Source of the DNA: Dendronephthya gigantea
Lineage: Eukaryota
Assembly (NCBI RefSeq): GCF_004324835.1
Contig: NW_021163311.1
Location: 10,208 to 74,207 of the forward strand
Reading direction: 5' to 3'
DNA: 64,000 bases
The notes under the pieces were generated by a model. It was not told the DNA's origin, made no database searches, and saw only the letters and a list, made by a program, of their open reading frames with translations. The position numbers were made by a program, and so were the translations under genes. Of the stretch, positions 1 through 64,000 are shown one piece after another (within the stretch, counting starts at the first letter, position 1; the number at the start of each line of letters is the position of its first letter).

Positions 1-99
1 TCAAACCTCGATACCGAGTGATAGCGAGGTCAATACGGCACGACCTCGGTTTGATATTTTACCGTACAGACCTCACTCTCAGTCAGTAACTTCTTATTA

Positions 100-1000
100 A
101 AAGACATATAAGGAAGGGTCAAGGGTGTAGGGAAGGGTCAAGGGTGTATGGAAGGGGGGACTATACAGGAGGTTAAATTGATAGAGGGTCTATTAGAGAA
201 GAGGTATATAAAGGAAAGGCTATATTAGGGAGGGAGTATGGGGGAGGGGTTATTTTAGAGAGTTATTTTAGAGGTGTATTATAGTCATGAGGGACATTCT
301 ACTAGGGAGGGGTATAAAGAGAGGGTTATTTTGGAGTACTATTTAGAGACTGGAGTATTAGAGAAGTATATTAAAGAAGGGTATACTTACAGGGTGGGGT
401 ATAAAGAGCAGGTTATTTTAAGAGTATTATTTAGAGACTAGAGTATTAGAGAAGTATATATTAGAGAGAGGTATACTTATAGGGTGGGGGTATAAAGAGG
501 GGGTTATTTTGGAGTATTATTTAGAGACTGGAATATTACAAAAGTATATATTAGAGTGAGGTATACTTATAGGGTGGGGTATAAAGAGGGGTTATTTTAA
601 GAGTATTATTTAGAGACTGGAAGATTAGAGAAGTATATGTTAGAGAGAGGTATACTTATAGGGAGGGGTACAGGAAAGGAGTTGTTAGAGTGTTAATTGG
701 AAAGGGACATTACAGAATAGGTATGAAGGCACATTAATTGGGAGGGGCATGAAGAGGGAATTGTTATAGGGGGTTAATCAGAGAGAGGGTTTTTCTGTAA
801 GAGAGAAATCCTGCAAAGGAGGGGTATGTGGAAGGAATTGTTATAGATGGAGAGTTAGTTGAAGAGAGGGTGGGAGGGAGAAATATACAGAAGGGTTTAG
901 AGTCAGACAACTGGAGAGAGGGGTTTTTAAAGAAGATTGAGGTGTATTTGTGAGGGATATACTATGGAAAGGTATAAAGAAATGGTTATCACAGTGGGGA
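100..1000. repeat. Purine-rich (GA/GGGA) strand-asymmetric satellite; contains a ~93-bp tandem unit x4 at about 300-665
   Basis: The + strand is almost free of C. The block ggggtataaagag..gggttattttggagtattatttagagactggagtattagagaagtatatattagagagaggtatacttatagggtg recurs 4 times. Confidence 0.8.
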
Positions 1001-1030
1001 TGGATTGGAGGTATTTATTGAGGGTGTGTA

Positions 1031-1846
1031 TTAAACCAGGAAGAACACTAAAAAGAGAGTGGTCACATCATTGAGAGGTTTATGAAAGATCTCGTCACCA
1101 CCTGATTGTTCAGATTCACCATCTTCATCTTCGTCATCCTGTGTCAGTTTCACTTTCGTCAAACCATCATTCGCATTGTAAGTTGCATCAACTGAGATCT
1201 GACCAGATTTCTGAACAGCATGAATGACGCTGTGGTTCATCTCTGCATTCTAAAAAAAGTTTCAGATCTCTGAATGTCAGACTGATTGTCGACTGATGGC
1301 AATTTAAACACTGAGAATTCTGAGAATCATCTGAAAAATCCTGGAAACTGTCCATGAGTGAGAATTCACGTAAGTTTGGGTCAGGTTTTAGTGGAGAAAG
1401 ATGGCTTTGAAAAATGTCTTAAAATATCATTTTATCAAGATTCAGACACTGTGATATTCTGAGATGAACTGACTCAAGCAAGACAAGCTGTATCATAATC
1501 TATCTCAGATTTACTATAACGAAGATGGTCGCTTTAAACATCAAAATCCCGAACTAAAAAAAACCTCATTTATAAAATCATTTAAACATTTCACAGTAAA
1601 GCTTTCGTTATTTCTTTGAAAATTGTTATATAAATCACATTAAAAGCTTGATATTTTCCTAAAAATCACTCACCCCGAGTGTTAATTCATCGGGTAATTC
1701 TCGACCGGCAAAAATGATTTTAATTCCAGCAGTTTTGACATTTTTCTTGCGAGCGATTTCGTGTTTTAGTTGAGCGATTGTCCAGGATGGTTGAAACGAA
1801 GGTTAAATGATTTGCCGTTGAAGTTTACGGTCACGTCGTGCGACAT
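1031..1846 (-). pseudogene. Two-exon fragment encoding a ubiquitin-like (Parkin-type UBL) N-terminus plus acidic linker; copy 1, frameshifted
   Basis: ATG lies at 1846 on the minus strand, giving MSHDVTVNFNGKSFNL. The frame then slips at gaaacg, which is 1 nt shorter than in copy 2. It continues ..FQPSWTIAQLKHEIARKKNVKTAGIKIIFAGRELPDELTLG with a GTGAGT donor at ~1673. The next acceptor is ttttttag at ~1250, followed by NAEMNHSVIHAVQKSGQ..DDEDEDGESEQSGGDE. IIFAG+EL and SVIHAVQ resemble Parkin VIFAGKEL and SIVHIVQ. Confidence 0.4.
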
Positions 1847-1974
1847 ATTTCGCTAGAAAAGCTCGTGTATTTCCTTGCAATTGAGAGAAAATAATTCAAA
1901 ATATTTTGCTTCAAAACGAAAGTTTGGAAAAGAAATGTTTGAAAATTGAAAGTTTAAAACGACGGTTGCTTCCA

Positions 1975-2465
1975 CTTACCAAAACAAACTTCCTCCTTTT
2001 TTCTTGAAATTTCACTCCCTTGCAGTTTTCTGATCTCTTGGGACACTGGAATGTTTAGCGTTTTCTATCTTGGCAATCAACATAATTCCACAGATTAGGT
2101 TAGGATTAGGTTTAAATTTAGGATTAGGTTCAACCCTCTTTAACAATAAACCTAAAACCTAATCTTAACCCAAATCGTAACATAATCTCAAATAATAAAT
2201 AAGTCTGAGGGATAGTTTTTTTCAACTCATTAACTACCAAAACAAACTTCCTCTTTAATTCCCTTGAAATTTCACTCCCTGACAGTTTTCTGATCTTTCG
2301 ATACACTGGATGTTTAGCATTTTCTATGTTGGCAGTATTATTCCATTTAATCCTTCAGATTAGGTTAGGATTAGGGTTAAAATTAGGAATAAGTTTAACC
2401 GTATTAAACTATAAACCTAAAACATAATCTTAAGATAATTCCTAACATAATCCCACAGATTAAAT
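1975..2465. repeat. Two tandem copies of a ~245-bp element containing telomere-like TTAGG/TTAGGG tracts and inverted CCTAA tracts
   Basis: gattaggttaggattaggtttaaatttaggattaggtt ... aacctaaaacctaatcttaaccc is seen twice, at ~2093-2200 and ~2354-2460. The shared flank is ccaaaacaaacttcctc..ttgaaatttcactccctgacagttttctgat. Confidence 0.7.
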
Positions 2466-2819
2466 TCGTGTATTTAGGATTTAGGGAACATGGAGTTTTA
2501 TATTAAAAACTATCGCAGCATCGTCAGCACTTTTGAAAGTGTAAATTCGCATTTTAATAAAACAAGTTAAAGCTTTTAGAGTCAACTTAAATTACTGCAA
2601 AATAACATTTCTCAAAAATCTCTTGAAAATATCAGAAAAATGTTTAATTCGCCTCCAGTTCTCTCTCTCAGCTCGCGATATTTTGAAATTTATTTAGGGA
2701 AACACCGCAGCAAATTCCAGGAATTCCTAAGTCCTGACAGGAAAGGACGCGTCTTATGCAAACACTTTATAAGGAAGAGATATTTGTCTTTATAAACTGA
2801 TCATTTTGGAGAAGATTTC

Positions 2820-2957
2820 GAGAAAATACAAACACAGACTTCTCCAAGAACGAACACTGTATCTATATTCAGTCTATACAGCGAGGTTTATACTACAGAG
2901 CGACAAACAACACAGAACTTGCTTTATTATTACGACACAAGAACGACGTGAAATAAT
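2820..2957 (+). promoter_or_regulatory. Conserved ~135-bp leader or proximal promoter immediately 5' of the RING-TRAF-Kelch ATG (gene 1)
   Basis: agaaaatacaaacacagacttct.caagaacgaacactgtatctatattcagtctatacagcgaggtttatactacagagcgacaaacaacacagaacttgctttattattacgacacaagaacgacgtgaaat is conserved before every full-length copy. A TATA-like ctttataaggaagag lies ~60 bp further upstream. Confidence 0.5.
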
Positions 2958-4598
2958 ATGGCTTCATATATACAAGGCTATGATGAAGAAAGGTTTGTGG
3001 ACAAAATCAATCAAAATTTTCATTGCCAGATTTGCTTTAATGTCTTGAAAGAGCCGGTTATGTGTTCGAGAAACCAGCATTCGTTTTGCCGTTGTTGTAT
3101 TACGAAACATCTGGAAAATTCTCAAACATGTCCAACGTGTGCTGATGAACTGACCGCAGAGACTTTATCCGAACCGAATAGAATGGTTAAAGATTTTTTG
3201 AATGAATCAAAAATTCGTTGCGTTTACATCGACAGAGGTTGTCAAGAAGTTGTAGAATTACAGCATCTTGACCGCCATGAAGATACATGTGGATATACAC
3301 CAGCCGTTTGTACAAACCAAGGCTGTGGTTTAATTGTCAACAAGCGTGATCTTATTCACCATGAAAGTGAAGTCTGTGAATTCCGAAAGTTGAAGTGTCA
3401 CTCGTGCCGAGAAATGACGAAAACTTTCGCAGATATGGAGGAAAGAATGGCGAATATCGAGAAGAATATGGTAACAAATAAAACAGTTGAAACTAAAATA
3501 ACCAATTTGGAGAAAAATATTGCCACTGTTGCGAATAATATGGAGAAAAACACCGCAGATATAAAAGTAGATATGGAAGGAAAACACGAAGCGGTTAACA
3601 ACAAAGTCGATGGATTGAAAACAGCTTTGGTCAGAGCTTTTGATGATATGAAGGACGTTCTTATCACGATGGAGGGCAAGAAAGTAGAAAACACAAGAAA
3701 AGTAATAAATAGACCAAGTGGTGATAAGGAAAATATAATTGTTGCTGGAGGTTTATTGACTAGCTCTGTAGAGATGTTTAACTGGCGTCAAAGAACATGG
3801 TCGCCATTACAATCAATGCCAAAGAAACGTTTGGTAGCAACTTCATTTATTTATAACAATCATATGACTATAGCTGGGGGTTGCTGTGGTGGGTCTGTCA
3901 TTGTTGATGATATGATTAGAATGAATATTGACCCAAACCTTGATCTCACAACACACTGGAGTGACTGTCCTGTTAAACTACCTGATAAGTTGGAATACCA
4001 CAGCAGTGTGCTGTATAATGATCAGTTGATAGTCTCTGGAGGTCGTAATAAAAATGTTTCATCTGACTTGATGAGAGCAGTCCAGCTTGTTCCTTTCTAT
4101 ACTGTGAAGACCTTATCAAGAATGCCAGAACCTAGACAAGGTCACAGCATGGAAATATTTGATGATAATTTGTTGATAGTTGGTGGAAGTACAACTGACA
4201 ATTACAAAGACAGCCTCAGCAGTGTCGTACTGTACGATATAAAGAAGAATCAGCTGAAACAGTTGTCACCACTGCCGTATGAAGTGAGGCACATGGCAAC
4301 TGTAAGATGGGGAGAAAACATTGTTGTTATTGGTGGCGTTGACAAACATGGCAAGGCATTAGATACAGTTATCATTTACAATGTCAAGACAGAACAAAGT
4401 CACATGCTGCCATCAATGAGATGTAAGAGGTGTGGATGTACTGCAGTTGTTATTGCAAACAACATTGTAGTCCTGGGAGGGAACGGTGAGCGAACAACAC
4501 TGAAGTCAGTTGAAGGTTTCAACTTTGAAAGGTATTCTTGGGAAGAACTTCCAGAAATGTCTGAAGCAAGATACTTGCACACTGCTGTTGTTGCGTGA
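2958..4598 (+). CDS. RING(C3HC4) - TRAF-type zinc finger - coiled coil - 6x Kelch protein, copy 1 (546 aa, intronless)
   Basis: Uninterrupted ATG-to-stop ORF. RING: CQICFNVL..C.RNQHSFCRCCITKHL..CPTC. TRAF-type zinc fingers: CVYIDRGC..HLDRHEDTC, CTNQGCG..HHESEVC. Coiled coil is K/E-rich with heptads. Six Kelch blades carry GG doublets: IIVAGG, MTIAGG, LIVSGG, LLIVGG, IVVIGG, IVVLGG. Confidence 0.9.
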   Translation: MASYIQGYDEERFVDKINQNFHCQICFNVLKEPVMCSRNQHSFCRCCITKHLENSQTCPTCADELTAETLSEPNRMVKDFLNESKIRCVYIDRGCQEVVELQHLDRHEDTCGYTPAVCTNQGCGLIVNKRDLIHHESEVCEFRKLKCHSCREMTKTFADMEERMANIEKNMVTNKTVETKITNLEKNIATVANNMEKNTADIKVDMEGKHEAVNNKVDGLKTALVRAFDDMKDVLITMEGKKVENTRKVINRPSGDKENIIVAGGLLTSSVEMFNWRQRTWSPLQSMPKKRLVATSFIYNNHMTIAGGCCGGSVIVDDMIRMNIDPNLDLTTHWSDCPVKLPDKLEYHSSVLYNDQLIVSGGRNKNVSSDLMRAVQLVPFYTVKTLSRMPEPRQGHSMEIFDDNLLIVGGSTTDNYKDSLSSVVLYDIKKNQLKQLSPLPYEVRHMATVRWGENIVVIGGVDKHGKALDTVIIYNVKTEQSHMLPSMRCKRCGCTAVVIANNIVVLGGNGERTTLKSVEGFNFERYSWEELPEMSEARYLHTAVVA

Positions 4599-5149
4599 AC
4601 AATATGTAAGGTATTAAGTGAAAACTCCTAACATATTATGAACAATTAAAATTAACTATAAGATTTTCACAAAGTTATAGAAATAGATTGTAGCATTCTA
4701 AGTTGATTGTCAGACATATACTGATTTGTATTTTTGTGATTGAATTTAAATTGAGTCAGTTTTTAGAATTATATATTAAAGAACAATAACAAATCTGTGA
4801 AATAAATATTTTCATTGAGGAAGGTTTAAAATGAAACATCAAATAAAAGATTTCAAACAATAGGTAGGTGCATGAGTGAAAAAAATTTGATTAAATATTG
4901 ACCATGTTGGATCAAAGTTATTAGTTTCTATTAACTGCGGTTTGGATTAAAAAATTCAACTTTCTAGAAGATAAATATTTCTGAGAGAAACGTAAAATGA
5001 AAGGGTAAACTTACGATGTTTCAGAGCATGTGATGAGGGAATATTTCTGATGTTAGATTTCAACATTGATAACGGTGCCTGTTCATCTCTCCATGATGTT
5101 CCCCACATTTGAAATAAAATTCCTTGAAAGAACAAGAAGTTTGTGATGA

Positions 5150-5292
5150 CCTACTTTAGTATTTTACCGTATAATGTCAGGTAATTTTACTCATCAGTGG
5201 AAGAGTACTGTCAGTTAATAAGTTAACAAACTAATATCTGTCAGTGTCTCTTGTTAACCCATTAGTTGCAATGCACCTAGATGTGACCCACT
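5150..5292 (-). repeat. Single diverged monomer of the 136-bp satellite (inverted orientation)
   Basis: Reverse complement of ..tgacagtactcttccactgatgagtaaaat..taggtcacatctgggtgcattgcaagctaatgggttaacaagagacact. Confidence 0.7.
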
Positions 5293-5739
5293 ATTGTATT
5301 TTAGGTCTAATAGGTGGATAACTTACAGCTGTTTTTCCCTGACAGTTTGTATTGGATTCACATTGTCCCTGCATTCGGCCTTTGATCAATACATCGTCCC
5401 AACCATTTGGACCCTTGCAAGAAACCATAAATATTGTGTAAACAAGATGTTTGTTGGCATTCAAAAGCTTTCACAGGAAGCTTGTAAACAAGTTGTAACA
5501 ATGTCAACATTTTATAAAGTCTAAATATAAATCTGCTGCAGATTTTTTACAAGTTGTTTATAAGGAAACAGTAAATACCTGTGATAGAACAAAGCTTCCT
5601 TCCTTGCAATTTGAACATCGACATCGCAATTTTCCTTGTGTTAGTTTCTTGCAAGTTTTACAATAAACAAAGAAGAAACTTTGCTTGCCTGAGATGAAAG
5701 AGTACAAAAAGTTTGGATTATTAAAGGAGCCCTGGTGTT

Positions 5740-6600
5740 AGAGAGATGAGCTTATTAGAAAGAGAGAGGCCTAATATTAGAGAGAGAGGGGCTTATTAGA
5801 GAGAGAGAGGGGCTTATTAGAGAGAGAGGGGCTTTTTAGAGAGAGAGGGGCTTATTAGAGAGAGAGGGGCTTTTTAGAGAGAGAGGGGCTTATTAAAGAG
5901 AGAGGGGCTTATTTGAGAGAGAGTGGTTTATTAGGGAGAGAGGGTGGGTCTTCATGGATGAAGTATAATATGATTAGGGGGGAAGGCAGGGTAGAGAACC
6001 CTCTACCCAGGGTTTCTCCATGAGGAAAATGCAAGGGTATCAAGCTGGGGATAGGAGTTTATTGGAGATAGACAATTAGAGAAGTGGTACAGTACTGTGT
6101 TAGAGGACATCCAGGTAAGGGGGTATGGGCAAGGGTGGGTTGGGTTAATTGGAAAAAGGGGTTTTAGAGAGGAGGCATATTAGAAAGGGCATGCTAGTAG
6201 GGAAGGGTATAGGGGATTGGCTAGAGAGGGTTAATTAGAGAGGGAAATAAGGAAAGAGGTACATTAGGGAGGGGCATACTATTAGGGAAGAGAATAGAGA
6301 ATAATTTGAGGGTTAATTAGAGAGGAATATTGGAGAAGAGGTACATTAGGGAAGGGCATAATCATGACAGAGGGGAATAGAGTGATTTGAGGGTTATTTA
6401 GAGATGGCTATTGAAAGGATATTTTATAGAGAACAAACCAGAGAAAGGGTTATTGGAAAAGAGGTGTATTAGACAGGATTGCAATACAAGGAACAGAAAT
6501 TATTATAGTGGATTAACTAGAGAGAGGTTTATCAGGAAAGAGGTTTATCAAATCAGGTCATATCAGAGAGGGAGAGGAACGAGGGTGAACATAGCGGGAA
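5740..6600. repeat. Purine-rich satellite; includes the ~19-bp unit gagagagaggggcttatta x~10 at 5745-5935
   Basis: Strand-asymmetric GA-rich composition that parallels 100-1000 one array unit upstream. Confidence 0.8.
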
Positions 6601-6619
6601 CATATTGGAGGTATTTATT

Positions 6620-7445
6620 GAGGGTGTAAAATTAGGAGGGGGATTAAACAGGGTGGGGTCACATTATTATCTAGAGGTTTATGAAAGATCTCGTCACAAC
6701 CTGATTGTTCAGATTCACCGTCTTCATCCTCGTCATCCTGTGTCAGTTTACTTTCGTCAAACCATCATTCGCATTGTAAGTTGCATCAACTGAGATCTGA
6801 CCAGATTTCTGAACAGCATGAATGACGCTGTGGTTCATCTCTGCATTCTAAAAAAAACAGTTTCAGATCTCGAATGTCAGACTCATTGTCGACTGATGGT
6901 AATTGAAAGACTGAGAATTTGAGAATCCTCTGAAAAATCCTGGAAACTGTCCATGAGTGAGAATTCACATAAGTTTGGTCAGGTTTTAGTGAAAAAGATG
7001 GCTTTGAAAAATGTCTTAAAAATATTTTATAAATTCAGACACTGTGATATTCTGAGATGGACTGACTCAAGCAAGACAAGCTGTATCATAATCTATCTCA
7101 GATTTACTATAACGAAGATGGTCGCTTTAAACATCAAAATCCCGAACTAAAAAAACCTCATTTATGAAATCATTTCAACATTTCACAGTAAATCTTTCGT
7201 TATTTCTTTGAAAATTGTTATATAAATCACATTAAAAGCTTGATATTTTCCTAAAAATCACTCACCCCGAGTGTTAATTATCGGGTAATTCTCGACCGGC
7301 AAAAATGATTTTAATTCCAGCAGTTTTGACATTTTTCTTGCGAGCAATTTCCCGTTTTAGTTGAGCGATTGTCCAGGATGGTTGAAAACGAAGGTTAAAT
7401 GATTTGCCGTTGAAGTTTACGGTCACGTCGTGCGACATATTTCGC
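6620..7445 (-). pseudogene. UBL (Parkin-like) two-exon fragment, copy 2, with a premature stop
   Basis: ATG at 7445 on the minus strand gives an intact MSHDVTVNFNGKSFNLRFQPSWTIAQLKREIARKKNVKTAGIKIIFAGRELPDN*. A 1-nt deletion (cccgataattaac versus cccgatgaattaac in copy 1) creates the stop. The second exon-like segment at ~6620-6850 matches 1031-1250. Confidence 0.4.
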
Positions 7446-7564
7446 TAGAAAAGCTCGTGTATTTCCTTGCAATTGAGAGAAAATAATTCAAAATATTTTG
7501 CTTCAAAACGAAAGTTTGGAAAAGAAATGTTTGAAAATTGAAAGTTTAAAACGACGATTGCTTC

Positions 7565-8050
7565 CACTTACCAAAACAAACTTCCTCTTTTTTCCTTGAA
7601 CTTTTCACTCCCTGGCAGTTTTCTGATCTCTTGAAACACTAGAGTGTTTAGTGTTTTCTATTTTGGCAATCAATATAATTCCAGAGATTAGATTAGGATT
7701 AGGGTTAAATTTAGGATTAGGTTTAACCTCTATTTAACAATAAACCTAAGACCAAATCTTAACCCAAATCGTAACATAATCTCAAATAATAAATAAGTCT
7801 GAGGGATAGTTTTTTTAACTCATCAACAGCCAAAACAAACTTCCTCTTTGTCTTGAAATTTCACTCCCTGACAGTTTTCTGATATCACGATAAACTGGAT
7901 GTTTAGCGTCTTTTATGTTGGCAGTATTATTCCATTTAATCCTTCAGATTAGGTTAGGATTAGGGTTAAAATTAGGAATGAGTCTCACCCTATTAAACTT
8001 TAAACCTAAAACATAATCTTAACCCAATTCCTAACATAATCCCAAAGATT
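7565..8050. repeat. Second copy of the 2x245-bp telomere-like repeat element
   Basis: Same TTAGG/CCTAA-bearing duplicated element as 1975-2465. Confidence 0.7.
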
Positions 8051-8410
8051 GAATTCGTGTATTTAGGATTTAGTGAACATGGAGTTTTATATTAAAAACT
8101 ATCGCAGCATCGTGAGCACTTTTGAAAGTGTAAATTCGCATTTTAATAGAACAAGTTAAAGCTTTTAGAGTCGACTTTAATTACTGCAAAATAACATTTC
8201 TCTAAAATCTACTGAAAATAAAAGAAAAATGTTTAATTCTGCTCCAGCTCTCTCTCAGTCAGCTCCCGACATTTTCAAATTCATTTTTGGAAACACCGCA
8301 GCAAATTCCAGGAATTCCTGAGTCCTGACAGGAAAGGACGCGTCTTATGCAAACACTTTATAAGGAAGAGATATTTGTCTTCATAAACTGATAATTTTGG
8401 AGAAGATTTC

Positions 8411-8545
8411 GAGAAAATACAAACACAGACATCTTCAAGAACGAACACTGTATCTATATTCAGTCTATACAGCGAGGTTTATACTACAGAGCTACAAACA
8501 ACACCGAATTTGCTTTATTATTACGACACAAGAACGGCGTGAAAT
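8411..8545 (+). promoter_or_regulatory. Conserved leader or proximal promoter of gene 2
   Basis: Same conserved ~135 bp as 2820-2957. Confidence 0.5.
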
Positions 8546-10156
8546 ATGGCTTCATATATACAAGGCTACGATGAAGAAAGGTTTGTGAACCAAATCGATC
8601 GAAATTTTCATTGTCAGATTTGCTTCAACGTCTTGAAAGAGCCGGTTATGTGTTCCAGAAACCAACATTCTTTTTGCCGTTGTTGTATTACGAAACATCT
8701 GGAAAATTCTCAAACATGCCCAACGTGTGCTGATGAACTGACCGTAGAGACTTTGGCCGAAGCACCGCGAATGGTTAAAGATTTTTTGAATGAATCCAAA
8801 ATTCGTTGCGTTTACATCGACAGAGGTTGTCAAGAAGTTGTAGAATTACAGCATCTTGACCGCCATGAAGATACATGTGGATATACACCAGCCGTTTGTA
8901 CAAACCAAGGCTGTGGTTTAATTGTCAACAAGCGTGATCTTATTCACCATGAAAGTGAAGTCTGTGAATTCCGAAAGTTGAAGTGTCACTCGTGCGGAGA
9001 AATGACCAAAACTTTGGCAGATATGGAGGAAAGAATGGCGAATATCGACAAGAATAATGTAACGATTGAAACTAAAATCACAAATTTAGAGAGAAACGTT
9101 GAAAAAAACACGGCAGATATAAAAGCAGATATGGAAGGAAAACTCGAAGCGGTTAAAAACGAAGTCAAAGGATTGAAAACAGCTTTGGTCAGAGCTTTTG
9201 ATGAAATGAAGGACGTTCTCATCACGATGGACGGCAAGAAAGAAGAAAACACAAGAAAAGTAAGAAATAGACCAAGTGGTGATAAGGAAAATATAATTGT
9301 TGCTGGAGGTCATTGGACTAACTCTGTAGAGATGTTTAACTGGCGTCAAAGAACATGGTCGCCATTACAATCAATGCCAAACTATCGTCATGGAGCAACT
9401 TCATTTATTTATAACAATCATATGACTATAGCTGGGGGTTGGTGTGATTTGTCTGACATTGTTGATGATATGATTAGAATGAATATTGACCCAAACCCTG
9501 ATCTCTCAACACACTGGAGTGACTGTCCTGTTAAACTACCTCATAAGTTGAGATACCACAGCAGTGTGCTGTATAATGATCAGTTGATAGTCTTTGGAGG
9601 TGAAAAGAGAAATGTTTCATATGACCTGATCAGAGCAGTCCAGCTTGTTCCTCCCTATACTGTGAAGACCTTATCAAGAATGCCAGAACCAAGGCATGGT
9701 CACAGCATGGAATTATTTGATGATAATTTGTTGATAGTTGGTGGAACTACAACTGGTTATAACAAAGACAACCTGAGCAGTGTCACACTGTACAATATTA
9801 AGAAGAATGAGTTGAAACAGTTGTCACCACTGCCGTATGAAGTGAATCACATGGCAACTGTGAGATGGGGAGACAACATTGTTGTTATTGGTGGTGATGA
9901 CAAACATGGCAACAGATTAGATACAGTTATCATTTACAATGTCAAGACAGAACAAAGTCACATCCTGCCATCAATGAGATGTAAGAGGTTTGGATGTACT
10001 GCAGTTGTTATTGAAAACAACATTGTAGTCCTGGGAGGGTGTGGTCAATTTTTCCCCCTGAAGTCAGTTGAAGGTTTCAACTTTGAAAGGTATTCTTGGG
10101 AAGAACTTCCAGAAATGTCTGAAGCAAGATACTTGCACACTGCTGTTGTTGTGTGA
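8546..10156 (+). CDS. RING-TRAF-Kelch protein, copy 2 (536 aa)
   Basis: Intact ORF with the same domain order as copy 1. It differs mainly in the Kelch loop patches and has a short coiled-coil indel. Confidence 0.9.
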   Translation: MASYIQGYDEERFVNQIDRNFHCQICFNVLKEPVMCSRNQHSFCRCCITKHLENSQTCPTCADELTVETLAEAPRMVKDFLNESKIRCVYIDRGCQEVVELQHLDRHEDTCGYTPAVCTNQGCGLIVNKRDLIHHESEVCEFRKLKCHSCGEMTKTLADMEERMANIDKNNVTIETKITNLERNVEKNTADIKADMEGKLEAVKNEVKGLKTALVRAFDEMKDVLITMDGKKEENTRKVRNRPSGDKENIIVAGGHWTNSVEMFNWRQRTWSPLQSMPNYRHGATSFIYNNHMTIAGGWCDLSDIVDDMIRMNIDPNPDLSTHWSDCPVKLPHKLRYHSSVLYNDQLIVFGGEKRNVSYDLIRAVQLVPPYTVKTLSRMPEPRHGHSMELFDDNLLIVGGTTTGYNKDNLSSVTLYNIKKNELKQLSPLPYEVNHMATVRWGDNIVVIGGDDKHGNRLDTVIIYNVKTEQSHILPSMRCKRFGCTAVVIENNIVVLGGCGQFFPLKSVEGFNFERYSWEELPEMSEARYLHTAVVV

Positions 10157-10424
10157 ACAATATGTAAGGTATTAAGTGAAAACTCCTAACATATTATGAA
10201 CATTTGAAATGAACTATAAGATTTTCGCAAAGTTATAGAAATAGATTGTAGCATTCTAAGTTGATTGTCAGACATATACTGATTTGTATTTTTGTGATTG
10301 AATTTAAATTGTGTCAGTTCTTAGGATTATATATTAAAAAACAATAACAAATCTTTAAAATAGATATTTTCATTGAGGATGGTTTAAATTAAAACATGAA
10401 ATAAAAAAGTTGAAATAAGCTTTT

Positions 10425-10560
10425 GTGGAACCCCTCCACCTAGGTTTTTCACACCCCTCCTACCACCTAGGTTTGCACTCCCCCCCTCCCACCTAGGTTT
10501 TTTCAGCCACAACCCCACCCCTCCCCACCTGGGTTCTTCTCCCCTGGTGCCCCAGACCAA
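10425..10560. repeat. C-rich degenerate ~23-bp tandem repeat (ccctccacctaggttttt..) in the 3' flank
   Basis: It recurs ~270 bp after the stop codons of genes 2, 3, 4, 6 (partial) and 7, downstream of an AATAAA-containing 3' UTR. Confidence 0.6.
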
Positions 10561-10789
10561 GAATCCTAACTGAGCCTCTGCCTGAAGAAATAGTTCAGTT
10601 ACCTATTTTAAATATCAGCCTGTCTGTAAATGATGTCTGTGTCTGTCAGACTGCCACAGACTAAGTCATATTTTAAAATTTAACAATTAACAAGATTTGG
10701 AGAGATAGTTTTACTCTTTATTAAAACAAAACCCTGATTAACTAATATAAATTGGTTTGTCAACTAAAATAAAATTCTTGTTTCAAGTT

Positions 10790-11050
10790 TGCTCACAGAT
10801 TGTTTTGTAATTTCACGTTTTCCATCGCGTCCTTGAAGGCTTTTAGTACAAGATTTACATTATCTTTTGTACTGTTCAACCCCATCAGACCAACACGCCA
10901 TATCTGAAAAATTTCACCACAAAAAGTAGGGTTTTTCAAAGGGAAAAAATTTACGATTATGGAGTGAATATCTGCGAATATAGAGAAGAAAATTGTGAAT
11001 ATGAATACCTTTCCAGCAGAGCTTCCAAGAACACCTGAAATATCCATTTT
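10790..11050 (-). pseudogene. AGXT: Co-amplified copy of AGXT exons 9-10 and the intron between them (coding still intact)
   Basis: Minus strand encodes YKMDISG(V)LG(S)SAGK | IWRVGLMGLNSTKDNVNLVLKAFKDAMENVKLQNNL*, matching the genuine AGXT 3' exons at 33039-33292. Confidence 0.6.
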
Positions 11051-11129
11051 ATATCTGAAAATGAAATTGATTATTCAATTTTAACACTCTCTATGAATGA
11101 CCGCCCTGCAAGTCTTAAAAATGCCACTA

Positions 11130-12065
11130 TTGGCAAGATAGGGCAAGATAGAAGAAAACACAAGAAAAGTAAGAAATAGACCAAGTGGTGATAAGGAAAA
11201 TATAATTGTTGCTGGAGGTTTAGGAATTAACTCTGTAGAGATGTTTAACTGGCGTCAAAGAACATGGTCGCCATTACAATCAATGCCAAAGGATCGTGAA
11301 GGAGCGACTTCATTTATTTATAACAATCATATGACTATAGCTGGGGGTGACTGTGGTGGGTCTGACATTGTTGATGATATGATTAGAATGAATATTGACC
11401 CAAACCCTGATCTCTCAACACACTGGAGTGGCTGTCCTGTTAAACTACCTGATAAGTTGAGATTCCACAGCAGTGTGCTGTATAATGATCAGTTGATAGT
11501 CTCTGGAGGTGAAAAGAGAAAAGTTTCATCTGACTTGATCAGAGCAGTCCAGCTTGTTCCTCCCTATACTGCGAAGACCTTATCAAGAATGCCAGAACCA
11601 AGACAAGGTCACAGCATGGAAATATTTGATGATAATTTGTTGATAGTTGGTGGAAAAACAACTGACACTCTCAAAGACAACCTCAGCAGTGTCGTACTGT
11701 ATGATGTAAAGAAGAATGAGCTGAAACAGTTGTCACCACTCCCGTATGAAGTGAGTCACATGGCAACTGTGAGATGGGGAGACAACATTGTTGTTATTGG
11801 TGGAATTGACAAACAATGCAAGACATTAGATACAGTTGTCATTTACAATGTCAAGACAGAACAAAGTCACATGCTGCCATCAATGAGATTTAAGAGGTGG
11901 GGATGTACTGCAGTTGTTATTGAAAACAACATTGTAGTCCTGGGAGGGTATGGTGAGGTAGGAAAGCTGAAGTCAGTTGAAGGTTTCAACTTTGAAAGGT
12001 TATCTTGGGAAGAACTTCCAGAAATGTCTAAATCAAGATGGTGGCCCACTGCTGTTGCTGTGTGA
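11130..12065 (+). pseudogene. 5'-truncated RING-TRAF-Kelch copy 3 (Kelch half only)
   Basis: Homology begins mid-gene at ..gaagaaaacacaagaaaagtaagaaatagaccaagtggtgataaggaaaat.., which encodes ..EENTRKVRNRPSGDKENIIVAGG. The spacer hairpin sequence ..gccactattggcaag is fused directly to the gene at the shared ggcaag (microhomology deletion). The RING and TRAF parts are absent. Confidence 0.8.
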
Positions 12066-12334
12066 ACAATATGTAAGGTATTAAGTGAAAACGCCTAACA
12101 TATTATGAACAATTGAAATGAACTATCACATTTTTGACAAAGTTATAGAAATAGATTGCAGCATTCTAAGTTGATTGTGAGACATATACTGATTTGTATT
12201 TTTGTTTTTGAATTTAAATTGTGTCAGTTCTTAGGATTATATATTAAAGAACAATAACAAATCTTTGAAATAGATATTTTCATTGAGGAAGGTTTAAAAT
12301 GAAACACAAAATAAAACATTTGAAATAATATTTT

Positions 12335-12540
12335 CTGCACCCCCTCCACCTAGGTTTTTCACCACCACCCCCTTCCTCCTAGGTTTTTCACCCCCTCCCT
12401 CCCACAGTTTTTTTCACACCCCTCCTATCACCTAGGTTTGCACTCCCCCCTCCCACCTAGGTTTTCTCAGCCACAACCCCTCCCCTCCCCACCTGGGTTC
12501 TTCTGCCCCAGTTCCCCAGACCAAGAATCTTAACTGAGCC
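12335..12540. repeat. C-rich 3'-flank tandem repeat (longer version)
   Basis: ccctccacctaggtttttcac-type units. Confidence 0.6.
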
Positions 12541-12756
12541 TCTGCCTCAAGAAATAGCTCAGTTACCTATTTTAAATATCAGCCTGTCTGTAAATGATGT
12601 CTGTGTCTGTCAGACTGCCACAAACCAAGTCATATTTTAAAATTTAACAATTAACAAGATTTGGAGAGATAGTTTTACTCTTTATTAAAACAAAACCCTG
12701 ATTAACTAATATAAATTGGTTTGTCAAATAAAATAAAATTCTTGTTTCAAGTTTGC

Positions 12757-13012
12757 TCACAGATTGTTTTGTAATTTCACGTTTTCCATCGCGTCCTTGA
12801 AGGCTTTTAGTACAAGATTTACATTATCTTTTGTACTGTTCAACCCCATCAAACCAACACGTCATATCTGAAACATTTCACCACAAAAAGTAAGGCTTTT
12901 CACCGGGAAAAATTTACGATTATAGAGCGAATATCTGCGAATATGGAGAAGAAAATTGTGAATATGGATACCTTTCAAGCAGATCTTCCAAGACCACCTG
13001 AATTATCCATTT
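12757..13012 (-). pseudogene. AGXT: AGXT exon 9-10 derived fragment, copy B (nonsense mutation)
   Basis: The exon-10-like segment reads cag|ATA TGA CGT. TGG has become TGA within IWRVGL. Confidence 0.55.
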
Positions 13013-13069
13013 TATGTCTGAAAAAGAAATTCATTATTCAATTTTAAGACTCTCCCTCTTTATTGGACC

Positions 13070-13270
13070 TCTATGAATCACCCCCCTGCAAGTCTTTAAA
13101 ATGGTGCTGTTGGCAGGGGGGGACTTATTCCCAAGATTCATCACATAGCAAGTACCGTAAATGGAAAGATTCACCCCCCCTGCCCATATTGAAAAATTAA
13201 TCTACTGGCAGGGGGGTGATTGCCTCCATTTACAGTACTTGCTGAGTGACGGAACCACTTATGGAAAAAA
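13070..13270. repeat. Nested palindromic foldback module (~45-bp inverted arms plus a short GC hairpin)
   Basis: cccccctgcaagtc..ggcagggggg forms the short hairpin. catcacatagcaagtaccgtaaatgga..tcaccccccctgcc pairs with ggcaggggggtgattgcctccatttacagtacttgctgagtga. Confidence 0.7.
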
Positions 13271-13389
13271 CTATGGAGTTGTTCTTCTGATAGGTATTCT
13301 GCGCCTACACTTTCTTTTATTTTTATTGTATTTTTATCTTTACTTGAAAGCACGACAAGAAATTACCATTTAGACCTAACCCGGGGGGT

Positions 13390-13900
13390 GACGGGAGTCA
13401 ATGACCAAATTCATTACTCATTCTTTTTCGAGAAATGCATTATAGTTTAAAATTTAGTGTAGCCGAATTCATATTAGAGGCGGGAAACTCGTCTTACAAG
13501 GTCAAGGAAAACAGGAAACTCGTCTTACAGGGGAAACTCCTCTTGGAAACTCATCTTAAACGGGAAACTCGTCTGATGTGAATCAGGCCACAGACGGGTT
13601 TCTCGTCAGAATTTTCCCGCCTGACTTTCCCGTCTAAACAAACGGTTAATTTGAACGGGAATCCCTTCTGGACGAGAAACTTGTATTAAATTCGCATTTA
13701 GACGGATAAATCAGACGAGTTTCTGAAATATCAACACGGTCAAGGATCGAACAAGGGTAAAGCCCGCCGCACAAGAGAGCTATCAGCTGCACTAACGACC
13801 TCGAGGCGAATTCCTCACGAAAAACTATCCGCACACGAGAGTAACTTGCTGAGCTAACAGCCTCGCTTTACCTCAGCTACCAGCTCTCGTGTGAGGCGCG
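13390..13900. repeat. Cluster of short direct and inverted GAAACTCGTCT-type repeats plus a ~52-bp tandem (aactatccgcacacga..) with hairpins; resembles transposon subterminal repeats
   Basis: The reads are ggaaactcgtcttaca, ggaaactcgtcttacag, gaaactcctcttgg, gaaactcatcttaaacgg, gaaactcgtctgatg, and inverted cagacgggtttctcgtcag and cagacgagtttctg. Hairpins are ctgagctaac..gttaactcag. The copy number of the 52-bp unit varies between spacers (1-3). Confidence 0.6.
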
Positions 13901-14177
13901 CTTAACTTAGAAAATAAACAAAACTATTATCGTAATAATCACGATACCCTTTTTAGCATTACCCGACCCATCACACGTGTAAATTTTATATCCATTTCAA
14001 GTCATATTAAGACGAGTTTTTACAATCAACTTTCCTGTCTAAGATGAATTTTTCGTGCCTAATATGAATTTGGTTATTAATGTGAGAGAGATGATACCTT
14101 CGGCTTCTCCGCTTCCTTGAATATACAATCCATTGTTATATGGTTTGTTGTTGTTTGAATAAGAACGTGATTTTCGT

Positions 14178-14605
14178 CAGATCTTCGCAGCAAATGGTGT
14201 CAAGACAGAATTCCCTGGTTTGCAAATTATGTCGACGCCATTGTGTGTACGAGAACCTCTGTATAATGATAAATTCACGTTAATTTAATTGTTTTGTAAG
14301 ATTATAAGAATATTATCGATTCGCTGTCTTGCTACAAGCTTACATCTGGTCTTACCTTGGTGTTCCGAAATCACCACAACCCTGACTGTCACATTCACGG
14401 ATTAAATTTCTACCATTTGAGCTGCAAAGCTGACCAAGTTTAAAACATTCAACCGTATTATCTAGAAAAATAAATACAGAAAAATACGATGAAGAATAAC
14501 GAAGTGATACTTGAGAATTCTACGAACAAAGATATATATCACAATATGTATTCCAGTACCTTCAAAGACTAGGAATATAACAACGATCTTAACAACTCCA
14601 AAAAT
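14178..14605 (-). pseudogene. Small secreted Cys-rich 3-exon gene E, inactivated copy (start codon lost)
   Basis: Exons 2 (14356-14461) and 3 (~14178-14259) are conserved. The exon-1 ATG is mutated (aaagatttttggag versus aaagatgtttggag in the other copies). Confidence 0.45.
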
Positions 14606-14904
14606 CTTTGATCTGCTAAAATTTAATCTTCTAGCTTGAAATGGCTTTTCATCGATATAATGACCGCACTTATACAGGATGTTTAAAAAAACACAACACT
14701 TAATATTTATGAATATTTTGATACGCTATACGATCTTTTGTGATCAAAACGAAAGTGAATTTCATAAACACTTTGAAGTGGCGTTTTTCTTATTCACCAC
14801 AGCTGTAGATCAATCCACAAGATATCCTGAACCATTTGTGTGTTGATGAAAACTCATTTAGATTGGAATATTATTGCACCGCGAAAATATTCAACTCGAC
14901 TTAG

Positions 14905-15040
14905 ACAAAGTAAAATACTAAAGTAGGTCACATCTGGGTGCATTGCAAGCTAATGGGTTAACAAGAGACACTGACAGATAGTTTTGTTAACTTATTAACT
15001 GACAGTACTCTTCCACTGATGAGTAAAATCATCTGACACG
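14905..15040. repeat. 136-bp satellite monomer abutting the gene-4 promoter
   Basis: ..gacagatagttttgttaacttattaactgacagtactcttccactgatgagtaaaatcatctgacacgattaggaaaa joined directly to tacaaactatttcttgg. Confidence 0.7.
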
Positions 15041-15304
15041 ATTAGGAAAATACAAACTATTTCTTGGTATAAAGTATCTTTTTCTTCGAACTTATTTCCA
15101 TATAATGAAATAAGAAATTCCTTCCAACATAAACACAACCAATTGCAAGTCAGCATTTGAATAGAAGATGCTGAGCTTTTGTCAGGAGACAATAATAATA
15201 ATATAATTTTTTTATATCACGAATTCCTGTCCACAAAACACTCCTTAAACACTTACGGAAGAGATATTTCTCTGCTGTTCTAAACAGATAATTTTGCCGT
15301 AACG

Positions 15305-15443
15305 ATTTGAGAAAATACAAACACAGACTTCTTCAAGAACGAACACTGTATGTATATTCAGTCTATACAGCGAGGTTTATACTACAGAGCGACAAACAAC
15401 ACAGAACTTGCTTTATTATTACGACATAAGAACGACGTGAAAT
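15305..15443 (+). promoter_or_regulatory. Conserved leader of gene 4, type-B upstream
   Basis: Same proximal ~135 bp. The upstream region is type B (cacgaattcctgtccacaaaacactccttaaacacttacggaagagatatttctctgctg..) and the type-A segment is missing. Confidence 0.5.
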
Positions 15444-17074
15444 ATGGCTTCATATATACAAGGCTACGATGAAGAACGCTTCGAGACCAAAGTCAGTAAA
15501 AATTTCCTTTGTCAGATTTGCTTCAACGTCTTGAAAGAGCCTGTCCTGTGTCCGACAAACCAACATTGTTTTTGCCGTTGTTGTATTACGAAACATCTGG
15601 AAAATTCTCAAACATGTCCAACGTGTGCTGATGAACTGACCGTAGAGACTTTGGGCGAACCCCAAAGAATTGTAAAAGATCTTATAAACGAGTTAAAAAT
15701 TCGTTGCGTTTACATCGACAGAGGTTGTCAAGAGTTGTGGAATTACAGCATCTTGACCGCCATGAAGATACATGTGGATACACACCAGCCGTTTGTACAA
15801 ACCAAGGCTGTGGTTTAATTGTCAACAAGCGTGATCTTATTCACCATGAAAGTGAAGTCTGTGAATTCCGAAAGTTGAAGTGTCACTCGTGCGGAGAAAT
15901 GACGAAAACTTTGGCAGATATGGAGGAAAAAATGGCGAAGAATAATGTAAATATTGAAACTAAAATAACAAATTTAGAGAAAAACGTTGCTACTTTTGCG
16001 AATGATATGGAGAAAAACACCGCAGATATAAAAGCAGATATAAAAGCAGATATGGAAGGAAAACTCGAAGCGGTTAACAACGAAGTCAAAGGATTGAAAA
16101 CAGCTTTGGTCAAAGCTTTTGATGAAATGAAGGACGTTCTTATCACGATGGAGGGCAAGAAAGAAGAAAACACAAGAAAAGTAAGAAATAGACCAAGTGG
16201 TGATAAGGAAAATATAATTGTTGCTGGAGATGTAGCAACTAACTCTGTAGAGATATTTAACTGGCGCCAAAGAACATGGTCGCCATTACAATCAATGCCA
16301 GAGGATCGTTATGGAGCAACTTCATTTACTTATAACAATCATATGACTATAGCTGGGGGTGGCTGTGGTTGGCCTGGCATTGTTGATGATATAATTAGAA
16401 TGAATATTGACCCAAACCCTGATCTCTCAACACACTGGAGTGACTGTCCTGTTAAACTACCTGATAAGTTGAGATACCACAGCAGTGTGCTGTATAATGA
16501 TGAGTTGATACTCTCTGGAGGTGATAATGGAAATGTTTCATCTGACTTGATCAGATCAGTCCAGCTTGTTCCTCCCTATACTGTGAAGACCTTATCAAGA
16601 ATGCCAGAACCGAGACAAGGTCACAGCATGGAAATATTTGATGATAATTTGTTGACAGTTGGTGGAAGTAAAACTGACAGTTACACAGACAACCTCAGCA
16701 GTGTCGTACTGTACGATATAAAGAAGAATGAGCTAAAACAGTTGTCACCACTGCCGTATGAAGTGAGTGCTATGGCAACTGTGAGATGGGGAGACAACCT
16801 TGTTGTTATTGGTGGCGTTGACAAACATGGCAAGACATTAGATACAGTTATCATTTACAATGTCAAGACAAAACAAAGTCACATGCTGCCATCAATGAGA
16901 TGTAAGAGGAGAGGATGCACTGCAGTTGTTATTGAAAACAACATTGTAGTCCTGGGAGGATCTGGTGCAGGAGAACTGAAGTCAGTTGAAGGTTTCAACT
17001 TTGAAAGGTATTCTTGGGAAAAACTTCCAGAAATGTCTAAAGCAAGATGGCGGCACACTGCTGTTGTTGTGTGA
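15444..17074 (+). pseudogene. RING-TRAF-Kelch copy 4, disrupted by a 1-nt deletion (true pseudogene or homopolymer assembly error)
   Basis: caagagttgtggaattacagc here against caagaggttgtggaattacagc in gene 5. The ORF splits into 15444-15818 and 15704-17074. The 5' flank and N-terminal half are otherwise identical to gene 5. Confidence 0.6.
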
Positions 17075-17339
17075 ACAATATGTAAGGTATTAAGTGAAAA
17101 CTCCTAACATATTATGAACAATTGAAATGAACTATAAGATTTTCACAAAGTTATAGAAATAGATTGCAGCATTCTAAGTTGATTGTCAGACATATACTGA
17201 TTTGTATTTTTGTGTTTGAATTTAAATTGTGTCAGTTCTTAGGATTATATATTAAAGAACAATAACAAATCTTTGAAATAGATTTTTTTATTGAGGAAGG
17301 TTTATAATGAAACACAAAATAAAAAATTTGAAATAAGCT

Positions 17340-17470
17340 TTTCTGCACCCCCTCCACCTAGGTTTTTTCACTCCCTCCCTCCCACAGGTTTTTTCACCCC
17401 CCCCAACTAGGTTTTTCAACCACCCAACCTCACCCCTTTCTACCTGGGTTCTTCTTCCCCGGGCCCCCAG
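17340..17470. repeat. C-rich 3'-flank tandem repeat
   Basis: ccctccacctaggttttttcac units. Confidence 0.6.
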
Positions 17471-17707
17471 ACCAAGAATCCTAACTGAGCCTCTGGCTCA
17501 AGAAATAGCTCAGTTACCTATTTTAAATATCAGCCTGTCTGTAAATGATGTTTGTGTCTGTCAGACTGCCACAGACCAAGTCATATTTTAAAATTTAACA
17601 ATTAACAAGATTTGAAGAGATAGTTTTACTCTTTATTAAAACAAAACCATGATTAACTAATATAAATTGGTTTGTCAAATAAAATAAAATTCTTGTTTCA
17701 AGTTTGC

Positions 17708-17968
17708 TCACAGATTGTTTTGTAATTTCACGTTTTCCATGGCATCCTTGAAGGCTTTTAGTACAAGATTTACATTATCTTTTGTACTGTTCAACCCCAT
17801 CAGACCAACACGCCATATCTGAAAAATTTCACCACAAAAAGTAGGTTTTTCAAGGGAAAAAATTTACGATTATGGAGTGAATATCTGCGAATATGAGAAG
17901 AAAATTGTGAATATGATACCTTTCCAGCAGATTTCCAAGACCACCTGAAATATCCATTTTATATCTGA
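17708..17968 (-). pseudogene. AGXT: AGXT exon 9-10 derived fragment, copy C (frameshift in the exon-9-like part)
   Basis: cagcagatttccaagacc against cagcagatcttccaagacc in the real exon 9. The exon-10-like part is intact. Confidence 0.55.
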
Positions 17969-18004
17969 AAAAGAAATTGATTATTCAATTTTAACACTCT
18001 CTAT

Positions 18005-18170
18005 GAATGACCCCCTGCAAGTAAAAATGCCACTATTGGCAGGGGGTACTTCCCAAGATTTATCACTTAGAAAGTACGTAAATGGAGATACCCCCCTGCC
18101 CATATTAAAAATAACTGTTCGAGGGGGGTGATTGCCTCCATTTACCGTACTTCCTGAGTGACGTGAACCA
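18005..18170. repeat. Palindromic foldback module (copy)
   Basis: cacttagaaagtacgtaaatggag .. ctccatttaccgtacttcctgagtg. Confidence 0.7.
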
Positions 18171-18329
18171 CTTATGCAAAAAACTATGGAGTTGTTCTTC
18201 TGATAGGTATTCTGTGCCTACACTTTCTTTTATTTTTATTGTATTTTTATCTTTACTTGAAAGCACGACATGAAATTACCATTTAGACCTAACCCGGGGG
18301 GTGACGGGAGTCAATGACCAAATTCATTA

Positions 18330-18870
18330 CTCATTTTGTTTCGAGAAATGCATTATAGTTTAAAATTTAGTTTAGCCGAATTCATATTAGAGGCGGGAAA
18401 CTCGTCTTACAAGGTCAAGGAAAACAGGAAACTCGTCTTACAGGGGAAACTCCTCTTGGAAACTCATCTTAGACGGGAAACTCGTCTGATGTGAATCAGG
18501 CCACAGACGGGTTTCTCGTCAGAATTTTCCCGCCTAACTTTCCCGTCTAAACAAACGGTTAATTCCTTCTGGACGAGAATCTCGTCTTAAATTCACATTT
18601 AGACGGATAAATCAGACGAGTTTCTGAAATATCAACACGGTCAAGGACGGAACAAGGGTAAAGCCCGCCGCACAAGAGAGCTATCAGCTGAGCTAACGAT
18701 CTCGCGAGGCAGTTAACTCAGCCTGAAAACTATCCGCACACGATAGAAACTTGCCTCTCGAGGCGAATTCCTCACGAAAAACTATCCGCACACGAGAGTA
18801 ACTTGCTGAGCTAACAGCCTCGCGAGGTCTTTAACTCAGCTAGCAGCTCTCGTGTGAGGCGGGTTTATTT
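18330..18870. repeat. GAAACTCGTCT short-repeat cluster plus 52-bp tandem (3 copies here)
   Basis: Same module as 13390-13900, with two extra aactatccgcacacga units. Confidence 0.6.
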
Positions 18871-19138
18871 GAGAAAATAAACAAATTTTTATCGTAACAA
18901 TCACGATACCCTTTTTAACATTACCCGACCCATCACACGTGTAAATTTTATATCCATTCCAACTCATATTAAGACGGGTTTTTCACAATCAACTTTCTGT
19001 CTAAGATGAATTTGCCGTGCCTAATATGAATTTGGTTATTAATGCGAGAGAGATGATACCCTCATCTTCTTCGCTTCCTTGAATATACAATCCATTGTTA
19101 TATGGTTTGTTGTTTTTTGAATAAGGACGTGATTTTCG

Positions 19139-19568
19139 TCAGATCTTCGAAGCAAATGGTGTCATGACAGAACTCCCTGGTTTGCAAATTATGTCGACAC
19201 CATTGTCTGTACGAGAGCCTCTGTATAATGATAAATTCACGTTAATTTACTTGTTTTTGTAAGATTATAAGAATATTATCGATTCGTTGTGTTGCTACAA
19301 GGTTACATCTGGTCTTACCTTGGTGTTCCGAAATCACCACAACCCTGACTGTCACATTCACGGATTAAATTTCTACCATTTGAGCTGCAAAGCTGACCAA
19401 GTTTAAAACATTCAACCGCATTATCTAGAAAAATAAATCCAGAAAAATACGATGAAGAATAACGAAGTGATACTTGAGAATTCTATGAACAAAGATATAT
19501 ATCACAATATGTATTCCAGTACCTGCAAAGACTAGGAATATAACAACGATCTTAACAACTCCAAACAT
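19139..19568 (-). CDS. Gene E: small secreted Cys-rich protein (~77 aa), 3 exons
   Basis: Exons 19523-19568, 19319-19424 and 19139-19221. MFGVVKIVVIFLVFA(G) signal ends at |GTACTG. A 98-nt intron ends ttctag. Then DNAVECFKLGQLCSSNGRNLIRECDSQGCGDFGTPR|GTAAGA. A 97-nt intron ends tacag, followed by RGSRTDNGVDIICKPGSSVMTPFASKI*. Confidence 0.5.
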
Positions 19569-19867
19569 CTTTGATCTGCTAAAATTTAATCTTCTAGCTT
19601 GAAATGGCTTTTCATCGATATAATGACCGCACTTATACAGGATGTTTAAAAAAACACAACACTTAATATTTATGAATATTTTGATACGCTATACGATCTT
19701 TTGTGATCAAAACGAAAGTGAATTTCACGAACACTTTGAAGTTGCGTTTTTCTTATTCACCACAGCTGTAGATCAATCCACAAGATATCCTGAAACATTT
19801 GTGTGTTGATGAAAACTCATTTAGATTGGAATATTATTGCACCGCGAAAATATTCAACTTGACTTAG

Positions 19868-20003
19868 ACAAAGTAAAATACTAAAGTAGGTCACATCTGG
19901 GTGCATTGCAAGCTAATGGGTTAACAAGAGACACTGACAGATAGTTTTGTTAACTTATTAACTGACAGTACTCTTCCACTGATGAGTAAAATCATCTGAC
20001 ACG
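19868..20003. repeat. 136-bp satellite monomer upstream of gene 5
   Basis: As at 14905-15040. Confidence 0.7.
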
Positions 20004-20266
20004 ATTAGGAAAATACAAACTATTTCTTGGTATAAAGTATCTTTTTCTTCGAACTTATTTCCATATAATGAAATAAGAAATTCCTTCCAACATAAACACA
20101 ACCAATTGCAAGTCAGCATTTGAATAGAAGATGCTGAGCTTTTGTCAGGAGACAATAATAATAATATAATTTTTTTATATCACGAATTCCTGTCCACAAA
20201 ACACTCCTTAAACACTTACGGAAGAGATATTTCTCTGCTGTTCTAAACAGATAATTTTGCCGTAAC

Positions 20267-20405
20267 GATTTGAGAAAATACAAACACAGACTTCTTCAAG
20301 AACGAACACTGTATGTATTTCAGTCTATACAGCGAGGTTTATACTACAGAGCGACAAACAACACAGAACTTGCTTTATTATTCCGACATAAGAACGACGT
20401 GAAAT
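20267..20405 (+). promoter_or_regulatory. Conserved leader of gene 5 (type B)
   Basis: Identical to the gene-4 upstream. Confidence 0.5.
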
Positions 20406-22040
20406 ATGGCTTCATATATACAAGGCTACGATGAAGAACGCTTCGAGACCAAAGTCAGTAAAAATTTCCTTTGTCAGATTTGCTTCAACGTCTTGAAAGA
20501 GCCTGTCCTGTGTCCGACAAACCAACATTGTTTTTGCCGTTGTTGTATTACGAAACATCTGGAAAATTCTCAAACATGTCCAACGTGTGCTGATGAACTG
20601 ACCGTAGAGACTTTGGGCGAACCCCAAAGAATTGTAAAAGATCTTATAAACGAGTTAAAAATTCGTTGCGTTTACATCGACAGAGGTTGTCAAGAGGTTG
20701 TGGAATTACAGCATCTTGACCGCCATGAAGATACATGTGGATACACACCAGCCGTTTGTACAAACCAAGGCTGTGGTTTAATTGTCAACAAGCGTGATCT
20801 TATTCACCATGAAAGTGAAGTCTGTGAATTCCGAAAGTTGAAGTGTCACTCGTGCGGAGAAATGACGAAAACTTTGGCAGATATGGAGGAAAAAATGGCG
20901 AAGAATAATGTAAATATTGAAACTAAAATAACAAATTTAGAGAAAAACGTTGCTACTTTTGCGAATGATATGGAGAAAAACACCGCAGATATAAAAGCAG
21001 ATATAAAAGCAGATATGGAAGGAAAACTCGAAGCGGTTAACAACGAAGTCAAAGGATTGAAAACAGCTTTGGTCAAAGCTTTTGATGAAATGAAGGACGT
21101 TCTTATCACGATGGAGGGCAAGAAAGAAGAAAACACAAGAAAAGTAAGAAATAGACCAAGTGGTGATAAGGAAAATATAATTGTTGCTGGAGATGTAGCA
21201 ACTAACTCTGTAGAGATATTTAACTGGCGCCAAAGAACATGGTCGCCATTACAATCAATGCCAGAGGATCGTTATGGAGCAACTTCATTTACTTATAACA
21301 ATCATATGACTATAGCTGGGGGTTGGTGTGGTGTGTCTGTCATTGCTGATGATATGATTAGAATGAATATTGACCCAAACCCTGATCTCTCAACACACTG
21401 GAGTGACTGTCCTGTTAAACTACCTGATAAATTAATATTCCACAGCAGTGTGCTGTATAATGATCAGTTGATAGTCTCTGGAGGTGATAATGGAAATGGT
21501 TTATCTGACTTGATCAGATCAGTCCAGCTTGTTCCTCCCTATACTGTGAAGACCTTAACAAGAATGCCAGAACCAAGACAAGGTCACAGCATGGAAATAT
21601 TTGATGATAATTTGGTGATAGTTGGTGGAAGTACAATTAGCAGTTACAAAGGCAACCTCAGCAGTGTCGTACTGTACGATATAAAGAAGAATGAGCTGAG
21701 ACAGTTGTCACCACTGCCGTATGAGGTGAGTCTCATGGCAACTGTGAGATGGGGAGACAACATTGTTGTTATTGGTGGCTTTGACAAATATGGCAAATTA
21801 CTAGATACAGTTATCATTTACAATGTCAAGACAGGACAAAGTCACATGCTGCCATCAATGAGATGTAAGAGGAGGGGATGTACTGCAGTTGTTATTGAAA
21901 ACAACATTGTAGTCCTGGGAGGGGAGAGTGAGCAAGCAATGCTAACATCAGTTGAAGGTTTCAACTTTGAAAGGTATTCTTGGGAAGAACTTCCAGAAAT
22001 GTCTGAAGCAAGATTGTGGCACACTGCTGTTGTTGTGTGA
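20406..22040 (+). CDS. RING-TRAF-Kelch protein, copy 5 (544 aa)
   Basis: Intact ORF. Codons 1 to ~300 are identical to copy 4. The Kelch half has diverged. Confidence 0.9.
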   Translation: MASYIQGYDEERFETKVSKNFLCQICFNVLKEPVLCPTNQHCFCRCCITKHLENSQTCPTCADELTVETLGEPQRIVKDLINELKIRCVYIDRGCQEVVELQHLDRHEDTCGYTPAVCTNQGCGLIVNKRDLIHHESEVCEFRKLKCHSCGEMTKTLADMEEKMAKNNVNIETKITNLEKNVATFANDMEKNTADIKADIKADMEGKLEAVNNEVKGLKTALVKAFDEMKDVLITMEGKKEENTRKVRNRPSGDKENIIVAGDVATNSVEIFNWRQRTWSPLQSMPEDRYGATSFTYNNHMTIAGGWCGVSVIADDMIRMNIDPNPDLSTHWSDCPVKLPDKLIFHSSVLYNDQLIVSGGDNGNGLSDLIRSVQLVPPYTVKTLTRMPEPRQGHSMEIFDDNLVIVGGSTISSYKGNLSSVVLYDIKKNELRQLSPLPYEVSLMATVRWGDNIVVIGGFDKYGKLLDTVIIYNVKTGQSHMLPSMRCKRRGCTAVVIENNIVVLGGESEQAMLTSVEGFNFERYSWEELPEMSEARLWHTAVVV

Positions 22041-22234
22041 ACAATATGTGAGGCATTAAGCACTTGAAAACTCCTAACATATTATGAACAATTGAAATGA
22101 ATTATAAGATTTCCACAAAGTTATAGAAATAGATTGTACCATTCTAAGTTGATTGTCAGACATATACTGATTTGTATTTTTGTGATTTAATTTAAATTGA
22201 GTCAGATCTTGGAATTATATATTAAAGAACAATA

Positions 22235-22430
22235 ACAAAACAGACCAACACGCCATATCTGAAAAATTTCACGACAAAAAGTACAGTTTTTCACAGGGAA
22301 AAAATTTACGATTATGGAGCGAATATCTGCGAATATGGAGAAGAAAATTGTGAATATGGATACCTTTCCAGCAGATCTTCCAAGACCACCTGAAATATCC
22401 ATTTTATATCTGAAAAAAAATTTGATTATT
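22235..22430 (-). pseudogene. AGXT: AGXT-derived fragment, copy D (exon 9 retained, exon 10 mostly deleted)
   Basis: ..aacaataacaaa|acagaccaacacgccatatctgaaaaatttcac.. The 3' UTR of gene 5 is joined inside the exon-10-like segment. The exon-9-like part reads MDISGGLGRSAGK. Confidence 0.5.
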
Positions 22431-22464
22431 CAATTTTAACACTCTCCCTCTTTATTGGACCTGT

Positions 22465-22665
22465 ATGAATCACCCCCCTGCAAGTATTAAAAATGAGGCT
22501 GTTGGCAGGGGGGTAGTCCTTCCCACGATTCATCACTCAGCAAGTACCGTTAATTGAAGCAATCACCCCCCCTGCTTATATTGGAAATGGGGCTTTTGGC
22601 AGGGAGGTAATTACTTCCATTTACAGTACTTGCTGAGTGACGGAACCACTTATGCAAAAAACTAT
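22465..22665. repeat. Palindromic foldback module (copy)
   Basis: The inverted arms ..agcaagtaccgttaattgaag.. and ..ttccatttacagtacttgctgagtgacgg flank ggcaggg. Confidence 0.7.
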
Positions 22666-22779
22666 GGAGTTGTTCTTCTGATAGGTATTCTGTGCCTACA
22701 CTTTCTTTTATTTTTATTGTATTTTTATCTTTACTTGAAAGCACGACATGAAATTACCATTTAGATCTAACCGGGGGGT

Positions 22780-23320
22780 GAAGGAAGTACAATCATCAAA
22801 TTGATTACTAATGGTAGTTTATATACAATTAAATTGACTTTTGCAAAATACAATGACATTTTCGTGCAAATAAAACCAAATACGGTAGAAATAACTACAA
22901 AACCATGGTCCATTTTACCAATACAACAACTATTATTACAAATAGTCTTTTGGAATTACGATTAAACCATTCTTATAAAGTTGTAAATGCAAATGCTGTG
23001 TTATTCCTGAGTAAGGAATTTCCTACGATTTTCCTAACACTGAACCTTCATCAGCGAAGCCTGAAGACTTCGAAGGCGTGAAATAAAATATCTTTGCACT
23101 AAAACCTATAAAAAATGAATGAAGTTAATTACTCTAGTGCAATACACGGGTCTACGAGGTTGTTCTCAAGTCATGCAACGATGAACCTTCCATATTTCAT
23201 TTTAATATTTATGGCTTTATTGTTGAAGATAATGAAAGCGAAAGAGAGAAATTGTTTACAAGTGAAATAGTCAGATTGTCTTTTAAATTGCCGTGGAAAA
23301 CTGATTTTGTTTCGAGAAAT
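22780..23320. other. Copy-specific ~530-bp insertion or replacement unique to spacer 5-6
   Basis: Other spacers read ccatttagacctaacccggggggtgacgggagtcaatgaccaaattcattactcatt..gtttcgagaaatgc. Here ~530 unrelated bp intervene. No clear TIR is visible. Confidence 0.4.
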
Positions 23321-23830
23321 ACATTATAGTTTAAAATTTACTTTAGCCGAATTCATATTAGAGGCGGGAAACTCGTCTTACAAGGTCAAGAAAAACAGGA
23401 AACTCGTTTCACAGGGGAAACTCCTCTTGGAAACTCATCTTAGACGGGAAACTCGTCTGATGTGAATCAGGCTACAGACGGGTTTCTCGTCAGAATTTTT
23501 CCGCCTAACTTTCCCGTCTAAACAAACGGTTAATTTGAACGGGAATCCCTTCTGGACGAGAAACTCGTCTTAAATTCGCATTTAGACGAATAAATCAGAC
23601 GAGTTTCTGAAATATCAACACGGTCAAAGACGGAACAAGGGTAAAGCCCGCCGCACAAGAGAGCTATCAGCTGAAAACTATCCGCACACGATAGAAACTT
23701 GCCTCTCGAGGCGAATTCCTCACGAAAAACTATCCGCACACGAGAGTAACTTGCTGAGCTAACAGCCTCGCGAGGTCTTTACCTCAGCTACCAGCTCTCG
23801 TGTGAGGCGCGCTTAACTGAGAAAATAAAC
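23320..23830. repeat. GAAACTCGTCT short-repeat cluster plus 52-bp tandem (2 copies)
   Basis: Same module as 13390-13900. Confidence 0.6.
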
Positions 23831-24087
23831 AAAATTATTATCGTAATAATCACAACACCCTTTTTAGCATTACCCGACCCATCACACGTGTAAATTTCAT
23901 ATCCATTCCAAGTCATATTAAGACGGGTTTTTACAATCAACTTTCCTGTCTAAGATGAATTTCCCGTGCCTAATATGAATTTGGTTATTAATGTGAGAGA
24001 GATGATACCTTCGGCTTCTCCGCTTCCTTGAATATACAATCCATTGTTATATGGTTTGTTGTTGTTTGAATAAGAACGTGATTTTCG

Positions 24088-24515
24088 TCAAATCTTCGCA
24101 GCAAATGGTGTCATGACAGAAATCCCTGGTTTGCAAATTATGTCGACACCATTGTGTGTACGAGAGCCTCTGTATAATGATAAATTCACGTTAATTTAAT
24201 TGTTTTGTAAGATTATAAGAATATTATCGATTCGCTGTGTTGCTACAAGGTTACATCTGGTCTTACCTTGGTGTTCTGAAATCACCACAACCCTGACTGT
24301 CACATTCACGGATTGAATTTCTACCATTTGAGCTGCAAAGCTGACCAAGTTTAAAACATTCAACCGCATTATCTAGAAAAATAAATCCAGAAAAATACGA
24401 TGAAAATAACGAAGTGATACTTGAGAATTCTATGAACAAAGATATATATCACAATATGTATTCCAGTACCTGCAAAGACTAGGAATATAACAATGATCTT
24501 AACAACTCCAAACAT
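24088..24515 (-). CDS. Gene E copy (small secreted Cys-rich protein, 3 exons)
   Basis: Exons 24470-24515, 24267-24372 and 24088-24169. ATG, GT-AG boundaries and frame are conserved with 19139-19568. Confidence 0.5.
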
Positions 24516-24829
24516 CTTTGATTTGCTAAAATTTAATCTTCTAGCTTGAAATGGCTTTTCATCGATATAATGACCGCACTTATACAGGATGTTTAAAAAA
24601 ACGCAACACTTAATATTTATGAATATTTTGATACGCTATACGATCTTTTGTGATCAAAACGAAAGTTAATTTCATAAACACTTTGAAGTTGCGTTTTTCT
24701 TATTCACCACAGCTGTAGATCAATCCACAAGATATCCTAAACCATTTGTGTGTTGATGAAAACTGATTTAGATTGGAATATTATTCCACCGCGAAAATAT
24801 TCAACTTGACTTAGACAGAGTAAAATACT

Positions 24830-25375
24830 AAAGTAGGTCACATCTGTGTGCATTGCAAGCTAATGGGTTAACAAGAGACACTGACAGATAGTTTTGTTAA
24901 CTTATTAACTGACAGTACTCTTCCACTGATGAGTAAAATCATCTGACATTAGACAGAGTAAAATACTAAAGTAGGTCACAACTGGGTGCATTGCAAGCTA
25001 ATGGGTTAACAAGAGACACTGACAGATAGTTTTGTTAACTTATTATCTGACAGTACTCTTCCACTGATGAGTAAAATCATCTGACATTAGACAGAGTAAA
25101 ATACTAAAGTAGGTCACATCTGGGTGCATTGCAAGCTAATGGGTTAACAAGAGACATTGACAGATAGTTTTGTTAACTTATTAACTGACAGTACTCTTCC
25201 ACTGATGAGTAAATTCATCTGACATTAGACAGAGTAAAATACTAAAGTAGGCCACATCTGGGTGCATTGCAAGCTAATGGGTTAACAAGAGACACTGACA
25301 GATAGTTTTGTTAACTTATTAACTGACAGTACTCTTCCACTGATGAGTAAAATCATCTGACACGATTAGGAAAAA
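24830..25375. repeat. 136-bp satellite, 4 tandem monomers, upstream of gene 6
   Basis: Unit is gacagatagttttgttaacttattaactgacagtactcttccactgatgagtaaaatcatctgacattagacagagtaaaatactaaagtaggtcacatctgggtgcattgcaagctaatgggttaacaagagacact. Confidence 0.85.
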
Positions 25376-25608
25376 TCTAGGTTCATAATGCTGGACCATG
25401 CAGTTTGACTCATTCACTTTGCATACATAGCTCAGTGCGTTATACTCCAGTCCCAGTTCTCTCTCTCAGCTTTCGACATTTTTTAATTTATTTGTCGAAA
25501 CACCGCAGCAAATTCCAAGAATTCCTGACAGCAAATGATGCATTTTATACAAACACTTTAGGAAGAAGAGATATTTGTCTTCATAAACTGATCATTTTGG
25601 AGAAGATT

Positions 25609-25745
25609 TCGAGAAAATACAAACACAGACTTCTTCAAGAACGAACACTGTATCTATATTCAGTTTATACAGCGAGGTTTATACTACAGAGCGACAAACA
25701 ACACAGAACTTGCTTTATTATTACGACACAAGAACGACGTGAAAT
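25609..25745 (+). promoter_or_regulatory. Conserved leader of gene 6 (type-A upstream)
   Basis: Type-A upstream ctctctctcagc..gaaacaccgcagcaaattccaagaattcctgac..cttcataaactgatcattttggagaagatttcgag precedes the conserved leader. Confidence 0.5.
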
Positions 25746-27380
25746 ATGGCTTCATATATACAAGGCTACGATGAAGAACGCTTCGAGGCCAAAGTCAGTA
25801 AAAATTTCCTTTGTCAGATTTGCTTCAATGTCTTGAAAGAGCCTGTCCTGTGTCGGAAGAACCAACATTGTTTTTGCCGTTGTTGTATTACGAAACATAT
25901 GGAAAATTCTCAAACATGTCCAACGTGTGCTGATGAACTGACCGTAGAGACTTTGACAGAACCAAATAGAATGGTAAAAGATCTTATAAATGAGTTAAAA
26001 ATTCGTTGCGTTTACATCGACAGAGGTTGTCAAGAAGTTGTAGAATTACAGCATCTTGACCGCCATGAAGATACATGTGGATATACACCAGCCGTTTGTA
26101 CAAACCAAGGCTGTGGTTTAATTGTCAACAAGCGTGATCTTATTCGCCATGAAAGTGAAGTCTGTGAATTCCGAAAGTTGAAGTGTCACTCGTGCCGAAA
26201 AATGACGAAAACTTTCGCAGATATCGAGGAAAGAATGGCGAATATCGAGAAGAATATGGTAACAAATAAAACAGTTGACACTAAAATAAAAAATTTAGAG
26301 AAAAATGTTGCCACTGTTGCGAATAATATCGAGAAAAACACGGCAGATATAAAAGCAAATATGGAAGGAAAACACGAAGCGGTTAACAACGAAGTCAGAG
26401 GATTGAAAACAGCTTTGGTCAGAGCTTTTGATGAAATTAAGGACGTTCTTATCACGATGGAGGGCAAGAAAGAAGAAAACACAAGAAAAGTAATAAATAG
26501 ACCAAGTGGTGATAAGGAAAATATAATTGTTGCTGGAGGTGTAGTAACTAACTCTGTAGAGATGTTTAACTGGCGTCAAAGAACATGGTCGCCATTACAA
26601 TCAATGCCAGATCATCGTTGTGGAGCGACTTCATTTATTTACAACAATCATATGACTATAGCTGGGGGTGACCGTGGTAGGCCTGACATTGTTATGACTA
26701 GAATGAATATTGACCCATACCCTGATCTCTCAACACACTGGAGCGACTGTCCTGCTAAACTACCTGAAAAGTTGAGATACCACAGCAGTGTGCTGTATAA
26801 TGATCAGTTGATAGTCTCTGGATGTGCTAATGCAAATTATTCACGTGACTTGATCAAAGCAGTCCAGCTTGTTCCTCCCTATACTGTGAAGACCTTATCA
26901 AGAATGCCAGAACCAAGACAATGTCACAGCATGGAAATATTTGATGATAATTTGTTGATAGTTGGTGGAAGAGCAACTGGGTTTTACAAAGACAACCTCA
27001 GCAGTGTCGTACTGTACGATATAAAGAAGAATGAGCTGAAACAGTTGTCACCACTGCCGTATGAAGTGAGTCAAATGGTAACTGTGAGATGGGGAGACAA
27101 CATTGTTGTTATTGGTGGCCTTGACAAACATTGCAAGTTATTAGATACAGTTATCATTTACAATGTCAAGACAGAACAAAGTCACATGCTGCCATCAATG
27201 AGATGTAAGAGGCAGGGATGTACTGCAGTTGTTATTAAAAACAACATTGTAGTCCTGGGAGGGTGGGGTGAGGAAGGAAAGCTGAAGTCAGTTGAAGGTT
27301 TCAACTTTGAAAGGTATTCTTGGGAAGAACTTCCAGAAATGTCTGAAGTGAGATGGCTGTCCACTGCTGTTGTTGTGTGA
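25746..27380 (+). CDS. RING-TRAF-Kelch protein, copy 6 (544 aa)
   Basis: Intact ORF with the same domains and distinctive loop variants (DRGRPDIVMT, CANANYSRD, RATGFYKDN). Confidence 0.9.
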   Translation: MASYIQGYDEERFEAKVSKNFLCQICFNVLKEPVLCRKNQHCFCRCCITKHMENSQTCPTCADELTVETLTEPNRMVKDLINELKIRCVYIDRGCQEVVELQHLDRHEDTCGYTPAVCTNQGCGLIVNKRDLIRHESEVCEFRKLKCHSCRKMTKTFADIEERMANIEKNMVTNKTVDTKIKNLEKNVATVANNIEKNTADIKANMEGKHEAVNNEVRGLKTALVRAFDEIKDVLITMEGKKEENTRKVINRPSGDKENIIVAGGVVTNSVEMFNWRQRTWSPLQSMPDHRCGATSFIYNNHMTIAGGDRGRPDIVMTRMNIDPYPDLSTHWSDCPAKLPEKLRYHSSVLYNDQLIVSGCANANYSRDLIKAVQLVPPYTVKTLSRMPEPRQCHSMEIFDDNLLIVGGRATGFYKDNLSSVVLYDIKKNELKQLSPLPYEVSQMVTVRWGDNIVVIGGLDKHCKLLDTVIIYNVKTEQSHMLPSMRCKRQGCTAVVIKNNIVVLGGWGEEGKLKSVEGFNFERYSWEELPEMSEVRWLSTAVVV

Positions 27381-27681
27381 ACAATATGTAAAGTATTAAG
27401 TGAAAACTCCTAACATATTATGAACAATTGAAATGAACTATAAGAATTTCACAAAGTTATAGAAATAGATTGTAGCATTCTAAGTTGATTGTCAGACATA
27501 TACTGATTTGTATTTTTGTGATTGAATTTAAATTAAGTCAGTTCTTAGAACAATAACAAATCTTTGAAATAGATTTTTTCATTGAGGAAGGTTTTAAATG
27601 AAACATGAAATAAAAAATTTGAAATAAGCTTTTCTGCACCCCCTCCACCTAGGTTTTTTCAGCCACAATCCAACCCCTCCC

Positions 27682-27915
27682 CAGGGGTTAGCTTAAACGC
27701 TGGATAAGCTAAAGTTTAAAATTCCTCTCATACATCTTGTGAATGACTAAATCTGCATCTTGTGCATTAAATATGTACTTCCATTGACAATTAAACTATT
27801 TACATTGACTGATTGACATATTTCAGCTCAGTTGTTCAATAAATATATAGTTTCGTTTTCCATTTTGAACTTGTCCACCGTTTAAGCTAAACGCCTTTCG
27901 AACAACCGGCCCCTG
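27682..27915. mobile_element. MITE-like element (~234 bp) with terminal inverted repeats caggggTTAGCTTAAACGsTGGA / TCCACCGTTTAAGCTAAACG..ccggcccctg
   Basis: Left end is caggggttagcttaaacgctggataag. Right end is cttgtccaccgtttaagctaaacgcctttcgaacaaccggcccctg. It sits where other spacers carry the AGXT-derived fragment. A second, solo terminus lies at 61858-61923. Confidence 0.6.
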
Positions 27916-27954
27916 AAAAAGAAATTGATTATTCAATTTTAACACTGTCCCTCT

Positions 27955-28150
27955 TTACTGGACCTCTATAAATCACCCCCCTGCAAGTATTAAAAATGGG
28001 GCTGTTGGCAGGGGAGGGCTTATCCCCAAGATTCATCCCTCAGCAAGTACGGTAAATAGAACGAATCACCCCCCTGCCCATATTAAAAATGGCGCTGTTG
28101 GCAGAGGGGTGATTACCTCCATTTACAGTACTTGCTTAGTGAATGAACCA
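27955..28150. repeat. Palindromic foldback module (copy)
   Basis: cagcaagtacggtaaatagaacgaatcacccccctgcc .. ggcagaggggtgattacctccatttacagtacttgcttagtga. Confidence 0.7.
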
Positions 28151-28295
28151 CTTACGCAAAAAACAATGGAGTTGTTCTTCTGATAGGTATTCTGTGCCTA
28201 CACTTTCTTTTATTTTTATTGTATTTTTATCTTTACTTGAAACCACGACATGAAATTACCATTTAGACCTAACCCGGGAAGTGACGGGAGTCAAT

Positions 28296-28444
28296 AGTGA
28301 GCTTAAGCAAGTGACGTTTTTGACAACACGTACGTTAACCGGAAGTAAAGTTTTTGTTTTTCACCAATCACAATCCTTGACCCAGTCTTTTCACGTCACT
28401 CATGCCGTTTGTGTTGTCAAAAACGTCACATGCTTAAGCTCACT
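28296..28444. mobile_element. 149-bp MITE with 33-bp TIRs and a 3-bp target-site duplication (AAT); Tourist/PIF-Harbinger-like
   Basis: TIRs are agtgagcttaagcaagtgacgtttttgacaacac .. gtgttgtcaaaaacgtcacatgcttaagctcact. Empty sites in the other spacers read gagtcAATgaccaaat. Here the read is gagtcAAT[element]AATgaccaaat. Confidence 0.7.
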
Positions 28445-28464
28445 AATGACCAAATCATTACTCA

Positions 28465-28990
28465 TTCTGTTTCGAGAAATTCATTATAGTTTAAAATTTA
28501 GTTCAGCCGAATTCATATTAGAGGCGGGAAACTCGTCTTACAAGGTCAAGGAAAACAGGAAACTCGTCTTACAAGGGAAACTCCTCTTAGAAACTCATCT
28601 TAGACGGGAAACTCGTCTGATGTGAATCAGGCCACAGACGGGTTTCTCGTCAGAACTTTCCCGCCTAACTTTCCCGTCTCAACAAACAGTTAATTTGAAC
28701 GGGAACCCTTCTGGACGAGAAACTCGTCTTAAATTCACATTTGGCAGGATAAATCAGACGAGTTTCTGAAATATCAACACGGTCAAGGACGGAACAAGGG
28801 TAAAGCCCGCCGCACAAGAGAGCTATCAGCTGAGCTAACGACCTCGCGAGGCAGTTAACTCAGCCTGAAAACTATCCGCACACGATAGAAACTTGCCTCT
28901 CGAGGCGAATTCCTCACGAAAAACTATCCGCACACGAGAGTAACTTGCTGAGCTAACAGCCTCGCGAGGTCTTTACCTCAGCTACCAGCT
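28465..28990. repeat. GAAACTCGTCT short-repeat cluster plus 52-bp tandem (3 copies)
   Basis: Same module as 13390-13900. Confidence 0.6.
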
Positions 28991-29281
28991 CTCGTGTGAG
29001 GCGGGCTTAACTGAGAAAATAAACAAAATTATTATCGTAATAATCACGATACCCTTTTTAGCATTACCCGACCCATAAAACGTGTAAATTTTATATCCTT
29101 TCCAAGTCATATTAAGACGAGTTTTTGCAATCAACTTTCCTGTCTAAGATGAATTTCCCGTGTCTAATATGAATTTGGTTGTTAATGTGAGAGAGATGAT
29201 ACCTTCGGCTTCCCCGATTCCTTGAATATACAATCCATTGTTATATGGTTTGTTGTTGTTTGAATAAGAACGTGATTTTCG

Positions 29282-29710
29282 TCAGATCTTCGCAGCAAAT
29301 GGTGTCATGACAGAACTCCCTGGTTTGCAAATTATGTCGACACCATTGTGTGTACGAGAGCCTCTGTATAATGATAAATTCACGTTAATTTAATTGTTTT
29401 GTAAGATTATAAGAATATTATCGATTCGCTGTGTTGCTACAAGGTTACATCTGGTCTTACCTTGGTGTTCCGAAATCACCACAACCCTGACTGTCACATT
29501 CACGGATTGAATTTCTACCATTTGAGCTGCAAAGCTGACCAAGTTTAAAACATTCAACCGCATTATCTAGAAAAATAAATCCAGAAAAATACGATGAAGA
29601 ATAACGAAGTGATACTTGAGAATTCTATGAACAAAGATATATATCACAATATGTATTCCAGTACCTGCAAAGACTAGGAATATAACAACGATCTTAACAA
29701 CTCCAAACAT
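29282..29710 (-). CDS. Gene E copy (small secreted Cys-rich protein, 3 exons)
   Basis: Exons 29665-29710, 29461-29566 and 29282-29363. ATG is at 29710. Donor is GTACTG and the 98-nt intron ends ctag. Donor GTAAGA is followed by a 97-nt intron ending tacag. The TGA stop is at 29282-29284. Confidence 0.5.
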
Positions 29711-29999
29711 CTTTGATCTGCTAAAATTTAATCTTCTAGCTTGAAATGGCTTTTCATCGATATAATGACCGCACTTATACAGGATGTTTAAAAAAATGCA
29801 ACACTTAATATTCATGAATATTTTGATACGCTATACGATCTTTTGTGATCAAAACGAAAGTGAATTTCATAAACACTTTGAAGTTGCGTTTTTCTTATTC
29901 ACCACAGCTGTAGATCAATCCACAAGATATCCTGAACCATTTGTGTGTTGATGAAATCTCATTTACATTGGAATATTATTGCACCGCGAAAATATTCAA

Positions 30000-30135
30000 C
30001 TTGACTTAGACAGAGTAAAATACTAAAGTAGGTCACATCTGGGTGCATTGCAAGCTAATGGTTAACAAGAGACACTGACAGATAGTTTTGTTAACTTACT
30101 AACTGACAGTACTCTTCCACTGATAAGTAAAATCA
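30000..30135. repeat. 136-bp satellite monomer upstream of gene 7
   Basis: As at 14905-15040. Confidence 0.7.
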
Positions 30136-30229
30136 TCTGATACGATTAGGAAAAGTCTAGTTTCATGATGCTGGACAATGCAGTTTGACCCAATCACTTG
30201 GCATACATAGCTCAGTGCGTTATACTCCA

Positions 30230-30843
30230 GTCCCCGTTCTCTCTCTCAGCTCGCGATATTTTGAAATTTATTTGCGGAAACACCGCAGCAAATTCCAAGA
30301 ATTCCTGACAGCAAATGATGCATTTTATGCAAACACTTTATAAGCAAGAGATATTTGTCTTCATAAATTGATCATTTTGGAGAAGATTTCGAGAAAATAC
30401 AAACACTTCTTGGTAATATAAAATACAAACTATTTCTTGGTATAAAATACAAACTATTTCTTGGTATAAAGTATCATTTTCATCGAACTAATTTCCATAT
30501 AATGAAATAAGAAATTCCTACCAACATAAACACAACCAATTGCAATTCACTATTTCAATAGGAGATGCTGAGCTTTGTCAGGAGACAATAATAATAATAT
30601 AATTTTTTCATACCACAAATTCCTGTGCACAAAACACTCTTTAAACACTTCAGTACGGAAGAGATATTTCTCTGCGCTTCTAAACAGATAATTTTGCCGT
30701 AGCGATTTGAGAAAATACAAACACAGACTTGTCAAAGAACGAACACTGTATCTATATTCAGTCTATACAGCGACGTTTATACTACAGAGCGACAAACAAC
30801 ACAGAACTTGCTTTATTATTACGACACAAGAACGACGTGAAAT
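30230..30843 (+). promoter_or_regulatory. Composite upstream region of gene 7: type-A segment, then tandem aatacaaactatttcttggtataaa x2.5, then the full type-B segment, then the conserved leader
   Basis: The type-A portion ends ..gagaaaatacaaacac. Type B then follows and ends again with ..gagaaaatacaaacacagac. Confidence 0.5.
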
Positions 30844-32442
30844 ATGGCTTCATATATACAAGGCTACGATGAAGAAAGGTTTTTGGACAAAATCAATCAA
30901 AATTTCCTCTGTCAGATTTGCTTCAACGTCTTGAAAGAGCCGGTTATGTGTTCGAGAAACCAGCATTCTTTTTGCCGTTGTTGTATTACGAAACATCTGG
31001 AAAATTCCAAAACATGTCCAACGTGTGCTGATGAACTTACCGTAGAGACTTTGGCCGAACCACAAAGAATGATAAAAGATTATTTGAATGAATCGAAAAT
31101 TCGTTGCGTTTACATCGACAGAGGTTGTCAAGAAGTTGTAGAATTACAGCATCTTGACCGCCATGAAGATACATGTGGATATACACCAGCCGTTTGTACA
31201 AACCAAGGCTGTGGTTTAATTGTCAACAAGCGTGATCTTATTCATCATGAAAGTGAAGTCTGTGAATTCCGAAAGTTGAAGTGTCACTCGTGCGGAGAAA
31301 TAACCAAAACTTTGGCAGATATGGAGGAAAGAATGGCGAAGAATAACACAACAATTGAAACTAAAATAACAAATTTAGAGAAAAATATGGCGAGAAATAC
31401 CATAGTCGCAGATTTAAAAGCAGATATGGAAGGAAAACTCGAAGCGGTTAACAACAAAGTCGATGGATTGAAAACAGCATTGGTCAGAGCTTTTGATGAA
31501 ATGAAGGACGTTCTTATCACGATGGAGAGCAAGAAAGAAGAAAACACAAGAAAAGTAAGAAATAGACCAAGTGGTGATAAAGAAAATATAATTGTTGCTG
31601 GAGGTGTAGGAACTAACTCTGTAGAGATGTTTAACTGGCGTCAAAGAACATGGTCGCCATTACAATCAATGCCAAAGAGTCGTTATGGAGCGACTTCATT
31701 TATTCATAACAATCATATGACTATAGCTGGGGGTTGGTGTGTTGGGCCTGGCATTGTTGATGATATGATTAGAATGAATATTGACCCAAACCCTGATCTC
31801 TCAACACACTGGAGTGACTGTCCTGTTAAACTACCTGATAAGTTGAGCAGTGTGCTGTATAATGATCAGTTGATAGTCTCTGGAGGTAATAATGGAAATG
31901 ATTCATCTGACTTGATCAGAGCAGTCCAGCTTGTTCCTCCCTATACTGTGAAGACCTTATCAAGAATGCCAGAACCAAGACAAGGTCACAGCATGGAAAT
32001 ATTTGATGATAATTTGTTGATAGTTGGTGGAAGAACAACTGGTAATTACAAAGACAACCTCAGCAGTGTCGTATTGTACGATATAAAGAAGAATGAGCTG
32101 AAACAGTTGTCACCACTGCCCTATGAAGTGGGTGATATGGCAACTGTGAGATGGGGAGACAACATTGTTGTTATTGGTGGTGCTGACAAACGCGGCAAGC
32201 CATTAGATACAGTTATCATTTACAATGTCAAGACAGAACAAAGTCACATGCTGCCATCAATGAGATGTAAGAGGAGGGGATGTACTGCAGTTGTTATTGA
32301 AAACAACATTGTAGTCCTGGGAGGGAAGGGTGAGGGAAGAAAGCTGAAGTCAGTTGAAGGTTTCAACTTTGAAAGGTATTCTTGGGAAGAACTTCCAGAA
32401 ATGTCTGAAGCAAGATGGTGGCCCACTGCTGTTGTTGTGTGA
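30844..32442 (+). CDS. RING-TRAF-Kelch protein, copy 7 (532 aa)
   Basis: Intact ORF. It has a 3-aa in-frame deletion (DKL--SSVLYND) and distinct loop variants. Confidence 0.9.
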   Translation: MASYIQGYDEERFLDKINQNFLCQICFNVLKEPVMCSRNQHSFCRCCITKHLENSKTCPTCADELTVETLAEPQRMIKDYLNESKIRCVYIDRGCQEVVELQHLDRHEDTCGYTPAVCTNQGCGLIVNKRDLIHHESEVCEFRKLKCHSCGEITKTLADMEERMAKNNTTIETKITNLEKNMARNTIVADLKADMEGKLEAVNNKVDGLKTALVRAFDEMKDVLITMESKKEENTRKVRNRPSGDKENIIVAGGVGTNSVEMFNWRQRTWSPLQSMPKSRYGATSFIHNNHMTIAGGWCVGPGIVDDMIRMNIDPNPDLSTHWSDCPVKLPDKLSSVLYNDQLIVSGGNNGNDSSDLIRAVQLVPPYTVKTLSRMPEPRQGHSMEIFDDNLLIVGGRTTGNYKDNLSSVVLYDIKKNELKQLSPLPYEVGDMATVRWGDNIVVIGGADKRGKPLDTVIIYNVKTEQSHMLPSMRCKRRGCTAVVIENNIVVLGGKGEGRKLKSVEGFNFERYSWEELPEMSEARWWPTAVVV

Positions 32443-32704
32443 ACAATATGTAAGGTATTAAGTGAAAACGCCTAACATATTATGAACATTTGAAATGAAC
32501 TATAAGATTTTCACAAAGTTATAGAAATAGATTGTAGCATTCTAATTTGATTGTCAGACATATACTGATTTGTATTTTTGTAATGGAATTTCAATTGAGT
32601 CAGTTTTTAGAATTATATATTAACGAACAATAACAAATCTTTGAAATAGATATTTTCATTGAGGAAGGTTTAAAATTAAACACCAAATAAAACATTTGAA
32701 ATAA

Positions 32705-32830
32705 TATTTTCTGCACCCCCTCCACCTAGGTTTTTTCACACACCCCCTCCTAGGTTTTTTCACCACCCCCCCTACCACCTGGATTCTTCTGCCCCAGTCC
32801 CCCAGACCAAGAATCCTAACTGAGCCTCTG
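32705..32830. repeat. C-rich 3'-flank tandem repeat
   Basis: ccctccacctaggttttttcac units. Confidence 0.6.
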
Positions 32831-33038
32831 CCTCAAGAAATAGCTCAGTTACCGATTTTAAATATCAGCCTGTCTGTAAATGATGTCTGTGTCTGTCAGA
32901 CTGCCACAGACCAAGTCATATTTTAAAATTTAACAATTAACAAGATTTTGATAGTTTTACTCTTTATTAAAACAAGACCCCGATTAACTTGTATAAATTG
33001 GTTTGTCAACTAAAATAAAATTCTTGTTTCAAGTTTGC

Positions 33039-39971
<6,933 letters not shown>

Positions 39972-40067
39972 TTTATAATTTTATTGTTGATTGTGCGAGA
40001 ATCTGAGAGAAGTCTTTGAAACTTTGAAATTTGAATATTTACAAATAATCCAACACGTGGACTTAGG

Positions 40068-40212
40068 ACCGGAAGTCTTGCACCGGAAGTCTTGCACCGG
40101 AAGTCTTGTACTGAACGTCATGTACCGGAGGTCTTGTACCGGAGGACTTGTACCGGAGGTCTTGTACCGGAGGTCATGTACCGGAGGTCTTATACCGGAA
40201 GTCTTGTACCGA
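40068..40212. promoter_or_regulatory. Tandem array of ten 14-bp units carrying ETS-family consensus sites (ACCGGAAGT / ACCGGAGGT), ~100-240 bp upstream of the AGXT start codon
   Basis: accggaagtcttgc x3, one degenerate unit (ctgaacgtcatgta), accggaggtcttgt x5, accggaagtcttgt. The AGXT ATG is at 39971 on the minus strand. Confidence 0.6.
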
Positions 40213-40624
40213 AAAATACGTCACAAAGTAGCAAAATGTTGCAAAATGTCATCACATTGCAGGTACATTTATAGATCAGTCGTTAGACTAGTGCACTGAT
40301 CTCGATGATGGAACTGGATATGGATCACTGATCGCTGTTAAACTGGATAGCTCTACTTGTTTCACCATAATTTGAATGAATTTGAATTCCAATCTGAATA
40401 GTGCAATATTATATGAAAATATTTTTACGATAAGCTTATAAATTTTGCAACCAACTAAAGTAACTCCAAGTCTCCAACCTTCGAGCTATTAAAGAAAATA
40501 ATTCACCCTTTTACTGCGTGATTAATATAAATAGCTTTAAATAGAATTAATTCTAGAAAATAAATCGTCATCACTTATTATTTATTGGCTTTGTGCACTA
40601 CAGATAAACTAATCAGCTAATGGC

Positions 40625-40880
40625 ATGTCAATAGACCTTTCCCCTTTTAGCTTTCAAGTGCGCAATGCGTGACGGTGGTTGATTATCAAGGTCAATTTGA
40701 GTTCTGACCCCCCCCCCATGTTCAGGAGTTCATGTTTAGTTTAACAAAGAAACAAAAAGAATTAGCAAGGTCTTCTTACAAATAAAATCGCTTCAAAGCA
40801 GAACAAATGCAACTCAAAGTCCCTTGATAATCAACTCACCCATCGCCGCGCTTAAAAGGGGAAAAGTCTATTGCACAATT
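40625..40880. repeat. Imperfect inverted repeat (~60-bp arms, ~130-bp loop containing a C10 tract); possible MITE relic
   Basis: gtcaatagacctttccccttttagc..ggttgattatcaagg pairs with cccttgataatcaactcacc..gcttaaaaggggaaaagtctattgcac. Confidence 0.45.
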
Positions 40881-40998
40881 AAGCTCAATTTCAAAAGATT
40901 TTGCCCTCAATTTAGACTTGAATAATAACAGTAATACCTCACATATTTTAGACTTGACATTTAATGCGATATTAATCTAAATGTTCCGCATTGCAATG

Positions 40999-41433
40999 TT
41001 ACAGTTCATCTTTTACTGCATTATCGTAGAAGAACGTTTCTCCACATTTTTTGCAATATTCGTATGGCACTGTTACTTCTTTCCCTCCATCAAATTGCAT
41101 TTTGACTGGCTCTTTAGCAGGGATCTTCTCGTGATTGCCGTTCGGGCAAGGTGTTATGCTTTCGACTTTGTATGAATCTGGCGTGAATACCACTCTCTTG
41201 TGTTTTACCTCTTGAACGAAACTTTTGTATCTTTTTCTCACTCTCTTTATCCCCAGAATAGGTTTGACCACTTTCAGTACAGGTTTAACCACTTTTTTGA
41301 TAACTCTTTCTACTGGTCTAGTTACATGTCGAATAACCCTTTTCAGACCTCTTAAAATACCAGAAACCTCGACTGTAGAAGACAGTAGAACTACACCGAT
41401 AAGGCCAAAAGCTAGCAAAGTCGCTTTTCTCAT
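40999..41433 (-). CDS. A0: diverged paralogue of cassette gene A; secreted, strongly cationic, C-terminal KDEL
   Basis: MRKATLLAFGLIGVVLLSSTVEV signal. It shares HVTRP, RV.K.Y..F..EVKH.RVVF.P.SY.VE.I.PC..G.H and YCKKCGE.FF with the A copies. It ends ..FFYDNAVKDEL*. Confidence 0.65.
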   Translation of the reverse strand: MRKATLLAFGLIGVVLLSSTVEVSGILRGLKRVIRHVTRPVERVIKKVVKPVLKVVKPILGIKRVRKRYKSFVQEVKHKRVVFTPDSYKVESITPCPNGNHEKIPAKEPVKMQFDGGKEVTVPYEYCKKCGETFFYDNAVKDEL

Positions 41434-41684
41434 GATTTTATGGTTCGATAAAGCGTCTCCGAGTTAAAGTGCTGACTAGAATCGCATGCACTTGGCTGAT
41501 TAAATCGACATAAACAAATATTCGACAAAAGGCATTTATATGATCAATACAACACCACCAGCTGTGATATTTCTAAGCTGTAAAGTGGAGCTAACCGATC
41601 ATATCACTGATTTTGTGAACTGTTTACCTCATAACGAATGAGTGGATATTATTAAGATATTTATTTAGCTTGACGGCGAATACC

Positions 41685-41854
41685 TAAAGCCGGTTCTCCA
41701 TCGTAGGCGAAATGGTTCGATCGAACGAAATTTTTCGCTCGATTTTCTTTTCAATTGTGAGAAATCGACCGTGGCTGATGATCTTGACCTTTCTTATCGA
41801 GCGAAAATTTTCGTTCGATATAAAAATATCGCCTAGTGGAAAACCGGCTTAAAG
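41685..41854. repeat. 170-bp hairpin or MITE-like element (~60-bp inverted arms)
   Basis: cctaaagccggttctccatcgtaggcgaaatggttcgatcgaacgaaatttttcgctcgat pairs with atcgagcgaaaattttcgttcgatataaaaatatcgcctagtggaaaaccggcttaaagg. Confidence 0.55.
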
Positions 41855-42528
41855 GCCTGGCTTTATTAAAGTCTGTTTCAGCTCATTTGCATCAGGTCAG
41901 AGCATCAGAAGAGCGACGCCTTGACCTAGATCTAAATATTTTTAGTTGCTATAGGACTTTGCAGAGAAGATCGAATTTGCGGCTTTGCCCTTTGAGATTT
42001 CGCAATTTGCTTGTGGTATTCATATGATCATATCCAAACATTGCTTATCATTAAACAATCATATAATGCTTGTCGGACATGGAATTTACTGCATCACCTG
42101 AAAAGGTAGGTATAAGAACGGATAAAATTGGTCACGGGCAGCAATTTTAGCTGTGTTGTACCAATAATTTAAGTGTAATCTAAACCGACATTGCTTGCCG
42201 AATATTAATAGATTTCGGCGAATGCGGAATTATTCCTATTTCCTGAGATTTAACGTCTGACGTTTCAGAATTTGCTTACTAGTTCATTTTCAAAGATGCG
42301 GCAGTTGCTTCTGGTCTTTAGGGCTTATGTCATTTTTATCTTTATAAATATTAAACGCTTGCCTGATCTGCAAAAAAATTCAGTTGGGCCAATCATAATG
42401 CTTGTCTGACAAGGAATGTATTGCATCATCTGAAAAGGTAAGGGCGGCCCCCAGTGCATCTCAGTAAGCATTGCGCCGTTTCCATGTAGCTGAATGCATC
42501 CTATTTTTAGTCATTCTGCTGAAATACT

Positions 42529-42912
42529 ATGAAGAAATCATCTTTCCTAGCACATGGATTGACTATCCTGGTGGTCCTTTGCTGTGCCACCGAGGTAACC
42601 TGTTTCATAGGCAAAATTTTCAAGGAAATAGACAGAGCTCTTTGCAGATTCGATCGCCATGTTACTCGACCTTTTATCAAAGCCATCGGTCTTGTGAGGG
42701 TGAAGAAAACGTACAGACAGTTCAAAGAAGAAGTTAAACACAGCAGAGTTATTTTCTCGCCAAATTCATATCGTGTGGAGAAAATAAAACCGTGCGCTCA
42801 TGGACATCACGACATCGTTCAGGACAAGCGAGCGATTGAGATACAATTTCAAGATCAAGCCGTTACATTTCGTCACAAATACTGCAGAAAATGCGGACAG
42901 AATTTCTTCTAG
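42529..42912 (+). CDS. Cassette gene A, copy 1 (127 aa, short form): signal peptide plus cationic Cys-containing mature protein
   Basis: MKKSSFLAHGLTILVVLCCATEV signal, then ..RVKKTYRQFKEEVKHSRVIFSPNSYRVEKIKPCAHGHHD..YCRKCGQNFF*. Conserved in 5 copies and in paralogue A0. Confidence 0.7.
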   Translation: MKKSSFLAHGLTILVVLCCATEVTCFIGKIFKEIDRALCRFDRHVTRPFIKAIGLVRVKKTYRQFKEEVKHSRVIFSPNSYRVEKIKPCAHGHHDIVQDKRAIEIQFQDQAVTFRHKYCRKCGQNFF

Positions 42913-43281
42913 ACTCCAATAAAACCTTGCGTTATGCAGACAAATAGTTTTTCACGGACAATGCAAAGAACACATGTGATGTGAATGGCTTTAATTGAGC
43001 TTATTTTATTTTTAATAGACTATTATGTACTCGCTTTTTAAAATTTAATCATGATATTTGACTATTATATATGATTGACTATAACTTGATAATAGCATTA
43101 TAAAACGATGATTGAGTTAAATACTAAACTGATTTAGTGTGTTCATGAAGATTCGTCATGTGCGAGATATATATGTTATATAAACAACACACATCTTTCT
43201 AAATATATAACGTTTGTTGTCAATTGAAATACAATCTATGATGACAGTTTTAAAATCAGTGCAAAAGTGCGTTCGCTTGAT

Positions 43282-43625
43282 TTACCAGGGTTTTAATACT
43301 GGATAAAGTGCTGTGATCTTCTTCAGTTGATCTAATGTCATAAATATCATACCAGATGCTGCACCACATTTTGAACAGATAAGAACAGGGCTCTTGATGT
43401 ACAAATTGTTCGTTTCAGTCCTGGAACCACGGTCCGATTTCGAGGAAAGTGTGATTCCGAGAAGGCTTGATTTCCCCTTGTTTTCCCAAGTCACAGTGCT
43501 CCGAACGGAAATCGTCAGCCATCCAACGCCTCTTGGCTCGAAATTATGCGGTGGGCAGCTTGAAGCGGCGTGATCACAATCAGAACTGCTGAAAACAGTA
43601 TCTTAAAGTTCATTCTGTGAGTCAT
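43282..43625 (-). pseudogene. Cassette gene B, copy 1, frameshifted
   Basis: gaagcggcgtgatcac here against gaagcggctgtgatcac in the intact copies. This is a 1-nt deletion in the signal-peptide region. Confidence 0.5.
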
Positions 43626-43892
43626 TGCTTATGTTCACCGCTAGCTGTGGTTCACTGAGGTGTTTGCGTCAGAAACAGCGCGATCGTCAGCTATAGAATG
43701 GTCGTTGAACTCTTGAATTTATCTCGTTAATAACTCCGTATCTAAACAACAATCTCAACTTAACTTAAAGCTGTAGAGCCCCTGTCAATGCATCAATGCA
43801 TCAATGCGTCAGTCAGTGCCCTGCAGCCCCACGTGAATGTCAGAATACCCATTTGACAATTTTCCGAGTATTGACATTCCTTGGAGTTAATT

Positions 43893-44199
43893 ATGGCTGT
43901 TGTTGGGCGAAAGTGTTGCCTGAAGTTAATAATTTTACTGTTAATTCTTAAGGTTACGGTATCGTCGGTCGAAAAATTGCCAATAGTGTACGACACCGAA
44001 AGTGGAAAATACTACGCAATAAGAAATCCCCGACGTGTGACGAATATCCGATTGAATACGATCCCAAACAAATACGTTTACGAATAATCCAAAGTACACT
44101 GGCGGTTGCGAGAGATTCAAGATAAAGGTTTCACAAGATTATGAAGGCTTCCAAATCGAGAGTTTCGAGGAGACCACAACCACTAAATTAGGGATCTAA
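43893..44199 (+). pseudogene. Cassette gene C, copy 1, frameshifted
   Basis: aagaaatccccgacg here against aagaaatcccccgacg in copies 2-4. The ORF stops at 44087. Confidence 0.5.
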
Positions 44200-45264
44200 C
44201 ACTAAAGGACACAAGATAATTCATGGCAAGAATTCGTTGAGAAGAGATCGTGGTTGCATGACGAACGTGCAGAAGTATTTTCGCACTATGTGGCATAAAA
44301 ACTATGTAATTGTCTGGAATGGTCTAGTCTAGAAATGTCTAAAATCGACAATTGAATAAGTCGGAATAACCTATAGCATGTAAACGTATATTTGTATGAT
44401 ATATTTTCAACAATGTTATATAATAAATGGATTTAAAGGAAAGACCCAACAAGTTTAGACTGTATTCCCTGTAAAGTAGTAGAGCGATGTGACCAGTTGA
44501 AGGTCTTTAGACTTTACTGGCTTTAAGGCCAGTGTTAAGGGAAGGTTTGTTGTGTTTAATTAGTGTTTCTGTTTCCTTTTAATCCATACACGTGTGTTGT
44601 AAAGTATTGTATTTCATTCTGTTTGAGGATGGCTTTGAAAGATTGAAATAAAGTCGAAAATTTACAGCTTTAACCTGTGTCTTGCTTGATTGAAACATAG
44701 ATTCTCAAGTGTCTAAATAGTCTTTTACTTTATCAGACTATTTAAAAGTTAAAAGCAGTATCTAATTGGCAGAATAGTGGGTAGTAGTGGCGATTCTCGC
44801 TCATAGAAATTTAGAATTCAAAACGAAGTCCGTTCACATTTTTTACAGCATTCGAAACGCAATCGTAAAATTAGGTCTTCATCTGCATGTTATCAGTTTG
44901 TCGCTTTGGCCCCTAACGCATTTAATGCAATTTTTATACCGACAAAAAAAGCTGAGTCATGTATTCACTTATTAGATATAATCCCATATGAAATATAATG
45001 AAACTATAAAAAAATATGAATGCAATTGCCATGTAGTCATATAGATATAATTCACAGTATAGAAAACGATATAACGATCATTTCCACACATTTATTATCA
45101 ACTAATTAACTGATAAACAATTGATATACTAGAATAACTAGATACACGTGATTGTACTGTATGGAGTGACATATAAAGAGTTTGACAGAAAGTGGCAATT
45201 TCTTGTTGCCTACAGAATAATGTGCTTCGAATAGAGTATAGCAAAAAAATCCAAATTTATTCGT

Positions 45265-45684
45265 TCAATTGCCGCTGATTAACTGCTTGACAGGTTTGTA
45301 TCCAATCCCATTTTCTAGAACATTAGTAGCAGCGCCGAGGATATCTCGTCTGCATTCTTTGTCCATTAAGCAGTCGGCAGTCATTGGAAATTCTACGGTT
45401 CCACCGTCTTTCCGAAAAGTTTTCATCAATACACGACGTTTCTTGTGCGATATAGTCACTGCAACACCATCGTTTGAGAATTTTGGCGTCACACTGACCT
45501 CACTGTTTTTCTCGTCTACTTCATTGGCCGTAAGTGTACCATCTTTCAACGTCAAGATCTGGACTTCTTGCGACGTTGATTTAGCAACTAAACGACCATT
45601 CGAAGGGTCAATACCAACTGGCAACAGTTCACCGTAACAGCAGACGGTCCAAAGAAAAACTAGGCTGAGTTTTAATACAAACAT
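45265..45684 (-). CDS. Cassette gene D, copy 1 (139 aa from the ATG at 45684)
   Basis: MFVLKLSLVFLWTVCCYGE signal, then ..ADCLMDKECRRDILGAATNVLENGIGYKPVKQLISGN*. The upstream extension in the ORF track begins at a TTG. Confidence 0.7.
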   Translation of the reverse strand: MFVLKLSLVFLWTVCCYGELLPVGIDPSNGRLVAKSTSQEVQILTLKDGTLTANEVDEKNSEVSVTPKFSNDGVAVTISHKKRRVLMKTFRKDGGTVEFPMTADCLMDKECRRDILGAATNVLENGIGYKPVKQLISGN

Positions 45685-46658
45685 GTTCAGTAACGAAGCC
45701 AGCAACAATTGCGCCAATGTGTCGACTGTCGATTCTGCTGAGGTGGTTGCTAGTTAAACGTTAAGAACACGTGATAGTTCTTAATTTATGCGCATGCTTA
45801 TCACGTGTTTCCGCTGAGCTATAAACCGTAAACACAATATAGGTCGGCACTCTACCTTGCATGGGAATTGTTTATTTCGTATATATACCGAATGAAATAC
45901 GTATTTCTCCAATAAATTCACTGTTATATAGCAATTCAATCACGTTTCTCAACCCTCAGTCTCACAGCGATAACACGCAGTATACCCCCGTTCACACTAC
46001 ACTCGATCTATTAGCACGGCAAAAATCGATAACCGTGCCTGGTAGCCTGAACACTAATAAAATTGGGTTTAGCCGTGCCAATAAATTGAGTGTAGTGTAA
46101 ACGGGGCTTTTAACATACCGAATATGAAAATCATTGCAAGATTATGGAACGGATTACGTTAGCCTTTGTGTATTGAACCTGATTAATACGGTATCAGTAC
46201 CAATTTCATCTGTGCTAGTCGCTAAGCCTTTGAATTGGTAGTCTAAGAACGGATAAATTTTGTCACGGGTAACAATTTTAGCTGTATTGTGTCAATAATT
46301 TAAGTGTAATCTAAACCGACATTGCTTGCCGAATATTAATAGATTTCGGCGAATGCGGAAATATTCTTATTTCCTGAGATTTAACGTCTGAGGTTTCGGA
46401 ATGTGCTTACTAGTTCATTTTCAAAGATGCGGCAGTTGCTTCTGGTCTTTAGGGCTTATGTCATTTTTATCTTTATAAATATTAAACGCTTGCCTGATCT
46501 GCAAAAAAATTCAGTTGGGCCAATCATAATGCTTGTCTGACAAGGAATGTATTGCATCATCTGAAAAGGTAAGGGCGGCCCCTGCGCATCTCAGTAAGCA
46601 TTGCGCCGTTTCCATGTAGCTGAATGCATCCTATTTTTAGTCATTCTGCTGAAATAAT

Positions 46659-47062
46659 ATGAAGAAATCATCTTTCCTAGCACATGGATTGACTATCCTG
46701 GTGGTCCTTTGCTGTGCCACCGAGGTAACCTGTTTCATAGCAAATTTTCAAGGAAATAGGCAGATTTTTGTAAATTCGATCGCCATTTTACTCGACCTCT
46801 CATCGTTAAACCTCTGAAGGAAGTCGCCAAAGCCATCGGCCTTGTGAGGGTGAAGAAAACGTACAGACAGTTTAAAGAAGAAGTTAAACACAGCAGAGTT
46901 GTTTTCTCGCCAAATTCATATCGCGTGGAGAAAATAAAACCGTGCGCTCATGGACATCACGACATCGTTGAGGACAAGCGAGCGATTGAGATACAATTTC
47001 AAGATCAAGCCGTTTCATTTCGTCACAAATACTGCAAAAAATGCGGACAGATTTTCTTCTAA
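46659..47062 (+). pseudogene. Cassette gene A, copy 2, frameshifted (long-form type)
   Basis: MKKSSFLAHGLTILVVLCCATEVTCFIANFQGNRQIF.. goes out of frame, then the frame resumes at RVKKTYRQFKEEVKH..CKKCGQIFF*. Confidence 0.5.
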
Positions 47063-47389
47063 ACTACCATAGAACCTTGCGTTATGCAGACAAATAGTTT
47101 TTTACGGACAATGCAAAAAACACATGTGGCTTGTAATTGAACTTATTTTATTTTTAATAGACTATTATGTTTAAAATTTAATCATGATATATAACTATAT
47201 TATATATGATTGAGTTTAACTTGATAATAGCATTTTAAAGCGGTGATTGAGTTACTAAACTGATTTAGTGTGTCCATGCCTGAACATTCATTTCTACGAG
47301 CTATATATATTATATATGCATACACAATCTTTTCAAATATCTAACGTTTGTTGTCGAGTTGAAAGACAACCATGATGATAGTTTTAAAA

Positions 47390-47761
47390 TCAGTGCAAAA
47401 GTGCGTTCGCTTGATTTACCAGGGGTTTTAATACTGGATGAAGTGCTGTGATCTTCTTCAGTTGATCTAATGTCATAAATATCATTCCAGATGCTGCACC
47501 ACATTTTGAACAGATAAGAACAGGGCTCTTGATGTACAAATTGTTCGTTTCAGTCCTGGAACCACGGTCCGATTTCGAGGAAAGTGTGATTCCGAGAAGG
47601 CTTGATTTTCCCTTGTTTTCCCAAGTCACAGTGCTCCGAACGGAAATCGTCAGCCATCCAACGCCTCTTGGCTCGAAATTATGCGGTGGGCAGCTTGAAG
47701 CGGCTGTGATCACAATCAGAACTGCTGAAAACAGTATCTTAAAGTTCATTCTGTGAGTCAT
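47390..47761 (-). CDS. Cassette gene B, copy 2 (123 aa): secreted protein
   Basis: MTHRMNFKILFSAVLIVITAASS signal, then CPPHNFEPRGVGWLTISVRSTVTWENKGKSSLLGITLSSKSDRGSRTETNNLYIKSPVLICSKCGAASG..*. Confidence 0.7.
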   Translation of the reverse strand: MTHRMNFKILFSAVLIVITAASSCPPHNFEPRGVGWLTISVRSTVTWENKGKSSLLGITLSSKSDRGSRTETNNLYIKSPVLICSKCGAASGMIFMTLDQLKKITALHPVLKPLVNQANALLH

Positions 47762-48032
47762 TGCTTATGTTCACCGCTAGCTGTGGTTCACTGAGGTGTT
47801 TGCGTCAGAAACAGCGCGATCGTCAGCTATAGAATGGTCGTTGAACTCTTTGAATTTATCTCGTTAATAACTCCGTATCTAAACAACAATCTCAACTTAA
47901 CTTAAAGCTGTAGAGCCCCTGTCAATGCATCAATGCATCAATGCGTCAGTCAGTGCCCCTGCAGCCCCTCACGTGAATGTCAGAATACCCATTTGACAAT
48001 TTTCCGAGTATTGACATTCCTTGGAGTTAATT

Positions 48033-48341
48033 ATGGCTGTTGTTGGGCGAAAGTGTTGCCTGAAATTAATAATTTTACTGTTAATTCTTAAGGTTACGGT
48101 ATCGTCGGTCGAAAAGTTGCCAATAGTGTACGACACCGAAAGTGGAAAATACTACGCAATAAGAAATCCCCCGACGTGTGATGAATATCCGATTGAATAC
48201 GATCCCAAAACAAATACGTTTACGAATAATCCAAAATACACTGGCGGTTGCGAGGAATTCAAGATAAAGGTTTCACAAGATTATGAAGGCTTCCAAATCG
48301 AGAGCTTCGAAGAGACCACAACCACTAAAATAGGGATCTAA
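48033..48341 (+). CDS. Cassette gene C, copy 2 (102 aa from the ATG at 48033): secreted acidic protein
   Basis: MAVVGRKCCLKLIILLLILKVTVSS signal, then VEKLPIVYDTESGKYYAIRNPPTCDEYPIEYDPKTNTFTNNPKYTGGCEEFKIKVSQDYEGFQIESFEETTTTKIGI*. The track's start at 48021 is a TTG. Confidence 0.7.
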   Translation: MAVVGRKCCLKLIILLLILKVTVSSVEKLPIVYDTESGKYYAIRNPPTCDEYPIEYDPKTNTFTNNPKYTGGCEEFKIKVSQDYEGFQIESFEETTTTKIGI

Positions 48342-49421
48342 CACTAAAGGACACGAGATAATTCATGGCAAGAATTCGTTGAAAAGAGATCGTGGTTGAC
48401 GAACATGCAGAAGTCTTTTCACACTATGTGGCATAAAAACTATGTAATTGTCTGGAATGGTACCGGTCTAGTCTAGAAATGTCTAAAATCGACAATTGAA
48501 TAAGTCGGAATAACCTATAGCATGTAAACGTATATTTGTATGATATATTTTCAACAATGTTTATATAATAAATAGATTTAAAGGAAAGACCCAACAAGTT
48601 TAGACTGTATTCCCTGTAAAGTAGTAGAGCGATGTGACCAGTTGAAGGTCTTTAGACTTTACTGGCTTTAAGGCCAGTGTTAAGGGAAGGTTTGTTGTGT
48701 TTAATTAGTGTTTCTGTTTCCTTTTAATCCATACACGTGTGTTGTAAAGTATTGTATTTCATTCTGTTTGAGGATGGCTTTGAAAGATTGAAATAAAGTC
48801 GAAAATTTACAGCTTTAACCTGTGTCTTGCTTGATTGAAACATAGATTCTCAAGTTGTCTATATAGTCTTTTTTTACTTTATCAGACTATTTAAAAGTTA
48901 AAAGCAGTATCTTAATTGGCAGAACAGTGGGTAGTAGTGGCGATATTCTCGCTCATTAGAAATTTAGAATTCAAAACGAAGTCCGTTCACATTTTTTACA
49001 GCATTTGAAACGTCAATCGTAAATTTTGGTCTTCATCTGCATGTTTCATCAGTTTGTCGCTTTGGCCCCTAACGCATTTAATGCAAATTTTATACCGACA
49101 AAAAAACGCTGAGTCATGTATTCACTTATTAGATATAATCCCATATGAAATATAATGAAACTATAAAAAAATATGAATGCAATTGCCATGTAGTCATATA
49201 GATATAATTCACAGTATAGAAAACGATATAACGATCATTTCCACACATTTATTATCAACTAATTAACTGATAAACAACTGATATACTAGAATAACTAGAT
49301 ACACGTGATTGTACTGTATGGAGTGACATATAAAGAGTTTGACAGAAAGTGGCAATTTCTTTTTGCCTACAGAATAATGTGCTTCGAATAGAGTATAGCA
49401 AAAAAATCCAAATTTATTCGT

Positions 49422-49841
49422 TCAATTGCCGCTGATTAACTGCTTGACAGGTTTGTATCCAATCCCATTTTCTAGAACATTAGTAGCAGCGCCGAGGATA
49501 TCTTGTCTGCATTCTTTGTCCATTAAGCAGTCGGCAGTCATTGGAAATTCTACGGTTCCACCGTCTTTCCGAAAAGTTTTCATCAATACACGACGTTTCT
49601 TGTGCGATATAGTCACTGCTAGACCATCGTTTGAGAATTTTGGCGTCACACTGACCTCACTGTTTTTCTCGTTTACTTCATTGGCCGTAAGTGTACCATC
49701 TTTCAACGTCAAGATCTGGACTTCTTGCGACGTTGATTCAGCAACTAAACGACCAGTCGAAGGGTCAATACCAACTTGCAACAATTCCCCGTAACAGCAG
49801 ACGGTCCATAGAAAAACTAGGCTGAGCTTTAATACAAACAT
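49422..49841 (-). CDS. Cassette gene D, copy 2 (139 aa)
   Basis: Intact. ATG at 49841. Confidence 0.7.
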   Translation of the reverse strand: MFVLKLSLVFLWTVCCYGELLQVGIDPSTGRLVAESTSQEVQILTLKDGTLTANEVNEKNSEVSVTPKFSNDGLAVTISHKKRRVLMKTFRKDGGTVEFPMTADCLMDKECRQDILGAATNVLENGIGYKPVKQLISGN

Positions 49842-50815
49842 GTTCAGTAACGAAGCCAGCAACAATTGGCGCCAATGTGTCGAGTGTCGATTCTGCTGAG
49901 GTCGTTGCTAGTTAAACGTTAAGAACACGTGATAGTTCTTAATTTATGCGCATGCTTATCACGTGTTTCCGCTGAACTATAAACCGTAAACACAATATAG
50001 GTTGGCACTCTACCTTGCATGAGAATTGTTTATTTCGTATATAAAGCGAATAAAATACGTATTTCTCCAATAAATTCACTGTTATATAGCATTCAGTCAC
50101 GTTTCTCAATCTTCAGTCTCACAGCGATAACACGCAGTATACCCCCGTTCACACTACACTCGATTTATTAGCACGGCAAAAATCGATAACCGTGCCTGGT
50201 AGCCTGAACACTAATAAAATTGGGTTTAGCCGTGCCAATAAATTGAGTGTAGTGTAAACGGGGCTTTTAACATACCGAATATGAAAATCATTGCAAGATT
50301 ATGGAACGGATTACGTTAGCCTTTGTGTATTGAACCTGATTAATACGGTATCAGTACCAATTTCATCTGTGCTAGTCGCTAAGCCTTTGAATTGGTAGTC
50401 TAAGAACGGATAAATTTTGTCACGGGTAGCAATTTTAGCTGTATTGTATCAATAATTTAAGTGTAATCTAAACCGACATTGCTTGCCGAATATTAATAGA
50501 TTTCGGCGAATGCGGAAATATTCTTATTTCCTGAGATTTAACGTCTGAGGTTTCGGAATGTGCTTACTAGTTCATTTTCAAAGATGCGGCAGTTGCTTCT
50601 GGTCTTTAGGGCTTATGTCATTTTTATCTTTATAAATATTAAACGCTTGCCTGATCTGCAAAAAAAAACAGTTGGGCCAATCATAATGCTTGTCTGACAA
50701 GGAATGTTTGCATCATCTGAAAAGGTAAGGGCGGCCCCTGCGCATCTCAGTAAGCATTGCGCCGTTTCAATGTAGCTGAATGCATCCTATTTTTAGTCAT
50801 TCTGCTCAGTCAAAT

Positions 50816-64000: not shown

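Follow-up and report, generated by a model that had tools for sequence, protein, structure and literature searches.

Parkin (PRKN), an E3 ubiquitin ligase of the RBR type that acts in the PINK1/parkin pathway, combines an N-terminal ubiquitin-like domain (UBL), in which Ser65 and the Ile44 patch are found, with a linker and a RING0 domain that has eight zinc ligands. Human PRKN sits head-to-head with PACRG. Two units on the minus strand of a 64-kb stretch of Dendronephthya gigantea DNA (here called the window) resemble parkin in this N-terminal architecture but differ from it in ending after the first CxxC of RING1, in being multicopy whereas parkin is single copy, and in having a RING/TRAF/Kelch gene as the head-to-head partner.

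The window copies are further members of a multicopy family that is already annotated in D. gigantea as "E3 ubiquitin-protein ligase parkin-like," for which 9 or more gene models are spread over 4 scaffolds (375850, 133106, 186085, and 40569 bp). The nearest proteins are models of this family, which are 148 to 297 amino acids (aa) long and of which none has an RBR; examples with 210 to 212 aa are XP_028415294/95/97 (P0001), XP_028415298/99 (P0016), and XP_028415293 (P0010). Over the five exons described below, the frame-repaired window sequences were 97 to 100% identical per exon to D. gigantea models at the amino acid level, and 99 to 100% identical to the 210-aa proteins. No annotated protein was an exact match to the full unit of either window copy. 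The models and copy 2 have a common end point (...NIPCITCSETS-stop, encoded by TCG TAA at the exon 5 donor), and LECT2-like neighbor genes are common to the models and the window. Unlike the annotated 210-aa models, copies 1 and 2 bear 1 and 4 frameshifting deletions, respectively. NCBI models of the family end either by reading through the exon 5 donor or by splicing into cryptic or foreign exons, the latter being LECT2-like (P0021), CCDC58/MIX23 (P0007), or from LOC114517692 (P0006 and P0023). The annotated family includes undamaged 210-aa paralogues as well as members truncated by frameshifts (P0011, P0012, P0018, and P0019).

A related gene of Paramuricea clavata (P0003, "E3 ubiquitin-ligase parkin-like," 211 aa, locus L001) has the same five exons and exon boundaries, with 67 to 75% aa identity, and shares the exon 5 donor (C/GTAAGT; here and below, the slash marks the exon boundary). 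Omega between the window unit and the Paramuricea gene was ~0.10. In contrast to the D. gigantea family, one locus is known in Paramuricea, on a 10.3-kb contig. Because this contig stops in satellite 1.37 kb past exon 5, the truncation of the Paramuricea gene may be an assembly limit. Neither a RING/TRAF/Kelch gene nor a LECT2-like neighbor was found within 5 kb upstream of the Paramuricea locus.

Organization of the two copies

A sequence-only reading of this DNA had reported two copies of a two-exon UBL block, and these are indeed present, ~97% identical to each other and with canonical AG/GT splice boundaries at both minus-strand exons (E1 and E2) of each copy. The encoded peptide is MSHDVTVNFNGKSF...IKIIFAGRELPDELTLG / NAEMNHSVIHAVQKSG...DDEDEDGESEQS, with the exon junction at the slash. 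E1 of copy 1 (positions 1674-1846) has 173 nucleotides (nt) rather than the 174 of an intact exon; the loss of 1 nt from a T run (T4 to T3) within 1789-1798 leads to a stop after 26 codons. E2 of copy 1 (1102-1249; 148 nt) is intact and holds an in-frame Met (MNHSV...) that is the start chosen by NCBI models P0002 and P0022. In copy 2, E1 (7266-7438) also has 173 instead of 174 nt and encodes the ATG and UBL residues 1-58. P0016 is matched at 100% identity over residues 1-53, the donor is GGG/GTGAGT, and a GATGAA-to-GATAA change, a 1-nt deletion within 7274-7285, results in ...PDN-stop after 54 codons. The distinct 1-nt deletion claimed for each copy was thus confirmed, and both copies are disabled as assembled. 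E2 of copy 2 (6701-6847; 147 nt compared to 148 if intact) lies between the acceptor ttttag/AAT and the donor CAG/GTTGTG and encodes the end of the UBL, including the Ser65 equivalent (NHSVIHAVQ), followed by the acidic linker. It contains a lesion that had been overlooked, a 1-nt deletion within 6744-6754 that changes GTGAAA to GTAAA.

Both copies enter satellite DNA, as had been noted, but copy 2 does not end there, as the satellite is its intron 2 (5689-6700, minus strand). Nearly all of this intron is AG-rich satellite on the plus strand (CT-rich on the coding strand), and its GC skew is strongly positive. According to Tandem Repeats Finder, the satellite spans ~5740-6600, with 19-bp units at 5740-5944 and ~82-bp units at 6226-6417. 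Past the satellite, and overlooked earlier within the same interval, copy 2 continues on the minus strand with three parkin RING0 exons. E3 (5579-5688; 110 nt, intact) encodes the first part of RING0, (G)KQSFFFVYCKTCKKLTQGKLRCRCSNCKEGSFVLSQ, with four of the zinc ligands; its acceptor is tcatctcag/GC and its donor CAG/GTATTT, and it is 97% identical to a P0016-type family query and identical to P0010. E4 (5327-5413; 87 nt, intact) encodes the second part, GPNGWDDVLIKGRMQGQCESNTNCQGKTA, and is 100% identical to D. gigantea family sequence. E5 (5015-5122; 108 nt compared to 110 if intact) encodes the end of RING0 and the first CxxC of RING1, EFYFKCGEHHG(R)DEQAPLSMLKSNIRNIP(C)ITCSETS, and has two 1-nt deletions, within 5084-5095 and 5030-5039. 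Its donor, TC/GTAAGT, is undamaged, and read-through produces TCG TAA with a stop at 5011-5013 (donor and stop together span 5009-5016), the same point at which the NCBI 210-aa models end. The claim that neither copy could be completed within the window was therefore wrong for copy 2. Neither AATAAA nor ATTAAA was found on the minus strand in the 700 bp past E5.

Intron 2 of copy 1 (minus strand) begins in satellite that is likewise AG-rich on the plus strand (~110-1003), with ~90-bp units at 303-670 identified by Tandem Repeats Finder, and no E3, E4, or E5 was found between this satellite and position 1. The deletions as assembled, one in copy 1 and four in copy 2, are all single-nucleotide, and the open reading frame (ORF) of ~210 codons is intact in neither copy.

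Domain content and relation to parkin

The frame-repaired peptides matched the Pfam ubiquitin family (PF00240) with E values of 1.3e-14 (copy 1) and 1.5e-13 (copy 2), and repaired copy 2 matched RING0 (PF17976; E = 1.4e-27). The closest solved structure was rat parkin (4k95; E = 5.7e-36), with 4zyn and 6djw also matched, and the top nonubiquitin structures were all parkins. Alignment columns S65, I45, F46, and G48, which represent Ser65 and the Ile44 patch, were invariant, as were the eight zinc ligands of RING0 (C117, C120, C132, C135, C162, C168, C179, and H182). The Parkin-like identity suggested previously is therefore well founded. The window unit is 45 to 46% identical over its whole length to two full-length parkins (P0034 and P0035). 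Its intron phases are 0,1,0,0,2, which, judging by exon sizes, would correspond to those of exons 2 to 6 of human PRKN. An unrelated parkin contig (L003) also has a phase-2 intron at the position following the first RING1 CxxC.

RING1 is represented in the unit by its first CxxC only, and the RING1 core, IBR, REP, RING2, and catalytic cysteine are absent. Thus, the product of the unit could not act as a ubiquitin ligase. A search for an RBR exon across the 64-kb window (tblastn with 9 RBR halves plus a profile hidden Markov model) detected none, with a best E value of 0.76; the 5 kb past the end of copy 2 likewise contain none. None of the at least 15 D. gigantea models built on the family, on at least 4 scaffolds, reaches an RBR exon. 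In an exhaustive search, no protein that exceeded 50% identity to the unit was full-length, and RBR-based protein searches returned no octocoral protein among the matches listed. The suggestion that a complete RBR gene continues to the left of the window is unsupported, given that the window and the family members in the database are without RBR; it is conceivable for copy 1, of which any E3 to E5 lie outside the window.

Single-nucleotide deletions in the assembled copies

The five intact 1.6-kb RING/TRAF/Kelch ORFs in the window have zero 1-nt indels, and in the right-hand array, with sequences 95 to 97% identical, 1-nt indels were 3.8-fold rarer in ORFs (9/6194 nt) than outside them (129/23473 nt; p = 4.7e-6). 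These results suggest that 1-nt indels elsewhere in the window have been filtered by selection. The 951 nt of parkin-like exons contain 5 lesions, compared to ~0.7 expected from the ORF rate, taken as a noise ceiling, and ~2.6 expected from the noncoding rate. The ratio of 1-nt indels to substitutions in the UBL block (8:22) was ~2 times that of comparable repeats (138:925).

Neither copy has a stop due to substitution, a broken splice site, or a lost ATG. Repaired copy 2 has essentially zero amino acid replacements relative to intact paralogues, with E3 to E5 identical to P0010. Comparison of E1 plus E2 between the two copies (Sd = 3.5, Nd = 1.5, dS = 0.054, dN = 0.006) gave an omega of ~0.12, which has the appearance of a selected gene rather than of neutral decay, though it derives from only ~5 changes; dS was close to the neighboring neutral divergence. 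The published D. gigantea assembly was produced from a highly heterozygous animal with PacBio CLR/FALCON and Illumina correction (PMC6447388). Assemblies of this kind can leave deletions in near-identical multicopy DNA. The internal evidence as to whether the lesions are real or assembly errors is split about evenly. The five deletions are probably real, and the chance that they are assembly errors is somewhat short of even.

Origin of the parkin-like copies

Rather than a new kind of element, both copies are ordinary fragments of a duplicated gene. The explanation that we favor, with about even confidence, is that these neighboring partial parkin duplicates of the multicopy family are young, nonprocessed pseudogenes that travel with the array as passengers and presumably lack function. 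Each unit is a DNA-level duplicate with introns kept that comprises the promoter and the first five parkin coding exons, which encode the UBL, the acidic linker, RING0, and RING1 up to its first CxxC. The duplicate breaks off in the intron after E5, with the frame closed by read-through of the E5 donor. Unequal crossing-over may have coamplified the unit with the divergent RING/TRAF/Kelch gene, the putative trace of which is the 92% identity between the blocks at 1004-4860 and 6604-10418, and further fragments of the unit appear to have been dispersed through the genome, where they are joined to unrelated genes. Copy 2, with the satellite as intron 2, is a complete five-exon unit, and copy 1 is represented in the window by E1 and E2 only. 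The earlier description of the copies as relics captured by the array was broadly right in that they are passengers of a tandem, segmentally duplicated array, but they are not unique, belonging instead to a multicopy annotated family.

As in duplicated (nonprocessed) pseudogenes and partial gene duplicates within segmental or tandem duplications, the units keep introns and promoter, have a breakpoint within an intron of the parent gene, are coamplified with a neighboring gene, and exist in copies that are variously frameshifted or fused to foreign exons. They differ in that the window copies are unusually clean, combining constrained substitutions with frequent frameshifts, and in that the full-length parent gene was not located. 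Origin as a processed (retroposed) pseudogene was rejected because all four introns are kept with canonical splice sites and the promoter-side flank is also duplicated.

With the same anatomy, the five deletions could instead be assembly or polishing errors, so that copy 2, and probably copy 1, would be an expressed gene with an intact frame for a stand-alone UBL-RING0 protein of 210 aa like XP_028415298. We consider this quite possible, at rather less than an even chance. That all lesions are single-base deletions while every splice site and ATG is undamaged is consistent with such errors, as are the near absence of amino acid replacements despite four frameshifts in copy 2, the existence of intact 210-aa paralogues, the local ~2-fold surplus of 1-nt indels in the UBL block, and the type of assembly and heterozygosity of the animal noted above. 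The low omega values, both between the copies, with dS near the neighboring neutral divergence, and versus Paramuricea, point in the same direction, but the former derives from very few substitutions, and the latter may just reflect constraint on a full-length ancestral parkin. Furthermore, base accuracy appears good elsewhere in the window, including in the 95 to 97% identical repeats where indels avoid ORFs, and 5 errors in 951 nt would demand a much higher local error rate. The end of the unit in the middle of the RING1 zinc-binding domain resembles a duplication breakpoint rather than a designed protein end, and the missing poly(A) signal past E5 also argues against an intact gene. If the copies were intact, they would encode a UBL-RING0 protein without ligase activity that could serve as a decoy or adaptor in pathways of PINK1, the proteasome, or UBL binding. 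Such a role is conceivable because the Ile44 patch, the serine targeted by PINK1, and the whole of RING0 are kept. It is unlikely that octocorals keep a selected, multicopy, stand-alone "half-parkin" (RING0 and a UBL that includes the serine targeted by PINK1, but no RBR) and that the frameshifts in the window are assembly errors. In that case the catalytic half might even have been lost or become unlinked, and the family would be coamplified and divergently transcribed with RING/TRAF/Kelch E3 and LECT2-like genes in arrays that look like those of innate immunity. Its product might act as an adaptor or decoy for PINK1 or UBL receptors or, in trans, as a regulatory module of other E3s.

We regard as very improbable a further possibility, which takes up the second alternative of the earlier reading. 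In it, one full-length parkin gene would have its RBR exons beyond position 1 and would enclose the RING/TRAF/Kelch genes in large introns, and the units would serve as its alternative 5' cassettes or form its true 5' end. The perfect E5 donor, conserved in Paramuricea and spliced onward in P0007, the phase-2 intron position shared with L003, the lack of a poly(A) signal past E5 of copy 2, and the fact that E3 to E5 of copy 1, if they exist, must be left of the window would all suit such a gene. However, the RBR searches of the window and of the 5 kb following copy 2, the family models that never reach an RBR, the exhaustive search for a full-length relative, and, weakly, the RBR-based protein searches all argue against it. 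The narrow form of the earlier reading, in which the copies are UBL-only exon relics that end in satellite, with nothing more of them in the window, can be given hardly any credence. It fits copy 1 in the window, where E1 and E2 are followed by satellite to ~position 110, but is refuted for copy 2 by E3 to E5 (5015-5688), which have canonical splice sites and 97 to 100% identity to family RING0 exons.

Neighboring genes and intergenic regions

Gene 1 (2958-4598, plus strand) is intact and encodes a 546-aa protein with a RING, a TRAF/Sina zinc finger, a coiled coil, and a Kelch propeller. Its 5' end faces that of copy 1 (head-to-head), and its 3' end lies ~420 bp from that of copy 2 (tail-to-tail). 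The divergent intergenic region between E1 of copy 1 and gene 1 (1847-2957) contains a ~260-bp tandem element at 1977-2452, and cryptic exons of NCBI models P0002 and P0022 map into this region. Its counterpart between copy 2 and gene 2 (7439-8545) has the tandem element at 7571-8046, and gene 2 (8546-10156) is a paralogue of gene 1. Real decay was also seen among other members of the array, in line with genuine lesions in the parkin-like copies: one Kelch copy is 5' truncated, one is frameshifted, and the ATG is gone from one LECT2-like copy.

The units had been described as antisense, which is a loose term for them. Their arrangement with genes 1 and 2 is divergent (head-to-head) and free of overlap, and a transcript antisense to gene 1 would arise only by read-through from copy 2.

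Parkin-like units in the window

Two copies of a two-exon block encoding a ubiquitin-like domain (UBL) had been proposed from the sequence-only reading, and both were present on the minus strand with canonical splice sites: E1 and E2 of copy 1 at 1674-1846 and 1102-1249, and E1 and E2 of copy 2 at 7266-7438 and 6701-6847. The frame-repaired peptides of both copies matched Pfam ubiquitin (E = 1e-13 to 1e-14). The block had also been said to end in satellite, which holds for copy 1 within the window, where no E3-E5 were found between the satellite and position 1, but not for copy 2, in which three more minus-strand exons follow past the satellite: E3 (5579-5688; (G)KQSFFFVYCKTCKKLTQGKLRCRCSNCKEGSFVLSQ), E4 (5327-5413; GPNGWDDVLIKGRMQGQCESNTNCQGKTA) and E5 (5015-5122; EFYFKCGEHHG.DEQAPLSMLKSNIRNIP.ITCSETS). 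Together, E3-E5 encode parkin RING0 (PF17976, E = 1.4e-27) and the first CxxC of RING1. Because these exons lie beyond it on the minus strand, the satellite at 5740-6600, AG-rich on the plus strand and CT-rich on the coding strand, is intron 2 of copy 2. The E5 donor (TC|GTAAGT) is intact, and read-through yields TCG TAA. No exon for the RING1 core, IBR or RING2 was found in the 64 kb by tblastn with nine halves containing the RING1-IBR-RING2 module (RBR) or with a profile HMM (best E = 0.76). The annotation is thereby corrected from a UBL-only relic that stops at the satellite to a five-exon, 3'-truncated parkin duplicate.

At window positions 1-110, the left end of the copy 1 satellite adjoins DNA to which it is unrelated and which contains a short inverted repeat (tcaaacctcg...cctcggtttga). 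This adjoining DNA is unlike that preceding E3 in copy 2, and therefore the downstream structure of copy 1 may differ from that of copy 2.

Relationship to other parkins

The parkin-like identity proposed earlier was borne out by the Pfam ubiquitin and PF17976 matches and by the best solved structures, which were parkins (rat 4k95, E = 5.7e-36; 4zyn; and 6djw, over residues 10-210) once polyubiquitin chains, which matched the UBL part only, were set aside. The Pfam and PDB E-values ruled out chance open reading frames (ORFs). When the unit was aligned with a human sequence and four full-length parkins, no variation was seen at the Ser65 equivalent, in the residues of the Ile44 patch or at any of the eight zinc ligands of RING0, and the octocoral sequences ran exactly as far as the first CxxC of RING1. 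The intron phases of the unit are 0,1,0,0,2, which we take to match those of human PRKN exons 2-6 (164, 241, 122, 84 and 116 nt). The position of the last intron of the unit recurs in an unrelated parkin contig (L003).

An exhaustive HMMER search recovered full-length parkins at only 45-46% identity to the unit and no full-length protein close to it. Word-index searches with the RBR half of P0035, a full-length parkin, and with a nine-sequence RBR alignment listed no octocoral protein, from Dendronephthya or Paramuricea, among the best 120 of 366 matches, a listing from which absence is not evidence that the gene is absent. The Paramuricea clavata orthologue (211 aa) has the same five exons and boundaries as the unit. 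Its contig stops in satellite 1.37 kb past E5, and its truncation may therefore be an assembly limit; no head-to-head Kelch partner was found within the 5 kb available. Two other contigs were rejected as views of the sequence after E5: that of P0168 (L002) has only 788 bp, and that of P0005 (L003) is genomic, with an ORF that merely runs into the conserved intron.

A multicopy family in D. gigantea

The closest relatives of the repaired peptide were NCBI models of the octocoral Dendronephthya gigantea annotated as parkin-like, with a per-exon identity to the window copies of 97-100%, which places the window in this species or in a very near relative. The family has nine or more gene models, which lie on scaffolds of 375850, 133106, 186085 and 40569 bp. 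The intact members (P0001, XP_028415294/95/97; P0010, XP_028415293; P0016, XP_028415298/99; and P0020) are 210-212 aa long and end in ...NIPCITCSETS at the read-through stop, while P0011, P0012, P0018 and P0019 are truncated by frameshift. Models P0002 and P0022 start at a Met within E2, which fits units with a defective E1, copy 1 being such a unit. Fragments of the unit are also fused to a LECT2-like gene (P0021), CCDC58/MIX23 (P0007) and LOC114517692 (P0006 and P0023). None of these models contains an RBR. The copies are thus not isolated relics, as had been thought possible, but further members of a family that is already machine annotated and undescribed; nothing relevant to truncated or multicopy parkin in octocorals or cnidarians was found in the literature.

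Among the fusions, P0006/P0023 (3.55-Mb scaffold) have unit E2-E3 spliced into LOC114517692, an unrelated gene, and P0007 (483,734-bp scaffold) has unit E4-E5 spliced into CCDC58/MIX23-like isoforms. Several substitutions, some of which alter cysteine-neighbouring residues, give the P0006 copy an older, more decayed appearance.

Genomic context of the units

The window is eukaryotic in character (GC, ∼37%; GT/AG introns), and an Rfam scan of its entire length gave no match. Seven plus-strand genes encoding RING, TRAF/Sina zinc-finger, coiled-coil and Kelch domains stand in tandem across its left half, five with intact ORFs (532-546 aa), one 5' truncated and one frameshifted. Exact look-ups found none of the five intact ORFs, gene 1 among them, in the protein collection searched. 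Copy 3 (11140-12330) is a 3' fragment corresponding to 3673-4862 of gene 1, and copy 4 (15247-17336) has one 1-nt indel in the coding sequence, with the result that the ORF begins with the TTG at 15704. The remaining five differ from one another by 7-8% substitutions plus indels, all in frame. The segment 1004-4860, which includes the minus-strand two-exon UBL unit, is duplicated as 6604-10418 at 92% identity.

Each parkin-like unit lies head to head with a Kelch gene, across a spacer of ∼1.1 kb containing a tandemly duplicated element of ∼260 bp (1977-2452 and 7571-8046). This element has TTAGG/TTAGGG-like runs (gattaggttaggattagggtt), and in NCBI model P0022 a cryptic exon from such an element (VSKRSENWQGVKFQGKKMKFVL) joins two successive units. 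The 3' end of copy 2 is ∼420 bp from the gene 1 stop codon, and no AATAAA or ATTAAA was found on the same strand within 700 bp after E5 of copy 2.

Minus-strand LECT2-like ("leukocyte cell-derived chemotaxin-2-like") genes, each a three-exon, 77-aa model, take the place between the Kelch genes in array units 4-7, at 14180-14605 (beginning with ATT, not ATG), 19142-19568, 24091-24515 and 29285-29710. The four alternate with RING/TRAF/Kelch copies 3-7, and only the last is identical to an annotated protein (P0009, XP_028417478). At other D. gigantea loci a LECT2-like gene comes after the parkin-like unit.

Frameshifts: mutation or assembly error

One disabling 1-nt deletion had been predicted in each copy, and these were located within 1789-1798 in copy 1 (T4 to T3; stop after 26 codons) and within 7274-7285 in copy 2 (GATGAA to GATAA; stop after 54 codons). 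Copy 2 has additional 1-nt deletions in E2 (GTGAAA to GTAAA, within 6744-6754) and E5 (two, within 5084-5095 and 5030-5039).

Several features would be expected if these five frameshifts were assembly artefacts rather than true mutations. All five are 1-nt deletions, there are no substitution stops, and the ATG and splice sites are intact. Repaired copy 2 has essentially no amino acid replacement relative to intact paralogues. Between copies 1 and 2, dS over E1 and E2 is 0.054, near the adjoining neutral divergence, and dN is 0.006 (omega, ∼0.12, from only ∼5 changes). The UBL block has eight 1-nt indels to 22 substitutions, and the published assembly of this highly heterozygous animal was built from PacBio CLR reads with FALCON and Illumina correction (PMC6447388). 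However, simple calibrations of indels against substitutions vary strongly with the divergence of the repeats compared. A first one with array units 84-94% identical (1:38, a 14-fold anomaly) was dropped as biased by divergence, and because right-half repeats of similar identity (95-97%) give 138:925, or 1:6.7, the indel excess in the UBL block is only ∼2-fold. Furthermore, 1-nt indels are 3.8-fold depleted within ORFs of the right-hand repeats (p = 4.7e-6) and number zero in the five intact Kelch ORFs, which indicates that the 1-nt indels of this assembly are mostly genuine, selection-filtered mutations. The noise ceiling from ORFs predicts ∼0.7 lesions in the 951 nt of parkin-like exons and the noncoding rate ∼2.6, compared to the five observed, and true decay is seen in other array members. 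Neither simple model fits well, and we consider artefact and mutation about evenly balanced. The same data can be read as young pseudogenes or as unpolished long-read errors. A suitable label for the window copies is pseudogene or low-quality copy, pending read support.

The single-base deletions in copy 2 mostly drop a coding-strand G in a nonhomopolymer context (T[G]A, T[G]A, T[G]C and possibly G[G]A; CA[G]AA in the intron, where the sites are near 6918 and 6871). This one-sided spectrum could mean that the consensus errs systematically or that mutation itself is biased.

Possible origin and products

The units are DNA-level partial duplicates of the parkin 5' half, and their breakpoint falls within the intron that follows E5. 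Unequal crossing-over probably amplified them together with the divergently oriented Kelch gene, with fragments dispersed elsewhere. The suggestion that a complete RBR gene continues leftward, of which the copies would be 5' cassettes, found no database model in its support and is the least likely reading. The naturally amplified fragment has lost the ligase module but retains Ser65, the Ile44 patch and a RING0 that is intact, and because RING1-IBR-RING2 is missing, its product cannot ligate ubiquitin. The NCBI chimeric models suggest that transcripts would end by read-through or else splice into exons that are cryptic or foreign. As assembled, the window copies are nonprocessed pseudogenes, but erroneous deletions would make them additional intact members of the family of putative 210-aa proteins. 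Biological interest would arise only if intact copies were expressed and selected or if octocorals were without full-length parkin.

Other repeats and ORFs in the window

A satellite with a 138-bp unit forms arrays at 24807-25362 (4 units) and 36694-39509 (∼20 units). An inverted stretch of ∼157 bp, 87-91% identical to this satellite, lies in the E4-E5 intron of copy 2 (5147-5303); either the intron received a satellite monomer or it gave rise to the satellite. Three more satellites, with units of 114 bp (33361-33731), 77 bp (34026-35089) and 80 bp (35886-36439), separate the Kelch/LECT2 array from the 138-bp satellite. A 112-aa minus-strand ORF at 39633-39971 presumably resembles the first exon of an alanine-glyoxylate/serine-pyruvate aminotransferase. 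A separate tandem array at ∼41000-62800 (period, ∼4.2 kb; 94.6-96.6% identity) contains small ORFs of three kinds, all of which start with a signal-peptide-like N terminus: MKKSSFLAHGL... (127-139 aa), MLLASLLNMFVLKL... (147-150 aa) and MTHRMNFKILF... (123-126 aa).

Follow-up and report, generated by a model that had tools for sequence, protein, structure and literature searches.

This locus raises the question of why neighbouring genes for RING-TRAF-Kelch proteins should differ from copy to copy in short, hypervariable patches, and what the encoded proteins might bind. In the window, by which we mean the whole 64,000-nucleotide stretch of DNA analysed, the open reading frame (ORF) listing and tblastn placed seven copies between positions 2958 and 32442, all on the plus strand with a period of 5.0-5.6 kb, and found no further copies outside the array within the 64 kb. 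The observation of a hypervariable RING-TRAF-Kelch tandem array is confirmed as real. The earlier note had described seven intronless paralogues; the count and the one-ORF structure stand, every coding sequence being a single uninterrupted ORF, but only five of the seven copies are intact, one carrying a 1-nt frameshift and one being 5'-truncated and Kelch-only.

2958..4598, plus strand: copy 1, intact, 546 aa, Kelch from nt 3729 (ORF list, Pfam RING and Kelch, tblastn)
8546..10156, plus strand: copy 2, intact, 536 aa, Kelch from nt 9287 (ORF list, tblastn)
11103..12065, plus strand: copy 3, 5'-truncated fragment (alignment, tblastn)
15444..17074, plus strand: copy 4, full length, frameshifted (sequence comparison with the other copies)
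20406..22040, plus strand: copy 5, intact, 544 aa, used as numbering reference (ORF list, Pfam, AlphaFold)
25746..27380, plus strand: copy 6, intact, 544 aa, Kelch from nt 26517 (ORF list, tblastn)
30844..32442, plus strand: copy 7, intact, 532 aa, last in the array, Kelch from nt 31582 (ORF list, Pfam, tblastn)
20216..20405, plus strand: 5' flank of copy 5, ~190 nt, conserved with ~5% pairwise difference upstream of all six full-length copies
32443..32691, plus strand: 3' flank of copy 7, conserved, with AATAAA ~244 nt past the stop codon

Copy 3, the frame of which is open from 11142 with a first ATG at 11241, retains the tail of the helical region and an entire Kelch domain whose loop variants are its own, its unit lacking ~3 kb that correspond to the remainder of the spacer and the gene's 5' half. 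In copy 4 the loss of one G at coding nt 290 (GAGG to GAG) throws the gene out of frame; this copy is a very recent pseudogene unless the missing base is a sequencing error. The conserved 5' flank presumably comprises promoter and 5'UTR, and the conserved 3' flank, whose AATAAA is placed alike in copies 1-4 and 7, is presumed to be the 3'UTR; given these two flanks, the genes are likely to be expression units. A second tandem array, encoding small signal-peptide proteins, adjoins the RING-Kelch array within the window.

The proteins had been read as a TRAF-like N-terminus with Kelch in place of the MATH domain, and this architecture is borne out. Residues 5-151 have the TRAF6 RING and zinc fingers as their best match among all PDB sequences (E=1e-11), a QGYD-E-F motif ahead of the RING is common to both, and the Kelch fold is recovered by AlphaFold and Foldseek. 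In the Pfam profile search, RING (zf-C3HC4_2) and Kelch_1 passed the curated cut-offs but the zinc fingers did not, zf-TRAF and Sina_ZnF both scoring below them; the search brought up no MATH, BTB or B-box domain. The parts of copy 5 are as follows.

20472..20588, plus strand: C3HC4 RING, aa 23-61 (Pfam, invariant columns, TRAF6 match)
20667..20855, plus strand: TRAF-type zinc fingers, aa 88-150 (sub-threshold Pfam, invariant columns, TRAF6 match)
20790..21113, plus strand: long helices, aa 129-166 and 171-236 (AlphaFold DSSP, low pLDDT)
21174..22037, plus strand: six-bladed Kelch propeller, aa 257-544 (AlphaFold pLDDT >90, Foldseek)

Across 124 family members the RING ligands C23, C26, C36, H41, C44, C47 and C58 are invariant and the eighth, C61, is kept in 90% or more, while the zinc-finger ligands C88, C95, H107 and C111 as well as C118, C123, H135 and C140 are invariant in all 124 sequences. 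The long helical region, which lies in the low-confidence N-terminal half of the AlphaFold model, is probably a coiled coil, and the alignment shows short in-frame insertions and deletions between the copies there, within a repetitive 'EKN' stretch. The proteins, which begin MASYIQGYDEERF, have neither a signal peptide nor a membrane segment.

The variable patches quoted in the earlier note were all found exactly as quoted, and in copy 5 they lie on the Kelch propeller at the following positions.

21324..21344, plus strand: BC-loop patch of blade 2, aa 307-313, with seven nucleotide variants in the seven copies
21195-21200, 21264-21275, 21426-21440, 21486-21503, 21579-21584 and 21630-21653, plus strand: further patches
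21729-21734, 21780-21800, 21873-21875, 21924-21941 and 22014-22022, plus strand: further patches

The idea that they are indel artefacts is refuted, the patches being of equal length with nucleotide-identical flanking columns; the Kelch alignment contains just three small in-frame gaps. As judged by Foldseek, the propeller superposes on KLHL12, KLHL20 and Keap1 (TM 0.9, rmsd ~2 Å). Columns with four or more different residues occur at 20 of 111 BC/DA-loop codons vs. 1 of 177 in the rest of the Kelch domain (Fisher p=2e-8); in the AB and CD loops, which lie on the opposite face, 0 of 43 columns reach four. In most loops every one of the seven copies has a variant of its own, and family-wide entropy peaks one residue past each GG doublet and past each conserved Arg. 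The substrate-binding pocket of Keap1 and KLHL20 is built from the BC and DA loops (PMC4668279, PMC6720452), so that the proposed confinement of hypervariability to the ligand-binding face agrees with these structures, the assignment to the same face being taken from strand topology and from Kelch structures in the literature rather than from measured distances. On this model, each paralogue would have a different pocket through its BC/DA-loop changes.

Pairwise dN/dS is 0.8-2.3 over the whole Kelch domain vs. 0.23-0.7 in the N-terminus, and under the codon model ω is 1.39 for Kelch codons (M0) and ≈0.35 for the N-terminus. In Kelch, M2a exceeded M1a by 2ΔlnL=189.8 with 11% of sites at ω≈17, a test that is approximate because gene conversion is active and the history mosaic, since codon models assume a single tree and recombination, by violating this assumption, can inflate them. 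The BC/DA loops hold 25 of the 26 selected sites (P=1e-10), and the remaining one directly follows a GG doublet. A FUBAR-like dual-rate grid with a site-wise synonymous rate retained 15 sites with P(β>α)>0.9, all in loops. The pattern was replicated in an independent array from a different assembly, using six genes of ENA ERZ25073802 ctg16705, where the Kelch test gave 2ΔlnL=64 and 12 sites, all in loops and nine of them shared with the window array, the N-terminal codon-model test reaching 2ΔlnL=1.65 only. Over four arrays in three assemblies, loop-class dN/dS was 0.9-1.5 vs. 0.2-0.37 for the N-terminus. Keeping in mind that the near-star tree, the dual-rate result and the spacer comparison given below reduce the concern over recombination and do not remove it, we interpret these data as upholding diversifying selection, with selected sites clustered in loops and not evenly scattered at dN/dS of 1 or less.

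The same figures bear on the view that the genes are redundant duplicates in decay, drifting neutrally in tolerant surface loops, which we consider very improbable and largely refuted. In its favour, two copies are defective, substitutions are tolerated in surface loops, and the DA loops averaged as a class show a dN/dS of 0.75, from which it follows that selection is limited to particular codons. However, ω≈10-17 at specific codons is impossible under neutral decay, as is coding divergence above that of adjacent spacers: among units 4-7 the intergenic spacers differ by 1-4% and the Kelch coding sequence by 5-10%, i.e. 2-4 times more. Nor does decay fit five intact ORFs of 532-546 aa, an N-terminus at ω=0.2-0.35 with its zinc ligands kept, AB and CD loops that are not hypervariable, or identical sites under selection in another species.

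Because the loops are richer in synonymous variants as well (14 of 59 vs. 7 of 132 amino-acid-invariant columns in the window array), loop divergence must partly reflect history or mutational input and not selection alone. It is conceivable, though distinctly unlikely, that such input is the main source, in that targeted hypermutation, multi-nucleotide mutation or short-tract conversion from diverged paralogues generates the loop variants with high dN/dS as a by-product. The BC/DA loops of the window array have 4-5 times the frequency of synonymous variants seen in the Kelch framework, several of these variants lying in a codon that adjoins a hypervariable one; many hypervariable codons differ at two or three positions, and copies that share a loop variant change from loop to loop. 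Against this, the 15 loop sites keep β much greater than α when the synonymous rate is site-specific, and two other arrays show no significant excess of synonymous variants (p=0.2 and 0.5). In more distant comparisons the excess all but disappears, with 0.26 vs. 0.18 at 4-fold sites and not the roughly fivefold difference that a hot spot predicts. The mostly seven unique variants per loop argue that most of the variation does not come from shuffling among these copies, and mutation alone would neither maintain ORFs nor enrich Y, W, R and H, which together with G are enriched at selected sites and are typical of binding hot spots.

Recombination is itself detectable (PHI p=0.0045) and gene conversion is active in the array, as illustrated by one tract.

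19863..21323, plus strand: tract in unit 5 identical to unit 4 save the 1-nt deletion of copy 4 (sequence comparison)

This ~1.43-kb tract, comprising ~540 nt upstream and coding nt 1-917, stops exactly at the start of the blade-2 BC patch and marks a recent gene conversion or unequal crossover. The family is expanded: a search returned 1595 matches, the best 120 of which are all full length and 67-76% identical; further full-length subfamilies stand at 35-46% identity, and arrays in another assembly extend over more than 230 kb. The only homologues with names are from the octocoral Paramuricea clavata, where automatic annotation has given them unrelated labels, and our literature search found no published description of this family.

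The closest known systems are the antiviral E3 ligases TRIM5alpha/TRIM22 and finTRIM (RING-B-box-coiled coil-B30.2), which, like the array proteins, join an N-terminal RING module and a coiled coil to a recognition domain at the C-terminus, and which likewise form lineage-specific tandem expansions. In finTRIM, positive selection falls mainly on a few surface loops of that recognition domain (PMC2657112), and the array shows the same focus on a few loops. The array proteins differ in having no detected B-box, a TRAF6-like RING and zinc fingers, a Kelch propeller and not B30.2/SPRY as the variable domain, and an octocoral-type host genome; an antiviral role would be by analogy. We rate them as probable hypervariable E3 ligases of the TRIM5/finTRIM-like kind. 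Like TRAFs, with their TRAF-N coiled coil after the zinc fingers, they have a long helical region there, but in place of the defining TRAF-C/MATH domain they carry Kelch, and they have only two complete zinc fingers and a half finger, with zf-TRAF below cut-off. According to PMC12387233, TRAF7 (RING-TRAF zinc finger-coiled coil-WD40) offers a precedent for a TRAF-type N-terminus with a C-terminal beta-propeller. The likeness is one of architecture; the array propeller is Kelch and that of TRAF7 is WD40. TRAF7 is, moreover, a conserved low-copy gene and is not known as a hypervariable multigene family.

The six-bladed fold matches that of BTB-Kelch proteins (Keap1, KLHL12, KLHL20, KLHL3) at ~20% identity to KLHL Kelch domains, with the hypervariable positions in the loops of their substrate pocket (PMC4668279, PMC6720452). 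The array proteins have no BTB or BACK domain and therefore no Cullin-3 dependence; unlike BTB-Kelch adaptors, they would carry ligase activity themselves, in the RING. The array also shares with F-box, MATH-BTB and F-box-Kelch families the state of tandem ubiquitin-ligase families with positive selection only in the substrate-binding domain, but those are Cullin-ligase adaptors of other phyla and domain combinations and these would be single-chain RING ligases. Such adaptor families are large, unstable and tandem, with selection confined to the substrate-binding domain, and targeting of pathogen proteins has been proposed for them. In nematodes and plants they are reportedly under adaptive evolution, as Thomas is said to have described in Genome Res in 2006.

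Positive selection on a binding pocket leaves the identity of the ligand undefined, and the partners could be rapidly co-evolving endogenous ones, e.g. a matching expanded host family, allorecognition (self/non-self) determinants of colonial corals, reproductive proteins, or proteins of the resident microbiome or of symbionts. Colonial cnidarians show allorecognition, and the array of small signal-peptide proteins is a neighbour of this one; physical closeness to secreted-protein genes is, however, no evidence of interaction, no partner family was found, and direct cell-surface allorecognition is hard to reconcile with proteins that have neither signal peptide nor membrane segment. We hold endogenous partners to be unlikely. 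Our preferred reading, with a probability of about 0.6, is instead a lineage-expanded array of cytosolic, single-chain RING E3 ligases with diversified pockets, most likely for foreign-protein recognition. The TRAF6-like RING and zinc fingers, under purifying selection, would presumably recruit E2 and transfer ubiquitin, the helical, probably coiled-coil region would oligomerise and the Kelch propeller would serve as the target-recognition module. Tandem duplication, unequal crossover and gene conversion would drive growth and turnover of the array, with strong diversifying selection repeatedly re-making ~25 codons in the BC/DA loops that line the pocket. The targets may be fast-evolving foreign or parasitic intracellular proteins of viruses, intracellular microbes or possibly transposons, recognition of which would lead to ubiquitin-dependent signalling or degradation, as with TRIM5/finTRIM in vertebrates, an analogy that suggests an immune or restriction-factor role. 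A constant TRAF6-like 'engine' combined with a copy-specific binding pocket would be the signature of an innate-immune recognition family.

Exactly seven copies of the RING-Kelch family, all on the + strand between 2958 and 32442, were found in the window by ORF listing and by tblastn with one copy; the tblastn search, run over the whole window, returned no further RING-Kelch copy outside 2958-32442. The copies are spaced 5.0-5.6 kb apart in AT-rich eukaryotic DNA (~37% GC across the window), and five of the seven are intact single-ORF genes encoding 532-546 aa.

Members of the RING-Kelch array
2958-4598, + strand, copy 1, intact gene (ORF listing)
8546-10156, + strand, copy 2, intact gene (ORF listing)
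11142-12065, + strand, copy 3, 5'-truncated unit (homology from ~11103, open frame from 11142)
15444-17074, + strand, copy 4, full length, with one G missing (GAGG to GAG) at CDS nt 290
20406-22040, + strand, copy 5, intact gene (ORF listing)
25746-27380, + strand, copy 6, intact gene (ORF listing)
30844-32442, + strand, copy 7, intact gene (ORF listing)

Judging from the sequence, each unit appears to be a complete transcription unit: the ~190 nt before the ATG are conserved in six of six full-length units, and most units also share the ~245 nt that follow the stop, which include an AATAAA at +244. Copy 3 retains a complete Kelch domain; the ~3 kb it has lost includes the half that encodes the RING and zinc fingers. 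Such Kelch-only copies, 5'-truncated and promoter-less, with intact frames and loop variants of their own, were seen within arrays of two different assemblies, at 11103-12065 in the window and at 6638-7264 of L010 (a piece of DNA outside the window). They may be dead fragments, or they may serve as conversion donors. Further, the helical linker differs in length between copies through in-frame gain or loss of short 'EKN/ADIK'-type repeats at aa 160-200 (20880-21005 in copy 5, the reference for residue numbering), and protein length ranges over 513-583 aa among homologues.

The N-terminal part of the protein is a TRAF6-like RING and zinc-finger module conserved under purifying selection. Its C3HC4 RING occupies aa 23-61 (Pfam zf-C3HC4_2, cut-off 27: 32-35 bits for copies 1 and 7, 25 bits for copy 5). 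Across 124 aligned family members, seven RING ligands never vary and the eighth (C61) is kept in at least 90%; the two zinc fingers have all eight of their ligands unchanged. Pfam zf-TRAF scored 21-23 bits, under its cut-off of 27, the Sina zinc finger was likewise under its own, and PF02176 is annotated for many homologues. The best PDB sequence match to aa 5-151 was the RING and zinc fingers of TRAF6 (E=1e-11), taking in the 'QGYD.EF' motif found ahead of the RING in TRAF6. AlphaFold2, run with the family alignment, predicted helices at aa 129-166 and 171-236 (pLDDT only 40-69) and a six-bladed propeller formed by the C-terminal 288 residues (aa 257-544, pLDDT >90). Kelch_1 matched over its curated cut-off (E=1e-28 to 1e-32), six GG-containing blades are present, and the propeller resembles the Kelch domains of KLHL12, KLHL20, KLHL3 and Keap1 (TM ~0.9, rmsd ~2 Å), matching Kelch models and structures and not WD40. 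With MATH, BTB, BACK and zf-B_box all without a match in the Pfam search at E<=0.1, the earlier note was correct in proposing that a TRAF-like N-terminus is followed by Kelch where MATH would be expected.

The architecture shares its RING with the TRAF family but lacks TRAF-C/MATH, and shares a six-bladed Kelch propeller with BTB-Kelch (KLHL) proteins but lacks BTB and BACK, through which those bind Cullin-3. It differs from TRIM proteins in the absence of a B-box between RING and coiled coil, the region instead matching the TRAF6 zinc fingers. The nearest architectural precedent is TRAF7, which carries WD40 repeats in place of TRAF-C (PMC12387233), so that its propeller is WD40 whereas the one described here is Kelch. 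Neither a signal peptide nor a membrane segment was found in the RING-Kelch protein sequences, and the proteins are therefore presumed to be cytosolic.

The family is very large, tandemly arrayed and recombining, with a helical linker of variable length. The closest database proteins are 67-76% identical over their full length (best 120 of 1595 matches), and the only named relatives among the matches listed were from the octocoral Paramuricea clavata, and when the homologue search was repeated from a member 35% identical, the named proteins among the matches listed again came from this species only. Among representatives at 50% identity, searched exhaustively, 274 clusters stood at E<1e-30, ~20 of which are full-length at 35-46% identity. 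The automatic names of the P. clavata proteins are inconsistent (RING finger 151-like, NRDP1 and kinase, with TRAF6-like and PDZRN3-like for distant subfamilies). The family-specific part of NRDP1 is its C-terminal USP8-binding domain, and that of PDZRN3 its PDZ domains; Pfam on the family proteins detected no regions specific to NRDP1 (RNF41), RNF151 or PDZRN3 outside the RING and zinc fingers. Identity with these three proteins was rejected, the names evidently mirroring RING and zinc-finger similarity only. Arrays of the family were seen in three assemblies, and those in DNA fetched from ENA are as follows.

Arrays in ENA assemblies
ERZ25073802 ctg16705, ~159 kb to ~394 kb, genes on the same strand
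ERZ25073802 ctg16005, genes on the same strand
ERZ25067548 ctg104429, four genes and a Kelch-only fragment like copy 3, on the same strand

In another assembly, a hAT/ZBED-type transposase gene and LINE-type ORFs for reverse transcriptase and endonuclease are scattered among the arrays (12917-14983 of L005 and 13601-21578 of L009, both DNA pieces outside the window), and transposons may contribute to array remodelling.

The surroundings of the array are themselves repetitive. A 138-bp satellite occurs inside the spacer of unit 6 (24744-25457) and as a ~3-kb block just downstream of the array (36570-39581), while satellites of 114, 77 and 80 bp (33361-33731, 34026-35089 and 35886-36439) take up the 7 kb from the last RING-Kelch gene to the gene that follows. 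Spacer DNA is strongly G-over-C skewed (GC skew 0.36 in the first 2 kb, 1-2000) and carries purine-rich 19-, 82- and 90-nt tandem repeats (303-670, 5740-5944 and 6226-6417); the spacers of units 1 and 2 share a ~260-nt duplicated element (1977-2452 and 7571-8046). On the - strand at 39633-39971 is an ORF resembling the first coding exon of AGXT (alanine-glyoxylate / serine-pyruvate aminotransferase), the best homologues of which (84-86% identical) are in two ENA assemblies, on contigs that also carry RING-Kelch genes. The exon lies ~30 kb from the family in ERZ25067548 ctg104429, on the same strand there, unlike in the window, and >300 kb from it in another assembly, which is no more than suggestive of an old shared neighbourhood. 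A second tandem array, unrelated to the first, repeats every ~4.16 kb over 40900-62900; its small ORFs (106-150 aa) are of four kinds, have N-termini resembling signal peptides and occur in 3-4 copies per kind on alternating strands. No Pfam family matched these small secreted ORFs.

ORF kinds of the second array
42529, 50780, 54974, 59236, + strand, first kind
45265, 49422, 53587, 57847, - strand, second kind
47390, 51638, 55817, 59992, - strand, third kind
48021, 52176, 56448, + strand, fourth kind

Within the Kelch domain, variation is concentrated in the BC and DA blade loops. With loops predefined from the model strands before substitutions were looked at, columns carrying at least four residues among the seven copies numbered 14 of 57 in BC loops, 6 of 54 in DA loops, 0 of 10 in AB loops, 0 of 33 in CD loops and 1 of 134 in strands (Fisher p=2e-8). 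The hypervariable patches quoted in the earlier note were all present in the copies; an alignment artefact was rejected as their source, since the Kelch alignment contains only three small in-frame gaps, the patches are of equal length and their flanks are invariant. Across 119 homologues from other assemblies, entropy was maximal at the same positions (the first residue after GG doublets and the residue after a conserved Arg), and in most of the twelve loops nearly every homologue had a unique variant, as in BC4 with 112 distinct variants among 119. In the Kelch domains of Keap1 (PMC4668279) and KLHL20 (PMC6720452), the substrate pocket is made up of the BC and DA loops, which share one face. 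By analogy with these papers and from strand topology, rather than from coordinates, the hypervariable loops probably line the same canonical face.

The canonical substrate pocket, as assigned in this way, is under strong, recurrent diversifying selection. Pairwise Nei-Gojobori dN/dS was 0.23-0.7 for the N-terminal half and 0.8-2.3 for the whole Kelch domain. Codon site models, implemented in our own scripts rather than PAML or HyPhy, applied to only 6-7 sequences per array and assuming one tree and single-nucleotide steps, gave ω=1.39 under M0 for the Kelch domain, the neighbour-joining tree of which is nearly a star, and lnL of -2546.96 for M1a and -2452.05 for M2a (2ΔlnL=189.8), with ω≈17 for 11% of codons under M2a. 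Posterior probability exceeded 0.9 at 26 sites; 25 of them are in the predefined BC/DA loops (P=1e-10), and the 26th, residue 361, directly follows the blade-3 GG. Because synonymous rates vary between sites, we also ran a FUBAR-like grid with α and β independent per site, in which P(β>α) was >0.9 at 15 sites, every one of them in BC/DA loops. As a tree-free check, ~1.6 kb of alignable spacer in units 4-7 differs by 1-4%, and the Kelch coding sequence by 5-10%. The same site-model code returned ω=0.35 and 2ΔlnL=10 for the N-terminus in the window, where M2a flags a few sites in the helical region (169, 197 and 216). Family-wide, Tyr (3.3x), Trp (2.7x) and Arg (2.5x), and also His and Gly, are over-represented at the selected sites, as is usual for binding hot spots. 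Diversifying selection on the binding face of the propeller, anticipated from the sequence patches, is thus borne out, with the face itself assigned by topology.

The same pattern was found in other arrays. For the six genes of ctg16705, the Kelch domain gave 2ΔlnL=64 with ω≈10 at 7.7% of sites; all 12 selected sites fall in BC/DA loops, and 9 coincide with sites selected in the window (P=8e-5 even within loops), while the N-terminus gave 2ΔlnL=1.65 and ω=0.24. Over four arrays, dN/dS was 0.9-1.5 for the loop class and 0.2-0.37 for the N-terminus; for the rest of the Kelch domain it was 0.4-0.5, except in the window, where it was 1.37 at very low dS. Relaxed constraint is essentially excluded as an explanation.

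A further rival is that mutation or conversion drives the pattern without selection on binding, and the synonymous sites of the window array bear on it. Synonymous divergence is 4-5x higher in BC/DA loops (dS 0.15) than in the rest of the Kelch domain (0.03), which was unexpected; framework divergence of ~0.02 equals the spacer level, and that of the loops, ~0.09, is near that of the N-terminal half. At amino-acid-invariant columns, synonymous variants occur in 14 of 59 loop columns vs 7 of 132 framework columns (p=0.0006), and the excess is also seen at 4-fold sites, on which grounds a Nei-Gojobori path-averaging artefact was rejected. An intrinsic mutational hot spot in the loops is not supported, as the loop/framework contrast was not significant in comparison arrays A2 and A3 (p=0.2 and 0.5) and, in distant comparisons, loops and framework had similar synonymous divergence with only a small excess. 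With respect to distance from selected codons, synonymous diversity was clearly elevated only at the adjacent codon in the window and had no trend in A2.

Conversion itself is evident. Copies 4 and 5 are identical, bar the frameshift, over ~1.43 kb (~540 nt upstream and CDS nt 1-917; 14900-16360 vs 19863-21323), and past this tract, from the first codon of the blade-2 BC patch, 62 of 717 nt differ. Since only the one deleted G interrupts the identity, the copy-4 frameshift is either younger than the conversion or a sequencing error. The N-terminal halves fall into two deep types (copies 1, 2 and 7 vs copies 4, 5 and 6) and the Kelch tree is star-like; the PHI test was significant both over the whole CDS (p=0.0005) and within the Kelch domain (p=0.0045), and the copies sharing a given loop variant change from loop to loop. 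In our reading, conversion or unequal crossover has recently homogenised the window array, or has recently amplified it. The loops would then either have escaped homogenisation, converted loops being selected against, or have been re-diversified by selected point changes and short conversions that dragged adjacent silent changes along.

Taken further, the family could be a germline or even somatic cassette-diversification system, in which the nucleotide-invariant Kelch framework provides homology anchors and short-tract conversion moves loop cassettes among hundreds of paralogues and Kelch-only donors. In chicken, pseudo-V genes act as conversion donors, the role that Kelch-only fragments such as copy 3 and that in L010 would play here. 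We consider this improbable: the mosaic sharing of loop variants, the clustering of synonymous changes beside hypervariable codons in the window array, the detectable recombination and the recurrence of Kelch-only truncated copies in two species are consistent with it, but within the set of seven copies most loop variants occur only once, and other arrays did not reproduce the synonymous excess. If it were true, octocorals would gain a combinatorial intracellular recognition repertoire.

Under the favoured reading, that of selection on the pocket, the RING and zinc fingers would, by analogy with TRAF6, recruit an E2, the helices may oligomerise, each Kelch pocket would bind a different target, and target binding would lead to ubiquitin-dependent signalling or degradation. 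Because the proteins are probably cytosolic, the most plausible drivers, again by analogy, would be intracellular parasites (viruses, intracellular microbes and perhaps transposon products), as for TRIM5, TRIM22 and finTRIM (PMC2657112). With this TRIM5/finTRIM-like class the family has in common lineage-specific tandem expansion (seven copies in the window, three assemblies, 1595 matches) and positive selection on the C-terminal ligand-binding surface, located here from topology. The rival view of the ligands is that they are co-evolving endogenous or allorecognition partners.

Literature on corals and cnidarians, octocoral genome papers included, yielded no description of the architecture, expansion or selection pattern within an incomplete coverage in which subscription papers are under-represented, and the P. 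clavata genome paper makes no mention of Kelch, TRAF, RING or ubiquitin. E3-ligase families that have expanded and vary strongly in their recognition domain are a known kind, and the proteins are already public under misleading automatic names; the novelty appears to lie in the host lineage and in the pairing of a TRAF6-like RING and zinc fingers with a Kelch propeller. Here a TRAF6-type signalling ligase is joined to a propeller whose pocket is different in virtually all paralogues. The family is also a clean natural example of how selection and gene conversion work on a scale of 10-30 bp inside a single domain. It provides specific residues for mutagenesis, domains that can be expressed for ligand fishing, and loci that ongoing studies of gorgonian disease and heat mortality could track; RNA-seq data on Paramuricea under thermal stress exist (PMC7467007). 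Cumulatively, the family stands as a concrete candidate for an extensive octocoral repertoire of intracellular recognition or restriction; such a repertoire would represent convergence with the vertebrate TRIM5/finTRIM and the nematode and plant F-box/MATH-BTB families.

Follow-up and report, generated by a model that had tools for sequence, protein, structure and literature searches.

The third of seven tandem RING-Kelch gene copies in the window (the whole 64,000-nucleotide stretch of DNA that was analysed) has no 5' half and is joined in the middle of the gene to the spacer that follows gene 2. Copy 3 was probably once a complete unit from which an end-joining deletion at a GGCA microhomology removed 3–4 kb, leaving a 6-nt templated insert at the join. 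In its present state the copy is, as read from its sequence, most likely a young pseudogene.

The seven gene copies were found on the + strand within positions 1–34000 of the window and are intronless and arranged head-to-tail (Table 1). Full copies share a RING / TRAF-Sina zinc-finger / coiled-coil / Kelch-propeller architecture. In Pfam matches the C3HC4 RING spans residues 23–61, the Sina_ZnF/zf-TRAF zinc fingers span residues 88–156 and the Kelch repeats span residues ~256–536, up to the C-terminus, while a coiled-coil-like stretch covers residues ~153–225. The start-to-start spacing is 1909 bp between copies 2 and 3 as compared to 4963–5558 bp between all others. A protein search returned 1676 homologues at an E of 1e-10 or better, the best of which were just 67–76% identical, and the only named ones were from the octocoral Paramuricea clavata, where they are called 'RING finger 151-like' or 'NRDP1'. 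The homologue count, taken together with the origin of these named relatives, points to a large, lineage-specific expansion of the family in a genome resembling those of octocorals. The contig of the closest public relative carries same-strand tandem copies as well, with three full genes at 75% protein identity, and provided neither spacer homology nor a truncated copy to compare. A literature search for a RING-Kelch family in octocorals gave nothing relevant.

The two halves of the genes differ in how they evolve. Across the Kelch halves of all seven copies (2958–32442, e.g. 9233–10156) dN/dS was ~1.17, with pairwise values of 0.73–2.3, versus 0.35 for the half that holds the RING, zinc fingers and coiled coil. 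Variable residues are limited to short patches located directly after the GG motif of each blade and the framework is otherwise invariant, a pattern that looks like diversifying selection on one propeller face. Over 300 nt copies g4 and g5 show no difference (100% identity), and gene conversion is evidently a process active in this array; the identical stretch corresponds to the first ~300 nt of gene 4, which would indicate recent gene conversion or duplication. Gene 4 also carries a 1-bp deletion at ~15734 (AGAGTT in place of AGAGGTT) and is out of frame past codon 97, making it a second defective copy or else reflecting a consensus error.

Table 1. Positions in the window of the gene copies, spacers and junction elements.
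Feature	Position	Strand	Description
g1	2958–4598	+	intact
Gene 2 (g2)	8546–10156	+	intact, 536 aa; directly upstream of the scar; ORF and Pfam matches
Spacer A of unit 2	10157–11135	+	3' UTR-like block and spacer; homologous to other spacers up to the left breakpoint
Truncated inverted repeat, unit 2	11095–11135	+	left arm (11095–11113) and loop kept; right arm consists of TATTGGCA only (11128–11135)
GGCA	11132–11135	+	4-nt microhomology between ancestral spacer (TTGGCAgggg) and gene (gagGGCAagaaag)
GGCAAGATAG, two copies	11132–11151	+	perfect 10-bp tandem duplication spanning the junction
AGATAG	11136–11141	+	6 nt from neither parent; exact copy of 11146–11151
Private A>T	11149	+	changes Lys to Ile (GKI in place of GKK); repeated in the first 10-mer at 11139
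Copy 3	11142–12065	+	5'-truncated; 307 open codons corresponding to residues 230–536, the whole Kelch propeller
Spacer A of unit 3	12066–13119	+	inverted repeat intact at 13083–13119; uninterrupted counterpart of the left breakpoint
Spacer B and proximal upstream block (15247–15443), unit 3/4	13120–15443	+	type of sequence that is absent between 11135 and 11140
g4	15444–17074	+	frameshifted
g5	20406–22040	+	intact
g6	25746–27380	+	intact
g7	30844–32442	+	intact

Alignment of unit 4 (15444–20405), employed as a full reference, was used to locate the junction. The alignment is split, with 15444–18041 matching 8546–11135 and 16152–20405 matching 11140–15443, and the jump from spacer to mid-gene, at codon 230, must therefore lie within 11135–11140. 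Sequence is spacer-derived up to A11135 and gene-derived from A11140, and the parents on either side of the junction are unrelated and share no extended homology. A sequence-only reading of this DNA had proposed that copy 3 is truncated within 11090–11250 by an illegitimate join of a spacer hairpin to mid-gene, and each element of this was borne out: the reference alignment breaks inside that interval, alignment against the spacer and gene paralogues recovers the two parents, the join is non-homologous, and the left breakpoint lies inside the 3' arm of a spacer inverted repeat. The spacer string that it quoted, ccctgcaagtcttaaaaatgccactattggcaag, is literally present at 11105–11137. Its further statement that the RING, TRAF and coiled-coil half is missing agrees with the Pfam results, in which copy 3 is without the RING, the zinc fingers (Sina/TRAF) and the coiled coil and keeps all Kelch repeats.

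At nucleotide level the junction is more elaborate. The string that runs across it is ATTGGCAAGATAGGGCAAGATAGAAG, and positions 11128–11159 read TATT GGCAAGATAG GGCAAGATAG AAGAAAAC, in which the two adjacent 10-mers form a 20-mer found once in the window where 0 would be expected by chance. Paralogous genes read GGAGGGCAAGAAAGAAGAAAAC at the right breakpoint. GGCA is present at the orthologous positions of four out of four spacers that retain this segment and of five out of six paralogous genes (AGCA in g7), and at these positions units 4 and 5 likewise give a microhomology of 4. In 200,000 random spacer-to-gene joins drawn from this locus, a chance microhomology of at least 4 nt had P = 0.020 and one of at least 6 nt had P = 0.002; the observed 4-nt overlap thus exceeds chance only modestly. 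The bases AGATAG that follow it may be either a templated insert or the product of later replication slippage, and their last three form an in-frame TAG (11139–11141) that closes the frame of copy 3 upstream.

These details depart from the earlier description of the join. It was said to have occurred at a shared hexamer, ggcaag, yet two GGCAAG are present 10 bp apart and such a fusion would leave one. The use of a short overlap holds, but its size is 4 nt (GGCA) since all four paralogous spacers keeping this segment read TTGGCAGGGG. The gene string given for copy 3, ggcaagaaagaagaaaac, belongs to genes 2, 4, 5 and 6 and is absent from copy 3, which has ggcaagaTagaagaaaac and accordingly encodes GKIEENTRK, preceded by the in-frame TAG, in place of the reported GKKEENTRK. 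Nor is the footprint a clean one, given the 6 extra bases, the 10-bp tandem duplication and the private A>T that occurs in both 10-mers. The interpretation is right in kind and inaccurate in detail.

The inverted repeat at the left breakpoint is imperfect and is intact in the paralogous spacers. When intact it has 19-nt arms that are 79% complementary, a loop of 20–23 nt and a GC stem of 7–10 bp, e.g. CCCCCTGC/GCAGGGGG. Folding it as single-stranded DNA gave a dG of -7.8 to -10.9 kcal/mol with z from +0.5 to -2.3. It is a real but weak structure, and on account of the weak fold a role for the hairpin as the cause of the break, or as a fragile site, is conjecture.

Upstream of the junction, 10100–11135 aligns to 17018–18041 (93%) and to 12009–13115 (87%). 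The conserved AATAAA of gene 2 is located within this region, 244 nt past the stop and with ~730 nt separating it from the junction. A tblastn match that carried copy 3 upstream as far as 10944 was discarded as low-complexity over-extension, as the stretch is spacer A and homologous to the other spacers. Two spacer types precede the genes of the array. Genes g1 and g2 share ~1.95 kb of upstream sequence (1004–2954 vs 6604–8545, 93% identity) while g4–g7 share another, spacer B (13120–15443, 18042–20405, 22508–25745 and 28011–30843). Only the proximal 200–300 bp before the ATG are common to every full gene, and this block is presumably the promoter/5' UTR. Spacer 5 (22239–22241) is without ~530 bp (corresponding to 17270–17800) that spacers 2–4 contain, and spacer 6 (27661–27913) lacks a similar stretch or has it replaced, meaning that the spacers underwent several independent indels.

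Several repeats were observed in and around the spacers. A C-rich 23–26-bp minisatellite, CACCCCCTCCACCTAGGTTTTTCACC, is found in spacer A (10431–10502, 12338–12480, 17346–17416 and 32714–32780), and its copy number differs among units, which explains most of the variation in length seen when the spacers are aligned. Past the downstream end of the gene cluster, at 36694–39509, lies a ~2.8-kb array of a 138-bp satellite, which recurs from one to four times inside each spacer B (24807–25362; singles at ~14763–15176 and ~19726–20139) and is inverted in spacer 1 (5147–5303, minus strand). Satellites with units of 77 bp, 80 bp and 114 bp occupy 33361–36439, the last gene unit ending at 33329. Spacer A further holds, on the minus strand at 10793–11047 and in other units (e.g. 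17711–17863), a remnant resembling the C-terminal exon of an alanine-glyoxylate/serine-pyruvate aminotransferase. A stretch of 32 residues from it aligns to residues 352–384 of AGXT structures in a weak match (E = 0.017), in which AGXT-family chains make up the top 18 of the 21 listed matches, and a GT donor-like boundary lies further upstream. The remnant suggests that the tail of a neighbouring gene was part of the original duplicated unit. Scans of 8000–21000 with Rfam and for tRNAs gave zero matches.

Measured against the neighbouring units, the piece missing at the junction amounts to 3042–3959 bp and takes in the remainder of the inverted repeat, spacer B, the ~200-bp common upstream block and codons 1–229. 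The upstream block that precedes every full gene is absent before 11140. Loss of this piece from a complete unit, as the sequence-only reading had also proposed, is favoured by the paralogue tests described below, but the direction of the event is something we infer, as a tandem duplication of 1.9 kb gives the same layout. Here a segment reaching from codon 230 of g2 to the spacer hairpin would have been copied head-to-tail, and copy 3 would never have had a 5' half; the route could have been a microhomology-primed backward template switch following fork collapse at the hairpin, of the MMBIR/FoSTeS type. This is unlikely, even though the junction it yields is identical to that of a deletion, the repeat period of 1909 bp is the length of the proposed duplicated segment, and g2 and g3 group weakly against g4–g7. 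This grouping is seen in quartets without g1, in which g2+g3 was slightly favoured, with 43 sites versus 26 and 23 for the alternatives, and in a (g1,g2,g3) split with 36% bootstrap. Under a duplication, copy 3 and spacer 3 should have the 3' half of g2 and spacer 2 as their nearest relatives. The partner of g2 is instead g1, at 78% bootstrap, versus 16% for g2+g3, and quartets that include g1 gave 6–12 sites for (g2,g1|g3,x) versus 2–4 for (g2,g3|g1,x). The distance between s2 and s3 (0.079) is in fact the largest among spacer A pairs (others 0.064–0.076). Directly beside the breakpoint s2 has the s4 haplotype, sharing with s4 a 17-bp deletion and ~5 substitutions in its last 80 nt, while s3 has the s5/s6 haplotype. 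To rescue the duplication one has to postulate an additional gene-conversion event and the derivation of unit 1 from unit 2 at a later time. No orphan 5' half-gene was found anywhere in the window. The phylogenetic arguments are soft because the paralogue tree is nearly star-like and because of gene conversion; the deletion would nonetheless be the more parsimonious reading and is favoured here. A duplication of two units, from mid-g1 to s2, was excluded as the sequence type of spacer 1 differs from that of spacer 3.

What remains of copy 3 shows no decay. Its first ATG is at 11241 and opens an ORF of 274 aa, and the Kelch half as a whole has 307 codons with no stops and no indels relative to the paralogues, whereas the same half carries one in-frame indel each in g6, g7 and the frameshifted g4. 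Compared with the consensus it has 34 amino-acid differences, and the 34 hypervariable columns, which constitute 11% of columns, contain 18 of them. The rate of framework change is 0.059 in copy 3 and mostly 0.051–0.065 in the other copies (0.015 in g7). If all 44 nucleotide differences from the consensus were neutral, the probability of no premature stop would be 0.018. The intact frame and the usual pattern of differences imply that most of the divergence predates the truncation, or that the frame has been refreshed or maintained. As only Kelch matches were obtained, RING, Sina_ZnF and zf-TRAF are absent and the TAG shuts the frame upstream, copy 3 falls outside the functional RING-Kelch E3 ligases (RNF151/NRDP1-like plus Kelch).

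The undecayed frame could also mean that the truncation is real and that the Kelch-only frame lives on as a gene that is expressed and maintained, encoding from M11241 a RING-less propeller that acts as decoy or competitor of the full-length paralogues. The uninterrupted codons, the low probability of such a frame under neutrality, differences that sit in the same hypervariable patches with a framework rate like that of intact copies, and a conserved 3' block that is kept together with its AATAAA all favour this. Recent truncation, or gene conversion from the neighbours, predicts the same undecayed pattern, however, and copy 3 is without the upstream block common to all full genes. Read-through expression from gene 2 is moreover unexpected given the position of the gene 2 poly(A) signal relative to the junction, and the usual selection test is powerless in distinguishing a pseudogene as every copy has a dN/dS of ~1 in its Kelch half (omega 0.73–2.3 between copies). 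A maintained gene is for these reasons improbable. The more specific proposition, that a cryptic start in the spacer gives rise to transcripts of copy 3 and that selection keeps it as a decoy or dominant-negative partner of the full-length paralogues, would be a long shot; if true, an end-joining accident would be the origin of a new regulatory gene in what is a candidate octocoral recognition/immune family. An artefact of assembly or consensus, that is a chimeric join or collapse within the repetitive array, was considered as well, given that tandem 5-kb units at 90–95% identity assemble poorly and that searches of the public collections turned up neither the junction nor these proteins a second time. 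Exact-sequence look-ups in public assemblies with the 274-aa ORF of copy 3 and with gene 2 gave no match, and neither did a metagenome contig scan with a 26-nt junction string. Collapses join homologous positions, though, whereas this junction joins unrelated sequences over a 4-nt overlap. Both flanks are at least 6% diverged from every other copy, which would make the placement of reads unambiguous, and the junction looks evolved, carrying a private substitution duplicated in the 10-bp repeat. An artefact is accordingly very improbable.

Taking the deletion as the preferred reading, the junction can be accounted for if a break formed, or a replication fork collapsed, in or close to the GC-stemmed inverted repeat of spacer 2 and microhomology-mediated (alternative) end joining then repaired the damage. 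After resection the spacer end, ...TATTGGCA-3', would use its GGCA to anneal with the same four bases at codon 230 of gene 3, upon which a polymerase would add ~6 nt (AGATAG) and dissociate. The end would then re-anneal 10 nt further back, where the GGAG that precedes GGCAAG in the gene offers a 2-nt AG match, and renewed extension would leave GGCAAGATAG twice. This one-step path requires that the A>T was already present in gene 3. A two-step history, in which a GGCA-mediated join was followed later by a 10-bp slippage duplication, is equally possible. The outcome would in either case be a loss of ~3.0–4.0 kb and a promoter-less, Kelch-only frame closed upstream by TAG.

The scar is an ordinary instance of a well-known process, pseudogenisation via error-prone end joining, and alone it matters little, being one more 5'-truncated paralogue inside a tandem array. 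It does bear on annotation, as copy 3 is better called a truncated pseudogene or gene fragment than a Kelch gene. The unique 20-mer at the junction can be used to check assemblies of the array by reads or PCR, and the scar serves as a dated marker of array history that is young relative to the 6–9% divergence among copies. The array itself, part of a hugely expanded octocoral RING-Kelch family with hypervariable Kelch loops, merits more attention than the scar.

By analogy with known repair products, the scar would best be read as of polymerase-theta type. Scars of polymerase-theta/microhomology-mediated end joining have reportedly been catalogued in a mammalian-cell study. The present junction resembles such scars in that the join is non-homologous, the homology is limited to a few bases and the extra bases copy adjacent sequence exactly, and it differs from them in that ~3–4 kb were lost and that the insert may be a separate, later slippage product. 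Short junctional homology together with inserts templated beside the break is the signature of polymerase-theta-mediated end joining among indels of the germline and of natural isolates in C. elegans, where typical theta-mediated deletions span a few to tens of bp (PMC4490562). As the loss of ~3 kb exceeds that of typical theta scars, an origin from two breaks, or from fork collapse with template switching, would fit better.

Other processes produce similar outcomes. Unequal crossing-over (NAHR) likewise alters how many units an array has and how long they are, but it joins homologous positions to form hybrid full-length units and was excluded, the join here being one of unrelated spacer to coding sequence with a spacing of 1909 bp and not ~5 kb. 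A processed, 5'-truncated pseudogene is also a gene copy without 5' part and promoter; a retrocopy was excluded because the 3.4 kb downstream of copy 3 are collinear with array spacers A/B and there is no poly(A) tail and no target-site duplication. Fast-evolving tandem clusters, such as those of vertebrate TRIM and plant and animal NLR genes, contain truncated or partial paralogues. The present array may be likened to these in its lineage-specific expansion, its hypervariable recognition surfaces and the presence of a frameshifted member (g4) and a truncated one (copy 3) among intact ones, and differs from them in its RING / TRAF-Sina zinc-finger / coiled-coil / Kelch architecture.

Follow-up and report, generated by a model that had tools for sequence, protein, structure and literature searches.

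A duplicated LECT2-like relic, probably a transcribed pseudogene, within a RING-TRAF-Kelch E3-ligase array of Dendronephthya gigantea

The array and its minus-strand element

The window, the whole 64,000-nt stretch of Dendronephthya gigantea DNA analysed here (contig NW_021163311.1, positions 10,208 to 74,207), contains a tandem array of RING-TRAF-Kelch E3-ligase genes, a massively expanded family that may act in immunity; literature searches on octocoral TRAF/Kelch arrays gave nothing relevant. A small minus-strand element, referred to here as gene E, lies in the array spacers. A degenerate search with its exon 1 peptide returned four minus-strand sites and no others, starting at 14605, 19568, 24515 and 29710, against a chance expectation of 0. 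These fall in spacers 3-4, 4-5, 5-6 and 6-7, where the initial annotation had placed them, so that four of the six spacers are occupied and not, as it had also stated, each of them; the element is missing from spacers 1-2 and 2-3, as it is from the DNA that follows array copy 7. Gene E is part of a ~5-kb unit amplified with the RING-TRAF-Kelch genes, and the proposed co-amplification was thus borne out. A suspected diverged relative in spacer 1-2 (5330-5670) proved to be a parkin-like RING0 exon pair with no LECT2 match by tblastn, and no further or intact LECT2 copy was found in the window by tblastn with human, D. gigantea and Paramuricea clavata LECT2. The features are as follows.

20406-22040, plus strand: example of the host gene, intact and intronless, encoding RING/U-box, Sina/TRAF zinc finger and Kelch propeller in 544 aa
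2958-4598, 8546-10156, 25746-27380, 30844-32442: other intact host gene copies
15444-17074: frameshifted host gene copy
11241-12065: truncated host gene copy
14098-14605, minus strand: copy A, spacer 3-4; exon 1 14560-14605, exon 2 14356-14461, exon 3 14098-14258, in-frame TGA 14177-14179; exon 4 deleted, junction near 13416-13421; start codon ATG to ATT, A15E at the predicted signal cleavage site
19060-19568, minus strand: copy B, spacer 4-5; exon 1 19523-19568, exon 2 19319-19424, exon 3 19060-19220, TGA 19139-19141; exon 4 deleted, junction near 18329-18334; zinc-ligand His to Asp (HNGVD to DNGVD)
22936-24515, minus strand: copy C, spacer 5-6, the sole copy with all four exons; exons 1-3 24470-24515, 24267-24372 and 24009-24169, TGA 24088-24090; intron 3 23106-24008; exon 4 22936-23105, carrying the HLH zinc-ligand motif, a second in-frame stop (TAG, 23023-23025) and, before its terminal stop, the DYL ending that is normal for the family
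29203-29710, minus strand: copy D, spacer 6-7; exon 1 29665-29710, exon 2 29461-29566, exon 3 29203-29363, TGA 29282-29284; exon 4 deleted; 77-aa ORF identical to XP_028417478.1
22812-23300, minus strand: ~470-490-nt segment with exon 4 and flanks, present solely in copy C
28296-28459, strand not assigned: MITE-like insertion of ~165 nt with terminal inverted repeats, at the exon 4 deletion junction of copy D only
29711-30843: divergent head-to-head intergenic region between copy D and the RING-TRAF-Kelch gene at 30844

All four copies share an exon 1 of 46 nt, an exon 2 of 106 nt and two introns of 97-98 nt, with GT and AG at every donor and acceptor, in agreement with the intron model proposed earlier. 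The exon translations quoted with that model also matched, except that the R written twice where exons 2 and 3 meet is a single residue from a split codon (AG/A); copy A has indeed lost its start, the ATG having become ATT. Exon 3 measures 161 nt and ends at a conserved AG/GTATCA donor 79 nt past the TGA. The region between the relic and the next RING-TRAF-Kelch gene spans 838-1231 nt across the four units, and TATAAG was found 69 nt upstream of the start codon position in all four copies.

Relationship to LECT2 and to annotated proteins

LECT2 is a secreted, disulfide-bonded, zinc-binding protein with an M23 metallopeptidase fold; to our knowledge, no peptidase activity has been described for vertebrate LECT2. 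A homology search of the peptide, suggested in the initial annotation, identified LECT2 (PDB 5B0H/9NON) as the match for exons 1-3 (phmmer against PDB, E=5e-16), and addition of exon 4 improved the match to E=8e-22 for the four-exon conceptual product, which is homologous to LECT2 over LECT2 residues 5-122. This alignment passes uninterrupted across both stops: it extends in frame 26 codons beyond the TGA up to the conserved GT donor and, in copy C, goes on into a fourth exon that ends with DYL and a stop, as LECT2 does. On the basis of these alignments, gene E is best described as codons 1-77 of a LECT2-like gene with an M23 fold that has 160 codons in four exons, that is, as the front half of such a gene and not as a self-contained small Cys-rich peptide gene. 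Profile scores against Pfam Peptidase_M23 (PF01551, gathering threshold 28.7 bits) rose from no match for the 77-aa ORF to 14.2 bits for the exon 1-3 read-through and 21.4 bits for the four-exon product, both under the threshold, and to 35.5 bits, above it, for an intact D. gigantea paralog (P0001, 160 aa).

The zinc ligands of LECT2 are H35, D39 and H120 (PMC8039541). The gene E sequence has kept the equivalents of all three, with HNGVD in exon 3 corresponding to H35 and D39 and HLH in exon 4 to H120, as well as the cysteines of the N-terminal disulfides. The zinc site is nevertheless incomplete in all copies: HNGVD is present in three of the four (DNGVD in copy B), and the H120 equivalent, which exists solely in exon 4 of copy C, sits past the stop. 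Translation ends at the position that matches residue 56 of the 133 in LECT2, so that the product is without H120, the third disulfide and half of the β-sheet core; none of the four copies has an uninterrupted ORF over the whole domain (~133 aa mature). Exon 1 (MFGVVKIVVIFLVFA) is a hydrophobic stretch of 15 residues (V at -3, A at -1) that corresponds in position to the N-terminus of P0001, suggesting that it encodes a signal peptide. The mature peptide would be 62 aa long with an odd number of cysteines (5). Of the secreted Cys-rich peptide envisaged earlier, the secreted, disulfide-bonded ancestry stands, but the element is a truncated LECT2-like sequence with a shared nonsense codon and a lost exon 4.

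The intact paralog, which lies on a different contig (1.05 Mb), aligned without gaps to the four-exon product over 160 residues at 72% identity (72.6% before the stop and 75.6% after). Common to both are the putative signal-peptide exon, the motifs HxGVD and HLH and the DYL at the C-terminus, but P0001 has Leu at codon 78 and Gln at codon 132 where the window copies have TGA and TAG, respectively; the window copies have G at position 32 where P0001 has Cys, and three of the four are without exon 4. A P. clavata gene (locus L001, exons 10480-10585 and 11114-11274) has the same exon sizes (106 and 161 nt) and intron phases, and Leu at the codon homologous to codon 78. The dN/dS against this gene was 0.33 before the stop and 0.29 after, and the similarly low value after the stop indicates that this part was coding until recently. 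In a synteny comparison, the LECT2 exons alone matched the window, and the neighbours of the P. clavata gene, CENP-N and a TAFH/NHR2/zf-MYND gene, are not present in it. Literature searches on cnidarian LECT2 turned up nothing relevant.

For copy D, the three-exon model proposed earlier equals the RefSeq protein XP_028417478.1, "leukocyte cell-derived chemotaxin-2-like", over all 77 residues, although the real exon 3 is 161 nt long and a fourth exon existed. Gene E is thus already annotated in D. gigantea and is not a new three-exon peptide gene. The RefSeq models comprise at least six proteins of 77-79 aa (XP_028417475-XP_028417479 and XP_028415283), among them, besides XP_028417478.1, at least four 77-aa siblings annotated elsewhere in the genome; the siblings differ by 1-2 residues, including the radical changes G66E, N32Y, P72Q and G48R, and every short model (77 or 79 aa) ends in ...AAKI. 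The models carry no truncation flag. Products of copies B and C are absent from the collection searched, and copy A lacks its ATG. Some models are alternative isoforms or chimeras with an upstream parkin-like gene, and the isoform models suggest transcript support; a search of the window for the alternative first exon of XP_028417475 (MENTESSVWNLDSGAVK) found nothing. In an exhaustive phmmer search of 1.84 billion representatives, the 79-aa D. gigantea model was the sole close short match. The remaining matches were mostly LECT2/M23-like proteins of ~100-330 aa with a few short weak ones of 64-95 aa, and the search returned no independent short homolog from another taxon with the same end point.

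The copies are uniformly 94% identical, so conservation alone is uninformative, which would suit a chance ORF or assembly artefact within repeated spacer DNA. This explanation, to which we attach next to no probability, is already refuted by the gap-free and highly significant LECT2 homology over four exons, the conserved intron positions, the presence of the stop in four independently diverged copies and the common ...AAKI ending of all short siblings.

Stop codons, exon loss and selection among the copies

Codon 78 is TGA in all four copies, where the homologous position carries a conserved Leu, and codon 132 is TAG in the only surviving exon 4, that of copy C. As in duplicated pseudogenes, a disabling lesion relative to the functional homolog is common to all copies. 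The three other copies lose the exon 4 segment at one common junction that lies between two AGT microhomologies. Splicing that would remove the TGA was rejected on direct inspection of the letters: no GT occurs from the conserved core to the TGA, and use of any cryptic donor further upstream would delete the zinc motif.

The frame is kept after the TGA, none of the four copies has lost the conserved exon 3 donor and the base following the TGA is C, a relatively leaky stop context, all of which would suit production of a full-length LECT2-like protein by read-through or recoding (for example as selenocysteine) with splicing to exon 4. However, exon 4 is deleted in three of the four copies, with the second stop in the fourth, and the homologous codon is Leu in both D. 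gigantea and P. clavata, not Cys or Sec. We rejected selenocysteine on these grounds; read-through in general is very improbable and close to refuted by the exon 4 deletion.

Among the copies, 6.7% of exon columns were variable against 7.2% of intron and flank columns (p=0.80). Since exons are no better conserved than non-coding DNA, the conservation reflects recent tandem duplication and not selection. The 77-codon ORF accumulated 11 nonsynonymous and 3 synonymous changes (omega ~1.06); with only 14 substitutions, omega of 0.3 or less was rejected (p=0.034) and omega of ~0.5 was still allowed (p=0.19). No purifying selection is visible in the copies since duplication, with omega of ~0.5 still compatible. 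Omega near 1 and exons varying like non-coding DNA are the pattern of relaxed selection in a duplicated pseudogene. In a neutral simulation, 61-77% of copies would still appear intact, so that three intact copies of four are uninformative.

These results bear on whether truncation gave rise to a new functional gene, encoding a 62-aa secreted N-terminal LECT2 fragment with two disulfides, sharing a promoter region with the RING-TRAF-Kelch gene and amplified to advantage. Such an origin would fit the signal-peptide-like exon 1, splice sites and ORF retained in three of the four window copies, the at least four additional annotated 77-aa siblings and the TATAAG kept at -69, and with exon 4 gone the TGA would lie in the last exon, so that the mRNA may be spared from nonsense-mediated decay. 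We regard it as unlikely, given an omega of ~1.06 in the ORF, exon variability equal to non-coding variability and a neutral expectation that leaves most copies intact regardless. In addition, one copy lost its ATG and another its zinc-ligand His, siblings carry radical changes, the mature peptide has an odd cysteine count, no independent family of short homologs was found among the 1.84 billion representatives, and hitch-hiking accounts for the copy number. A more specific form, in which the nonsense mutation and exon 4 loss produced an amplified 62-aa secreted peptide family co-expressed from bidirectional promoters with the expanded RING-TRAF-Kelch E3 ligases, is less likely still; if true, it would be a case of gene birth by truncation in an octocoral.

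Proposed history of the locus

In our view, gene E probably represents a LECT2-like relic that was duplicated in non-processed form and hitch-hikes with the E3-ligase array, probably as a transcribed pseudogene. The sequence comparisons show that an intact four-exon, 160-codon LECT2-like gene originally stood head-to-head with a RING-TRAF-Kelch E3-ligase gene and that codon 78 changed from Leu to TGA before tandem duplication of the ~5-kb unit; a nonsense mutation predating duplication leaves a stop in every copy. A single ~470-nt deletion then took out exon 4, after which the deleted unit duplicated further. The later, single-copy damage comprises the change of ATG to ATT, the zinc-ligand His to Asp, the TAG in the remaining exon 4 and the MITE insertion. 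Because promoter, putative signal-peptide exon and splice sites are intact in three copies, the loci are probably still transcribed and spliced. Half of the fold, on the C-terminal side, is missing from the 77-aa product, as is the third zinc ligand; the product most likely has no function, and the copy number of the relic probably reflects amplification of the neighbouring E3-ligase gene rather than selection on the relic.

The relic resembles non-processed pseudogenes in tandem arrays in that the disabling mutation predates amplification, independent lesions followed, omega is ~1 and introns are kept. It differs from typical hitch-hiking pseudogenes in two respects: most copies retain the promoter, the putative signal exon and the splice sites, and the loci are modelled as expressed. 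This suggests a young relic that is probably still transcribed. The 77-aa RefSeq "LECT2-like" proteins of D. gigantea would accordingly be neither functional LECT2 paralogs nor a new peptide family, a point of little weight beyond annotation hygiene. The locus offers a datable passenger-gene decay in a tandem array, from nonsense mutation through duplication and exon loss to further duplication, and illustrates that in young tandem copies ORF intactness and splice-site conservation are no proof of function.

Several observations count against a relic: the ORF is intact in three of the four copies, the TATA-like box is conserved, and the at least six RefSeq proteins of 77-79 aa include alternative isoforms. 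In principle, the two N-terminal LECT2 disulfides could also form inside the 62-aa mature peptide.

Structure and identity of the spacer gene

Gene E, the small minus-strand Cys-rich gene of the array spacers, was extracted and spliced from all four copies, which reproduced the exon/intron structure and the peptides of the initial annotation. A degenerate exon 1 peptide pattern matched the minus strand of the window at exactly four places (14605, 19568, 24515 and 29710), with none expected by chance. Each copy has an exon 1 of 46 nt, an exon 2 of 106 nt, two introns of 97-98 nt and GT/AG at every splice junction. The exons encode MFGVVKIVVIFLVFA, DNAVECFKLGQLCSSNGRN(L/S)IRECDSQGCGDFGTPR and GSRT(H/D)NGVDIICKPG..FA(A/S)KI*, and the start codon described as lost in spacer 3-4 is indeed ATT in copy 14605. 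The gene had been placed in each array spacer, which holds for spacers 3-4, 4-5, 5-6 and 6-7, to which it is confined, but not for spacer 1-2, which carries parkin-like exons instead; the segment 5330-5670, suspected there to hold a diverged relative, consists of a pair of Cys-rich, parkin-like exons and is no LECT2 relative.

The spliced peptide matched human LECT2 (leukocyte cell-derived chemotaxin-2; PDB 5B0H/9NON) at E=5e-16. The proposal of a self-standing small peptide gene did not survive this search, as the alignment ran through its TGA stop and continued for 24 residues beyond. The frame after the TGA is open for 26 codons in 4/4 copies up to a conserved AG|GTATCA donor, which gives exon 3 a true length of 161 nt. 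A fourth exon, ~900 nt downstream and preceded by a correctly phased ttttttatag acceptor, was found in copy 24515 only:

22936-23105, minus strand, exon 4 of copy 24515

It encodes GFSAKIFYFTPSKSSGFADEGSVLGKS*EIPYSGITQHLHLQLYKNGLIVIPKDYL*, the C-terminal part of LECT2 reaching the normal stop of the family, and holds a second in-frame stop (TAG, 23023-23025). With exon 4 included, the match rose to E=8e-22, covering LECT2 residues 5-122. The homology refutes a chance ORF or an assembly artefact, a reading with next to no probability.

The nearest database protein was P0001, an intact 160-aa 'leukocyte cell-derived chemotaxin-2-like' protein of D. gigantea (octocoral) that passes Pfam Peptidase_M23; it aligned with the four-exon conceptual product gap-free across the full 160 residues, 72% of them identical. 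Codon 78, TGA in the gene E copies, is Leu in both P0001 and Paramuricea clavata (TTG in the P. clavata DNA), while codon 132, TAG in exon 4 of copy 24515, is Gln in the homologue. Among the zinc ligands of LECT2, H35, D39 and H120 (PMC8039541), the first two correspond to HNGVD of exon 3 (DNGVD in copy 19568) and the third to HLH in exon 4, past the stop. That gene E is derived from a LECT2-like gene is all but certain.

Selection and the status of the relic

We consider gene E likely to be a duplicated pseudogene of recent origin, carried along with the E3-ligase array and probably transcribed even now. Each copy lies in a ~1.65-kb block with 94-95% identity across the four spacers. Variable columns made up 21/313 in exons and 72/997 in non-coding sequence (Fisher p=0.80). 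Introns and flanks are as conserved as the exons, so the conservation mirrors recent duplication only. In the 77-codon ORF initially delimited, the copies show 11 nonsynonymous and 3 synonymous changes against a neutral expectation of 10.9 to 3.1 (omega ~1.06), where omega <=0.3 was rejected (p=0.034) and omega 0.5 was not. In the main rival explanation, the truncated 62-aa N-terminal LECT2 fragment would now be a functional secreted peptide. The sequence gives no support for selection on such a peptide, but the selection estimate is based on 14 substitutions; we regard this rival as rather unlikely. Under neutral simulation at the per-copy divergence seen here (1.5-2.8%), the ATG, four splice dinucleotides and ORF all stayed intact in 61-77% of trials, so that three intact copies out of four are uninformative.

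The LECT2-like gene of P. clavata agrees with gene E in exon sizes and phases. Its dN/dS with the gene E consensus was 0.33 upstream of the stop and 0.29 downstream; with the intact paralog of D. gigantea, identity was 72.6% ahead of the stop and 75.6% beyond. These similar values imply that purifying selection acted equally on both parts for most of the history of the gene; the loss of constraint is, on these estimates, recent.

History of the locus and its annotated counterparts

The TGA is common to the four copies, so the nonsense mutation is older than the amplification. The ~470-nt segment with exon 4 occurs only in copy 24515. In the remaining three it is missing at a shared breakpoint between two AGT microhomologies, a pattern that indicates one exon 4 deletion, propagated afterwards. 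This loss comes close to excluding read-through into a full-length LECT2-like protein, which we hold to be very improbable. A nonsense mutation in a LECT2-like gene came first, followed by duplication of the unit carrying the TGA-bearing relic, deletion of exon 4, further duplication of the exon-4-less unit and, finally, private lesions in single copies:

Copy 14605, M1I and A15E
Copy 19568, H56D
Copy 29710, MITE-like insertion of ~165 nt (28296-28459) at the exon 4 deletion junction, with terminal inverted repeats of roughly 34 nt (AGTGAGCTTAAGCATGTGACGTTTTTGACAACAC...)

When the 77-aa ORF was searched exhaustively with phmmer against 1.84 billion representatives, it matched the 79-aa XP_028417475.1 (97% identity, same terminal residue). 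By exact-sequence look-up, copy 29710 encodes XP_028417478.1, likewise named 'leukocyte cell-derived chemotaxin-2-like' and located on a contig of 133,106 bp. RefSeq thus already lists the gene E model, correctly named for its family, with the following 77-aa siblings:

XP_028417476, 133,106-bp contig
XP_028417477, 133,106-bp contig
XP_028417479, 133,106-bp contig
XP_028415283, 375,850-bp contig

XP_028417478.1 and these siblings all terminate in ...AAKI; what is new here is the reading of the 77-aa LECT2-like entries as truncated relics. The D. gigantea genome, whose GC content of 37% (PMC6447388) agrees with that of the window, holds at least eight truncated LECT2-like copies and the intact 160-aa paralog. 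The LECT2-like protein cluster also holds 'E3 ubiquitin-protein ligase parkin-like' models, which combine a Ubl domain with a zinc finger of RING0 type. Among these, P0287, an in-frame parkin-like::LECT2-like fusion, and P0285, spliced out of frame into LECT2 exon 2, come from other parts of the genome. These RefSeq models suggest possible read-through or chimeric transcription across scrambled units.

The host array and other features of the window

The host gene that has been amplified lacks introns, and its ORF of 532-546 aa combines RING/U-box, Sina/TRAF zinc-finger and Kelch propeller domains. Five of its seven copies are intact; the list also gives the two damaged copies and the parkin-like exons:

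2958-4598, plus strand, intact RING-TRAF-Kelch
8546-10156, plus strand, intact RING-TRAF-Kelch
20406-22040, plus strand, intact RING-TRAF-Kelch
25746-27380, plus strand, intact RING-TRAF-Kelch
30844-32442, plus strand, intact RING-TRAF-Kelch
11241-12065, copy 3, truncated
15444-17074, copy 4, frameshifted near 15730
7438-7280, 6847-6749, 5692-5318 and 5146-5034, minus strand, parkin-like exons, spacer 1-2
1846-1662 and 1249-1085, minus strand, parkin-like exons upstream of array copy 1

The relic and the next array gene stand head-to-head (838-1231 nt from ATG to ATG), with TATAAG at -69 from the relic ATG. Intact array-gene copies gave pS of 0.08-0.12 and pN/pS of 0.53-0.99, which indicates weak constraint or diversifying evolution in this expanded E3-ligase family. 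The family has >1,590 relatives, octocorals predominating. None of the five intact ORFs was found in a collection of 15 billion proteins, where the best homolog reached only 76% identity. The small LECT2-like model of the same window is nevertheless present there as a RefSeq protein; the large ORFs appear to have no annotation in D. gigantea RefSeq. The parkin-like genes (7438-5034 and 1846-1085, minus strand) are truncated, with Ubl and RING0-type zf-RING_12 and without the RBR part.

A 138-nt satellite unit is present in four copies upstream of gene E copy 24515 and in ~20 copies further on, with about one unit in each other gene E spacer. Satellites, an ORF and a second array were located as follows:

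24807-25362, 138-nt unit, 4 copies
36694-39509, 138-nt unit, ~20 copies
33361-33731, 114-nt unit x3.3
34026-35089, 77-nt unit x13.8
35886-36439, 80-nt unit x6.9
39633-39971, minus strand, ORF where AGXT had been placed
40999-62805, second tandem array, period ~4.2 kb

The ORF at 39633-39971, judged by eye only, looks like the first exon of alanine-glyoxylate aminotransferase. The second array contains four different small ORFs, each repeated 3-5 times, whose N-termini are all signal-peptide-like (MKKSSFLAHGLTILVVLCCATEV..., MLLASLLNMFVLKLSLVFLWTVCCYGE..., MTHRMNFKILFSAVLIVITAASSCPPHN... and MELIMAVVGRKCCLKLIILLLILKVTVSS...), and these look like better candidates for secreted-protein genes than gene E.

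Follow-up and report, generated by a model that had tools for sequence, protein, structure and literature searches.

Two adjacent genes in a tandem array of Dendronephthya gigantea (genes 4 and 5) share 1463 bp of nearly identical sequence set within older divergence, a mosaic that was very probably produced by a single, very recent ectopic gene conversion between neighbouring paralogues. The array lies in a stretch of 64,000 nucleotides (the window). The shared tract has two edges, is statistically significant, extends over silent and non-coding sites, and gives trees that are incongruent with those from the 3' part of the genes.

A nearly identical tract in units 4 and 5

Units 4 and 5 follow one another in the same orientation, 4.96 kb apart, in an array whose unit lengths vary between 4.96 and 6.9 kb. 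The array members and the parts of units 4 and 5 discussed here are as follows.

2958..4598, forward strand: array member, gene 1
8546..10156, forward strand: array member, gene 2
11140..12065, forward strand: array member, gene 3, 5'-truncated, with the spacer head joined straight to the Kelch part
14898..16360, forward strand: probable conversion tract, unit 4 copy (546 bp upstream/promoter plus gene 4 codons 1-306)
15444..17074, forward strand: gene 4, RING/TRAF-type zinc-finger, coiled coil and six-blade Kelch, frameshifted
16336..16360, forward strand: putative 3' resolution zone, a block of ~25 nt
16361..16393, forward strand: first hypervariable patch 3' of the tract, in the blade 2 BC loop
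16361..17074, forward strand: gene 4 3' part outside the tract (blades 2b-6), 8.4% diverged from gene 5
19861..21323, forward strand: probable conversion tract, unit 5 copy (545 bp upstream plus gene 5 codons 1-306)
20406..22040, forward strand: gene 5, intact, 544 aa, RING/TRAF-zinc-finger, coiled coil and Kelch
21299-21323: gene 5 homologue of the putative 3' resolution zone
21324..22040, forward strand: gene 5 3' part outside the tract (blades 2b-6), 8.4% diverged from gene 4 and never its sister in 3' trees
25746..27380, forward strand: array member, gene 6
30844..32442, forward strand: array member, gene 7

When unit 4 (12066-17074) and unit 5 (17075-22040) are aligned globally, the 1463 bp of the tract differ by one substitution (A/C at 15421/20383) and two 1-bp indels, one at 15356 and the other a G absent after 15733. 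Divergence is 0.07% within the tract but rises to 5.26% in the left-hand spacer (Fisher, against the tract, 4e-26) and to 8.44% in the coding sequence on the right; the uniform divergence that would have spoken against exchange is not seen. Long homopolymers contain none of the three differences. With units 6 and 7 as reference, each is private to one copy (two derived in unit 5, one in unit 4), in keeping with a real exchange in the past and later mutation.

The sequence-only reading had described ~1.3 kb of upstream sequence and codons 1 to ~300 as near-identical in the two genes. The coding part of this description held up (codons 1-306), but upstream only the 546 bp from the ATG are specific to the pair; the remainder belongs to a spacer segment common to all four units at 96-99% identity and is not special to genes 4 and 5. 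Over the ~600 bp immediately to the left of the tract (14300-14897), units 4 and 5 are 97-98% identical, and all other pairs among units 4-7 are equally so. Since the identity of units 4 and 5 here is no higher than that of any other unit pair, the left edge at 14898 is real.

The 3' breakpoint falls between codons 306 and 307, where the 'TIAGG' strand of Kelch blade 2 gives way to the blade-2 loop. The first differences to its right are eight in 33 nt (16361-16393 against 21324-21356), the GCGWPG and WCGVSV codons previously quoted, in agreement with the earlier placing of the divergence at about 16370 and 21340. A sharp boundary was thus correctly recognised, but it does not separate an N-terminal half from a Kelch half: the breakpoint lies inside the Kelch domain, and the identical part takes in Kelch blade 1 and half of blade 2. 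The tract ends with the ~25-nt block AATCATATGACTATAGCTGGGGGT, which encodes NHMTIAGG and is identical in units 4-7 in a four-unit alignment. At both ends, the tract stops in sequence that hardly varies from one array member to another.

Gene 4 is not an intact copy. The 1-bp deletion after 15733 turns GAGG (the reading in gene 5) into GAG and breaks the frame at codon 97, splitting the gene into open reading frames at 15444-15818 and 15704-17074. Judging by its sequence, gene 4 is probably either a pseudogene of recent origin or a remnant without the RING. The truncated and frameshifted members of the array point to birth-and-death turnover.

Evidence for exchange and its alternatives

We applied a GENECONV-style permutation test to the 264 polymorphic sites of the six full-length copies. 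Genes 4 and 5 match at 130 consecutive polymorphic sites, a run whose length was reached in 0 of 5000 permutations (p<=0.0002), and theirs is the only pair that is globally significant. A PHI-type test shows older exchanges among other array copies. The separate phylogenies of the 5' and 3' parts that had been proposed as a check are likewise incongruent: in neighbour-joining trees, genes 4 and 5 are sisters with 100% bootstrap in the 5' part and never in the 3' part. Their Kelch parts are 91.6% identical, which is no higher than for any other pair.

Silent sites show the same boundary. Genes 4 and 5 have no synonymous differences at 184 sites in codons 1-306, against 10 at 133 framework sites in codons 307-544 (p=1.4e-4; framework dS 0.079 in the 3' part). 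In the 5' part, other pairs differ by 5-9%, with dS of 0.08-0.17. As silent sites and 546 bp of non-coding DNA share the low divergence, and as other pairs have accumulated silent changes in the same region, constraint is not the cause of the tract. Within the 3' part, framework codons of genes 4 and 5 are 4.7% diverged and codons that are hypervariable in the family 28.3%. The framework value does not differ from that of the spacer (p=0.61), a match that implies one common, older age for both units outside the tract.

The earlier proposal left the choice between gene conversion and unequal crossing-over open, and the former is the part that stands. Crossing-over would have made a hybrid unit, with its 5' part from one parent unit and its 3' part from another, and other signs of unequal or illegitimate recombination are present in the array (the truncated gene 3 and the variable unit lengths). 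A single crossover, however, predicts a one-sided boundary, while the tract has two edges, with a spacer at 12066-14897 that is ~5.3% diverged between units 4 and 5. It also predicts a 3' part identical to that of a neighbour, but gene 4 is only 92.4% identical to gene 3 in the Kelch part, and gene 5 only 90.3% to gene 6. We therefore consider this origin very improbable. It is scarcely credible that no exchange took place at all, and that the two units are a recent whole-unit duplicate whose 3' part diverged fast under positive selection or whose 5' part is strongly constrained. The concentration of 32 of the 60 3' differences in 113 nt of hypervariable loop codons, where pN/pS is ~1.8, would suit rapid divergence of this kind; it is refuted by the ten synonymous framework differences and by the diverged spacer, and constraint by the silent and non-coding sites described above.

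An assembly artefact is also improbable. The consensus may have been built or polished with mis-assigned reads, or two haplotypes of one unit may have been laid in tandem. Tandem paralogues of 5 kb are difficult to assemble, the tract ends in blocks common to all units where an assembler could switch paths, and the 1-bp deletion that breaks the open reading frame could equally be a consensus error. Nor did a look-up of the exact gene 5 protein find an independent assembly, as it had no match in the public protein collection or assemblies. Against this, the window contains no Ns, and the tract is imperfect, with derived states in both copies. Both copies also sit in unique, diverged flanks with many indels, and ordinary long reads should, in our judgement, span a repeat of 1.46 kb.

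Gene conversion remains the best account, and a length of ~1.5 kb is inside the usual size range of conversion tracts. One unit, either 4 or 5, would have been copied non-reciprocally over the other for ~1.46 kb. The copied segment would run from the proximal promoter and 5' UTR through the RING, the TRAF-type zinc fingers and the coiled coil to the second strand of Kelch blade 2, with all of blade 1 included. A likely route is break repair by synthesis-dependent strand annealing, templated, as we presume, by the adjacent unit, whether on the same chromatid, on the sister chromatid or on the homologue. At the 3' end, heteroduplex extension was probably halted by mismatch density, given the eight mismatches in 33 nt just beyond. 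The remainder of units 4 and 5 would have retained its older divergence of ~5%, and private mutations would then have arisen in each copy, the 1-bp deletion in gene 4 among them. The expected outcome is a pair of genes with identical regulatory and predicted ubiquitin-ligase modules and different loop sets, one of which would carry its own blades 2-6 behind a promoter/RING/coiled-coil/blade-1 module of foreign origin. The suggestion that exchange reshuffles Kelch halves between array members is roughly right in effect, but the event is a single one and its main visible effect is a homogenised 5' module.

We also compared six related loci from other genomes (Paramuricea clavata GCA_902702795.2, GCA_949826985.1 and ENA ERZ25073802), which together hold about 15 family genes. 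Long identity tracts between paralogues inside genes were found in none of them, only short spacer or TE repeats, and the phenomenon is hence without independent replication in the RING-Kelch family. The Paramuricea locus has three copies between exons of glutamate synthase, a gene that was not found in the window; orthology of the two loci was rejected, as only shared repeats matched. Elsewhere in the window, an Rfam scan gave zero matches, and a Pfam scan of the open reading frames of a second tandem array and of one at 62.2-62.8 kb gave no significant family.

Protein architecture and hypervariable loops

The C-terminal part of gene 5 is, in its predicted structure, a six-bladed Kelch propeller. 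Kelch_1 scores 97.6 bits (Pfam cut-off 20.1), and the model has six four-stranded blades, with pLDDT of 85-96 over residues 340-544 and a C-terminal strand that closes blade I. In Foldseek comparisons with KLHL12, KLHL20 and KEAP1, the target-normalised TM is 0.89-0.93 at an rmsd of ~2 A. When the Kelch part was aligned by sequence with solved KLHL/KEAP1 chains, query and target were only partly covered, and these alignments were set aside.

At the other end of the protein, residues 4-152 align with the RING and zinc fingers of TRAF6 (phmmer, E=1e-11), while zf-TRAF reaches 22.9 bits, below its Pfam cut-off of 27, and Sina_ZnF is likewise sub-threshold. A long helix at 129-238, predicted at low pLDDT, is a candidate coiled coil. 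Pfam gave no match to BTB, BACK or MATH in gene 5, and none to zf-B_box at E<=0.1. Three familiar groups were ruled out accordingly: BTB-Kelch (KLHL) proteins, as a RING and TRAF-type zinc fingers stand at the N-terminus in place of BTB/BACK; the TRAF family as defined by TRAF-C (MATH), as the C-terminus is a Kelch propeller; and TRIM proteins, as there is no B-box between the RING and the coiled coil.

Among 125 family proteins, the positions of highest entropy in the Kelch domain all fall in BC or DA loops, with loop identity assigned from strand order in the predicted model. In the solved Kelch domain of KLHL20, the substrate surface is built by the BC and DA loops (PMC6720452). Genes 4 and 5 have two of the 12 loops of the putative binding face in common and differ in the other ten. 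Pooled pN/pS is ~1.8 at hypervariable codons and 0.71 in the framework, an estimate from non-independent pairs with recombination present and with a bias from path-averaging at multi-hit codons.

Relation to known systems and wider significance

Interlocus (ectopic) gene conversion is familiar from tandem multigene families such as plant NLR clusters, MHC/KIR genes and primate TRIM5/TRIM22. Genes 4 and 5 resemble these cases in their short tract of near-identity between neighbouring paralogues with older divergence around it, in putative recognition-surface residues that are diverse while the remainder is exchanged, and in the truncated and frameshifted members of the array. They differ in gene family and host lineage, and this array has only one clearly recent event.

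With the BTB-Kelch (KLHL/KEAP1) substrate adaptors of Cullin-3 ligases, gene 5 shares the six-bladed propeller, and the variability of its family lies at the BC/DA loops that form the KLHL20 substrate surface. However, sequence identity is only about 20%, and a RING, fused directly to the propeller, takes the place of BTB/BACK. From this domain content, the gene 5 protein would be an E3 complete in itself, not an adaptor for Cullin. It is TRAF6-like in its RING and zinc-finger alignment and its predicted long helix, with the Kelch propeller in place of TRAF-C/MATH. Large expansions are known for the TRIM-type immune E3 ligases with variable B30.2/SPRY loops (TRIM5alpha, fish finTRIM), and for the nematode and plant MATH-BTB/F-box adaptors. 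The array is similar to these in its conserved ligase module, coiled coil, variable binding domain and lineage-specific tandem expansion, although unlike TRIM proteins the gene 5 family lacks a B-box or SPRY. By analogy, an immune role of the RING-Kelch family may be conjectured.

A wider reading, which we put forward tentatively and think somewhat unlikely, is that the array is one locus of a very large family of self-contained E3 ligases, in which the twelve BC/DA loops form a germline-encoded hypervariable recognition surface. Conversion would continually homogenise the rest, while patches of loop sequence would persist as diverged islands and as end points of tracts, with genes 4 and 5 a snapshot of the process. 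Such a surface would be comparable to that of TRIM5 or NLR receptors, but on a Kelch scaffold. If this is true, short-tract conversion keeps promoters, ligase modules, spacers and the propeller framework uniform, and the event in genes 4 and 5 created a new loop combination. If these are recognition molecules, the mosaic shows a repertoire that keeps a uniform effector and regulatory module while its binding surfaces recombine.

The event itself would be textbook ectopic gene conversion with cleanly resolved edges, and the tract a dated marker of exchange that is still ongoing in the array. Its context is perhaps of greater interest than the event: a large tandem family in which a TRAF6-like RING module is combined with a variable-loop Kelch propeller. 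A description of such a family was not found in the searchable literature (octocoral/cnidarian RING and Kelch; Kelch with positive selection and gene conversion). The RING-Kelch family has >1500 database matches, the named ones only from the octocoral Paramuricea clavata, and the closest relatives of the array genes are about 76% identical at best.

The RING-Kelch gene array

The window has a eukaryote-like composition (GC ~0.37) and very few long ORFs. A single gene occurs in seven intronless tandem copies, all on one strand, between 2.9 and 32.5 kb, separated by spacers of ~3.3-4 kb that are in part homologous to each other.

Positions of the seven gene copies
2958-4598, +, gene 1
8546-10156, +, gene 2
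~11140-12065, +, gene 3, a 5'-truncated copy
15444-17074, +, gene 4
20406-22040, +, gene 5
25746-27380, +, gene 6
30844-32442, +, gene 7

At gene 3 (10157-12065), the first ~980 bp of the spacer run straight into the gene at about codon 237 (fusion point ~11135/11140), and an open Kelch-only ORF of 274 aa remains (11241-12065).

Mosaic structure of genes 4 and 5

We globally aligned unit 4 (12066-17074) with unit 5 (17075-22040), each consisting of a spacer and its gene. The 385 differing columns (of 5078) are very unevenly distributed, excluding the uniform divergence that would have spoken against the mosaic proposed in the sequence-only reading. Over 1463 bp (14898-16360, corresponding to 19861-21323), only three differences occur.

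Differences within the tract, and divergence between genes 4 and 5 by segment
15356, 1-bp indel
15421/20383, A/C
after 15733, G absent in gene 4
12066-14897, spacer, 5.26%
14898-16360, tract, 0.07%
16361-17071, 3' coding part, 8.44%

The proposed contrast between an identical 5' portion and a diverged Kelch side is thus borne out (tract vs spacer, Fisher p = 4e-26). The right edge is sharp, with eight differences within 16361-16393; these are the codons originally quoted at the boundary (GCGWPG versus WCGVSV). The left edge is gradual at first sight (14300-14897 is 97-98% identical between the two copies), but a four-unit alignment shows this spacer segment to be 96-99% identical in every pair of units 4-7. 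Since the sequence upstream is equally similar in all pairs of these four units, the identity specific to genes 4 and 5 begins near 14898, 546 bp before the ATG, rather than ~1.3 kb upstream as first read.

In a GENECONV-style test on 264 polymorphic gap-free sites from the six full-length coding sequences, genes 4 and 5 agreed at 130 consecutive sites, a run reached in 0 of 5000 site permutations for this or any pair; no other pair of these six was globally significant. Neighbour-joining trees of the 5' part (codons 1-306) grouped genes 4 and 5 in 100% of bootstraps, those of the 3' part (codons 307-544) in none; across the Kelch part, their identity (91.6%) is not above that of any other pair (89-94%). 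Both checks, suggested with the original reading, agree with it: the mosaic structure is real and highly significant. Selection as the cause of the 5' identity is ruled out by the absence of synonymous differences at 184 sites in codons 1-306, against a dS of 0.08-0.17 for every other pair.

A single recent gene conversion of ~1.46 kb best accounts for the mosaic. The tract has two edges, includes silent and non-coding sites and lies in adjacent direct repeats, all of which argue for ectopic conversion. The sequence-only reading had also allowed for unequal crossing-over, and this half of its proposal did not hold: a single crossover predicts a one-sided boundary, yet the upstream spacer is diverged, and it predicts that the other part is identical to the neighbouring gene, whereas the 3' part of gene 4 is 92.4% identical to gene 3 and that of gene 5 90.3% identical to gene 6. 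We also consider it unlikely that the tract was created by assembly or polishing. With units 6 and 7 as the reference, unit 5 carries the derived state at two of the tract differences and unit 4 at the third, the frameshift, and none of the three lies in a long homopolymer, which fits a real event followed by slight mutation. Given one substitution in 1462 aligned tract bases and a paralogue dS of 0.08-0.17, the conversion may, as a rough estimate, fall within about the most recent 1% of the time for which the array has existed.

At its 3' end, the tract stops inside a block of 25 nt shared without change by units 4-7; this block encodes NHMTIAGG and immediately precedes the blade-2 loop patch. 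The 5' end falls within the generally conserved spacer segment. The exchange would have started and ended in high-identity sequence, with the closely spaced mismatches in the loop patch presumably halting heteroduplex extension. No comparable recent tract was found among ~15 family genes at six related loci, so the event stands as a single instance. Within the converted tract, and in genes 4 and 5 only, the coiled coil is lengthened by an additional ADIK through the 12-bp tandem repeat GCAGATATAAAA (2.7 copies; 16022-16053 and 20985-21016).

In gene 4, GAGG is reduced to GAG after 15733, breaking the frame at codon 97, so that no RING-containing protein can be made from the gene as assembled. 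The missing G is possibly a consensus error. At a related locus (L006, GCA_949826985.1), the copies at 12979-14664 and 16367-17985 are split into at least two ORFs and are frameshifted or interrupted pseudogenes similar to gene 4. As such copies also occur in that array, young pseudogenes in the family seem plausible.

Loop divergence and older exchange

Using 125 aligned family proteins, nearly all from other genomes, we divided codons 307-544 into hypervariable codons (amino-acid entropy of at least 1.5 bits) and framework. Between genes 4 and 5, 10 of 133 synonymous framework sites differ (dS 0.079; Fisher vs the 5' part, 1.4e-4). Framework nucleotide divergence (4.7%) equals that of the spacer (5.3%, p = 0.61), while hypervariable codons are 28.3% diverged. 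Three classes of sequence therefore make up the pair: a ~5% background from an old duplication, loop patches ~6 times more diverged, and the freshly homogenised tract. Pooled pN/pS within the window is 1.8 at hypervariable codons and 0.71 in the framework, an excess that is only suggestive, given non-independent pairs, recombination and the bias introduced by multi-hit codons. Across all copies, the apparent pooled pS in codons 307-544 is 0.18 at hypervariable loop codons, three times the framework value (0.06); this could reflect loop patches that coalesce further back in time, locally higher mutation or a multi-hit counting artefact.

With gene 4 removed, a PHI-type test gave p = 0.0005 for the complete coding sequence, 0.002 for its 5' part and 0.0075 for its Kelch part, where 58% of informative site pairs violate the four-gamete test. 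In units 4-7, a spacer segment at ~13.4-14.9 kb is 96-99% identical, compared with 89-95% for the coding sequence, and also exceeds synonymous-site conservation (dS 0.04-0.17).

Conserved spacer segment and its homologues
13400-14900
18320-19860
23300-24800
28445-30000

In units 4-7, this segment contains neither an ORF nor a recognised RNA family; its conservation reflects either regular homogenisation or constraint. Units 5 and 7 share a 287-bp exact match in their spacers, 10 kb apart (19368-19654 and 29510-29796), which hints at another recent short exchange. Taken together, the conserved spacer and this match suggest that sequence outside the loop patches has been homogenised repeatedly.

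The encoded protein and its family

Pfam matches are strong for Kelch and weak for RING/U-box, Sina-ZnF and zf-TRAF. Among PDB sequences, residues 4-152 match the RING/zinc-finger part of TRAF6 (E = 1e-11). From 67 family sequences, AlphaFold predicted a long helix (129-238) at low confidence and, confidently, a six-bladed propeller (pLDDT 85-96) whose blade I is closed by the C-terminal strand. Foldseek matched the propeller to KLHL12, KLHL20 and KEAP1 (target-normalised TM 0.89-0.93, ~20% identity). The protein partly resembles KLHL, TRAF and TRIM proteins but belongs to none of them, since it has no BTB/BACK, MATH or B-box domain.

A homology search gave >1595 significant matches among the candidates scored, the best just 74-76% identical. 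Named matches come only from the octocoral Paramuricea clavata ('RING finger 151-like', 'NRDP1'). Many matches share contigs, and the related loci fetched hold two to five copies, arranged in tandem or in clusters. Family-wide, the top-entropy Kelch positions are 264, 288/290, 307-313, 344/345, 361, 393, 409-415, 443, 459-465, 490, 507-512 and 537/538. In the modelled structure, all lie in a BC loop (right after each blade's GG) or a DA loop, the loops that form the substrate-binding surface of KLHL20 (PMC6720452). The tract takes in two of the 12 loops, namely the BC loop of blade 1 and the DA loop leading from blade 1 to blade 2; the remaining ten differ between genes 4 and 5. A literature search found no paper on the family, although this is no proof of novelty. 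Gene conversion itself is ordinary, and this hypervariable family setting is the more interesting lead.

In P. clavata (L004, 1-1900 and 18250-21650), three family genes lie between glutamate synthase exons and seem to sit inside an intron; at the ENA counterpart (L001, 1-2400), such exons were seen on the upstream side alone. A minisatellite after the array (33361-33731, 114-bp unit, 3.3 copies) is matched by translated sequence of both L001 (ERZ25073802) and L004. Another lies upstream of gene 6 (24807-25362, four 138-bp units), and its single-copy homologue begins near the left edge of the gene 4/5 tract. A second, unrelated tandem array (42100-60470; ~4.5 units of ~4.15-4.2 kb, ~95% identity) has no long ORFs and no Pfam or Rfam match; several of its short ORFs, such as 50780-51199 (+) and 49422-49865 (-), open with hydrophobic segments resembling signal peptides.

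What the first reader, a model, noticed from the sequence alone, without database searches (positions are those of the whole stretch)
40068..40212. Ten tandem ETS-consensus motifs directly upstream of AGXT
A 14-bp minisatellite whose unit contains the canonical ETS and GABP site ACCGGAAGT, or ACCGGAGGT, lies within 100-240 bp of the AGXT start codon. The local AGXT leader is only ~100 bp long. A satellite built from a transcription-factor consensus at a promoter is unusual. It could act as a copy-number-tunable enhancer or an ETS sink.
Basis: partly seen in the sequence, partly recalled or inferred. Interest (0 to 1): 0.6.

Follow-up and report, generated by a model that had tools for sequence, protein, structure and literature searches.

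The report
Amplified ETS-site array, AGXT promoter
A transcription-factor (ETS) binding site that related animals carry once to three times just upstream of the AGXT enzyme gene has been copied head-to-tail about ten times in this genome, a clear but fairly ordinary case of a promoter element turned into a small repeat array.

Summary
The array is real: 40068-40211, 14-bp unit, 10.3 copies, 97-240 bp upstream of the ATG of a minus-strand AGXT gene. Only four units carry the canonical ACCGGAAGT. Five carry a GGAG core, which ETS domains should bind poorly, and one is decayed.

The key result comes from orthologous AGXT promoters recovered from invertebrate-host contigs. They share a block ACTTCCGGT, 8-10 nt, CACGTG, then TTCAAAGA, then the ATG, with one to three ETS sites. 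In one relative these sites already form a 17-bp x2.4 repeat. The window array is therefore a lineage-specific tandem amplification of an ancestral, conserved ETS site next to a conserved E-box. It is not a transposon, is not coding, and no 14-bp-spaced copy turned up elsewhere in the window or the related loci.

It probably acts as the ETS-responsive, possibly initiating, part of a TATA-less promoter. Nothing shows that the extra copies are selected. The locus is full of tandem duplications, and the gene itself has a 6-aa deletion and duplicated exons 2-3.

The "ETS sink" idea has no support and is unlikely with 4-9 sites. The TSS, factor binding and copy-number polymorphism are all untested.

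Side lead: 13-14-bp-phased ACCGGAAGT arrays recur at 27 loci in another metazoan's contigs.

The parts
40068..40211 (-). 14-bp tandem array, 10.3 units. It reads ACAAGAC(T/C)TCCGGT in the AGXT sense and lies at -97..-240 from the ATG.
   Evidence: TRF; motif counts; unit table
40068..40109 (-). Three proximal perfect units (ACCGGAAGTCTTGC/C/T). These are canonical class-I ETS sites and the best candidates for the functional, possibly initiating, sites.
   Evidence: same position as the conserved ACTTCCGGT of the orthologues in alignment A1
40110..40123 (-). Decayed unit (ACTGAACGTCATGT). It carries an upstream ATG at -150 in the AGXT sense.
40124..40193 (-). Five contiguous GGAG-core units (ACCGGAGGT x4, ACCGGAGGA x1), predicted to be poor ETS sites. 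One carries an upstream ATG at -206.
   Evidence: core requirement from PMC5062964
40194..40221 (-). Distal canonical unit (ACCGGAAGTCTTGT) followed by a partial unit (ACCGAAAAATACGT) that ends the array.
40054..40059 (.). E-box CACGTG, 8 nt from the first ETS unit, at -83..-88. Conserved as AAGTCCACGTGT in the orthologues.
40014..40036 (-). Conserved TTCAAAGA block, itself triplicated here (CTTTGAAA x2.9), between the E-box and the ATG.
   Evidence: TRF; alignment A1
39643..39971 (-). AGXT exon 1 (ATG at 39971-39969, donor G|GTATGA). It carries an in-frame 18-nt (6-aa) deletion relative to all 14 orthologous loci and to solved AGXT structures.
33042..39971 (-). Whole AGXT gene: 10 exons, all with GT-AG sites, and introns filled with 138-, 80-, 77- and 114-bp satellites. 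Exons 2-3 are duplicated.
40294..40348 (-). Two copies of a second conserved promoter module, ATCCAG-N(10-13)-GATCAGTG. They hold the only two GATCAGTG in the window.
40268..40273 (-). TATAAA at -302 in the AGXT sense, distal to the array and not conserved in the orthologues. It marks an alternative TSS scenario.
40999..41433 (-). Upstream neighbour, a 144-aa secreted-type protein gene in the same orientation as AGXT. It bounds the AGXT intergenic/promoter region to 1.03 kb. The same neighbour lies upstream of AGXT in L002.

Best explanation
The array is a lineage-specific tandem amplification, by replication slippage or unequal exchange, of the ancestral class-I ETS binding site of the AGXT proximal promoter.

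In the ancestor the promoter held one to three ACTTCCGGT sites 8-10 nt upstream of an E-box (CACGTG), followed by a TTCAAAGA block and the ATG. In this genome the ETS site with a 5-nt spacer became a 14-bp unit that grew to about 10 copies.

Inferred mechanism: the GGAA units, above all the three perfect proximal ones, bind a class-I ETS activator (GABPalpha, ELK or ETS1 type). Together with the bHLH-ZIP factor on the adjacent E-box they drive, and perhaps position, initiation of a TATA-less promoter within about 140 nt of the ATG.

The extra copies make a homotypic cluster whose strength could change with copy number. Whether they add function or are neutral passengers is not shown. The five GGAG units are probably weak or inert for ETS proteins.

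Shown: the array, its position, the gene identity, the conservation of the ETS + E-box block, and the absence of the array in relatives. Inferred: the origin by amplification, ETS binding, the TSS position and any dosage effect.
For: The array and motif excess are real.

The orthologous promoters share ACTTCCGGT, AAGTCCACGTGT, TTCAAAGA and then the ATG, in otherwise barely alignable DNA (alignment A1). Among the orthologues, blastn aligns only this 41-131-nt block.

The number of ETS sites varies between relatives: L004 has 1, L001 has 1 plus decayed copies, L002 has 2 plus CTCCGGT. In L002 the sites are already a 17-bp x2.4 tandem repeat.

No 14-bp-spaced ETS pair occurs in any of the 14 related loci or elsewhere in the window. 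The array is therefore local and derived.

Synteny with L002 (the same upstream gene in the same orientation) makes the 1.03-kb spacer the AGXT promoter.

There is no upstream ATG between -149 and -1, while the array units at -150 and -206 carry ATGs. This fits a TSS at or below the three proximal GGAA units.

Precedents: tandem GABP sites can initiate transcription on their own (PMC2077898), and duplication of a native ETS motif activates the TERT promoter through GABP (PMC9481613).

The locus is extremely prone to tandem duplication at every scale (111 TRF rows; a 1011-bp exon duplication).
Against: There are no expression, TSS or binding data.

Within the array, substitutions are as frequent in the 9-nt motif (8/90) as in the spacer (5/50). 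Individual units therefore show no sign of purifying selection.

Half of the units have a GGAG core, which should abolish specific ETS binding (PMC5062964).

Neighbouring sites are 14 bp apart, which is 1.33 helical turns. That is out of phase for the GABP heterotetramer, which prefers whole turns (PMC9481613). Only every third unit (42 bp, 4 turns) is in phase.

Some orthologues (L008, L009/L010, L012-14) have neither an ETS site nor an E-box, so the element is dispensable in some lineages.

The AGXT copy carries a 6-aa deletion and a frame-breaking exon 2-3 duplication, so constraint on its promoter may be relaxed.
Confidence: 0.6

Rival explanations
1. Neutral slippage product in a decaying or relaxed locus. 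Only the ancestral one to three sites ever mattered, or the gene itself is on its way to being a pseudogene. On this view the 10-copy array is functionally inert repeat DNA of the kind that fills this region.
For: The window has 111 tandem-repeat rows, including another 19-bp x10.5 minisatellite and four satellites inside AGXT introns. The neighbouring conserved TTCAAAGA block is also triplicated. The motif and the spacer diverge equally within the array. One unit is dead and five have a non-ETS core. AGXT has a unique 6-aa deletion in a conserved segment. It also has a 100%-identical duplication of exons 2+3 (166 nt, not a multiple of 3) that would break the frame if all four exons were spliced in.
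Against: All ten exons keep open frames and GT-AG sites. The three units nearest the E-box are perfect consensus sites in the conserved position. The exon duplication is 100% identical and flanked by satellite monomers, so it may be very recent or an assembly artefact.
Confidence: 0.27
2. The unit is the site of a factor other than an ETS protein. That factor would tolerate or prefer ACCGGAGGTC (or its complement GACCTCCGGT), and the resemblance to the ETS consensus would be partial.
For: GGAG is the majority core (5 of 10 units). A distal CTCCGGT is also present in the L001 and L002 promoters, in the same distal position relative to the GGAA sites.
Against: The element conserved across six lineages is the full 9-mer ACTTCCGGT, the class-I ETS optimum. 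No alternative factor could be named from the sequence. The five GGAG units are contiguous, as expected if one variant spread by slippage.
Confidence: 0.07
3. The array is transcribed as part of a long 5'UTR starting near the TATAAA at -302. It would then act at the RNA level, for example through its two upstream ORFs, and not as a DNA-binding platform.
For: There is a consensus TATAAA at -302, distal to the array. Upstream ATGs at -206 (19 codons) and -150 (46 codons, ending just before the main ATG) lie in the array. In the JAAUXT01 loci, arrays lie 3-40 nt from start codons, so such arrays can sit at or inside the start of transcripts.
Against: The TATAAA is not conserved in any orthologue, whereas the ETS/E-box block downstream of it is. 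Six upstream ATGs would burden such a leader.
Confidence: 0.05
4. ETS 'sink': the array titrates ETS factors away from other targets.
For: None beyond the presence of several sites.
Against: The array offers only 4 consensus and 5 doubtful sites, in a genome that must hold thousands of ETS sites. This last point is established knowledge of metazoan promoters and was not tested here.
Confidence: 0.01

Closest known systems
Tandem duplications of the native ETS motif in the human TERT core promoter (PMC9481613)
   Same: A short wild-type promoter segment containing an ETS motif (CCGGAA), about 100 bp from the ATG, is duplicated head-to-tail. The added site recruits GABP and activates the promoter.
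   Different: The TERT event is somatic, occurs in tumours, and is a single 22-bp duplication (2 helical turns) that is strictly phase-dependent. The array here is germline, has a 14-bp unit (1.33 turns) in about 10 copies, has half its copies core-mutated, and has no functional data.
GABP/NRF-2 tandem-site promoters and GABP-dependent initiators (PMC2077898 and the work it cites)
   Same: Consensus CCGGAAGT sites in tandem sit close to the start of a TATA-less promoter. Such sites can initiate transcription without other elements.
   Different: The typical case has two sites, is often in a bidirectional promoter, and has whole-turn spacing. Here there are ten units and no divergent gene.
GGAA microsatellites used as EWS-FLI1 response elements (PMC2654724)
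   Same: A tandem array built from the ETS core acts, in that system, as a repeat-number-dependent response element.
   Different: That repeat has a 4-bp unit without the flanks of a full site and is exploited by a neomorphic fusion protein. Here each unit is a complete 9-bp class-I site with a 5-nt spacer.
Promoter minisatellites/VNTRs that modulate expression (PMC3899988, PMC4857002)
   Same: A short tandem repeat lies inside a promoter and has the potential for copy-number-dependent expression.
   Different: Most described cases are not built from a phylogenetically conserved factor site. Polymorphism and an expression effect are not shown here.
13-14-bp-phased ACCGGAAGT arrays in JAAUXT01 metazoan contigs
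   Same: The 9-mer is the same and the period is the same (14 bp, also 13 bp). The arrays have 3-10 units and often lie directly upstream of a start codon.
   Different: They come from a different animal (GC about 0.5-0.58). The motif points towards the ATG, whereas it points away in the window. The arrays lie 3-40 nt from the ATG. Spacers differ between loci and often within an array.

Membership tests
Class-I ETS/GABP binding site | Central GGA(A/T) core | tested here: inconclusive
   Met in 4 units (u1-3, u10). Not met in 5 (GGAG) or in the decayed unit. Core requirement from PMC5062964.
Class-I ETS/GABP binding site | Flanks of the class-I optimum, A-CC-GGAA-GT | tested here: met
   ACCGGAAGT is exact in 4 units. 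The same 9-mer is conserved in the orthologous promoters.
Class-I ETS/GABP binding site | Bound by an ETS-domain protein of the organism | not testable with these tools
   No binding data are available. The organism is inferred to be a metazoan from the animal-type AGXT, the RING-TRAF-Kelch genes and relatives on Tara Pacific and invertebrate-host contigs. That all metazoans encode ETS factors is established knowledge, not tested here.
GABP heterotetramer paired sites | Two sites in helical phase (multiples of about 10.5 bp) | tested here: inconclusive
   Neighbouring sites are 14 bp apart, or 1.33 turns, which is out of phase. Units i and i+3 are 42 bp apart, or 4.0 turns, which is in phase. 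Rule from PMC9481613.
Minisatellite / VNTR | Head-to-tail copies of a unit of roughly 10-60 bp | tested here: met
   TRF gives period 14, 10.3 copies, 87% matches and no indels.
Minisatellite / VNTR | Copy number variable in the population | not testable with these tools
   An exact look-up of the window's exon-1 product found no other assembly of this species.
Conserved proximal promoter element | Retained at the same position in orthologous promoters | tested here: met
   ACTTCCGGT next to CACGTG is present in the window, L001, L002/3 and L004, and with other spacings in L005/6 and L011. It is absent in L007 (E-box only), L008, L009/10 and L012-14.
Conserved proximal promoter element | Lies upstream of, or at, the transcription start | not testable with these tools
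   No transcript data are available. Indirect evidence: no upstream ATG between -149 and -1.
Transposable element / dispersed repeat family | Further copies elsewhere; terminal repeats or target duplications | tested here: not met
   There is no other match to the 14-mer in the window with up to 3 mismatches and none in the 14 related loci. The flanks are the conserved promoter blocks.
GGAA microsatellite (EWS-FLI1 type) | Contiguous GGAA tetranucleotide repeats | tested here: not met
   The unit is 14 bp with one GGAA or GGAG per unit.
AGXT (class-V aminotransferase, alanine-glyoxylate/serine-pyruvate) | Aminotran_5 domain, the PLP-lysine motif SGSQK, and full-length similarity to solved AGXT/HKT | tested here: met
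   Pfam 3e-35. PDB 2ch1 at 1.7e-118 and 1h0c at 1.8e-115 over residues 3-375. The product has an unusual 6-aa gap.

The most novel reading that the evidence does not exclude
Arrays of the full class-I ETS site phased at 13-14 bp may be a recurrent, selected promoter or initiator architecture of some marine invertebrates. They would arise independently at many genes by amplification of a single site, and the AGXT array would be one young instance of it. Their copy number would set promoter strength.

Support so far.
- In one other metazoan (JAAUXT01 contigs), 27 loci carry at least 3 perfect ACCGGAAGT sites at a 14-bp period.
- The spacers differ between loci and, in 8 of the 27, strongly within the array while the 27 motif bases stay perfect.
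- In clusters that were not selected by the search pattern, 10 of 12 spacings are 13 or 14 bp.
- Several arrays end 3-40 nt before a plausible start codon.
- Three 14-bp units equal exactly four helical turns.
Probability: 0.2. Interest if true: 0.6.

Novelty: new member of a known kind. Interest (0 to 1): 0.38.

Why it matters
If the reading is right, this is a clean natural example of how a promoter gains a homotypic cluster of factor sites. The ancestral state (1-3 sites), an intermediate (17-bp x2.4 in a relative) and the expanded state (14-bp x10) can all be seen in orthologous promoters. It parallels in the germline what tumours do at the TERT promoter. It also offers a simple system for testing how ETS-site number, core quality (GGAA against GGAG) and 14-bp phasing translate into promoter output. 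The wider lead, that 13-14-bp-phased ETS arrays recur in another animal, would matter more if a genome-wide survey confirmed it.

Tried and rejected
(1) Transposon or dispersed repeat: rejected. There are no other copies in the window or in the related loci.

(2) Coding repeat: rejected. The + strand ORF 39991-40299 runs through the array, but a 14-bp period is not a multiple of 3. No homologue was sought because the region is a conserved promoter.

(3) Bidirectional promoter with a divergent gene: rejected. The upstream neighbour is co-oriented with AGXT, and the same neighbour is found in L002. After the array the + strand offers only a 12-codon ORF.

(4) Finding the same species elsewhere to see copy-number variation: failed. 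The exact look-up was not on record, and the best relative is only 86% identical in exon 1.

(5) Identifying the organisms: failed. Rfam and tRNA scans of the window found nothing. The accession strings JAAUXT, ERZ... and SRR... are not in the paper library.

(6) Transcript evidence from Logan contigs: none. All hits are genomic, with exon 1 read through into the intron.

(7) Literature on 13-14-bp ETS phasing: nothing found in the library searched.

(8) The bacterial promoter/terminator scanner was not used because this is a eukaryotic locus.

Full report
OBSERVATION

The window is eukaryotic DNA with 37% G+C and spliced genes.

Tandem Repeats Finder reports an array at 40068-40211 with period 14, 10.3 copies, 87% matches and no indels. 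The consensus is ACCGGAGGTCTTGT. The 9-mer ACCGGARGT occurs nine times in 64 kb and eight of these are in the array. The expectation is 0.34, and none of 100 shuffles reaches nine. The 14-mer has no other match in the window even with three mismatches.

Read unit by unit:
- The three units nearest the gene and the tenth unit are the canonical ACCGGAAGT.
- Units 5-9 have a GGAG core (ACCGGAGGT four times, ACCGGAGGA once).
- Unit 4 is decayed (ACTGAACGT).
- An eleventh partial unit ends the array.

So the object is real and far beyond chance, but "ten ETS-consensus motifs" should read "four consensus, five core variants, one dead".

THE GENE

On the minus strand an ORF starts at 39971. The exons I assembled from the minus strand give a 382-aa product. 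It matches Pfam Aminotran_5 (3e-35) and aligns end to end with mosquito 3-hydroxykynurenine transaminase and human AGXT structures (E = 2e-118 and 2e-115). All ten exons have GT-AG boundaries. The array lies at -97 to -240 from the ATG, and an E-box (CACGTG, 40054-40059) sits 8 nt from the first unit.

The next gene upstream (40999-41433) has the same orientation as AGXT. The same gene also precedes AGXT in a relative (tblastx 1e-33). The 1.03-kb spacer is therefore AGXT's own upstream region, and there is no divergent partner gene.

ORTHOLOGOUS PROMOTERS (THE DECISIVE EVIDENCE)

A protein search with exon 1 returned exon-level products at 71-86% identity, on long contigs from invertebrate-host and reef metagenome assemblies, including Tara Pacific scaffolds.

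In the AGXT sense, the four closest lineages (window, L001, L002/L003, L004) share this block: ACTTCCGGT, then 8-10 nt, then AAGTCCACGTGT, then about 20 nt, then TTCAAAGA, then the ATG (alignment A1). Among the orthologues this block is almost the only upstream DNA that blastn can align. Two more distant lineages (L005/6, L011) keep ACTTCCGGT and CACGTG with other spacings. L007 keeps only the E-box. L008, L009/10 and L012-14 have neither.

The number of ETS sites varies:
- L004 has one.
- L001 has one plus a decayed copy and a distal CTCCGGT.
- L002 has two plus CTCCGGT, and there TRF already calls a 17-bp x2.4 tandem repeat.

None of the 14 related loci has two ETS sites 14 bp apart. The window array is therefore a derived, lineage-specific tandem amplification of an ancestral, conserved ETS site that forms a composite element with an E-box.

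The order of variants is the same as in L001 and L002, with GGAG types distal and GGAA types next to the E-box. Either both ancestral site types were amplified, or a single A-to-G variant spread through five contiguous units by slippage.

HOW IT PROBABLY WORKS

ETS domains recognise about 10 bp around GGA(A/T), and changing that core yields a nonspecific site (PMC5062964). The four GGAA units are therefore the credible ETS sites, and the GGAG units are doubtful.

Tandem GABP sites can initiate transcription without other elements (PMC2077898). A tandem duplication of the native ETS motif about 100 bp from the ATG activates the human TERT promoter by recruiting a GABP tetramer (PMC9481613).

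My best reading is therefore as follows. The three perfect proximal units, together with the E-box, form the ETS-responsive and possibly initiating core of a TATA-less promoter. The remaining units add sites of lower or no affinity.

One observation is weakly consistent with a start at or below these units: the AGXT-sense strand has no ATG from -149 to -1, while units at -150 and -206 carry ATGs.

On spacing, 14 bp is 1.33 helical turns, which is out of phase for a GABP tetramer, while every third unit (42 bp, four turns) is in phase. This is arithmetic and inference, not a test.

REASONS FOR CAUTION

- Substitutions within the array are as frequent in the motif (8/90) as in the spacer (5/50). 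Individual copies therefore show no sign of selection.
- The locus duplicates at every scale. There are 111 TRF rows in the window. The conserved TTCAAAGA block is itself triplicated. Four satellites lie inside AGXT introns. The flanking genes form multi-kb arrays.
- The AGXT copy is odd. It has an in-frame 6-aa deletion in a segment present in all 14 orthologous loci and in solved structures.
- It also has a 100%-identical tandem duplication, at a 1011-bp offset, that contains exons 2 and 3. Together these exons are 166 nt, so splicing in all four would break the frame. This may be recent, tolerated by exon skipping, or an assembly artefact.
- A consensus TATAAA at -302, not conserved in relatives, leaves open that the array is transcribed.
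- TSS, binding and polymorphism could not be tested. No other assembly of this species is on record.

RIVALS

A neutral slippage product, possibly in a gene under relaxed constraint, is the main rival (about 0.27). A non-ETS factor that prefers the GGAG form, an RNA-level role in a long leader, and an "ETS sink" are minor. A sink of 4-9 sites is implausible. A transposon, a coding repeat and a bidirectional promoter were examined and rejected.

COMPARISON WITH WHAT IS KNOWN

In kind, the array resembles the TERT promoter ETS duplications, GABP tandem-site initiators, promoter VNTRs (PMC3899988, PMC4857002) and, more loosely, the GGAA microsatellites used by EWS-FLI1 (PMC2654724).

It meets the definition of a minisatellite and of a conserved promoter element. 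It meets the ETS-site definition only in four units. It is not a GGAA microsatellite or a dispersed repeat. I file it as a new member of a known kind: a factor site amplified in tandem within its own promoter.

SIDE LEAD

I scanned metagenome contigs for three ACCGGARGT sites at a 14-bp period and found 49 loci.

About 20 of these are perfect tandem repeats on mostly high-G+C contigs that look bacterial. I take them to be chance minisatellites.

The other 27 come from one WGS project (JAAUXT01). Its contigs encode Bicaudal-D and a rhodopsin-type receptor, so the source is an animal. In these contigs:
- ACCGGAAGT occurs 143 times in 214 kb, against about 6.5 expected.
- The spacers differ between loci.
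- In 8 of 27 arrays at least 2 of the 5 spacer bases differ between neighbouring units, while all 27 motif bases are perfect.
- Several arrays end 3-40 nt before a plausible start codon, including a signal peptide, NCS-type EF-hand genes and a FAD oxidoreductase.
- In clusters not selected by my pattern, 10 of 12 spacings are 13 or 14 bp.

I found no description of such phasing in the paper library. This suggests, but does not prove, that 13-14-bp-phased ETS arrays are a recurrent promoter architecture in some invertebrates. The AGXT array would then be a young example.

VERDICT

The array is best explained as an amplified ancestral ETS promoter site. The function of the extra copies is unproven. 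Interest is moderate (0.38).

Noticed in passing
L015-L058 (27 JAAUXT01 loci), e.g. L027:8767-8802, L015:2133-2168, L049:859-894, L054 and L016 for independent clusters: Another metazoan (its contigs encode BicD and a 7tm_1 receptor) carries many arrays of ACCGGAAGT phased at 13-14 bp. The spacers differ between loci, and the arrays often lie 3-40 nt upstream of a start codon. In clusters not selected by the search pattern, 10 of 12 spacings are 13-14 bp. The organism was not identified.
   Followed up: partly
window 36860-39190 (copies offset by 1011 bp); exons at 38727-38791 and 38534-38634, and again at 37716-37780 and 37523-37623: AGXT exons 2 and 3 lie in a ~1.3-kb, 100%-identical tandem duplication flanked by 138-bp satellite monomers. 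Exon 2 plus exon 3 is 166 nt, so including both copies would shift the frame. This could be a recent unequal exchange or an assembly artefact.
   Followed up: partly
window ~39770-39790 (exon 1, after codons ...YVWQ): There is an in-frame 18-nt (6-aa) deletion relative to all 14 orthologous loci and to solved AGXT/HKT structures. It lies just before the SG(T/S)GH segment.
   Followed up: partly
window 40294-40348; L001 4640-4870; L002 4750-4905: A second conserved AGXT-promoter module, ATCCAG-N(10-13)-GATCAGTG, is repeated 2x in the window, about 5x in L001 and about 3x in L002. The window's only two GATCAGTG are both here. No factor is known for it.
   Followed up: partly
window 47922-47975 (and the paralogous 43785-43835, 52077-52130, 56349-56402): Another promoter-proximal micro-array has the same layout: TCAATGCA x3.4, then CACGTG, about 60 nt before the ATG of a small secreted-protein gene, in each of four tandem gene copies. 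CACGTG is enriched in the window (25 against 7.3 expected, partly through the gene duplications). It lies 50-90 nt upstream of several start codons.
   Followed up: partly
window 10796-10897, 12760-12861, 17711-17812, 22361-22402 (minus strand): Orphan copies of the last two AGXT exons are embedded in the ~5-kb tandem array of intronless RING-TRAF-Kelch genes. The AGXT 3' end was evidently carried along by the segmental duplications.
   Followed up: no
window 2958-32442: At least six tandem paralogues of a ~540-aa intronless RING + TRAF-type zinc finger + Kelch propeller protein are present. Some are truncated or frame-broken (11241-12065, 15444-17074).
   Followed up: no
window 40629-40649 / 40853-40873: A 21-nt inverted repeat (95% complementary, arms 203 nt apart) lies in the AGXT upstream spacer. 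It looks like a MITE.
   Followed up: no
window 36694-39509 and 24807-25362: The 138-bp satellite that fills AGXT intron 1 also occurs about 12 kb away, between RING-TRAF-Kelch genes. Other AGXT introns hold 80-bp, 77-bp (13.8 copies) and 114-bp satellites.
   Followed up: no
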